Origin: Thermoanaerobaculia bacterium
Lineage (GTDB): Bacteria; Acidobacteriota; Thermoanaerobaculia; UBA5066; Gp7-AA6
Assembly: GCA_035763965.1 (NCBI GenBank)
Contig: DASUAD010000090.1
Span: 1-25,726, forward strand
Direction: 5' to 3'
Length of the DNA stretch: 25,726 nt
Every line of letters begins with the position of its first letter. Positions within the stretch are counted from its first letter, which is position 1. Both the position numbers and the translations under genes were made by a program. This document shows, piece after piece, positions 1 to 25,726 of the stretch. The notes below the pieces were generated by a model. The model was given only the letters and a program-made list of their open reading frames with translations. It was not told the origin of the DNA and did not search any database.

Positions 1-141
1 CGCGAAACGAATTCGGGGTTGCCGCGCCGCCGTTTTGCCTCTTCTCGAGGCGGTGAGGCGAGAACCAAGAAGAGGCTGAGCATGGAGTGGCCTCTCCCGT
101 TACGCTTCCGGACGCGGGTTCAACTCCCGCCGCCTCCACCA
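1..141 (+). ncRNA. ssrA: tmRNA, 3' portion (5' part lies outside the window)
   Basis: Ends TTCCGGACGCGGGTTCAACTCCCGCCGCCTCCACCA. T-arm GCGGG(114-118)/TTCAACT/CCCGC(126-130), acceptor 3' strand CGCCTCC plus ACCA (fits the G3-U70 Ala identity), upstream CTGAGCATGGAG resembling the conserved TAAGCATGTAG segment, and a helix GCCTCTTCT(37-45)/AGAAGAGGC(68-76). No D or anticodon arm, so not a tRNA. Confidence 0.85.
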
Positions 142-211
142 ATGCTTGTCCACGCACATCACTCAACCCACTGAAAAGGCGCGATCTCTACATCTGCCGA
201 ATTCGTGTCGG
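135..211 (+). repeat. Left copy of 77-bp diverged direct repeat (putative attL core plus arm)
   Basis: Ungapped alignment to 25650-25726, 64/77 identical (38/41 in the distal part). Begins with the last 7 nt of tmRNA, TCCACCA. Confidence 0.9.
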
Positions 212-214
212 TAG

Positions 215-1726
215 TCACACCAGGAACAGCCGGTACGCCGGATTGCGGCTCTCGTCCCAGTGGCGGTAGCCGAGGTCCTTCAGGAACCGCCGGAACTTCG
301 GTGAGTCCTTGCGGGGGACCTGGATCCCCGCCAGCACGCGGCCGTAGTCTGCGCCGTGGTTGCGGTAGTGGAAGAGCGAGATGTTCCAGTCGCTCCGCAT
401 GCGGTTCAGGAACCTCATCAAGGCTCCGGGTCGCTCGGGGAACTCGAACCGGAAGAGGCGCTCGTCCTTGGCCATCGGCGCGCGCCCTCCGACGAGGTGG
501 CGGACGTGGAGCTTGGCCATCTCGTTGTCGGAGAGGTCGAGGACTGGTAGGCCGTGGCGCCTCAGCACTGCGAGGAGCGCCCGCGTCTGGCTCTCGTTCT
601 CGACCTCGACCCCGACGAAGACGTGCGCGTTCACCGCATCGGCGTACCGGTAGTTGAACTCGGTGATGTTGCGGGGCCCGACGACGGCGCAGAACTCGCG
701 GAAGCTGCCCGGCCTCTCGGGAATCGTGACGGCGAGGATCGCCTCGCGCCGTTCGCCCAGCTCGGCGCGCTCGGCCACGTGGCGGAGCCGCTCGAAGTTC
801 ATGTTCGCGCCGCACGCGATCGCGACGAGCGTCCGACCTTTGACGCTGCGGCGCTCGGTCCAGGTCTTGAGCCCCGCGACGGCGAGCGCCCCCGCGGGCT
901 CCAGGATCGAGCGCGTGTCCTCGAAGACGTCCTTGATGGCCGCGCAAATGGCGTCGGTGTCCACGAGGACGACCTCGTCCACGAGCTCTTGGCAGAGCCG
1001 GAAGTTCTCGCGCCCCACCTGCCGGACGGCCACACCGTCCGCGAAGAGCCCGACTCTCGGCAGGCGCACGCGGCGCCCCGCCTTGAGCGAGCGATGCATC
1101 GCGTCGGCGTCCACGGGCTCGACGCCGACCACACGCGTCCCCGGGCTCAGCCGCTTGACGTAGGCCGCCACCCCCGCGATGAGGCCGCCTCCTCCCACGG
1201 CCACGAAGACCGCGTCGATGCCGGCGGGCCGCTGCCTCAGGATCTCCATCCCGATGGTCCCCTGTCCCGCGATGACGTCGCGGTCGTCGTACGGGTGGAT
1301 GAAGGTCCTGCGCTCCTTCCGGGCCAGACGCCGCGCCTCGGCGTAGGCCTCATCGTACGAGTCGCCCAGAAGGACGACCCGCGCGCCCCGCGAGGCCACG
1401 GCGTCCACCTTGATGCGGGGCGTCGTCACGGGCATGACGATCGTGGCCGAGCACCCCAGCTTCGCGGCGGCCAGCGCCACCCCCTGCGCATGGTTGCCCG
1501 CCGAAGCCGCGATCACGCCTCGCTTCAGCGCTCGGCGAGGCAGGCGGCACATCTTGTTGTAAGCGCCGCGCAGCTTGAAGGAGAAGACGGGCTGCAGGTC
1601 CTCGCGCTTGAGCAGCACCGTGTTGCCGGTGCGCCGTGTCAGACCCGGGGCGGCCTCGAGCGGTGTCTCGACGGCCACGTCATAGACACGCGCCGCGAGG
1701 ATCCGCTCGAGATAGTCGTTCCGCAA
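215..1726 (-). CDS. ilvA: Threonine ammonia-lyase, biosynthetic (503 aa, TTG start)
   Basis: KREDLQPVFSFKLRGAYN PLP-lysine motif, SAGNHAQG, VGGGGL, and two C-terminal regulatory repeats (PERPG...FxYR; FPERPGAL...LFHYRNHG). Confidence 0.96.
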   Translation of the reverse strand: MRNDYLERILAARVYDVAVETPLEAAPGLTRRTGNTVLLKREDLQPVFSFKLRGAYNKMCRLPRRALKRGVIAASAGNHAQGVALAAAKLGCSATIVMPVTTPRIKVDAVASRGARVVLLGDSYDEAYAEARRLARKERRTFIHPYDDRDVIAGQGTIGMEILRQRPAGIDAVFVAVGGGGLIAGVAAYVKRLSPGTRVVGVEPVDADAMHRSLKAGRRVRLPRVGLFADGVAVRQVGRENFRLCQELVDEVVLVDTDAICAAIKDVFEDTRSILEPAGALAVAGLKTWTERRSVKGRTLVAIACGANMNFERLRHVAERAELGERREAILAVTIPERPGSFREFCAVVGPRNITEFNYRYADAVNAHVFVGVEVENESQTRALLAVLRRHGLPVLDLSDNEMAKLHVRHLVGGRAPMAKDERLFRFEFPERPGALMRFLNRMRSDWNISLFHYRNHGADYGRVLAGIQVPRKDSPKFRRFLKDLGYRHWDESRNPAYRLFLV

Positions 1727-1758
1727 GGGGCGGCCGCCGCGCGTGCGAGGAGCCGTGC

Positions 1759-2763
1759 CTAGCCCGCCGGTCCCTGGTGAGAACGCGTAGCGGTCTCTCG
1801 GCTAAGCCGGCGGCCGAAGAAAGCGACACGCCCCGGCTCGGCCGCCGGGACGGGGTGGCACCACTCCTTCGAGCGCGGGTGCTCGCCGCGCACGGCTGCG
1901 TGGAAGGCCTTCTGGAGGGCGCGTGTGACGGGGCCGGTCGTGCCCGCGCCAATGCGACGGAAGTCGATCTCGCTTAGCGCGATGCACTCCGCCGCCGTGC
2001 CGCAGACGAAGACCTCGTCGGCCGTGTAGAGCTGGTCGCGTGAGACCGGGCGCTCGACCACCGTGTGGCCGAGGTCCTGCGCGAGCGTGACGAGGGCGTC
2101 GCGCGTGATGCCCTCCAGAATGGGCGCCGAGGGCGACGTGACGATGGTGCCGTTCTTCACGAGGAAGAGGTTCTCGCCCGTGCACTCGGCGACATAGCCC
2201 TGCGGGTCGAGCATGATCGCCTCGTCGAAGCCGAGGCGGACCGACTCCGTCTTGGCGAGGAAGCTATTGGCATAGCTGCCGCAGATCTTGGCCTTCGTCA
2301 TGGTGACGTTGGGGTGGTGGCGAGTGAAGGACGACACGTTCGCGCGCACGCCGTGCTCCAGGGCCTCGGCCCCGAGGTAGTTGGTCCACTGCCACGCGGC
2401 GATCCCGATGGACGGCGAGCCGCCGTCGAGGTTGAGGTTCCAGCCGCCGGTCGCCAGGGTGAGGAGCGGCCGGATGTAGCAGTCCTCGAACTCGTTTCGC
2501 ACGACGACCTCCGTGCAGGCGTCGACGAGGTCCTGCTCGGAGAACGGGAGCCCGCGGAAGCCCAGGCACGCGGCCGAGTACAGGAAGCGGGTGATGTGCT
2601 CCTTCAGCCGGAAGACGGCCGGTCCGTGCGCGGTCTTGTAGCAGCGGATGCCCTCGAAGACGCCGATGCCGTAGTGCAGGCCCGGCGTCAGGAAGTGCAG
2701 GGTGGCCTTCTCGAAATCGACGAAAGCGCCATCCATCCAGATCGTCTTCGATTGGAGCGTCAT
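1759..2763 (-). CDS. ilvE: Branched-chain amino acid aminotransferase (334 aa)
   Basis: LHYGIGVFEGIRCY, YIRP, AKICGSY, GYVAECTGENLF, ILEGITR, DEVFVCGTAAE (class IV PLP aminotransferase). Confidence 0.95.
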   Translation of the reverse strand: MTLQSKTIWMDGAFVDFEKATLHFLTPGLHYGIGVFEGIRCYKTAHGPAVFRLKEHITRFLYSAACLGFRGLPFSEQDLVDACTEVVVRNEFEDCYIRPLLTLATGGWNLNLDGGSPSIGIAAWQWTNYLGAEALEHGVRANVSSFTRHHPNVTMTKAKICGSYANSFLAKTESVRLGFDEAIMLDPQGYVAECTGENLFLVKNGTIVTSPSAPILEGITRDALVTLAQDLGHTVVERPVSRDQLYTADEVFVCGTAAECIALSEIDFRRIGAGTTGPVTRALQKAFHAAVRGEHPRSKEWCHPVPAAEPGRVAFFGRRLSRETATRSHQGPAG

Positions 2764-2773
2764 CGTGTTCCTT

Positions 2774-3868
2774 TCATTGCGCGGCCGTGACCGCCGGGGC
2801 GGCGATCGCCCCGGCGATGGCCTCGGTCATTTCAGTGGTCGACGCCGCTCGAGTCCCCGGGGGCGCCAGCTCGGCCGTACGAAGGCCCGCGGAGAGAGCG
2901 GCCTCGATCCCCTTCTCGACCGCATCCGCCTCCTCGGGCAGCGAGAGCGACCACCTCAGCAGCATCGCGACCGATCCGATCGCCCCGATCGGATTGGCGA
3001 GGTTCTTCCCTGCCAGAGACGGGGCCGAGCCGTGCACGGGCTCGAAGAGCCCCGGTCCCTTGCCGAGGCTGGCCGACGGCAGGAGGCCGAGCGAGCCGAC
3101 GAGCGCGCCGACCTCGTCGGAGAGGATGTCGCCGAAGAGGTTCTCCATCACGAGGACGTCGAAGCGAGCGGGCGAAAGAACCAGACTCATCGCGCAGGAG
3201 TCCACGAGCTGGTGCTCCAGCCTGACGTCGGGATAGCGCTCGGCGACCTCGTTCACGACCGCCCGCCAAAGGCGCGAGGTCTCGAGGACGTTCGACTTGT
3301 CGACCGACGTCACGAGGCGCCGGCGAGAACGAGCCAGGCGAAACGCGAGGTCGGCCACGCGGGCGATCTCCTCGCGCGTGTAGGGAAGCGTGTTGACGGC
3401 CGTCCCGGCCTCGAGGTCCACGCCGCGCGGCGTGCCGAAGTAGAGCCCGCCGGTCAGCTCGCGCACGATGAGGAGGTCGAGCCCGCCCGCCACTTCGCGC
3501 CGGAGCGGCCCGGCGTTCTCCAGACCGGGAAAGATCCGCGCCGGACGGAGGTTGGCATAGACGCCGAGTGCCTTGCGCAACCGAAGGAGACCCGCCTCCG
3601 GCCGCCCGTCGGGGGGAGCGTCGTCGAAGGAGGGGTCGCCCACGGCGGCGAGGAATACGGCGTCGGCCGAGAGGCAGGCCTCCCGCGTTCTCTCGGGCAG
3701 CGGCGTGCCTTCGCTCCGGATTGCGGAGGCGCCGATCGGAAGCGGCGTGATCTCGAAGCGGTGGGAGAAGCGCTCCGCGACGGCGCGAAGGACCGTCAGG
3801 GCCGCGTCGGCGACCTCGGGCCCGATTCCGTCTCCCGGCAGAACGACGATCTTGGCGCCACGGCCCAT
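2774..3868 (-). CDS. leuB: 3-isopropylmalate dehydrogenase (364 aa)
   Basis: LPGDGIGPEV, RELTGGLYFG, VDKSNVL, NLFGDILSD, EPVHGSAP. Confidence 0.95.
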   Translation of the reverse strand: MGRGAKIVVLPGDGIGPEVADAALTVLRAVAERFSHRFEITPLPIGASAIRSEGTPLPERTREACLSADAVFLAAVGDPSFDDAPPDGRPEAGLLRLRKALGVYANLRPARIFPGLENAGPLRREVAGGLDLLIVRELTGGLYFGTPRGVDLEAGTAVNTLPYTREEIARVADLAFRLARSRRRLVTSVDKSNVLETSRLWRAVVNEVAERYPDVRLEHQLVDSCAMSLVLSPARFDVLVMENLFGDILSDEVGALVGSLGLLPSASLGKGPGLFEPVHGSAPSLAGKNLANPIGAIGSVAMLLRWSLSLPEEADAVEKGIEAALSAGLRTAELAPPGTRAASTTEMTEAIAGAIAAPAVTAAQ

Positions 3869-5149
3869 TCAGACTCCGTACCCGTAGCCCGGTTCTTCGA
3901 TGGCCGTCTCCTCGCGCCACGCGGGCTCCGAGGTTCGATCGCCTCCGTCGGTCCGCGCCACGCGGAACGCCACCGGCGCATGGCGCCGCGCCTCGGCTCG
4001 CTTGATCTCCGCGACGAGCTCGAGGACGTCGGCGTCGCGGATGACCTTCCGGGTGTCGGCCCGGCGGATCATCCGCTTGTAGACCTCGTCGAGCTCGAGC
4101 CGCGAAAGGGAGACCTGCAGCGCCTGGCACCGGTTCTTCAAGGCATGGCGGCCGGAATGCTTGCCCAGGACGAACGTCGTCTCGGGAACGCCGACGTCCT
4201 CGGGCCGCATGATCTCGTACGTCCGGCGGTCCTTCAGGAGGCCGTCCTGGTGGATGCCCGCCTCGTGGGCGAATGCGTTTCGGCCCACGATGGCCTTGTT
4301 CGCCTGAACCGGCTCGCCGGTGACCTCGCAAAGGAGCTGGCTCGCGGCGAGAAGGCCCGGCGTCCTGATGCCGGTCTCGTAGGCGAGGAGATCGGGCCTC
4401 ACCTTCACGGCCATGACGATCTCCTCGAGCGAGGCGTTTCCGGCGCGCTCGCCGATTCCATTGATCGTGCATTCGACCTGCCTCACCCCGCCTTCGAGCG
4501 CCGCGAGCGAGTTGGCGACGGCGAGGCCGAGATCGTTGTGACAATGGGCGCTGAACGTGACCTGGTGAGCATTCGGCACGCGCCCGATGATGCTGCGGAA
4601 AAAGCCGGTGATCTCGTGCGGCAGCGCGTAGCCGACGGTGTCAGGCAGATTGATGGTCGTCGCCCCGGCCTCCATGACGGCCTTCACCACCGAAGCGAGA
4701 AAGTCGAGGTCGCTGCGGGTGGCGTCCTCGGCCGAGAACTCGACGTCGTCGACGCTGCGGCGCGCCCTCTCGACGGCCTTCGCGGCCGCGTCCAGGCACT
4801 CCTCGCGCGTCATGCGCAGCTTCTTCTCGAGGTGAAGGTCCGATGTCGCGATGAAGGTGTGAAGACGCGGGCGCGCCGCACCCTCGAGCGCGGCGCAGGC
4901 GCGGTCGATGTCCTGGGGGGCGCATCGGGCGAGCGCGGCGATCGCCGGCCGGCGAACCTCGCGCGACACCGCGCGAACCGCCTCGAAGTCGCTGTCGGAG
5001 GCGATCGGGAAGCCCACCTCGACGACGTCCACGCCGAGCTCATCGAGGGCGCGCGCCAGGCGCAGCTTCTCGCTCTCACGCATGGAGAAGCCCGGCGCCT
5101 GCTCGCCGTCTCGGAGGGTCGTGTCGAAGATCGTAATTCGCTCTCTCAT
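3869..5149 (-). CDS. leuA: 2-isopropylmalate synthase, short form without C-terminal regulatory domain (426 aa)
   Basis: True start [20 protein letters not shown] at 5149 (ATGA overlap with the ilvC stop). Motifs [41 protein letters not shown]. The ORF-track start at 5563 is spurious. Confidence 0.9.
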
Positions 5150-6159
5150 GCGACCCTCCCGACGACGACCGGGTTCAGGAACGGCATCTTCGCGCGCAGC
5201 TCCTGGCCCACCTGCTCCACGAGGTGCTCGCGCTCCTTCGCGCGGGTCGCCTCGAACGTCCGGCGGCCGTTGCGGTTCTCCTCGATCCACGCCTCGGCGT
5301 ACGTCCCCTCCTGGATCTCGGAGAGGATCCGCCGCATCACCGTGCGCGTCTCCTCCGTCACGATGCGCGGCCCGGCCGTGTAGTCGCCGTGCTCGGCGGT
5401 GTCGCTGATGGAGTAGCGCATGTAGTTCAGGCCGCCGCGGTACATCAGGTCGACGATGAGCTTCAGCTCGTGCAGGCACTCGAAATACGCGACCTCCGGC
5501 TGATAGCCCGCCTCGACCAGCGTCTCGAAGCCGGCCTTGACGAGTGCGCTCGTGCCGCCGCAAAGTACCGCCTGCTCGCCGAAGAGGTCCGTCTCGGTCT
5601 CCTCGGCGAAGGTCGTCTCCAGAACGCCCGCCCGCGTGGCGCCGAGAGCCTTCGCGTAGGCGAGCGCGTCCTCGCGCGCGTGCCCGCTGGCGTTCTGGTC
5701 GACCGCCAGGAGAGCCGGCGTGCCCTCGCCCTCCGTGAAGAGCTCGCGGACGCGATGGCCGGGAGCCTTCGGCGCGATCATGGCGACGTCGACGTCGTGA
5801 GGCGGCACGATCTGCCCGAACCGGATGTTGAAGCCGTGAGCGAAGAGGAGCGCCTTGCCCTTGACCAGGTGCGGCGCGATCGACTCCTCGTACAGCTTCT
5901 TCTGGCCGGTGTCGGGCGTGAGGATCATGATCATGTCCGCGCGCCGCGCGGCCTCGTCCACGGGCAGGACCGTCAGCCCATCCGCCTTCGCGCGCGAGGC
6001 GGACGGCGACGTGGAGTAGAGGCCGACCACCACGGCCACGCCGCTGTCGCGAAGGTTGAGGGCATGGGCGTGACCCTGGCTTCCGTAGCCGATGACCGCC
6101 ACCGTGCGGCCCTTCAGCCGCGAGAGATCAGCGTCCTTGTCGTACCAGATCGTAGCCAT
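5146..6159 (-). CDS. ilvC: Ketol-acid reductoisomerase (337 aa)
   Basis: [71 protein letters not shown] upstream. Confidence 0.97.
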
Positions 6160-6451
6160 CGAAATCTCCTTTGTTCAGCGCCTGTTGCGGCTCGTGCGAG
6201 CCGTGGATCGCCCGGACGTGTTCCGCGTCGAGGACCTCGTAGACGTCGTGGAGGCGCCGGAGCTGTCTCTTCAGGAGCGCACAAAGCGCCTCGTCCGAGT
6301 CCGCGACGATGAGGAGCCGGCCGGCCCCGCCTTCCGCAGTCTCCTCGAAGAAGCAGCGCCTGAGCGAGATGCCCTGACGCCGGAAAAGCGCCTCCACGCG
6401 TGACAGGAAGCCGGGGGTGCCGTTGACCTTCAGCCAAAACGTGTATTCCAT
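6128..6451 (-). CDS. ilvN: Acetolactate synthase small subunit, single ACT domain (IlvN/IlvM-like, 107 aa)
   Basis: Lies between ilvB and ilvC. ACT-like pattern [18 protein letters not shown]...[15 protein letters not shown]. Tail overlaps the ilvC start by 32 nt. Confidence 0.75.
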
Positions 6452-6454
6452 GTC

Positions 6455-8185
6455 TCAGCTCTTTTCCCCGCGGGCCCGCCGAGGGTCTTCGATGACCATC
6501 GCGTCGATCGACTGGCCCGCCGGCCACATCGGGTAGCAGTTCTCCTCGGGGTCGCAGATGACGTTGACGACGGCCGGGCGGTCCTCCACGGCGAGGGCTT
6601 TCTGGAAGACCGCGTCGACCTCCTCGGGCCGCCGCGCCGTGAAGGCCGCGGCCCCGAGCGACTCGGCCACCTTCGCGAAGTCGGGGTTCCTCAGCTCGGT
6701 GGAGAAGAAGCGCTTGTCGTAGAAGAGCTCCTGCCACTGGCGGACCATGCCGAGGCCCTGGTTGTCGATGATGACCACCTTGATCGGTAGCCGCGCTTCG
6801 GCGGCGGTCACGAGGGCCTGCATCGTCATCTGGAAGCTGCCGTCCCCGTTAATGTTGACGACGAGCCGGTCGGGAAGCGCGCACTGCGCGCCGATTGCGG
6901 CGGGCAGTCCGTAGCCCATGGTCCCCAGGCCGCCCGAGGTGATGAAGCTGCGCGGCTCGTCGCACTTCCAGAACTGGGCGGCCCACATCTGGTGCTGCCC
7001 GACGTCGGTCGTGAGGATCGGCCGGCGGCTATTCGTGACGTGCCAGAGACGGTCGATGGCGAACTGCGGCAGGATCGGGCCATCGCCCTGCTCGTAGCGG
7101 AGGGGGTGCTTCGCCTTCCACTCCTCGACCCGCCGCCACCAGACGCCGGTGTCCGGGGCGCCCACGAGCGGCAAGAGCTGGTGGAGGACCGTCTTGGCGT
7201 CACCCACGAGTGGGAAGTCGGCCTTGCGGTTCTTCCCGATCTCCGCCTCGTCCACATCCAGGTGGATCACCTTGGCGTGCGGGGCGAAGGTGGCCAGCTT
7301 GCCGGTGATGCGGTCGTCGAAGCGGGCGCCGAGCGCGATGATGAGATCGCTCTCGTTCATGGCGTAGTTGGCGTAGACCGTGCCGTGCATGCCCAGCATC
7401 CCGAGCGACTGCGGGTCGGACTCGGGGAAGGCGCCCTTGGCCATGAGCGTCGTCGTGACGGGGATCCGGGTCTTCTTGGCCAGGCGCCTGACCTCCTCAG
7501 AGGCGCCGGCGGAGATGACCCCGCCGCCCACGTAGAGCACCGGCCGCCGCGCGTTCGTGATGGCCAGCGCGGCCCGGCGCAGGGCGGTGGGGTCGGCGCG
7601 GCGTTTCCGAGACGACGGCTCGGCCGCCTCCTCCTCGGGCTCGATCTGAGCCTGCAGGACGTCGCGCGGCACGTCCACGAGGACGGGACCGGGGCGGCCC
7701 GAGACCGCCAGATGAAACGCCTCGCGGATCGTCGGGATCAGGTCCTCCGGCTCCAAGACCAGCCAGTTGTGCTTCGTGACCGGCTGCGTGATGCCGAGGA
7801 TGTCGGCCTCCTGGAACCCGTCGCGGCCGATGAGCGGCCTGGTCACCTGAGCCGTCAGGGCAACGATGGGCGTGGAATCCATGTAGGCGTCGGTCAGGCC
7901 CGTCACGAGGTTCGTGGCCCCCGGCCCGGACGTGGCCAGGCAGACGCCCGCGCGTCCCGTGGCGCGCGCGAAGCCTTGGGCCGCGTGGGAGCCGCTCTGC
8001 TCGTGCCGCATCAGGAGGTGCGCGACGCCGGGCGTCTGGAAGAGGGCGTCGTAGAGAGGAAGGGCGGCACCGCCCGGGTGGCCGAAGATGTGAGTGACGC
8101 CCTGCCGGGCGAGCTCCTCGGCGAGCAGGTTGGCGGCGCGGACTCTTTCCCGGGGACGGGCGTCGGTGCGGAGAGCGGTGCTCAT
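6455..8185 (-). CDS. ilvB: Acetolactate synthase large subunit (576 aa)
   Basis: [66 protein letters not shown], ThDP motif GDGSFQMT...[11 protein letters not shown]. Confidence 0.96.
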
Positions 8186-9849
8186 GCCAGGGCCCCTTTC
8201 ATCTGGAATCCGGTGACCGCCCCGTCGGAGGCGGAAGAGACGAGCTGCGCGTACTTCGCGAGCGCGCCGCCCGAGTAGCGCGCGGCCGGCGCGGTCCAGC
8301 GCGCGCGGCGCGCATCGAGCGGCGCCTCCACGTCGATCCGCCGGGAGACGACGTCGATCGTGATCGGATCACCATCTTTGACGAGCCCGATCGGCCCCCC
8401 GGCAGCCGCCTCGGGCGACACGTGGCCGACCATGAGGCCGTGCGTGGCGCCGCTGAAGCGCCCGTCGGTCACGAGCGCGACGCTCTCGCCGAGGCCCTGC
8501 CCCACGAGCGCCGCCGTCACCGCGAGCATCTCGGGCATGCCCGGAGCGCCGCGCGGCCCTTCATAGCGGATGACGACGACCTCGCCCGGGAAGATCTCGC
8601 CGCGCTCGGCTGCTGCGAAGGCCGCGATCTCGCCGTCGAAGACGTGCGCGGGGCCGGTCGCGTGCAGGCGCTCGTGGCCCGCCAGCTTCACGACGCAGCC
8701 CTCGGGCGCGAGCGAGCCCCGGAGAATCGCCAGGCCGCCGGTCGATTTCACCGGCCTCTCGAGCGGTCGGATCACGGCCTGGCCCGGAGTCTCTTTCGCC
8801 TCGGAGGCTTCCGCGAAGAGCGTCCGGCCGGTCACGGTCATCTCGTCGTGAACGAGCCCGGCCTCCATGAGGCGCCTCGCCAGGAGGCGCGAGCCGCCGG
8901 CCCGGTCCATGTCCGGCGCGGTGAAGCGACCCCCGGGCTTGAGGTCCGCCAGGATCGGCGTCTTGGACGCGATGACGTCGAAGTCGTTGAGCGCGAGCGG
9001 AACGCCCGCCTCCCGCGCGATCGCGAGCAGGTGCAGGACCGCGTTCGTCGAGCCGCCCGTGGCCGCGACGGCAGCGATGGCGTTCTCGAACGCCCCGCGG
9101 GTGAGGAGGCGCGAGGGACGGCGGTCCTCCGCGAGACACCTCATCACGAGACGGCCGGCCTCGTATGCCGCCTCGTCCTTTCGCGGGTCATTCGCGGGGA
9201 CGTCGTTGGCGCCCATCGGCGAGATCCCGAGGAAGGTGAGAGCCGTCGCCATGGTGTTGGCCGTGAACTGGCCGCCGCAGGCGCCGGCGCCGGGACAGGC
9301 GCTCTCCTCCATGTTCGTCAGCTCCGCCGGGCTCATCCGGCCGGCGGCGTGTGAGCCGACCGCCTCGAACACGTCCTGGATCGTCACGTCGTGCCCATCC
9401 ACCCGGCCCGGCTGGATGGAGCCGCCGTAGATCGCCACGCCTGGGATGTCGAGCCGCGCCAGGGCCATGACGGTCGCGGGGATCGTCTTGTCGCAGCCGG
9501 AGATCGCCACGACGGCGTCGAGCGAGTGCCCCGCCACCGCCAGCTCGATGGAGTCCGCGATGACCTCGCGCGAGATGAGCGACGCCCGCATGCCGTCGGT
9601 GCCCATCGAGATGCCGTCGGAGACGGCGATCGTGTTGAACTCGAGCGGCGTCCCGCCGGAAGCGCGGATGCCTTCCTTCACTTTCTCCGCCAGGCGGCGC
9701 AGGTGGATGTTGCAGGGGGTGACCTCGGTCCAGGTGTTCGCGACGGCCACGAGCGGCCGGTCGATGTCCGCTCGGGTCAGGCCCGTCGCGCGCAGCATCG
9801 CGCGCGCCGGCGCGCGGGAGGGACCTTTCTTGATGGCGTCGCTTTTCAT
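8182..9849 (-). CDS. ilvD: Dihydroxy-acid dehydratase (555 aa)
   Basis: [63 protein letters not shown]. Confidence 0.96.
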
Positions 9850-9860
9850 CGGGCTCCCAG

Positions 9861-9896
9861 CAACAAAAAGCCCCGCGACCTTGTGAGGTGCGGGGC
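9861..9896 (-). terminator. Intrinsic terminator (attenuator) upstream of ilvD
   Basis: On the minus strand: GCCCCGC-ACC-TCACAA-GGT-C-GCGGGGC followed by TTTTTGTTG, 12 nt before the ilvD start region. Confidence 0.88.
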
Positions 9897-9954
9897 GTCT
9901 GATGCGACTTTGTCCTTCGTCTCAGCCGGCCCGCACCTCGGGAATGCGAAGGAC
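9885..9954 (-). promoter_or_regulatory. Antiterminator and competing helix of the ilv-leu attenuator
   Basis: 9930-9939 (CCCGCACCTC) is a perfect 10-bp complement of 9885-9894 in the terminator 5' arm. 9947-9954 (CGAAGGAC) is a perfect 8-bp complement of 9912-9919. Confidence 0.82.
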
Positions 9955-10008
9955 GAGGACGCCCTTGAAGGCGCCGGCAAAGACGAGAATGAGCTGTCTC
10001 GAGATCAT
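9922..10008 (-). CDS. ilv-leu operon leader peptide, 28 aa: MISRQLILVFAGAFKGVLVLRIPEVRAG
   Basis: ATG at 10008, TGA at 9922-9924. 11 of 28 residues are Ile/Leu/Val (LILV and VLVL clusters). Overlaps the attenuator helices. Confidence 0.85.
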   Translation of the reverse strand: MISRQLILVFAGAFKGVLVLRIPEVRAG

Positions 10009-10015
10009 GAGCGTA

Positions 10016-10081
10016 ATTAGGGCCTTTTCCCGACGTCCCGTCAAGCTAATAAACTTTCTTGTATCATTAGCAGTACTGATA
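10016..10081. promoter_or_regulatory. Divergent promoter/operator region between the ilv leader and lysR
   Basis: AT-rich. Minus-strand TTGACG (10044-10039) with a weak -10 (CCTAAT, 17-bp spacer). Inverted repeats GCTAAT-N15-ATTAGC (10045-10071) and TATCA-N10-TGATA (10062-10081). Confidence 0.45.
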
Positions 10082-10082
10082 G

Positions 10083-10979
10083 ATGGACCTCTTCCTGCTG
10101 CGGGTCTTTCTGATGGTCGCCTCCGAGCGGAGCTTCTCCCGCGCGGCGGCAAAGCTCTTCCGCACGCAGTCGGCGGTCAGCCAGGCCATTCGGCGCCTCG
10201 AGTCCTCGCTCGGGGAGCCGCTCTTCGACAGGCGGAGCAAGGAGGCGAGCCTCACGGAGGCCGGACGCGTGCTCAAGGACTACGCCGAGCGGGTGCTGCG
10301 GCTCGCCGACGAGGCGGAGCGCGCCGTCAAGGACCTCAAGGAGCTCAAGCGCGGGCGGGTCGTCCTCGGCTCGAACGAGTCGGCCGTCGAGGCGCTCCTT
10401 CCCCTCATCGAGCGCTTCCGGCAGGAGCACCCCGAGGTGGAATTCGACGTACGACGCGCGGCGGCCCGCCACCTTCCCGTCGAGATCCTGCAAGGGGCCC
10501 TTGATTTTGGGGTCATGACCTTCGCGCCGAACGAGGCAAGGCTGCGATCGGTCGTGATCGGCCACGACGAGCTCGTCGTCCTGACGCACCCCCGCCACAC
10601 CTTCGCGTCGCGAAAGAGCGTGACGATGGCCGAGTTCGGGCGCGAGACTGTGATCGCGCACAACGACCCCTCGCCCGCGCGCGAGCGGGTCCTGCGCCGG
10701 TTCGAGGAGCAGAACGTCCCGCTCAACATCCGCATCTCGCTTCCGAGCCTCGACGGAGTCAAACGCGCCGTGGAGCGGAAGATCGGGATCGCCCTCCTTC
10801 CGAAGCGCTGCGCCTTGGCCGAGATCGAGGCCGGTAGGCTCGCGGCCATCCGCTTGCCCGGGCTCAGCTTGCCGCGCGATCTGAGGCTCGTCTACCGGCG
10901 CGCCGGCAACTACTCGAACGCCGCGCAGGCGTTCCTGGCGCTGGCGCGGAGGGAACGCGCGGTCGGAAAGGATCTGTAA
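10083..10979 (+). CDS. LysR-family transcriptional regulator (298 aa)
   Basis: N-terminal wHTH SFSRAAAKLFRTQSAVSQAIRRLE...LFDR...LTEAG, followed by a LysR substrate-binding domain. Confidence 0.95.
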   Translation: MDLFLLRVFLMVASERSFSRAAAKLFRTQSAVSQAIRRLESSLGEPLFDRRSKEASLTEAGRVLKDYAERVLRLADEAERAVKDLKELKRGRVVLGSNESAVEALLPLIERFRQEHPEVEFDVRRAAARHLPVEILQGALDFGVMTFAPNEARLRSVVIGHDELVVLTHPRHTFASRKSVTMAEFGRETVIAHNDPSPARERVLRRFEEQNVPLNIRISLPSLDGVKRAVERKIGIALLPKRCALAEIEAGRLAAIRLPGLSLPRDLRLVYRRAGNYSNAAQAFLALARRERAVGKDL

Positions 10980-11052
10980 GAACGAGCCGGTCGTCCTGCT
11001 CGAGCTCACAGTTGAACCAAACGTCTCAATATGAAAGGCGATTGCGGACCGG

Positions 11053-11655
11053 CTAGAAATCTCGCAGATACGGCAGGCGGGAGGCGACGGCCTCGACCTC
11101 CTCGAAGCGCTCGAGCAGCATCGACGTGCCGTCCCAGCGGCCCGTGAGGAAGGCTTCGCGGGCGTTCTCGGGAAGCGAGAGCGGGAAGGTCTTCGCGCCG
11201 GCGGCCATGGTCCGCGACGGAATATCGACCGTGAGCCGCGTGCTCGGCGCATTCGAGACGAGATCCATCAGCTCGGCGATCGCCTCGCCGGACAATGTAA
11301 CGCAGGGCATTCCGATCGCGACGGAGTTTCCGAAGAAGATCTCCGAGAAGGACCCGCCCGCGATAGCGCCGAACCCACGTCGCCAGAGCGCCTGCGGGGC
11401 GTGCTCGCGGGAGGAGCCGCAGCCAAAGTTGCGGTTGACGAGGAGGATCCTCGCGCCCGAGAAGCGCGGATCGTCGAAGGGGTGTGAGACGCCTCTGTCC
11501 CGCGCCGCCTTCCGGTCGTCCTCGAAGGCGTGCTCGCCCAGCCCTTCGAACGTGACCGAGACGAGGAAACGCGCCGGGATGATCCGATCGGTGTCGACGT
11601 CGTCGCCGCGGAGAGGGAGCGCCGTCCCCTCGATGCGCGTGATCGCGGTCGTCAT
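11053..11655 (-). CDS. leuD: 3-isopropylmalate dehydratase small subunit (200 aa)
   Basis: True start [10 protein letters not shown] at 11655 (ATGA overlap with the leuC stop). Motifs [37 protein letters not shown]. Confidence 0.95.
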
Positions 11656-13055
11656 CTCAGCATCGTCCTCACGTCCACGACCTCGCCCGCGACAGCGGCC
11701 GCCGCCACCATGGCCGGGCTCATCAAGAGCGTGCGCCCCGTCGGGCTCCCCTGCCGTCCCTTGAAGTTCCGGTTCGACGACGAGGCGCAGACCTGCCGTC
11801 CCTCCAGGCGATCCGGGTTCATGGCGAGGCACATCGAGCAGCCCGGCTCCCTCCATTCGAAGCCGGCTTCGCGAAACACGACGTCGAGCCCCTCGCGCTC
11901 GGCGGCGGCGCGCACGGCCTGCGAGCCGGGGACGACGAGGGCCTTCACTCCGGGCGCCACGCGGCGCCCCTTGGCCACGCGGCTTGCCTCGCGCAGATCC
12001 GAGAGGCGGCCGTTCGTGCACGATCCGATGAACGCGACGTCGATCCTGGTTCCGCGGATCGGCTCGCCCCCCCCGAAGCCCATGTAGGCGAGCGCCTCCG
12101 AGACGGCCTCTCGGGCGTTGTCCGAGACGTCGGACGGCTTCGGGATCCGCTCGGTTACGCCTACGGCCTGCCCGGGGTTGATCCCCCAGGTCACGGCCGG
12201 CTCGATCTTCGCCGCCTCGAAACGGACCCGGTCGTGGTATGGCGCGTCCGGGTCAGAGGCGCGTGAGAGCCACCAGGAGGCCGCCCGCGCAAAAAGCTCG
12301 GCCCGCGGCGCGTACAGGCGCCCGCGCAGGTACTCGACCGTCGTCGCGTCGGGGTTCACGTAGCCCGCGCGCGCTCCCCCCTCGATCGACATGTTGCAGA
12401 GCGTCAGGCGCTCCTCCATCGTCATCCGATCGACGGCGGAGCCTCCGTACTCGTAGGCGTAGCCGACGCCTCCCTTGACTCCGAGCCGGCGGATGATCGC
12501 GAGGATTACGTCCTTGGCGTAGACACCCGGCGAGAGCGTCCCCTCGACGTCGATGCGACGCACCCTCAAAGGGTCGAGGGCGAGACACTGGGATGCCAGA
12601 ACGTCGCGCACCTGCGAGGTCCCGACACCGAAGGCCAGCGCGCCGAAGGCCCCGTGCGTGGAGGTGTGGCTGTCGCCGCAGGCGATCGTCATCCCCGGCT
12701 GGGTCAGGCCGAGCTCCGGCCCGATGACGTGCACGATCCCCTGACGGTCGGAGCCGAGGCCGTGGAGCGGGATGCCGAACGCGCGGCAGTTCTTCTCCAG
12801 CTCCGTCAGCATCTCCTCGGCCTGGGGATCGCGGAACGGCCGGGCGACGTCGCGCGTCGGCACGATGTGGTCGACCGTGGCCACGGTCCGCGACGGAAAC
12901 GGCACGGTCCACCCGCGGCGCCGGATCATCGCGAAAGCCTGGGGGCTCGTCACCTCGTGGACGAGATGCAGCCCCACGAAGAGCTGCGTCTGCCCGGTCG
13001 GCAGGCGCCTCACCGCGTGCAAATCCCAGGTCTTCTGGAAGAGTGTCTCGCCCAT
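11652..13055 (-). CDS. leuC: 3-isopropylmalate dehydratase large subunit (467 aa)
   Basis: [67 protein letters not shown]. Confidence 0.97.
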
Positions 13056-13076
13056 CGCGGACTCAGTCTATCGAGC

Positions 13077-13160
13077 GCAGGTCGCTCCTTCACCACGGTC
13101 CTGATTCGCGGGGAGTCGGGGACGGGAAAGGAGCTGGTGGCTCACGCCCTCCACTACCAC
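13077..13160 (+). pseudogene. Fragment of a sigma54-dependent activator AAA+ domain
   Basis: Reads AGRSFTTVLIRGESGTGKELVAHALHYH, the NtrC-family Walker A signature. No start and no downstream GAFTGA. Confidence 0.8.
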
Positions 13161-13476
13161 GACGCTTCTTCTCTCCCAGCCGCCGGTCGATCTGCCGAGC
13201 ACTGATGGACAGAAGCCGCCTCTCCACCTCTGCCGGCAAGCAGAAACGCTTCCGAATCCAGGGCACCCAGACAGGCAGCAGCGCCTTCAACCGCATCGAC
13301 CAGGGATACCCCGCCGCCTCCCAGACCTCATGCAGAATCGAAATCACTCGCGGCCCGTACCGCAGTCGTGACCGCCTCCGCCGTCGCTCTGGCTCCTTCC
13401 CCGGCGGCGGACCGTTCAGCTTGCGGATCGCGTACTTGCGGTTGTACCCGCAGACCCGGCAAAACTCCTCCAGGAT
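13158..13476 (-). mobile_element. N-terminal fragment of an ISNCY-like (rve/DDE) transposase
   Basis: ILEEFCRVCGYNRKYAIRKLN...RYG...WEAAGYPWSMRLKALLPVW...LLSISARQIDRRL matches the N-terminus I recall for this family. Both ends are cut and the catalytic core is missing. Confidence 0.7.
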
Positions 13477-13481
13477 CGGCG

Positions 13482-13520
13482 CGACGATCGGCCTCAGGGT
13501 TACATTTTCGACGGCGCGAT
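13482..13520 (+). repeat. Motif CGACGATC-N7-GGGTTACATTTTC shared with 25086-25132, candidate IS end
   Basis: Same two-part motif and 7-nt spacing as 25106-25132. GGGTTACATTTTC is 12/13 identical to 25086-25098. Confidence 0.5.
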
Positions 13521-13528
13521 ACGGAGAC

Positions 13529-13557
13529 TTGACAAAAGGGACAGAAGCGCCTATGTT
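13529..13557 (+). promoter_or_regulatory. sigma70-type promoter of the sulfur operon
   Basis: TTGACA (13529-13534), 17-bp spacer, TATGTT (13552-13557). Confidence 0.75.
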
Positions 13558-13707
13558 GAAAAATGTAGTGCGTGTATCTCTGATTTCCCGTTGCACCTGT
13601 CGAATGCCCTGGGGGGACCTGGGGCCTTTGCTGGCGCGCGCGGAGCATCGAGGGACATCGAGAGGATGAGTACTCGAAGCTAGTCATTTCGTAAGCGTGG
13701 TGCAGTG

Positions 13708-13741
13708 AAGGGCCCGGGGCAACCCCCGGGCCCTTTTTTTT
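13708..13741 (+). terminator. Intrinsic terminator inside the 5' leader of the sulfur operon
   Basis: AAGGGCCCGGGG-CAAC-CCCCGGGCCCTT (12-bp stem) with a T8 run at 13734-13741. Lies between the promoter and the CAGGAGG RBS (13761-13767). Confidence 0.9.
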
Positions 13742-13774
13742 CCGGTCCCGGTACTCGAGTCAGGAGGCGAGTCT

Positions 13775-14041
13775 GTGCAAGTTGTGCCCGAACTCTGGTT
13801 TCCCGCCGACACGGCGCCTCGCGAGGTGCTCGCGAGGGCGGCTACGCGGTTTTCGCCCCGGATCGCGTTCGCGACGGGCTTCGGAATGGAGGGCTGTGTT
13901 CTTCTCCACATGATCGCCGCGCGCCGGCTACCGATCGACGTCTTCACGCTCGACACCGGCCTGCTCTTCCCCGAAACGTACGTGCTCTGGAAGCGGCTCG
14001 AAGCCCTCTATGGCCTGACGATCCGTGGGGTACAGCCCGAA
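13775..14041 (+). pseudogene. cysH: APS/PAPS reductase, N-terminal ~89 codons only
   Basis: FATGFGMEGCVLLHM, VFTLDTGLLFPETY, then similarity stops after IRGVQPE. No CC/CxxC cluster motif and no C-terminal ECGLH. Confidence 0.8.
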
Positions 14042-14202
14042 CCTCGGCGATCGGAAGGAGCTTCCCTTCCGTTCCGGCAGTCCTCTCCATATTCCCTTCA
14101 AAGAAATTCTCCTCTTCGTTCTCTTCGGGCATTTCCACTCACCCCGCCGCTCGCATCGGTGCGCGCGCGGCCCGCGGCTCACGAACCTGAAAGGAGTCAC
14201 CC

Positions 14203-15465
14203 ATGGCCGCCGTCGACGATCCCAAGACCCTCTGCCGAACGCGGCTCTCTTTCGCCGACGAGGCAGAGATCGACGCGTTCGTCGCGACACTCGAGCGCTT
14301 CGAGAAAGGCGAGCTTTCGCCCGACGAGTGGCGCGCCTACCGGTTGGTGCGCGGTACGTACAGCCAGCGGCAGGACGGAGACGTGCAAATGCTGCGCGTG
14401 AAGATTCCGCAGGGCATCCTGGATGTCGCGCAGCTTCACGCCCTCGCGGACGTGGCGGAGAGCTGGTCCCGCGGCTTCGGGCACATCACGACGCGGCAGA
14501 ACCTGCAGTTCCACTTCCTGAAGCTCCACGACGTGGAGCCCGCGATGCGGCGGCTGGCCGAAGCGGGCCTGACGACGCGCGAGGCCTGCGGAAACTCGGT
14601 CCGGAACATCACGGGCTGCCCATACGCCGGCGTCGCGGCGGACGAAGCCTTCGACGTGACGCCCTACGCCGAGGCCCTCACGCGCTATCTCCTGAGACAT
14701 CCGCTCAGCTCCTCACTGCCGCGAAAGTTCAAGATCGCCTTCGAAGGCTGCGTGGAGGAGCACACGTTCACACCGATCAACGACCTCGGGTTTCGCGCGC
14801 GGCTCGTCCTCGAGAATGGCGTTCCGCGCCGGGGCTTTCGTCTGACGGCGGGCGGCGGAACGGCCACGATGCCGAAGTCCGGACGCGTTCTTTACGAGTT
14901 CCTTCCCTCGGGCGAGATCCTCGCCGTCGCCGAGGCGATCCTCCGTGTCTTCCACCGGCTCGGAAACCGGAAGGACAAGGCGAAGGCCCGGATGAAGTTC
15001 CTCATAGCCGAGTTGGGGTGGGAGGGCTGGAAAAGAGAATTCGAGAGCTCCTTCGAAGAAGTCCGAAATGAAGGCCTGCCGTGGCTTCCGTTCGATGCCG
15101 AAGCGCCTCCTGTCGAGGACGAGCCGGGGACGTCGCGTGAGGCTGCGCCCTCGCTGGCCGAAGTCGCCGCGCAGGCCGTCGCCACACGCCTTCACGGGCC
15201 GGGTCTCCTTCCTTCGGTGGAACCCGTCTTTTCTTCGTCATCCGGCACGTTCACCCGGTGGTCCAAGACGAATGTCCGGCCCCAGAAGCAGGCCGGGGAG
15301 ACCGCGACGGCGTTCTTCCGGCGGGTGGAGCTCGGCCACGTCAAGCCGCTCCTCGCGGACCTGGAGAATGTCACTCCGGCGAACGTTAGGCCGGAGGATT
15401 TCATCGATCTCGAAGAAGAGGCAAACTTCACGATCGAGACGAAGGAAGGTGAATGTGCTGCCTAG
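14203..15465 (+). pseudogene. sir: Siroheme sulfite/nitrite reductase (Sir/NirA type) with a probable in-frame internal deletion (420 aa)
   Basis: GTYSQRQ, MLRVKIPQG, HITTRQNLQFH, EACGNSVRNITGCP, LPRKFKIAFEGC, NVRPQKQ. It then jumps at ~15297 to a 55-aa C-terminal tail. The second NIR_SIR repeat with the Fe-S/siroheme cysteines is missing. Confidence 0.75.
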
Positions 15466-15916
15466 CGTCGTTTTCGAGCCCGAAGTCCTCGAGGAGATCG
15501 CGCGAGCCGCTGCGAAGGCGTATCCGTACGAAGGCTGCGGCGCGCTGCTGGGTGAAGCGCGACACGTCCGCGTCACGCTGCCGCTCCCGAACACGGAGAA
15601 GGGAACGCCGCGCGTGCGGTTCGAGGTCTCGCCGAAGGACTACCTGGGCGTCGAGCGCGAGGCCGACGCGCGCGGCGTGAGGCTCCTCGGCTTCTGGCAC
15701 AGCCACCCCGACCACCCCGCCCGGCCCTCGGCCACGGATCGCGCTTTCGCCTGGGAAGGGCTCCTCACCGTGATCGTTTCGGTCGAGAGGGGCCGCTCCG
15801 CCGACATCGGCGCGTGGGAGATCCTCGGGCCGGAGTCCCCGTTCGAATCCGTCGAGATCGCGAGCCCGGGCGCCGCGGCGCTCGTCACCCCCCTTTCGAA
15901 AGAAGGAGAAACCTGA
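15455..15916 (+). CDS. JAB1/MPN (Mov34) metalloprotease, Mec/HcyD-like (153 aa)
   Basis: GTG start at 15455. JAMM motif E(GCG)...WHSHPDHPARPSATD. Confidence 0.9.
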   Translation: MLPSVVFEPEVLEEIARAAAKAYPYEGCGALLGEARHVRVTLPLPNTEKGTPRVRFEVSPKDYLGVEREADARGVRLLGFWHSHPDHPARPSATDRAFAWEGLLTVIVSVERGRSADIGAWEILGPESPFESVEIASPGAAALVTPLSKEGET

Positions 15917-16197
15917 TGCCCGTTCCCGTCCGAATCCCCACCCCGCTCCGGCGTTTCACGGGGGACCGCGCCGAGGTTTCCGTCAAGGCCGCAGATCTCT
16001 CCTCGCTCCTGGAGCGTCTCTTCGAGGAGTGTCCCGGGCTCCGGGGCCAGCTCCTCGGCGAGGATCGCAAGCTCCGGAGCTTCGTGAACATCTACGTGAA
16101 CGACGAGGACGTCCGCTTTCTCGACGGTCTGAAGACCGCTGTGAAGGACGGCGACTCCGTCGAAATCGTGCCGGCGATCGCGGGCGGCGGGGAATGA
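15916..16197 (+). CDS. MoaD/ThiS/CysO-family ubiquitin-like sulfur carrier (93 aa) with C-terminal extension
   Basis: VRIPTPLRRFT...RSFVNIYVNDEDVRFLDGLKTAVKDGDSVEIVPAIAGG followed by GE-stop. RBS GAAGGAG. Confidence 0.9.
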   Translation: MPVPVRIPTPLRRFTGDRAEVSVKAADLSSLLERLFEECPGLRGQLLGEDRKLRSFVNIYVNDEDVRFLDGLKTAVKDGDSVEIVPAIAGGGE

Positions 16198-17381
16198 GCC
16201 CCGGTCCCGGCACGCGGGCGACGCGGGGAGGCGAGGCACGCAAGAAGGGTTTCGACGCGGTCACCCAGCCGATCGTCTGTACGGCGACGTACGCCTTCGA
16301 CGACACGGCCGAGATTCGCGACCATTTCGAGGGGCGCGTCGCGCGCGAGGAGTACGGCCGCTACGGAAACCCCACCGTTCGGGCGGCCGAGAGAAAGATC
16401 GCGGAGCTCGACGGCGCCGAGGATTGCATTCTCTTCGCGAGCGGGATGGCGGCGGCGACGACCGCGCTGCTGGCCCTGTTGAAGAGCGGCCAGCACGTCG
16501 TCATGACGTCGGACTGCTACCGGAGGACGCGGCAGTTCGTGTCGAAAACGCTTCCGCGCTACGGAATCGAGCACACGTTCGTCGAGCCGGGAGACGACGG
16601 AGCTCTCGAGACGGCGATCCGGCCCGGGAAGACGCGGCTCATCCTGGCCGAGTCGCCCACGAACCCGTACCTCCGCGTGGCGGACCTGCCGCGCCTCGTC
16701 GCCCTCCGCGACCGGCATCCGGGCGTGAAGATCCTCATCGATTCCACGTTCGCGACGCCCGTCAACGAGCGCCCGCTGGAGATCGGCGTCGACCTCGTCC
16801 TCCACTCCGCCACCAAGTATCTCGGCGGCCACAACGACCTCTTGGCGGGGTCGCTCTCGGGAAGGGCGGACCTGATCTCCGGCCTGCGGGATCTGCGCGG
16901 GGTTCTCGGCGGGGTCCTCGACCCGCACGCGGCGTATCTGCTGCTCCGGGGCGTGAAGACTCTCGACCTCCGCGTGAGGCGTCAGAACGAGTCGGCTCTG
17001 CGCGTGGCCACCTGGCTGGAGTCCCACGAGCGCGTCGAGCGCGTCTTCTATCCGGGGCTGGCCAGCCACCCGGACCACGAAATCGCGAGACGGCAGATGT
17101 CCGGCTTCGGGGGCGTCGTGAGCTTCCTCGTGAAAGGGGATCTCGACGCGGCCTCGCGGTTCATCGACGCCACTCGGCTGCCCATCATCGCGCCCTCCCT
17201 CGGCGGCGTGGAGAGCCTCATCGAGCAGCCGGCGCTGATGTCCTTCTACGAGCTCACCACGGAAGAGCGGCGCGCCATCGGCATCTTCGACAACCTCGTG
17301 CGCCTCGCCGTGGGCATCGAGGATGCCGACGACCTCATCGCCGACCTCGAGCACGCGTTTTCCACGGCGGCTCGGGGATAG
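16194..17381 (+). CDS. metB: Cystathionine gamma-synthase-family PLP enzyme (395 aa)
   Basis: ATG overlaps the carrier stop. Motifs YGRYGNPT, FASGMAA, ESPTNP, DSTFATP, PLP lysine HSATKYLGGHND, SLGGVESL, RLAVGIED. Substrate specificity is uncertain. Confidence 0.8.
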   Translation: MSPGPGTRATRGGEARKKGFDAVTQPIVCTATYAFDDTAEIRDHFEGRVAREEYGRYGNPTVRAAERKIAELDGAEDCILFASGMAAATTALLALLKSGQHVVMTSDCYRRTRQFVSKTLPRYGIEHTFVEPGDDGALETAIRPGKTRLILAESPTNPYLRVADLPRLVALRDRHPGVKILIDSTFATPVNERPLEIGVDLVLHSATKYLGGHNDLLAGSLSGRADLISGLRDLRGVLGGVLDPHAAYLLLRGVKTLDLRVRRQNESALRVATWLESHERVERVFYPGLASHPDHEIARRQMSGFGGVVSFLVKGDLDAASRFIDATRLPIIAPSLGGVESLIEQPALMSFYELTTEERRAIGIFDNLVRLAVGIEDADDLIADLEHAFSTAARG

Positions 17382-17439
17382 GAACTTGCTTTTTCGGGTT
17401 GGGGGCGAGGGGCTCTCGCGTCGACCCGCGCGAGAGAGC

Positions 17440-18260
17440 TTCTCGCGCTTGCGGAGATGATCGAGGATGCGCTTGATGACAGCGGGTTGGGTGATGAAGC
17501 CGACGACTCTCATTTCGCCTCCGCAGCGTAGACACACGAGGGGGTCGACTTCGTAGACGCGCCGAATAAGATCCGCCCAGCGGCGCCTGAGGGCCGCGCG
17601 GTCCGCCCCCTCAGGCGTTGGCTCCGCCATCGACGCCTCGCTCGAGACGGAGGGCTGGGGCGGCGCCTCGGCCTTGCGGCGCTCGCCCGGGGCCACGTTG
17701 GAGTAGGCGCCGTAGTAGCGGACCAAATGGCGCCTTGGGTCCGGGATCTGCACGAGGACCCGGGCCACAAACTCCATCGCGTCTATCCTCTCGCTTTCCG
17801 TCGGCTCGAGCTGGTCATGCCTCCTCTTGCGCGCGTAGAGGACCTCGTGCGAGCCGGGCGTCAAGCGTACCCGGGAGAGGCTCACCGGGGAGCGCATCAT
17901 GTAGCGGACCAGCGCCTCGAGACCCTGGCTATCCCCGGCGGGCACATAGACCCGGTTGTGGACGGAGAAGCCGCTTCGCCTCCACGACAACAGCAGCTCG
18001 ATCCGCTCCTGGCTCAGCAGCCCTCTTCGCCGGAGGAGGGCTGGGACCTTGTGGCGGAAGAGCTCTTGGGCCGCTGCCTCATCCACATACGGCACCAGGA
18101 TCCCCTCCCCTGAAGCCGTCCAGCCTCCCCGGGAAACCAGCGCGTGGACATACGCGTGGAAGTTCGCCCTGTCGCCGAAAGTCTGGACCACCGACACCAA
18201 CCCAGGCCGAAAACCCTTCTCCTCCGCGACGGCTGCCGCCATGAGCTCCTTCACGGTCTC
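17440..18260 (-). mobile_element. IS91-family (Y2 HUH) transposase remnant, 5'-truncated and degenerate
   Basis: VVQTFG..NFHAYVHAL (HUH degenerate), SGFSVHN, RYMMRSP, HLVRYYGAYSN, WADLIRRVYEVDPLVCLRCGGEMRVVGFI...ILDHL. No N-terminal Zn domain and no stop at the expected position. Confidence 0.85.
17883..17994 (+). repeat. 112-bp IS91 segment duplicated at 24877-24988
   Basis: 111/112 identical, direct orientation, 6994 bp apart. The single difference is G17906 vs A24900. Confidence 0.95.
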
Positions 18261-18441
18261 TCTTGTGGTGTCCGTTTGTCTTGACCTTGTCGCCCAAGCA
18301 GCTGCTGCCCATTGTGATGGTTGTGCTTGGCCCCTCTGGTCCCTTGGGCCCCTTGCCCTGGGCCACGGCCGCGCCCGCCCAGGCGAAGACACTGAGCAGG
18401 ACCAAGATGGCGAGAAGAGAGCGTTTCGTACGATTCATCAT
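18261..18441 (-). pseudogene. 5' fragment (~60 codons) of a secreted protein, cut by the IS91 remnant
   Basis: RBS AAGGGGAG, then MMNRTKRSLLAILVLLSVFAWAGAAVA|QG (basic n-region, hydrophobic h-region, AxA site). The frame then runs into IS91 sequence. Confidence 0.6.
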
Positions 18442-18629
18442 TTGACTCCCCTTGGGCCCTTCGGTCGTTAGACCGTCACGCGTATCCGCTCCTACGTACA
18501 CAAGGGGTCGGGCGGACGTCTGATGAGCAGGCACGACAGCCGTCCTCGGGAGCCGTTGCCGGCCGTTGACCGTCCATGCAACCACGGCTTCGAGGCGGGG
18601 CCGCGCCGGCGCAGGCGAGGTACAGAGCC

Positions 18630-20114
18630 CTACAGCGCCAGCACCGTCTCCCCGTGCGAGAGGTACCGGTCCGCCGACCGGGCCGCAATCCTGCCTTCGC
18701 GGATGGCCCAGACGACGAGAGACTGGCCGCGCGAGATGTCGCCCGCCGCGAAGACGCCGGGGATCGACGTCATCTTGTCCTCGTCCGTCCAGACGTTGCC
18801 GCGCTCATCGACCTTGACTCCGAGCTGCTGGATCACAGGGCGCTCGGGACCGATGAAGCCGAGTGCGAGGAGGACGAGCTCGGCGGGGAGGATCTTGTCA
18901 GTGGCCGGGACCTCCCGCGGGACGAGGCGTCCGTTGTCGCCCTTGACCCATTCGACCTCGATCGCGTGAACCTCCTGGACCTGCCCGGAGTTGCCGATGA
19001 AGCGCTTGGCCGTCATCGAGTAGCGCCGCGGATCCGCGCCCCAGAGAGCGGCGGCCTCCTCCTGGCCGTAGTCCATGCGGTAGATCTTCGGCCACTGAGG
19101 CCACGGGTTGTCGCTGGCGCGCTCGGCCGGAGGACGCGGCAGGATCTCGAGCTGGACGAGGCTCTTTGCGCCGTGGCGTACGGCCGTGCCGACGCAGTCG
19201 GTGCCGGTGTCGCCGCCGCCGATGACGACGACGTTCTTGCCCTTGGCCGAGACGTAGCGGCCGTCGGCGTGGCCCGAGTCGAGGAGCGATTTGGTGCTCT
19301 GGGTGAGGAAGTCCATCGCGAGGTGGATCCCCGAGAGGCTCCGCCCTTCGATCGGCAGGTCACGCCCGTGCGTCGCCCCTCCGCAGAGGACGACGGCGTC
19401 GTACTCGTTGAGGAGGACGGAGGCCGGAATGTGCTTGCCGATCTCGGTCTTCGTGACGAAGCTGACGCCTTCGGCCTCCATCATCTTCACGCGCCGCTCG
19501 ACGAACCTCTTGTCGAGCTTCATGTTCGGGATGCCGTACATGAGGAGCCCGCCGATCCGGTCGGCACGCTCGAAGACGGTGACGGAGTGGCCGGCCTTGT
19601 TGAGCTGCGCGGCCGCGGCGAGGCCCGCGGGCCCCGAGCCCACGATCGCGACGCTCTTGCCGGTCCTACTCGCGGGCGGCTCGGGCGAGATCCAGCCCTC
19701 CTCGAAGGCCTTGTCCACGATCTCGCACTCGATCGACTTGATGGTGACCGCGGGCGCGTTGATGCCGAGCGTGCAGCTGCCCTCGCAAGGGGCCGGACAG
19801 ACGCGGCCGGTGAACTCCGGGAAGTTGTTCGTCTTGGCGAGGCGGATCCACGCCTCGCGCCGCTGCCCGCGCCAGGCGAGGTCGTTCCACTCGGGGATGA
19901 GGTTGTTGACCGGGCAGCCGCTCGTCATGCCGGCGATGAGGATGCCGGTGTGACAAAACGGGATCCCGCACTCCATGCAGCGGGCCGCCTGTTCCCGCAG
20001 GATCTTCTCCGGCGTTCTCTCGTGCGATTCGTCCCAGTCCTTGATGCGCGTCAGCGGCGAGCGGTCGTGCTGGGGCTCGCGCGGGTACTCGAGAAATCCG
20101 GTCGGCTTGCCCAT
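18630..20114 (-). CDS. gltD: Glutamate synthase small subunit (494 aa)
   Basis: True start [10 protein letters not shown] at 20114. Motifs [13 protein letters not shown]...[41 protein letters not shown]. Confidence 0.96.
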
Positions 20115-20116
20115 GG

Positions 20117-24733
<4,617 letters not shown>

Positions 24734-24876
24734 CTTCGCTCCCGGGTCTCGGGCCCGGTAAAACGGGGGAGTTTCCTCTTCCTGGAGGCGACCGTCAAGC
24801 CCGGCCGGCTTTCGCGGCTTTCGCGCGCGACTCTCGCATGGCTCCCTCGCCGGCGCTTATCATGCCTCTTCGGACC

Positions 24877-24988
24877 CACCGGGGAGCGCATCATGTAGCA
24901 GACCAGCGCCTCGAGACCCTGGCTATCCCCGGCGGGCACATAGACCCGGTTGTGGACGGAGAAGCCGCTTCGCCTCCACGACAACAGC
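24877..24988 (-). mobile_element. 112-bp internal IS91 transposase scrap (second copy)
   Basis: Encodes LLSWRRSGFSVHNRVYVPAGDSQGLEALVCYMMRSPV, near-identical to 17883-17994. Confidence 0.9.
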
Positions 24989-25085
24989 GGTCGTAGCTCT
25001 TCCCATCCTGCGTCGGTCTGGAGAACAAATCTTCCCCGGCGATCAATGAAAAAAGAGAACCAAAACTCCGGACTGCCAAATCACG

Positions 25086-25132
25086 GGGTTACCTTTTCAG
25101 TGTCTCGACGATCCCCTCCCGGGTTACCTTTC
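25086..25132 (+). repeat. Tandem GGGTTACCTTT pair (35-bp period), candidate IS-end repeats
   Basis: Exact 11-bp repeats at 25086-25096 and 25121-25131, related to 13482-13509. Confidence 0.55.
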
Positions 25133-25136
25133 TGAA

Positions 25137-25349
25137 ATGGCGACGCTCCTGAAGGAAATGTTCGAGAAGCGGGCGGACACGGCCACGCTGGAGGCGGCAC
25201 TGGACCGGTCGCTGGTCCCGGACGAAGCTGAGCTCCAAAAGATCATGCGGTATTCGAGCTATCTGTCACGCCAGGAAGAGCGATACGTCGAGATGCTGCT
25301 GAAGCTGCAGGAAGTACGGCGTGAGCGGGAGAGGGAGGGTCACATCTAG
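25137..25349 (+). pseudogene. Hypothetical protein, probably a 3' fragment (70 aa)
   Basis: Helical segment LQKIMRYSSYLSRQEERYVEMLLKLQEVRR resembles C-termini of island-borne hypothetical proteins. Starts abruptly after the IS-end-like motif with no RBS. Confidence 0.35.
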
Positions 25350-25437
25350 GGATCACCAAAGAAGACTATTTCTGCGAAACGAACCCACCGGAATCGATTG
25401 CCGAAATCGCCGTCGGCGGGCCGACATCGGTCGAGGC

Positions 25438-25668
25438 CTAGCTTTCGCCGAGAGATCCAACCGACCGGAGCGCCTTGGCGACGGTTTTGTCCGTGACGCC
25501 CAGGTGACGGCCGATCGCGGATAGGCTGAGCCCCAGGCTGCGCAGGCGCCTCGATTCCAGGGCGATTCGCCGGTACGCGGGGATGACCGCCTCAAACAGG
25601 GCCGCCTGGAACGGGATCTCTCCGGCGGTTCGAATTCTTTGCGAACGTGTCCACCAACTCTCATCCAC
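25438..25668 (-). CDS. Small helix-turn-helix protein spanning the putative att core (76 aa, GTG start)
   Basis: C-terminal HTH LSLSAIGRHLGVTDKTVAKAL. Its W-W codons are the complement of CCACCA (25651-25656). Confidence 0.65.
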   Translation of the reverse strand: MDESWWTRSQRIRTAGEIPFQAALFEAVIPAYRRIALESRRLRSLGLSLSAIGRHLGVTDKTVAKALRSVGSLGES

Positions 25669-25726
25669 TCACGTCACCCAGCCTGCTGAAAAGACGCGAT
25701 CTCGACATCTGCCGAATTCGCGTCGG
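25650..25726 (+). repeat. Right copy of 77-bp diverged direct repeat (att core plus arm of a neighbouring element)
   Basis: 64/77 identical to 135-211 with no gaps. Runs to the window edge. Confidence 0.9.

Follow-up and report, generated by a model that had tools for sequence, protein, structure and literature searches.

How a normally "core" Ile/Leu/Val pathway comes to lie directly behind a tmRNA gene (ssrA), in a bacterium whose family otherwise lacks it, is the question raised by the stretch of DNA analyzed here. This stretch, the window (25,726 nt), is the complete contig C90 of the MAG G000, and begins within the last 141 nt of ssrA. An earlier note had read it as an amino-acid prototrophy island integrated at ssrA and as one unit of a tandem array. 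Our analysis indicates that positions 142–25656 are very probably a genomic island that was acquired horizontally and lies at the 3′ CCA terminus of the tmRNA gene; its canonical form bears an integrase, and the window copy is a derivative. A 25.5-kb island would thus give a soil bacterium ten Ile/Leu/Val genes otherwise absent from its family, and the pathway would travel as mobile DNA between species.

The ssrA Junction and Its Distant Repeat

As judged from its 98.6% identity to the tmRNA of the same-genus genome G006, the window tmRNA is of the host-genus type; sister-family tmRNAs align with it over the last 39 nt only. The host carries a single tmRNA gene, which is complete when C642 and C90 are taken together, and ARAGORN misses the part in the window because the gene is truncated there. 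C642 stops precisely at the tmRNA CCA and has a 141-nt overlap with C90, which fits a branch in the assembly graph at a k that we infer to be 141.

The repeat described in the earlier note is present as claimed: positions 135–211 and 25650–25726, 25,515 bp apart, align over 77 nt, ungapped and 83% identical, and each copy opens with TCCACCA followed by a 70-nt arm. The second copy reaches the end of C90. Arm similarity stops at ~212, and in related contigs that reach further, arm 2 is not followed by ilvA-like sequence. Identity among island-bearing contigs rises from 33–98% to 99–100% exactly at the left core TCCACCA. Arm 1 was not found downstream of ilvA in six genomes of the sister family, the candidate donor.

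G000 is a fragmented MAG (674 contigs, 2% contamination), and the host-type sequence within C90 amounts to exactly one 141-nt stretch, as would be expected if a sister-family contig had been fused to, or sorted into the bin of, a host-genus genome. We nevertheless give such an artefact next to no credence. In JGI and ENA assemblies, at least six independent contigs read through the entire tmRNA gene into arm 1 and ilvA, and that gene has only 39 nt in common with sister-family tmRNAs. Both flanks are spanned by a single conspecific ENA contig, k141_1463998 (34 kb), which runs from a left flank 98.2% identical to C642 through the island to a right flank 97.4% identical to C185; the ~2.5 kb between the end of C90 and C185 are absent from the G000 assembly. 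The two arms match exactly over at most ~15 nt, too short a stretch for the repeat itself to have produced an assembly join. Both island junctions are therefore real insofar as independent assemblies reproduce them, contrary to the join that the earlier note had named as a possible undoing of its reading, and the right end of the window is present in DNA runs from at least nine studies of soil or wetland metagenomes.

Cargo of the Island

Profile matches and gene calls confirm that the repeat copies enclose all ten Ile/Leu/Val genes, gltBD, and a sulfur/Met module (Table 1).

Table 1. Features of the window, with positions counted from its first nucleotide
Feature	Position	Strand	Evidence or remark
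tmRNA gene (ssrA), 3′ part	1–141	+	Rfam RF00023, 69 bits; cut at 5′ end, remainder on C642
Left core TCCACCA, tmRNA 3′ end and left island boundary	135–141	+	Identity jump at this point
Arm 1, island-borne left arm	142–212	+	99–100% identical across all island copies, whatever the host flank
ilvA, biosynthetic threonine ammonia-lyase	215–1726	−	TIGR01124, 822 bits
ilvE, branched-chain aminotransferase	1759–2763	−	TIGR01122
leuB	2774–3868	−	TIGR00169
leuA, short form (426 aa) without LeuA_dimer domain	3869–5149	−	NF002086, profile positions 3–391 of 516; Pfam HMGL-like and HCS_D2
ilvC	5146–6159	−	NF004017
ilvN, AHAS small subunit (107 aa)	6128–6451	−	PF22629 (ACT_AHAS_ss)
ilvB, AHAS large subunit	6455–8185	−	TIGR00118
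ilvD	8182–9849	−	NF002068
LysR-type regulator	10083–10979	+	PF00126 and PF03466
leuD	11053–11655	−	NF002458; gene call of 200 aa
leuC	11652–13055	−	NF004016
Variable segment	13093–15294		Alignment gaps vs L206 and L230–L235; Pfam
Repeat-related scrap within variable segment	13163–13533		Four copies of the scrap in G020
PAPS-reductase fragment within variable segment	13775–14401		Pfam
Sir-like gene, starting in variable segment	14203–15465		Pfam; 72–76% nt identical to same-genus sir genes
Sulfur/Met module: JAB protease, ThiS-like carrier, cystathionine-gamma-synthase-type enzyme	15455–17381	+	Profile matches, gene calls
IS91-family (Y2_Tnp) transposase remnant	17516–18272	−	PF04986, NF033538
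gltD (494 aa, cluster P0121)	18630–20114	−	TIGR01317
gltB	20117–24733	−	ORF and gene calls
Second IS91 copy, fragment	24865–25002	−	Includes a 112-nt, 99% repeat of 17883–17994
70-aa ORF of HTH-type end module, no family match	25137–25349	+	Encoded exactly in L114 and L115
Breakpoint	25141/25142		Canonical copies diverge beyond here
Small HTH gene (76 aa)	25438–25668	−	ORF; weak HTH_38 and HTH_23 matches
Conserved 30-nt motif ending in TCCACCA	25627–25656	+	Right boundary of the 99%-identical block
Arm 2, host-side or older-element arm	25657–25726	+	83% identical to arm 1; cut by contig end

The cargo appears to be a mosaic of the ilv/leu cluster with its LysR regulator, the sulfur/Met module, and gltBD bracketed by IS91 remnants. 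The short leuA is called as 426 aa in related contigs too, and most other island copies hold, in place of the variable segment, a shorter segment with an ACT-domain gene. The sulfur/Met module is 82% identical at the nucleotide level to G037:C4 and G029:C118, where it is unlinked to the ilv cluster. The window gltDB is 75% identical to that of the sister family over 6 kb of nucleotide sequence, and a gltB paralogue (45%) lies on contig C260 of G000. The two IS91 pieces that bracket gltBD are in direct orientation, and the variant copies L207–L212 hold a longer piece of the second. The transposase is partial, covering only positions 111–355 of 356 in NF033538 and scoring 75.7 bits, under the NCBIfam cut-off of 125, and no IS91 ori or ter ends were identified flanking gltBD; the segment thus departs from what marks an IS91/ISCR-type capture.

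Origin of the Ile/Leu/Val Cluster

In terms of distribution, none of 14 same-genus and none of 24 sampled same-family genomes yielded ilvA, ilvD, or leuC; auxotrophy of the family is read from gene absence in MAGs, many of them incomplete and several 97–99% complete in 1–10 contigs. In the sister family, ilvA is present in 6 of 9 genomes, ilvD in 8, and leuC in all 9, with close matches 73–90% identical in amino-acid sequence over the three genes. ilvC occurs in 3 of 104 other host-family genomes and is broken in 2 of these 3. No second copy of the island Ile/Leu/Val genes was found in G000, a check that the earlier note had proposed. With a host family lacking ilvA, ilvC, ilvD, and leuC, the island would be the sole Ile/Leu/Val route of G000, and it is predicted from this gene content to confer prototrophy.

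Wherever the genes were detected in three sister-family genomes, G037, G035, and G033, their order matches that of the island cluster; leuA and leuD had no match in these genomes that passed the score cut-off and are outside the comparison. The LysR regulator is kept at the same position of the donor-family cluster (65–69% identical in G037 and G033). The IlvA tree gives the island clade genus g12 as its sister and leaves g16 outside (support 100/97), which puts the island IlvA inside the sister family. Patchy distribution and an incongruent IlvA phylogeny are both marks of foreign origin, and on these comparisons the ilv/leu cluster, together with its regulator, is syntenic with the sister family of the same order and very probably falls inside it. 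The cargo genes are unequal in identity to the same donor genomes (IlvA 90%, IlvD 75%), and thus no single sampled donor accounts for the entire cluster.

The Island in Other Hosts and Its Canonical End

Six independent metagenome contigs from different hosts (L111, L112, L113, L201, L202, and L204) are 99.2–100% identical to the window right of the CCA, with left flanks that are 98%, 80%, 65–85% identical, or lower. Canonical copies are collinear with the window up to 25141, after which they continue into a 112-aa ORF, a tyrosine integrase (384–446 aa, PF00589) that adjoins attR, a 26-nt copy of the tmRNA 3′ end, and then the flank that natively lies downstream of ssrA. This flank is 77–81% identical to the sequence that begins 2–3 nt after the tmRNA end in the island-free genomes G012 and G007. 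The displaced 26-nt repeat, the integrase, and the empty site in relatives are what defines a tDNA island, and on these features the canonical form is a classical one. Its integrase family is patchy in both families (37 of 175 genomes). What is new here is this canonical integrase/attR end and a window copy without that module. In the mechanism that we propose, the canonical tyrosine integrase would have recombined the island site-specifically at ssrA and so moved it from one species to another.

The broken ilvC remnants in G003 and G066 show a pathway formerly present in the family, and could be taken to mean that the cluster stood at ssrA in the ancestor of the order and was lost by all other family members. 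Such vertical inheritance is very improbable. The remnants are only 49–67% identical to the island IlvC, IlvA nests in the sister family, and ilvA adjoining ssrA was not found in sampled relatives, so that the finding with which the earlier note would have abandoned its reading, the same genes at the same position in relatives, did not materialize. Moreover, the island is 99% identical between hosts whose flanks share 65–85%, the canonical copies have an integrase and attR, and the breaks in identity at both island boundaries contradict descent in place. A family without the genes, synteny and IlvA placement with the sister family, 99% copies in different hosts, the boundary breaks, and a contig across both flanks together strongly support an island at ssrA.

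The Right End of the Window Copy

From 25142 onward, the window departs from the canonical end. The 70-aa ORF encoded there has no Pfam match. The small HTH gene that follows has its start codon within arm 2, its WW codons are the TCCACCA core, and homologues occur at ssrA loci of other genera. Of 175 genomes of the order, 25 have the 30-nt motif, and in six genomes it lies 0.8–17 kb downstream of ssrA; no second copy is present in G000. Identity is lost at 25656–25658 in L114, L115, L206, and the Logan contig X1. Based on these sequence comparisons, the right end of the window is a different module, not the island's own attR. The window copy has lost its integrase and attR module. We reconstruct a swap of the integrase end for an HTH end, in which the copy would have acquired, from 25142, a junction with the end of a different ssrA-linked unit comprising the 70-aa ORF, the small HTH gene, and the motif with TCCACCA. 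The premise of the earlier note that a plain attR would precede chromosomal sequence holds for the canonical copies, with their 26-nt repeat and native flank.

The window element lies immediately 3′ of an intact tmRNA gene, as a tDNA island does, but at its far end ssrA shares only TCCACCA (7 nt, 25650–25656), short of the displaced tDNA copy of typically at least 15 nt. No empty site was found for the arm-2 flank. No recombinase of any kind is present among the window ORFs and the canonical integrase was not found in the G000 assembly, whose three PF00589 matches all lie outside C90; mobility of the window copy is thus unsupported, and the copy is probably immobile alone, or mobilizable only in trans.

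The Second Arm

The second att-type junction of the window (25650–25726) ends in arm 2, which is only 83–87% identical between hosts that share a 99% identical island. The earlier note took this arm for the left arm of a second related island starting at 25657. Arm 2 is homologous to the island-borne arm 1, is hypervariable (83–87%) between hosts otherwise 97–98% identical, and has a relative directly after the tRNA-Asp CCA in G010, which argues that arms act as element ends rather than as the trailer of one locus; true two-step ssrA arrays are also present, in G083 and G153. However, beyond the arm-2 homologue, 4.4 kb of the conspecific 34-kb contig encode a cupin, an ArsR/rhodanese regulator, an MFS transporter, and a large ORF, with no integrase, HTH gene, motif, or further TCCACCA. 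The cupin belongs to the resident genes of the genus and lies 4–15 kb from ssrA in three relatives. Together with the end of island similarity at ~212 and the single motif copy in G000, this leaves a tandem array improbable and the least likely reading of arm 2.

Alternatively, arm 2 could be the native ssrA trailer of the host lineage; the forming island would then have picked up its arm 1 from a host of this kind. Arm 2 varies by host lineage (83–88% identity among G000, L115, and L206), whereas arm 1 stays constant, and in g12, too, a lineage-specific ssrA terminator hairpin stands on either side of a ~1-kb HTH unit. Against this, among the 14 same-genus genomes, none with an assembled downstream flank has an arm-like sequence after ssrA (in 2 of the 14 the contig stops at the tmRNA end, and 3 have no full-length tmRNA match). 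A whole-genome search of the 14 gave one arm, at a different gene, the tRNA-Asp of G010, and none was seen among 40 relatives. Arm 2 is also 83% identical where neighboring host DNA is 97% identical. We regard a native trailer as rather unlikely. Since arm 2 belongs to a family of arms found directly after CCA ends, the remnant of an older related element stays plausible, and we tentatively prefer, at somewhat below even chances, the reading of arm 2 as the leftover left arm of such an element at the ssrA hotspot.

Comparison with Known Systems

The island is reminiscent of the ssrA-specific islands of Dehalococcoides, vcr-GI and its relatives (McMurdie et al. 2011, PMC3146451). As in the window, these bring metabolic cargo to a single-copy ssrA, carry a conserved motif without alignment to ssrA immediately upstream of the repeat, and include units without integration genes that are proposed to move by accretion (PMC3146451). 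Near-identical islands in different strains are a further likeness, and several of the Dehalococcoides islands stand in tandem downstream of ssrA (PMC3146451), an arrangement that the window would share only under the tandem-array reading. The Dehalococcoides islands differ in their CcrB-like serine recombinases beside attL, insertion at the T-loop, and 20-bp repeat (PMC3146451), whereas here the canonical tyrosine integrase lies beside attR with a 26-nt repeat, and no serine recombinase was found. Their cargo consists of reductive dehalogenases, in contrast to the anabolic core pathway seen here.

Williams (2003), "Traffic at the tmRNA gene", reportedly belongs beside the Islander/TIGER-type tDNA islands. 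These islands, which have tyrosine integrases (Hudson et al. 2015, PMC4383910), share with the present one integration at the 3′ end of a tRNA or tmRNA gene that the island restores, a displaced fragment at the far end, an integrase at one end, and an empty site in relatives. The window copy differs in having neither the integrase nor the displaced 26-nt fragment, and in the unusual repeat geometry of its right end, which shares with ssrA only TCCACCA, plus a 70-nt arm that lies downstream of the gene. Cis-mobilizable elements, or CIMEs, move through accretion with an ICE or IME (Guedon et al. 2017, PMC5704250); they carry att-like sequences at either end but no genes for recombination or transfer, and derive from a full element that has lost its mobility module. 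The window copy likewise has lost its integrase module and has TCCACCA-plus-arm ends that are putatively att-like, but no integrase-bearing neighbor was seen.

Biosynthetic genes that relieve auxotrophy are also mobile or extrachromosomal in ICEMlSymR7A, the Mesorhizobium symbiosis island at tRNA-Phe, the vitamin biosynthesis genes of which make recipients prototrophic, and in the leucine plasmids of Buchnera. Those cases concern vitamins or one amino-acid operon in symbionts, whereas the present island combines a complete ten-gene pathway with GOGAT and sulfur/Met genes in free-living soil bacteria.

Gene content and assembly of the window

The window comprises all of contig C90, the longest contig of the metagenome-assembled genome (MAG) G000 (674 contigs, 3.28 Mb, 92% complete, 2% contamination). 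ARAGORN reported no tmRNA in the window, where the gene is truncated; the remainder of the gene is found on contig C642 of the same MAG, which stops exactly at the CCA and shares a 141-nt overlap with C90. This overlap points to a branch in a k=141 assembly graph directly after ssrA. The repeat described in the earlier note is present, with positions 135-211 and 25650-25726 aligning without gaps over 77 nt at 83% identity, and so are the genes listed there, all ten ilv/leu genes, gltBD, and a sulfur/Met module. The second IS91 fragment contains a 112-nt repeat (99%) of the first IS91 remnant. GC content was dropped as evidence for an island, as the values for the island (68.0%) and the genome (67.5%) give no distinction.

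Features of the window and of individual loci compared with it
Feature	Sequence	Position	Strand	Remark
tmRNA 3' part	window	1-141		Rfam match
Arm 1	window	142-212		after tmRNA CCA
ilvA, ilvE, leuB, leuA, ilvC, ilvN, ilvB, ilvD, leuD, leuC	window		minus
LysR regulator	window		plus
PAPS-reductase fragment, Sir-like gene, JAB, ThiS-like gene, CGS-type enzyme	window			after ilv/leu genes
Segment just upstream of leuC	window	13091-13160		~70 nt
cysH fragment and Sir-like gene	window	13093-15294		variable segment
IS91-family transposase remnant, gltD, gltB, second IS91 fragment	window			next in order
70-aa ORF and 76-aa HTH gene (minus strand)	window	final 600 nt
Arm 2	window	25657-25726		after second TCCACCA
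HTH-motif-TCCACCA	L064 (G018:C245)	9434-9463
HTH-motif-TCCACCA	L065 (G024:C281)	7310-7339
tRNA-Asp with adjoining 73-nt arm homologue	L227 (G010:C138)	3977-4130
Broken ilvC	G003:C12	208026-208721
Broken ilvC	G066:C13	7209-8046

The variable segment with the cysH fragment and the Sir-like gene is peculiar to the window's variant; in most other island copies its place is taken by a shorter segment bearing an ACT-domain gene. The sir gene shares 72-76% nucleotide identity with same-genus sir genes and 76% amino acid identity with a paralogue on C214, and may therefore have been acquired from a same-genus host. The segment just upstream of leuC matches several sister-family genomes at 84-89% (G031 at two places) and has no tRNA and no Rfam match; a permissive Rfam search of 12900-14300 gave chance-level matches only. 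This segment could represent a leader or a short repeat.

Occurrence of the island at ssrA in several species

Among relatives with an assembled ssrA flank, neither ilvA nor an arm was found after ssrA; the downstream flank is hypervariable, and several contigs stop at the CCA. A scan for the arm pattern in one genome per GTDB species and exact-protein look-ups of the HTH protein and GltB gave no match. Loci were obtained by look-ups of the 70-aa ORF and of members of the GltD and IlvA clusters. Three JGI contigs (L111-L113) and the ENA loci L201, L202, and L204 carry a whole tmRNA gene followed by arm 1 and ilvA. To the right of the CCA, these loci are 99.2-100% identical to the window, and to its left their identity to the window's host is 98% in L201, 80% in L202, 65-85% in L204, and down to 33-93% in L113. 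The switch in identity is located at the tmRNA end, and the left flanks are syntenic with the same-genus region upstream of ssrA. A nearly identical island beside divergent flanks indicates that one island occupies ssrA in several species, which excludes a chimera or mis-binning as the origin of the locus.

The ENA contig k141_1463998 (34,351 nt; L201 plus L206), which belongs to the species of G000, matches C642 at 98.2% in its left flank and continues with the entire island at 99.3%, the motif ending in TCCACCA, an arm-2 homologue at only 83%, and 4.4 kb more, part of which is 97.4% identical to the end of C185, a further G000 contig. As this contig spans matches to C642, the island, and C185, the three contigs C642, C90, and C185 belong to one locus, of which ~2.5 kb is absent from the MAG. 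Logan contigs on 18100-25726 supply near-identical gltBD and right-end pieces from four studies and are too short to bridge the junction.

Canonical copies with a tyrosine integrase

The loci L230 (on the same contig as L202), L231, L232, L233, and L235 match the window at 99.2-99.5% as far as 25141 and then diverge. Past this point, L230, L232, and L233 carry a 112-aa ORF, a PF00589 tyrosine integrase of 384-446 aa, and a 26-nt copy of the tmRNA 3' end. L235 terminates within the integrase gene, and L231 has a matching 408-aa ORF without a Pfam match on record, on a contig that stops before the repeat. Past the 26-nt repeat, the flank matches, at 77-81% identity, what immediately adjoins the end of ssrA in the island-free genomes G012 and G007; the canonical layout is that of a textbook tDNA island with its empty site. 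Copies of the integrase module share 97-99.9% identity, and the G000 assembly lacks the module. Relatives of the integrase (37-74% identity; 72% in G104) are patchily distributed over 37 of the 175 genomes of the order and occur in both families, which makes this integrase family a plausible shared vehicle for the two. The top match, in the unpublished genome G099, was left out of account, and G104 leads to the same conclusion.

The native sequence after ssrA in the genus (the flank after attR in L230, L232, and L233) is a multi-copy repeat of ~100-150 nt, with >30 copies at 75-92% identity in G000 (C13, C631, C152, and others). A variant island, L207-L212 (WNGF01001779.1, WNFU01001622.1, and others; JGI Ga0137368_10000627), has gltBD and leuC at 99% identity, between which lie metY/metX-like genes, a sigma-54 activator, glnK-amtB, and pheA; its IS91 copy right of gltB is longer. 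The island family evidently exchanges whole biosynthetic modules.

Origin and significance of the cargo

The 141-nt piece of tmRNA in the window has the sequence type of the host genus, being 98.6% identical to G006 and 96% to G012, and sister-family tmRNAs align to it over 39 nt only. No ilvA, ilvD, or leuC was detected in 14 same-genus, 24 sampled same-family, or 7 third-family genomes; in the sister family these genes are found in 6 to 9 of 9 genomes, mostly at 73-90% amino acid identity. G000 has no second copy of ilvA, ilvB, ilvC, ilvD, leuA, leuC, or leuD, and ilvC occurs in 3/104 other host-family genomes, two of the three copies being broken. The broken copies in G003 and G066 (stop codon; split frames) look like relics of a lost ancestral pathway.

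For the detected genes, the order of the cluster matches that of the sister family (leuA and leuD fell below the score cut-off there), in which the ilv cluster is not near ssrA. Both gltDB (75% nucleotide identity) and the JAB-CGS module (82%) are also closest to the sister family, where they are unlinked to the ilv cluster; the island is therefore a mosaic. A maximum-likelihood IlvA tree groups the island sequences in a tight clade whose sister is genus g12; genus g16, which belongs to that sister family too, branches outside the two (support 100/97), and Gemmatimonadales and Betaproteobacteria lie further out. The nearest IlvA proteins outside the order (67-77%; L121-L200, P0055-P0120) are mostly from Betaproteobacteria, with a few from Gemmatimonadales, and the order's own ilvA may have an inter-phylum history. 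Sequence evidence strongly supports the proposal that the window is an island that could confer prototrophy, pathway function being predicted.

In free-living bacteria, amino-acid auxotrophy is usually regarded as the gradual and irreversible result of losing genes, which ties lineages to cross-feeding. Here, a complete ten-gene branched-chain pathway, glutamate synthase, and a sulfur/Met module are carried on a site-specific island that is 99% identical across several species of a family otherwise without the pathway and that recurs in the soil and wetland metagenomes of many studies. Should the genes prove functional, one transfer event could reverse metabolic dependency in this group, and the island would provide a natural presence/absence system for testing the costs and gains of auxotrophy in soil. 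Calls of pathway completeness for MAGs of the group will flip with the binning of one contig that breaks at ssrA.

The right end of the window copy

From 25142, the window, L114, L115, and L206 share another module, made up of the 70-aa ORF, the HTH gene, and a 30-nt motif with TCCACCA at its end. L114 matches 24815-25656 at 99.5% and is unrelated beyond; L115 is ~99% identical to 25656 and continues into an arm-2 homologue (87%) and then new sequence; and a Logan contig from a wetland run departs from the window at 25658. The right end is also present in the RNA runs X15-X18. The 30-nt motif is patchily distributed over 25 of the 175 genomes of the order, in both families, and in six genomes it follows ssrA, in the same orientation, at a distance of 0.8-17 kb. 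Genera g10 and g12 have it at the end of a ~1-kb unit whose small ORFs are RHH or toxin-antitoxin-like. A true two-step array is present in G083 and G153, where ssrA and the ~1-kb motif unit are separated by a classical island with a tmRNA repeat of 24-28 nt. In G090, the motif is followed by a sequence that directly follows ssrA in other family members; the unpublished genome G098 agrees with G090 but was left out of account. The distribution of the motif near ssrA and the G090 flank indicate that motif-TCCACCA is the end of another ssrA-linked element. That it is the island's own attR was rejected, as the canonical copies have the integrase and the 26-nt repeat. The window copy is an integrase-less derivative of a classical, apparently still spreading ssrA island, its own integrase and attR end having probably been replaced by a motif-type end, likely through deletion or recombination within an array.

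No recombinase was found among the scanned ORFs of other ssrA-to-motif intervals (G091, G083), and no PF00589 match lies inside these intervals. PF00239 was absent from 4/5 genomes searched, the sole match, in G010, being on a separate contig, C99. In L064 and L065, from two other genera, HTH-motif-TCCACCA lies directly against the start codon of a gene for an N-acetylmuramoyl-L-alanine amidase, and the reading frame of the HTH gene seems degraded; in G024 the cupin homologue follows ~3 kb further on.

On the minus strand, the arm provides the start codon of the HTH gene, which in the window lies in arm 2, and TCCACCA forms its WW codons. We consider it doubtful that an actively spreading prototrophy cassette is combined here with an undescribed second ssrA attachment system at the HTH-motif-TCCACCA-arm junction. 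For the cassette, a single integrase-mediated event at ssrA would reverse the loss of Ile/Leu/Val synthesis and also bring GOGAT and sulfur/Met functions to several species of a soil Thermoanaerobaculia family that is otherwise auxotrophic. For the junction, recombination would give the HTH gene a different promoter and start codon, so that the gene would report or control the integration state.

Genomic islands that integrate at tRNA or tmRNA genes are of a known kind (PMC4383910), and CIMEs are integrase-less units moved by accretion (PMC5704250). The closest described case is that of the tandem ssrA islands of Dehalococcoides, which have metabolic cargo, a non-ssrA motif beside the repeat, and some integrase-less units thought to move by accretion (PMC3146451). 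Metabolic cargo, such a motif, and integrase-less units are likewise found here, whereas the cargo itself differs and a tyrosine integrase adjoins attR in place of the serine recombinase that adjoins attL in Dehalococcoides. A full-text literature search found no description of an ssrA island with a complete Ile/Leu/Val pathway or of a prototrophy island in Thermoanaerobaculia, which is an absence of a match and not proof of novelty.

The second arm

Arm 1 is invariant in all island copies, including the canonical ones with an unrelated native flank. Arm 2 is 83-88% identical among G000, L115, and L206, and G000 and L206 are 97-98% identical around it. Arm 1 travels with the island, and arm 2 remains on the host side. 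A fifth arm homologue lies directly after the tRNA-Asp CCA in G010, and all five arms align over ~73 nt starting at CCA. Genes for a methyltransferase and an ABC-2 transporter lie downstream of the G010 arm, and neither an integrase nor a tRNA-end repeat was found within 4 kb.

In the conspecific contig, arm 2 is followed by ~350 nt with a multi-copy 50-nt repeat and then by a cupin gene, an ArsR/rhodanese regulator, an MFS transporter, and a large ORF; in this genus, the cupin gene is a resident of the ssrA neighbourhood. The earlier note's tandem array is not shown by this contig, in which no second element was seen in the 4.4 kb past arm 2 and the resident cupin lies there. A full second island starting at arm 2 is unlikely, given that these 4.4 kb hold no integrase, HTH gene, or TCCACCA. 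From the divergence of the arms, the arm at the G010 tRNA-Asp, and the gene content past arm 2, the leading reading, itself tentative, is that arm 2 is a solo arm from an older related element; that it is a native ssrA trailer is possible and less probable than a solo arm.

The ~50-nt repeat (84-92%) lies on the reverse strand of L206, ~343-394 nt past TCCACCA, between arm 2 and the cupin, and has up to 11 copies per same-genus genome (G001, G011, G013, and others). In G007:C1, G010:C56, and G003:C11, the cupin is 4-15 kb downstream of ssrA in the orientation opposite to that of the G000-type locus, which suggests an inversion in a plastic ssrA region. In G036, a third-family genome with 4% contamination, contigs C7, C8, and C19 hold three full-length tmRNA genes above the Rfam cut-off, reflecting either a mixed bin or real duplicates.

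Follow-up and report, generated by a model that had tools for sequence, protein, structure and literature searches.

The leader of a sulfur-assimilation operon in the window, by which we mean the whole 25,726-nt stretch of a Thermoanaerobaculia contig (DASUAD010000090.1) analysed here, is in our estimation, with a probability of about 0.8, a leader-peptide transcription attenuator in which the ribosome would report the supply of charged tRNA-Cys. This reading draws on the sequence, on its comparison with relatives and on models of RNA folding, and it narrows the original prediction, which had offered either a Cys/Met ribosome-stalling attenuator or a riboswitch: the comparative data strongly favour the Cys attenuator and speak neither for the Met part nor for the riboswitch. 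The copy in the window is a slightly eroded member of a family of such leaders, and it stands before an operon in which cysH and the sulfite reductase gene (sir) are damaged.

In the mechanism that we propose, the transcript would begin a few bases before GTG 13568 and a 33-codon ORF would be read with little or no 5' leader. With ample cysteine the ribosome would pass the Cys codons, a hairpin (P1) would re-form behind it, the terminator (13707-13736 plus U8) would form and transcription would halt before the structural genes. With Cys-tRNA scarce, the ribosome would stall at TGC 13592 or TGT 13598 and cover region 1; region 2, once freed, would pair with 13703-13718 and sequester the terminator 5' arm, and RNA polymerase would then continue into the sulfur-assimilation and homocysteine genes. 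In this model the response to cysteine in vivo and the kinetic order of folding are inferred, and the size of the ribosome footprint is assumed. The elements referred to below are as follows.

13529..13534, + strand: -35 box TTGACA (promoter scan; conserved among relatives)
13552..13557, + strand: -10 box TATGTT, spacer 17 nt (promoter scan)
13568..13669, + strand: leader ORF, GTG start, 33 codons plus TGA (ORF listing; the homologous ORF of the relative L163 ends at the same TGA)
13592..13606, + strand: putative sensor codons TGC-ACC-TGT-CGA-ATG, Cys-Thr-Cys-Arg-Met (aligned with the relatives' Cys codons)
13606..13613, + strand: region 1, 5' arm of hairpin P1 (folding; within reach of a ribosome stalled at 13598 or 13604)
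13618..13633, + strand: region 2, P1 3' arm (13618-13625) or 5' strand of the antiterminator (folding, duplex energies)
13703..13719, + strand: region 3, 5' arm of the terminator (13707-13719) and the 4 nt before it (pairs with region 2 or region 4)
13724..13741, + strand: region 4, 3' arm of the terminator (13724-13736) with its eight-T run (13734-13741) (terminator scan)
13764..13768, + strand: Shine-Dalgarno sequence GGAGG of the first structural gene (outside the switch structures; conserved in L163)
13775..14044, + strand: cysH remnant, first 89 codons of an APS/PAPS reductase, GTG start at 13775 (profile and relatives' alignment)
14203..17381, + strand: rest of the probably co-transcribed unit, namely sulfite reductase, JAB protease, ThiS-like carrier and MetY-like PLP enzyme (domain matches)

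A promoter followed closely by a cysteine-coding leader

The good sigma-70 promoter that had been predicted before the leader is borne out: TTGACA-17-TATGTT at 13529-13557 agrees with the consensus at 10 of 12 positions and is the sole match within 13000-14200, where shuffled sequence yields 0.2. TTGACA occupies the matching place in the leaders of all ten relatives described below, and TTGAC(A/G/T) does so in most Vicinamibacteria leaders. From the sequence we expect the window transcript to start at about 13563-13565, 3-5 nt 5' of GTG 13568. Because the start codon follows the -10 box so closely throughout (by 10 nt in the window, by 8-10 nt in the ten relatives and mostly by 6-10 nt in Vicinamibacteria), the leader ORF appears to be leaderless or nearly so across the family, and upstream of GTG 13568 there is no Shine-Dalgarno sequence. 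A 271-nt contig from an RNA-labelled sequencing run starts at 13556, such contigs being without direction and possibly containing DNA. At the expected transcript start there is also an ATG-TAG, a start codon followed at once by a stop (13563-13570, ATGTAGTG), whose TAG overlaps the leader GTG by one base and which is not conserved in L163.

The leader ORF lies directly 3' of the promoter and 5' of the regulated genes, on the same strand, a layout repeated in relatives, and judging from its sequence it is probably translated. Its peptide begins VRVSLISRCTCRMPWG..., with TGC at 13592, TGT at 13598 and ATG at 13604; the near-leaderless uORF running from GTG 13568 to TGA 13669, with Cys-Thr-Cys codons and a Met soon after, is thus present just as it was first described. 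An NCBIfam search with the leader peptide returned no match, and the two Cys codons of the window, taken alone, would not be significant.

Predicted mutually exclusive folds of the leader RNA

The strong terminator expected before cysH is found at 13707-13736, with a stem of 13 pairs (10 of them G-C), a CAAC loop and a hairpin energy of -27.8 kcal/mol, followed by the eight T. P1 joins 13606-13613 to 13618-13625 at -14.1 kcal/mol. The competing antiterminator consists of 13618-13623 paired with 13713-13718 plus 13625-13633 paired with 13703-13711, together 15 bp at -27.1 kcal/mol; the original prediction had seen CCTGGGGCCTTT pairing with the terminator 5' arm over 11 bp with one bulge, and this pairing is real and longer than had been supposed. 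Region 1 resembles region 3 in sequence and region 2 resembles region 4, which is why 2:3 pairing is possible at all. The window holds the mutually exclusive pairings 1:2, 2:3 and 3:4, with region 1 inside the assumed footprint of the stalled ribosome.

A stalled ribosome is known from ribosome footprinting to reach 12 nt downstream. When the leader was folded unmasked, the full-length minimum free energy (MFE) structure had -80.1 kcal/mol and contained both P1 and the terminator; with a mask that began at the start codon and reached 12 nt beyond the last Cys codon (TGT 13598), it had -62.7 kcal/mol, and the terminator was lost to the 15-bp antiterminator. Enforcing the two forms gave -83.3 kcal/mol for the terminator form versus -74.1 kcal/mol for the antiterminator form. 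The window leader as a whole folds better than its shuffles (z = -3.7, 0/200), and its 2:3 duplex is stronger than that of all 200 shuffles (z = -3.9).

Two further helices had been proposed within the leader. Both can form, TGCACC (13592-13597) with GGTGCA (13699-13704) as a perfect 6-mer of -8.5 kcal/mol and 13576-13597 with 13642-13667 as an imperfect helix of -18.5 kcal/mol, but both are weak and lie outside the conserved design.

A family of cysteine leaders upstream of cysH

A BLAST search with the leader DNA found no homologue in 40 related genomes. Homologous leaders had to be reached through cysH, because the leader itself diverges too fast for BLAST; with the N-terminal cysH fragment as query, full-length cysH was recovered from ten genomes, nine in the window's genus and one in a different family. 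These ten relatives (Acidobacteriota, Thermoanaerobaculia) are arranged alike upstream of cysH: TTGACA is followed after a 17-nt spacer by a -10-like hexamer, the start codon lies 8-10 nt beyond it, and the short ORF (for example VNANLIARCCCCRV...) ends at a stop codon ahead of a strong terminator, which stands 75-130 nt before cysH. A near-leaderless ORF containing CCCC is found in the nine same-genus genomes and in the one from another family.

In a survey of 80 cysH loci from reference genomes, at least three Cys within six residues of an upstream short ORF were found at 30 loci. Three or more consecutive Cys codons upstream likewise occurred at 30/80 on the sense strand, compared with 1/80 on the antisense strand. 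The carriers belong to Thermoanaerobaculia, to Vicinamibacteria/Luteitalea and, in one case, to a Myxococcaceae MAG with two loci, all the others being Acidobacteriota; Kofleriaceae and Planctomycetota mostly have no Cys leader. The layout common to the relatives runs from a TTGACA promoter through a near-leaderless start, 3-6 Cys codons, a small GC hairpin and a stop codon to the terminator.

The spacing of these parts is regular. Counted from the last Cys codon in 29 leaders, a P1-like GC hairpin begins after 5-12 nt in every one and the stop codon comes after 45-69 nt, with the terminator another 10-30 nt on. The best partner of the terminator 5' arm lies mostly 8-21 nt past the last Cys codon and is usually the P1 3' arm. 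We used duplex energies against shuffles, in place of MFE masking, as the family-wide test, and the 2:3 duplex beats its shuffles in 28 of the 29 leaders (median z = -1.9), the window being among the strongest at -3.9. Masked and unmasked MFE were dropped for this purpose as too crude: the very stable terminators of many relatives stay in the MFE structure whether or not the mask is applied, and several Vicinamibacteria show the reverse behaviour, since one long duplex can form between regions 1-2 and 3-4.

A covariation analysis of homologous cysH leaders had been proposed as a check. Compensatory changes occur in 3 of the 5 core pairs of P1 (for example CGGG/CCCG versus CGGA/TCCG) and in 3 pairs of the terminator (for example G-C versus A-U), 96.6% of terminator cells being paired across 30 leaders, and the observed covariation score for P1 plus terminator was reached by 0/500 shuffles. 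Complementarity between regions 2 and 3 is conserved, with 74-85% of cells paired, although real covariation there is weak. A covariance model of the whole family was dropped because the post-Cys hairpin sits in different registers among clades. Across clades, conservation extends to the Cys codons, the simple hairpin that follows them, the place of the in-frame stop and the terminator, while spacer sequence and length vary.

The terminator also bears on how the leader would act. Near-leaderless Cys-codon short ORFs are found at mycobacterial loci too, and the window leader might by that likeness be a translational attenuator of the mycobacterial type, in which the stall frees a sequestered ribosome-binding site and termination is unaffected. 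We consider this highly improbable, given that nearly all members of the Cys-leader family have a canonical intrinsic terminator with a U tract and that GGAGG 13764-13768 is unpaired in the predicted folds, 28 nt beyond the terminator stem.

Compensating indels and the sparse-Cys subtype

The closest relative, L163, is a metagenome contig with an intact cysH of 237 residues, which over residues 1-89 is 85% identical to the stump in the window; the leader peptide of L163 reads MCRCTCRMPWG.... Over the stretch that starts with the Cys codons and ends with the terminator, L163 and the window differ only by a few substitutions and by two indels of 1 nt. The first indel is in the P1 loop and the second about 35 nt later; the peptide between them is altered and the same TGA is restored. 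Since the indels compensate in this way, selection acts on the RNA and on the end point of translation, not on the peptide, which argues both against a functional small protein and against a riboswitch.

A riboswitch, with the terminator as expression platform and SAM, SAH, Cys, sulfide or another metabolite as its ligand, would suit a long structured 5' region that folds better than shuffles and ends in a terminator before sulfur genes. Searched at the gathering score over the whole window, Rfam gave no match in the leader and a tmRNA fragment at 1-141 only; with E up to 10, the best sub-threshold matches aligned to the terminator hairpin alone and looked like chance. No covariance model of SAM-I, SAM-II, SAM-IV, SAM-V, SAM-VI, SAM/SAH, SAH or T-box matched, in agreement with the earlier failure to fit SAM-I, SAM-IV, SAH or T-box consensus, for which an Rfam check had been advised. 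No conserved ligand-binding fold was found across the leaders, only the Cys codons, simple hairpin, in-frame stop and terminator listed above, and a reading frame and stop codon kept through compensating indels are needless for a riboswitch. We accordingly regard a metabolite-binding riboswitch as extremely improbable. The match at window 1-141 is the 3' part of a tmRNA gene.

Much the same evidence bears on a stand-alone gene, whose terminated transcript of about 180 nt or whose 33-residue peptide would act in trans. Promoter and terminator do delimit a discrete short transcript, and there is a weak sub-threshold likeness to sRNA models, which comes from the terminator only; yet the peptide sequence is not conserved even against L163, the element always lies directly upstream of sulfur-assimilation genes on the same strand, and the genome has no second copy. 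There is very little chance, in our view, that a stand-alone gene is the explanation, though the leader could still have a role in trans on top of attenuation.

Elsewhere in the window's genome, a search for Cys-rich short ORFs followed by a terminator yielded no further leader; two other matches were rejected as Cys leaders and look like the C-termini of ordinary genes, one ending GGCGCGKSF. A multi-locus Cys regulon in relatives was sought through TGYTGYTGYTGY, and the other all-TGT sites (TGTTGTTGTTGT) inspected lack the layout of short ORF then terminator and look like antisense of coding sequence. Among the sites inspected there was thus no sign of such a regulon. The window does hold a second candidate leader-peptide attenuator, also pointed out originally, at 9861-10008 on the minus strand, with an Ile/Leu/Val-rich short ORF (MISRQLILVFAGAFKGVLVLRIPEVRAG) whose start codon lies near a promoter-like TTGACG, a GC hairpin and T run after the ORF, and a 555-aa ORF (8182-9849) downstream.

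The residues aligned to the window's sensor codons are MCRCTCRM in L163, MCCMCTM in G040, MRCRCIT in G216 and CCCC-CCCCCC in other clades. Relative to L163, a TGC to TCC change has cost the window one Cys codon, leaving two against three, and an ATG to ATT change has cost it one Met codon. With L163, G040 (MCCMCTMAWG) and G216 (MRCRCITAWG), it forms a sparse-Cys subtype in which C-x-C, with Met codons on its flanks, is followed by a W-G hairpin. This subtype might be a dual sensor, in which a stall at either Cys or Met frees the antiterminator: a ribosome halted at ATG 13604 would mask region 1 more fully than one halted at TGT 13598. If true, a dual sensor would fit an operon that joins sulfate reduction to a protein-thiocarboxylate (JAB/ThiS-like/MetY-like) route to homocysteine. 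We rejected a tie between Met co-sensing and metY, since Vicinamibacteria leaders also have Met beside the Cys run, yet their metY homologues, by position, apparently lie away from the operon, and overall we think dual sensing distinctly unlikely.

A predicted switch before a damaged operon

The original prediction took cysH to be intact. This was wrong, as just codons 1-89 match PAPS/APS reductase; the stump is followed by about 155 nt of CT-rich filler (14045-14200) of no recognisable origin. The sulfite reductase gene (14203-15465) has suffered a clean in-frame loss of residues 366-560, joined at 15297/15298, which leaves one NIR_SIR repeat. In G040 and G216 the operon reads leader-cysH-sat/cysC-cysG-sir-JAB-ThiS-(one more gene)-metY, and in G003, a genus relative, leader-cysH-sat/cysC-cysG-sir. 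The window's operon is without sat, cysC, cysG and the gene that G040 has between the ThiS-like gene and metY, while its JAB, ThiS-like and MetY-like genes align over their full length with their counterparts in G040 and G216. No other promoter-like site or strong terminator was found within 13740-17700, and therefore the genes through 17381 are probably still transcribed via the attenuator. With a cysH stump and an internally deleted sir, sulfate reduction proper cannot be its present regulatory role.

The damaged arrangement is not an assembly artefact. Independent public metagenome contigs span both joins, covering 13349-14502 in one run and 13906-15352 in another. Across four independent metagenome runs there are no variants inside 13558-13745, which hints that the leader is still under constraint; across metagenome runs the cysH stump and filler show several substitutions and one 1-nt insertion (13873, one run). 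Metagenome contigs also fork at 13511, just 5' of the -35 box, where the upstream sequence differs in two runs, and two metagenome runs contain an allele in which 181 other letters bridge 13935 and 15295; from the fork and this variant it follows that several rearranged alleles of the locus coexist in nature. Window 13400-15700 recurs near word-for-word (0.8-0.95 of sampled 31-mers) in more than 12 groundwater, soil and sediment runs from different studies, an unusually wide spread for near-identical DNA of an uncultured acidobacterium.

The same assembly (G000) holds a second, genus-type sulfate-assimilation operon in pieces (the end of cysC, cysG, a methylase gene and sir) on contigs C214 and C239. 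The leader and cysH of this second operon are absent from the assembly, and there is no intact cysH in the 92%-complete genome. On the upstream side of the sulfur unit, the minus strand carries a leuC-like gene as well as transposase debris. A minus-strand ORF at 13090-13500 has no Pfam match and presumably resembles a transposase N-terminus, and a fragment of a Y2_Tnp (IS91-type) transposase at 17400-18392, minus strand, also flanks the sulfur locus.

It may be asked, then, whether the window leader is a relic, a descendant of a Cys attenuator that gives no useful regulation and is passively carried by an operon copy that is decaying and flanked by transposons. The truncation of cysH at codon 89, the deletion in sir, the absence of sat, cysC, cysG and G040's extra gene, the Cys and Met codons lost relative to L163, the survival of a second operon in pieces on other contigs and the transposase remnants on the flanks are all in keeping with such a history. 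However, every part of the leader from promoter to terminator (ORF, stop codon, P1 and antiterminator included) is intact, and no member of the whole set has a cleaner predicted switch; the core is near-identical to that of L163 despite a cysH protein identity of just 85%; the four metagenomes show no leader variants; and the JAB, ThiS-like and MetY-like genes downstream are full length, with no other promoter-like site before them. On balance we hold a relic to be unlikely and keep to a working Cys attenuator as the preferred reading.

Relation to known attenuators

The classical leader-peptide transcription attenuators are those of trpL, hisL, leuL, thrL, pheL and ilvL in E. coli and Salmonella. 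Like them, the window element has a promoter-proximal short ORF with codons for the end-product amino acid, biosynthetic genes downstream, and four segments that can pair as 1:2, 2:3 or 3:4, with 3:4 an intrinsic terminator. Unlike them, it would sense cysteine, its ORF is seemingly leaderless or near-leaderless and has no Shine-Dalgarno sequence, it comes from Acidobacteriota, and it shares no sequence homology with them. Moreover, a classical leader ORF stops in region 2, whereas that of the window extends about 20 codons past it.

The leader had been put forward as new, which holds only in part, since Cys leader peptides are already in the literature, both from Actinobacteria and from a cysS leader of Rhodobacterales. 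Upstream of actinobacterial cys operons, candidate leader peptides with Cys-codon runs, but without terminators, were predicted (Seliverstov et al. 2005, PMC1262725), and in mycobacteria leaderless polycysteine short ORFs were shown to work by exposing a ribosome-binding site (Canestrari et al. 2020, bioRxiv 10.1101/834739 / Mol Microbiol 114:93), the authors leaving open whether other loci act on transcription (bioRxiv 10.1101/834739). As in mycobacteria, a Cys-codon short ORF heads a cysteine-related operon and ribosome stalling would be the sensor. In contrast to the mycobacterial locus, where the ribosome-binding site is unmasked and no terminators were found, the window has a strong intrinsic terminator with an antiterminator and belongs to an unrelated phylum; its two Cys codons are non-adjacent (C-T-C), whereas the mycobacterial criterion is at least two consecutive Cys codons, which most of the window's relatives do have.

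The uORFC-8-2 motif upstream of Rhodobacterales cysS has been predicted to be a ribosome-mediated attenuator sensing Cys-tRNA (Brewer et al. 2021, PMC8632094). It shares with the window a short ORF with two Cys codons (conserved in uORFC-8-2) and then an intrinsic terminator. It differs in controlling a tRNA synthetase gene, in having its Cys codons inside the first stem and in being alphaproteobacterial, and it is itself a prediction only. Our literature search found no paper on such a Cys leader element in Acidobacteria. By its sequence, then, the window element has the features of a classical leader-peptide attenuator and falls outside the mycobacterial translational class and any Rfam family.

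Significance

The mechanism itself is of a textbook kind. Acidobacteria are abundant soil bacteria that are hard to grow, knowledge of their gene regulation is thin, and in a 2010 survey almost no predicted acidobacterial attenuators had an assigned function. The switch in the window has outlived part of the operon for which it was built. The family to which it belongs offers a simple handle for annotating sulfur regulation in metagenomes and a natural test case for the coupling of leaderless translation to transcription termination. Taken at the level of sequence and folding models, the element points to acidobacterial sulfate assimilation being under the control of a cysteine sensor that would be read by the ribosome, made of an apparently leaderless mini-gene and a canonical terminator.

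What the first reader, a model, noticed from the sequence alone, without database searches (positions are those of the whole stretch)
15455..17381. Ubiquitin-like sulfur relay coupled to a cystathionine gamma-synthase-type enzyme: possible new homocysteine route
Seen: translationally coupled JAB protease, Ubl carrier whose GG is masked by GE, and a PLP gamma-replacement enzyme, all downstream of sir. No MoeB/ThiF E1 is in the window. Established: W. succinogenes uses HcyS (masked GG), HcyD (JAB), HcyF (E1), Sir and MetY to make homocysteine on a carrier, and M. tuberculosis uses CysO, Mec and CysM for cysteine. Inference: here the JAB unmasks the carrier and later releases the product, and a MetB-type rather than MetY/CysM enzyme accepts the thiocarboxylate. 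These three genes are intact while cysH and sir are broken, suggesting they are still selected and use an E1 and sulfur source in trans.
Basis: partly seen in the sequence, partly recalled or inferred. Interest (0 to 1): 0.72.

Follow-up and report, generated by a model that had tools for sequence, protein, structure and literature searches.

The report
Carrier-protein homocysteine module, missing its activator
Three tightly linked, intact genes (a trimming protease, a small ubiquitin-like sulfur carrier and a plant-type cystathionine gamma-synthase relative) most likely belong to a four-gene system that makes the methionine precursor homocysteine from sulfur held on the carrier; this copy rides on a mobile island and has lost its activating enzyme.

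Summary
JAB (15455-15916), a CysO-like carrier ending AIAGG+GE (15916-16197) and a PF01053 PLP enzyme (16194-17381) overlap by TGATG and ATGA. They follow a broken cysH and a sulfite reductase that lacks its catalytic half.

The trio is really a four-gene module. All 16 orthologous loci in a sister family of the same order also carry a MoeZ-type E1 (ThiF + rhodanese). It sits either after the PLP gene or fused to the carrier directly behind the GG, sometimes behind a full cysH-sat/cysC-sirC-cobA-sir operon. In this window an IS91 remnant occupies the E1 position.

The PLP enzyme is a plant-type cystathionine gamma-synthase: Nicotiana CGS scores 441 bits against 318 for the next structure. It is not MetY, CysM or MetM. 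Unlinked orthologs often follow thrC or a SAM riboswitch. One Anaerolineae operon reads SAM riboswitch-PLP-JAB-carrier-E1, which ties the module to methionine.

A complex model supports carrier-enzyme binding (0.67, best control 0.00).

The window is a tmRNA-integrated island with foreign cargo. Independent metagenomes show three deletion forms of cysH/sir, and all keep the leader and the trio. The host has an E1 in a CysM-JAB-carrier::E1 cluster.

This is a new variant of a known kind. The scan has met MetM/MetO-type and Wolinella-type operons before, but not one with this enzyme. Whether this copy still functions is unresolved.

The parts
1..141 (+). 3' part of a tmRNA gene, cut by the contig end; the island's integration site
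   Evidence: Rfam RF00023, 69 bits, model positions 231-374. 99% identical to contig ends of same-genus genome G006.
135..211 (+). Left copy of a 77-nt direct repeat starting TCCACCA. The right copy is at 25650-25726 (83% identical).
   Evidence: the repeat finder family D2.
13529..13745 (+). Promoter-like site (TTGACA-17-TATGTT) and leader with a 13-bp GC hairpin plus T8. Kept in every deletion haplotype.
Evidence: Pattern scan. Segment 13511-13765 is retained at >99% in L127-L133.
13775..14042 (+). cysH (PAPS/APS reductase) N-terminal fragment, broken
   Evidence: PF01507 matches profile positions 2-68 of 175 only. NF002537 matches positions 26-106 of 244.
14203..15465 (+). Sulfite reductase remnant: residues 1-365 joined in frame to the last ~58 residues. 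The 4Fe-4S/sirohaem half is lost.
   Evidence: Only one NIR_SIR_ferr + NIR_SIR pair is present. tblastn to 615-aa sir of relatives covers 1-365 and 556-613. The joint at 15297 is spanned by contigs of independent runs X2, X3 and X12.
15455..15916 (+). JAMM/JAB metalloprotease, 153 aa (Mec/HcyD-like)
   Evidence: PF14464 1.7e-25. HxHx7Sx2D motif at residue 82. 66-78% identical to operon JABs of G029, G037 and L134, dN/dS 0.19-0.30.
15916..16197 (+). CysO-like ThiS/MoaD-fold sulfur carrier, 93 aa, ending AIAGG followed by GE
   Evidence: PF02597 9.7e-17. Best solved relatives are 4n6e_B and M. tuberculosis CysO 3dwg_C, E 5e-19. GG is invariant and the tail variable in 21 relatives.
16194..17381 (+). 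Plant-type cystathionine gamma-synthase homologue, 395 aa, PLP Lys208
   Evidence: PF01053 3.9e-133. No NCBIfam equivalog over cut-off; best is PRK08249 at 401 of 600 bits. Nicotiana CGS 1qgn/1i41 scores 441 bits vs 318 for the next hit. 86-91% identical to carrier-linked orthologs, dN/dS 0.11-0.15.
17400..18392 (-). IS91-family (Y2_Tnp) transposase remnant lying where relatives have the E1 gene
   Evidence: Called as PF04986 in sister contigs L127-L131. DNA homology to the g12 operon ends at 17359.

Best explanation
The three genes are the surviving part of a four-gene protein-thiocarboxylate module: JAB protease, CysO-like carrier, plant-type CGS homologue and MoeZ-type E1. The module makes homocysteine.

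Inferred mechanism, by analogy with Wolinella HcyS/HcyD/HcyF/MetY and M. tuberculosis CysO/Mec/CysM:
1. JAB removes the two residues (here GE) behind the carrier's GG. Where the carrier is fused to the E1, JAB cuts it free.
2. The E1 adenylates the GG carboxylate. Its rhodanese domain, or sulfide from Sir, converts the adenylate to a thiocarboxylate.
3. The PLP enzyme performs a gamma-replacement on an activated homoserine with carrier-COS- as the nucleophile. O-phosphohomoserine is the most likely substrate, because the enzyme is the bacterial counterpart of plant CGS and its orthologs often follow thrC.
4. After an S-to-N acyl shift, JAB hydrolyses carrier-homocysteine and releases homocysteine.

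In this window the module arrived on a tmRNA-integrated island from a lineage of another family. It then lost its E1 to an IS91-associated rearrangement and its cysH...sir genes to deletions. If it still works, it must borrow the host's CysM-JAB-carrier::E1 cluster (contig C461) and the host's own sulfite reductase.

Shown: gene content, coupling, motifs, conservation of the module, relatedness to plant CGS, the SAM-riboswitch link, and the population structure. Inferred: every chemical step, the homoserine ester used, and current function in this host.
For: Anatomy and motifs.

Linkage. All 16 orthologs (71-91% identity) found in 175 genomes of the order lie beside the carrier and a ThiF+rhodanese E1. 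The order is either JAB-carrier-PLP-E1 (e.g. L134) or JAB-carrier::E1-PLP. The latter stands behind cysH-sat/cysC-sirC-cobA-sir in G040 and G123. These PLP genes form one clade (support 0.998) inside an 85-member ortholog clade (support 0.935) that excludes E. coli MetB and MetC and the relatives' paralogs.

Independent second association. Anaerolineae contig L109 has a SAM-I riboswitch (186-313), then PLP, JAB, carrier (GG+DT) and E1.

Methionine role of the clade. SAM riboswitches lie directly upstream of 7 of 36 scanned orthologs. A thrC-type gene lies directly upstream in 24 of 80.

Carrier. It is CysO-like. AIAGG is invariant, with tails GE, AR, AG, TG, TR, A, DT or longer, or a fused E1. 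Its nearest carriers outside the operon type (58-62%) sit beside ThrC-like or CysK/CysM enzymes.

Complex model of a PLP-enzyme dimer plus the mature carrier: score 0.67, best of 3 controls 0.00. That mark was reached by 51 of 78 solved complexes and 2 of 108 mismatched pairs.

Long-term purifying selection: dN/dS 0.11-0.30.

Trans partners. Contig C461 has CysM-like, JAB, carrier::E1, and its E1 is 77% identical to the G029 operon E1. A second sir lies on C239/C214.
Against: No biochemistry exists for any member.

79 of 80 orthologs outside the order have no carrier nearby, so the enzyme family works without one, and the linked enzymes may also use free sulfide or cysteine.

The g12 and g17 genomes have MetX-like genes, so O-acetylhomoserine cannot be excluded as the substrate.

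In this window the E1 is absent in every haplotype seen. Recent amino-acid changes per site are higher in JAB and the carrier than in the PLP gene, though based on only 1-3 changes.

The operon leader was read by another agent as cysteine-sensing rather than methionine-sensing.

The complex model was folded without alignments and cannot show chemistry. The tool's confident contact list names carrier residue 87 but not the terminal GG.
Confidence: 0.6

Rival explanations
1. Decaying relic. After the island lost its E1, cysH and sir, the carrier route is dead in this host. JAB and the carrier are not yet visibly broken, and at most the PLP enzyme still serves as an ordinary carrier-independent CGS or sulfhydrylase using free cysteine or sulfide.
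For: The E1 is missing from all 8 haplotypes and is replaced by an IS91 remnant. cysH and sir are being deleted in three different ways. Within the population JAB shows 0-1 synonymous against 0-3 non-synonymous changes, and the carrier 1-2 against 1-3, whereas the four-fold longer PLP gene has only 1-2 of each. 79 of 80 outside orthologs work without a linked carrier.
Against: All three frames, the JAMM motif and the GG are intact in every haplotype and in runs from soil, sediment and groundwater. Every deletion form keeps the promoter/leader joined to the trio. The host has a 77%-identical MoeZ-type E1. The counts are too small to test.
Confidence: 0.25
2. Neighbours without substrate hand-over. 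JAB, carrier and E1 form a general sulfur-activating unit, for cysteine via CysM, cofactors or thio-nucleosides. The CGS homologue is merely co-regulated as another sulfur-amino-acid gene and uses cysteine (true transsulfuration) or sulfide.
For: JAB-carrier-E1(rhodanese) trios occur widely with other or no metabolic partners (Iyer et al. 2006, PMC1779556, Table 1 rows 4b-4e). The host's own cluster pairs such a unit with CysM. No clade-specific residues concentrate in the predicted interface: 1 of 8.
Against: Linkage is 16 of 16 across two different gene orders, with overlapping start and stop codons here. A second, independent association under a SAM riboswitch exists. The complex model passes with controls at 0.00. 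No CysM-type gene was seen in the carrier-linked loci I examined with Pfam labels.
Confidence: 0.1
3. The module makes cysteine or another thiol rather than homocysteine. The PLP enzyme would act on O-phosphoserine, O-acetylserine or a different acceptor.
For: The module sits behind sulfate-reduction genes in G040 and G123. From my own knowledge, some PF01053 sulfhydrylases also accept O-acetylserine.
Against: The enzyme's clade is controlled by SAM riboswitches and linked to thrC. Its closest characterised relative is a homoserine-ester enzyme. A cysteine-sensing leader fits the original first gene, cysH.
Confidence: 0.05

Closest known systems
Wolinella succinogenes HcyS-Ala / HcyD / HcyF / MetY / Sir protein-thiocarboxylate methionine pathway (Krishnamoorthy and Begley 2011, cited from my own knowledge; neighbourhood type 4e of Iyer et al. 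2006, PMC1779556)
   Same: A ThiS/MoaD-fold carrier whose GG is masked by extra residues, a JAMM protease, an E1, a PF01053-superfamily PLP gamma-replacement enzyme, and linkage to cysH/sat/sir in the fuller relatives (G040, G123).
   Different: The PLP enzyme is a plant-type CGS homologue of about 395 aa, not a MetY-type O-acetylhomoserine sulfhydrylase (TIGR01326 scores only 310 bits in two pieces). The E1 carries a rhodanese domain, whereas type 4e E1s lack it and use SirA. In many relatives the carrier is fused to the E1. In this window the E1 is gone.
Streptomyces albulus MetM / MetO / Mec / MoeZ route from O-phospho-L-homoserine (Hasebe et al. 2024, as summarised in the GapMind 2026 paper, 10.1101/2024.10.14.618325)
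   Same: A carrier thiocarboxylate made by a MoeZ-type E1, a JAB (Mec) for maturation, and probably O-phosphohomoserine as acceptor. The carriers closest to this one outside its own operon type sit beside ThrC-like enzymes.
   Different: MetM is a threonine-synthase homologue (fold type II, PF00291). Here the enzyme is PF01053 (fold type I).
Mycobacterium tuberculosis CysO / Mec / CysM (with MoeZ); neighbourhood types 4c and 4d of Iyer et al. 2006
   Same: The carrier is CysO-like by sequence (3dwg_C, E 4.9e-19). It also has a JAB protease and an E1 with rhodanese. The host genome has such a cluster on C461.
   Different: The product there is cysteine, made by a CysM-type enzyme from O-phosphoserine. 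No CysM gene is in this module.
Plant cystathionine gamma-synthase (Nicotiana tabacum, PDB 1qgn/1i41)
   Same: By far the closest solved relative: 441 bits over residues 6-389 with few gaps, sharing EYGRYGNPT and SATK(Y/F)LGGHND. Orthologs lie next to thrC, which mirrors the plant O-phosphohomoserine branch point.
   Different: Plant CGS takes free cysteine as nucleophile and has no carrier, JAB or E1 partners.

Membership tests
Protein-thiocarboxylate amino-acid synthesis modules (HcyS/CysO/MetO type) | ThiS/MoaD-fold carrier with a C-terminal Gly-Gly | tested here: met
   PF02597 9.7e-17. CysO 3dwg_C E 4.9e-19. AIAGG is invariant in 21 relatives.
Protein-thiocarboxylate amino-acid synthesis modules (HcyS/CysO/MetO type) | JAMM/JAB metalloprotease with E...HxHx7Sx2D next to the carrier | tested here: met
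   PF14464 1.7e-25. Motif HSHPDHPARPSATD at residue 82. Stop/start overlap TGATG.
Protein-thiocarboxylate amino-acid synthesis modules (HcyS/CysO/MetO type) | E1-like adenylating enzyme (ThiF/MoeB/MoeZ) encoded with the carrier | tested here: not met
   None in the window. It is present in all 16 orthologous loci and in trans on C461 and C34.
Protein-thiocarboxylate amino-acid synthesis modules (HcyS/CysO/MetO type) | Carrier thiocarboxylate is the sulfur nucleophile of the PLP enzyme, and JAB releases the product | not testable with these tools
   Only indirect support: the linkage and a complex model (score 0.67, best control 0.00; mark reached by 51 of 78 solved complexes and 2 of 108 mismatched pairs).
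Wolinella Hcy pathway specifically | MetY-type O-acetylhomoserine sulfhydrylase (TIGR01326) | tested here: not met
   TIGR01326 scores 310 bits in two stretches against a cut-off of 495. The best models are CGS, MGL and MetZ types.
Wolinella Hcy pathway specifically | Linked functional assimilatory sulfite reductase | tested here: not met
   The window's sir lacks residues ~366-555. Sir is intact upstream of the module in G040 and G123.
MetM/MetO route | ThrC-fold (PF00291) homocysteine synthase | tested here: not met
   The enzyme is PF01053.
Plant-type cystathionine gamma-synthase clade | Closest sequence relationship to plant CGS, with the PLP lysine conserved | tested here: met
   1i41_A scores 441 bits against 318 for the next structure. 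Alignment. K208.
Plant-type cystathionine gamma-synthase clade | Use of O-phosphohomoserine | not testable with these tools
   Context only. thrC lies upstream in 24 of 80 orthologs. thrB is present in all five genomes and MetA in none. MetX-like genes are present in g12 and g17, weak in G000 and absent from G006.
NCBIfam PRK08249 (cystathionine gamma-synthase family protein) | Score over the curated cut-off | tested here: not met
   401.5 bits against a cut-off of 600.

The most novel reading that the evidence does not exclude
A bacterial counterpart of plant cystathionine gamma-synthase has been recruited at least twice (Thermoanaerobaculia-like Acidobacteriota and Anaerolineae) as a third, unrelated kind of carrier-dependent homocysteine synthase. 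It would use O-phosphohomoserine plus a CysO-like protein thiocarboxylate, and the JAB protease would also free the carrier from a carrier::E1 fusion protein. In this host a horizontally acquired, E1-less copy would keep working by borrowing the E1 of the host's cysteine (CysM/CysO-type) cluster, so one activating enzyme would serve two carriers.
Probability: 0.35. Interest if true: 0.7.

Novelty: new variant of a known kind. Interest (0 to 1): 0.55.

Why it matters
Two enzyme solutions are published for making homocysteine from a protein thiocarboxylate: MetY in Wolinella and the ThrC-like MetM in Streptomyces. A third solution built on the plant-type CGS scaffold would show that carrier-borne sulfur has been plugged into methionine synthesis repeatedly. 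It would give pathway-annotation tools such as GapMind a further rule for Acidobacteriota and Chloroflexota. It would also provide a simple four-protein system for studying how a fold-type-I PLP enzyme accepts a protein C-terminus as nucleophile. The carrier::E1 fusions cut by a JAB protease are a bacterial parallel to ubiquitin-fusion processing. The population data give a natural experiment in which an operon is trimmed to a promoter plus three genes on a mobile island.

Tried and rejected
1. Assembly chimera: rejected. The sir/cysH scraps are closest to own-genus genomes and everything else to another family, which looked suspicious. But seven contigs from other ENA, JGI and Logan samples share the layout at 99%, and contigs of runs X2, X3, X5 and X12 span the joints.

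2. Mis-binned contig: unlikely. The contig starts inside a tmRNA gene that is 99% identical to same-genus genome G006. The second-largest contig, C516, is clearly own-genus-like. The ilv and leu genes are single copy in the bin. The contig therefore reads as an island in a g1 host.

3. Within-population dN/dS: too few changes to use.

4. Clade-specific residues in the carrier-linked PLP enzymes: 8 positions, only 1 in the modelled interface, so no signal.

5. Literature searches for a CGS-type enzyme working with a sulfur carrier found none in the held library. This is not proof of absence.

6. An exact-protein look-up to extend the left flank of the island found nothing.

7. Distinguishing ThrC from MetM for the upstream neighbour of the orthologs: NCBIfam calls both threonine synthase. 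The host's thrB-adjacent ThrC is 41% identical to that neighbour, which favours ThrC. This is not settled.
Full report
**1. What is in the sequence**

On the + strand four reading frames follow each other without gaps:
- A sulfite-reductase remnant, 14203-15465.
- A JAB/JAMM protease. It starts GTG at 15455, 10 nt before the sir stop and behind AGGAAGG, and ends at 15916.
- A 93-residue ThiS/MoaD-fold protein, ATG 15916 to 16197. Its start overlaps the JAB stop as TGATG.
- A 395-residue PLP enzyme, ATG 16194 to 17381, overlapping the carrier stop as ATGA.

Pfam gives Prok-JAB 1.7e-25, ThiS 9.7e-17 and Cys_Met_Meta_PP 3.9e-133. The JAMM motif HSHPDHPARPSATD and the PLP lysine (K208 in SATKYLGG) are intact. 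The carrier ends PAIAGG-GE.

Upstream, cysH is reduced to about 90 N-terminal residues (13775 to about 14042). The sir frame matches residues 1-365 and 556-613 of 615-residue relatives, so the half that binds the Fe-S cluster and sirohaem is missing. There is no ThiF-family gene in the window.

**2. The structure is real, and it sits on an acquired island**

The window is contig C90, the longest of a 674-contig, 3.28-Mb genome bin.
- Bases 1-141 are the 3' part of a tmRNA gene. They are 99% identical to a same-genus genome.
- A 77-nt repeat starting TCCACCA stands at 135-211 and again at the contig's last bases.
- Between the repeats, the ilv-leu genes, the JAB-carrier-PLP genes and gltBD resemble genomes of another family of the same order (g12; 72-85% DNA identity). 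They hardly resemble the bin's own genus.
- The bin's second-largest contig is plainly own-genus-like.
- In 175 species genomes of the order, the PLP gene has orthologs in 16 of 63 genomes of that other family. It has none in the 104 other genomes of the window's own family.

I read this as a tmRNA-integrated island with foreign cargo.

It is not an assembly artefact. Seven contigs from other ENA, JGI and Logan samples are 99% identical and share the order leuC ... JAB-carrier-PLP-IS91 transposase-gltDB. Contigs of four further runs from soil, groundwater and sediment span the joints.

These data reveal three co-existing haplotypes:
- The window's form.
- A form in which cysH up to 13940 is joined to 177 bp of the sir catalytic half and then to the sir tail from 15295.
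- A form in which the leader up to 13765 is joined directly to the sir tail from 15289.

In run X12 the trio has a word depth of about 90-110, while the sir N-terminal part has about 8-19. All forms keep segment 13511-13765 and the three genes. None of the forms has an E1.

**3. The trio is part of a four-gene module**

Each of the 16 orthologous loci has the carrier and a ThiF+rhodanese E1 next to the PLP gene. The E1 scores MoeB/MoeZ models at 520-566 bits.
- In genus g12 the order is JAB-carrier-PLP-E1. One example lies on a 3.9-Mb contig with Pfam-labelled genes.
- In five other genera the order is JAB-carrier::E1-PLP. Carrier and E1 form a single frame of 470-478 codons in which the E1 begins a few residues after AIAGG.
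- In G040 and G123 this second form stands directly behind cysH-sat/cysC-sirC-cobA-sir.

In the window, DNA homology to the g12 operon ends at 17359, 22 nt before the PLP stop. An IS91-family transposase remnant follows. The break changed only the variable last residues of the enzyme.

Elsewhere in the bin, contig C461 encodes a CysM-like enzyme, a second JAB and a carrier::E1 fusion. Its E1 part is 77% identical to the g12 operon E1. A second sir, closer to the genus norm, lies on C239/C214.

**4. What the PLP enzyme is**

- No NCBIfam equivalog reaches its cut-off. The best is PRK08249, 'cystathionine gamma-synthase family protein', at 401 of 600 bits. The MetY model is far down the list and matches in two pieces.
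- Among solved structures, Nicotiana tabacum cystathionine gamma-synthase stands alone at 441 bits. It aligns almost without gaps over residues 6-389. The next hit scores 318 bits.
- Eighty loci from other phyla encode orthologs at 54-71% identity. These include Myxococcota, Methylomirabilota, Chloroflexota and Latescibacterota.
- In a tree these orthologs and the carrier-linked genes form one clade (support 0.935). It excludes E. coli MetB and MetC and the relatives' paralogs. The carrier-linked genes of this order are monophyletic within it (support 0.998).
- Only one of the 80 outside loci has JAB, carrier and E1 nearby. The commonest neighbour is a thrC-type gene directly upstream, in 24 of 80.
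- SAM riboswitches stand directly upstream of 7 of the 36 orthologs I scanned.

So the clade works in methionine synthesis and normally needs no carrier.

The single outside locus with a carrier is telling. Anaerolineae contig L109 reads SAM-I riboswitch, PLP enzyme, JAB, carrier (GG+DT), E1. This is a second, independent recruitment, and it places the whole set under methionine/SAM control.

**5. The carrier and its tail**

The carrier's best solved relatives are the CysO proteins of Amycolatopsis (4n6e_B) and M. tuberculosis (3dwg_C, E 4.9e-19). In 21 relatives of 80-100% identity, AIAGG never varies. What follows is GE, AG, AR, TG, TR, A or longer strings, DT in L109, and a fused E1 in five genera and on C461. 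An invariant GG followed by a free-running tail is what one expects if the tail is cut off. The adjacent JAB is the obvious candidate for that cut, as in HcyS-Ala/HcyD (my own knowledge). Outside this operon type the most similar carriers (58-62%) lie next to ThrC-like enzymes (the MetM/MetO arrangement) or next to CysK/CysM plus JAB.

**6. Does the carrier meet the enzyme?**

I folded a dimer of the PLP enzyme with the mature carrier (residues 1-91). The score was 0.67 with the best of 3 controls at 0.00. That mark was reached by 51 of 78 solved complexes and 2 of 108 mismatched pairs, and the tool notes that this job is unlike its calibration. I know of no solved complex of a PF01053 enzyme with a ThiS-like protein, so recall from memory is unlikely.

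The confident contacts involve enzyme residues 45-47, 94-97, 177-179 and 226-233 of one subunit and 118-122 of the other. On the carrier they involve residues 54-58, 63-71 and 87. The terminal glycines are not among the confident contacts. This is support for binding, not proof.

**7. Selection**

Against g12 orthologs, dN/dS is 0.19-0.30 for JAB, 0.14-0.23 for the carrier and 0.11-0.15 for the PLP enzyme. Within the 99% population the counts are tiny:
- JAB: 0-1 synonymous, 0-3 non-synonymous.
- Carrier: 1-2 synonymous, 1-3 non-synonymous.
- PLP gene: 0-2 synonymous, 1-2 non-synonymous, in four times the length.

This neither shows nor excludes relaxed constraint on JAB and the carrier since the E1 was lost. 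Three different deletions all left promoter, leader and trio intact and adjacent. That is the best argument that something here is still used. It does not say whether that is all three genes or only the last one.

**8. Mechanism, rivals and substrate**

My best reading (0.6) is a carrier-dependent homocysteine synthase module, working as set out under Best explanation.

For the homoserine ester I favour O-phosphohomoserine. The reasons are the plant-CGS relationship, the thrC linkage, the presence of thrB in all five genomes checked and the absence of MetA from all five. MetX-like genes are weak in the host and absent from the checked same-genus genome G006. However, the donor-like g12 and g17 genomes do have MetX-like genes, so O-acetylhomoserine remains possible.

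The rivals are:
- The window copy is a relic in which at most the PLP enzyme still works (0.25).
- Plain co-regulation without hand-over of sulfur (0.1).
- A product other than homocysteine (0.05).

**9. Comparison with the literature**

Iyer, Burroughs and Aravind (2006, PMC1779556) catalogued JAB-carrier-E1(rhodanese) trios with cysteine synthase (types 4c and 4d). They also catalogued sulfate-assimilation clusters with O-acetylhomoserine sulfhydrylase, whose E1 lacks rhodanese (type 4e), and they noted Ubl-ThiF fusions. The type 4e chemistry was later worked out in Wolinella (my own knowledge). The MetM/MetO/Mec/MoeZ route from O-phosphohomoserine was described in Streptomyces (as summarised in 10.1101/2024.10.14.618325).

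The present module mixes these. It has a type-4c E1 and a CysO-like carrier, a type-4e genomic setting, and a third PLP scaffold. I found no description of a plant-type CGS homologue working with a carrier in the held library. This scan's earlier notes hold MetM/MetO-type and Wolinella-type operons and stand-alone plant-type CGS genes, but not this combination.

**10. Verdict**

It is a new variant of a known kind, of moderate interest.

Noticed in passing
window 1-211 and 25650-25726: The contig begins inside a tmRNA gene and is bracketed by an 83%-identical 77-nt repeat starting at the tmRNA CCA end. The cargo between the repeats (ilv, leu, sulfur module, gltBD) resembles another family of the order, while the tmRNA piece is 99% identical to the bin's own genus. 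This looks like a roughly 25-kb metabolic island at tmRNA.
   Followed up: partly
window 13765-15297; L127:9203-9379; L128:9370-9380: Three co-existing deletion haplotypes of cysH/sir end within about 6 nt of each other on the right side (15289-15297, at GGGGAGACCGCG). All leave the last ~55 sir codons in front of JAB. Genome G121 (L158) likewise keeps only the sir tail before JAB. The tail may be needed for JAB translation, or the site may be a deletion hot spot.
   Followed up: partly
L042:7005-8417, L158-L161, G000 contig C461 (L141:~2116-3619): Carrier and MoeZ-type E1 are one reading frame (470-495 codons), with the E1 starting a few residues after AIAGG. They are always next to a JAB gene. 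This is a ubiquitin-fusion-like precursor that would need JAB cleavage.
   Followed up: partly
L047-L126 (80 loci from other phyla): Orthologs of the plant-type CGS homologue follow a Zn-ribbon thrC-type gene in 24 of 80 loci. They are preceded by SAM-I or SAM-II riboswitches in 7 of 36 scanned loci. This looks like a plant-like O-phosphohomoserine branch point widespread in Myxococcota, Chloroflexota and Methylomirabilota.
   Followed up: partly
G000 contigs C600, C60, C281; G006: The host genus shows no MetA. MetX is only a weak partial hit in G000 and is absent from the 98%-complete G006. thrB-thrC and a second PRK08197-type ThrC-like gene (C60) are present. How these organisms make homocysteine without the island is unclear.
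   Followed up: no
window 13093-13510 vs L127:7912-8773: The window carries about 420 bp of scraps here (a sigma-54-activator-like fragment and an antisense transposase/integrase-like fragment). The sister haplotypes carry about 860 bp with an ACT-domain ORF instead.
   Followed up: no
window 17883-17994 and 24877-24988: A 112-nt IS91-derived repeat (99% identical) flanks gltD-gltB, as another first-stage note said. It is present in the sister contigs too.
   Followed up: no
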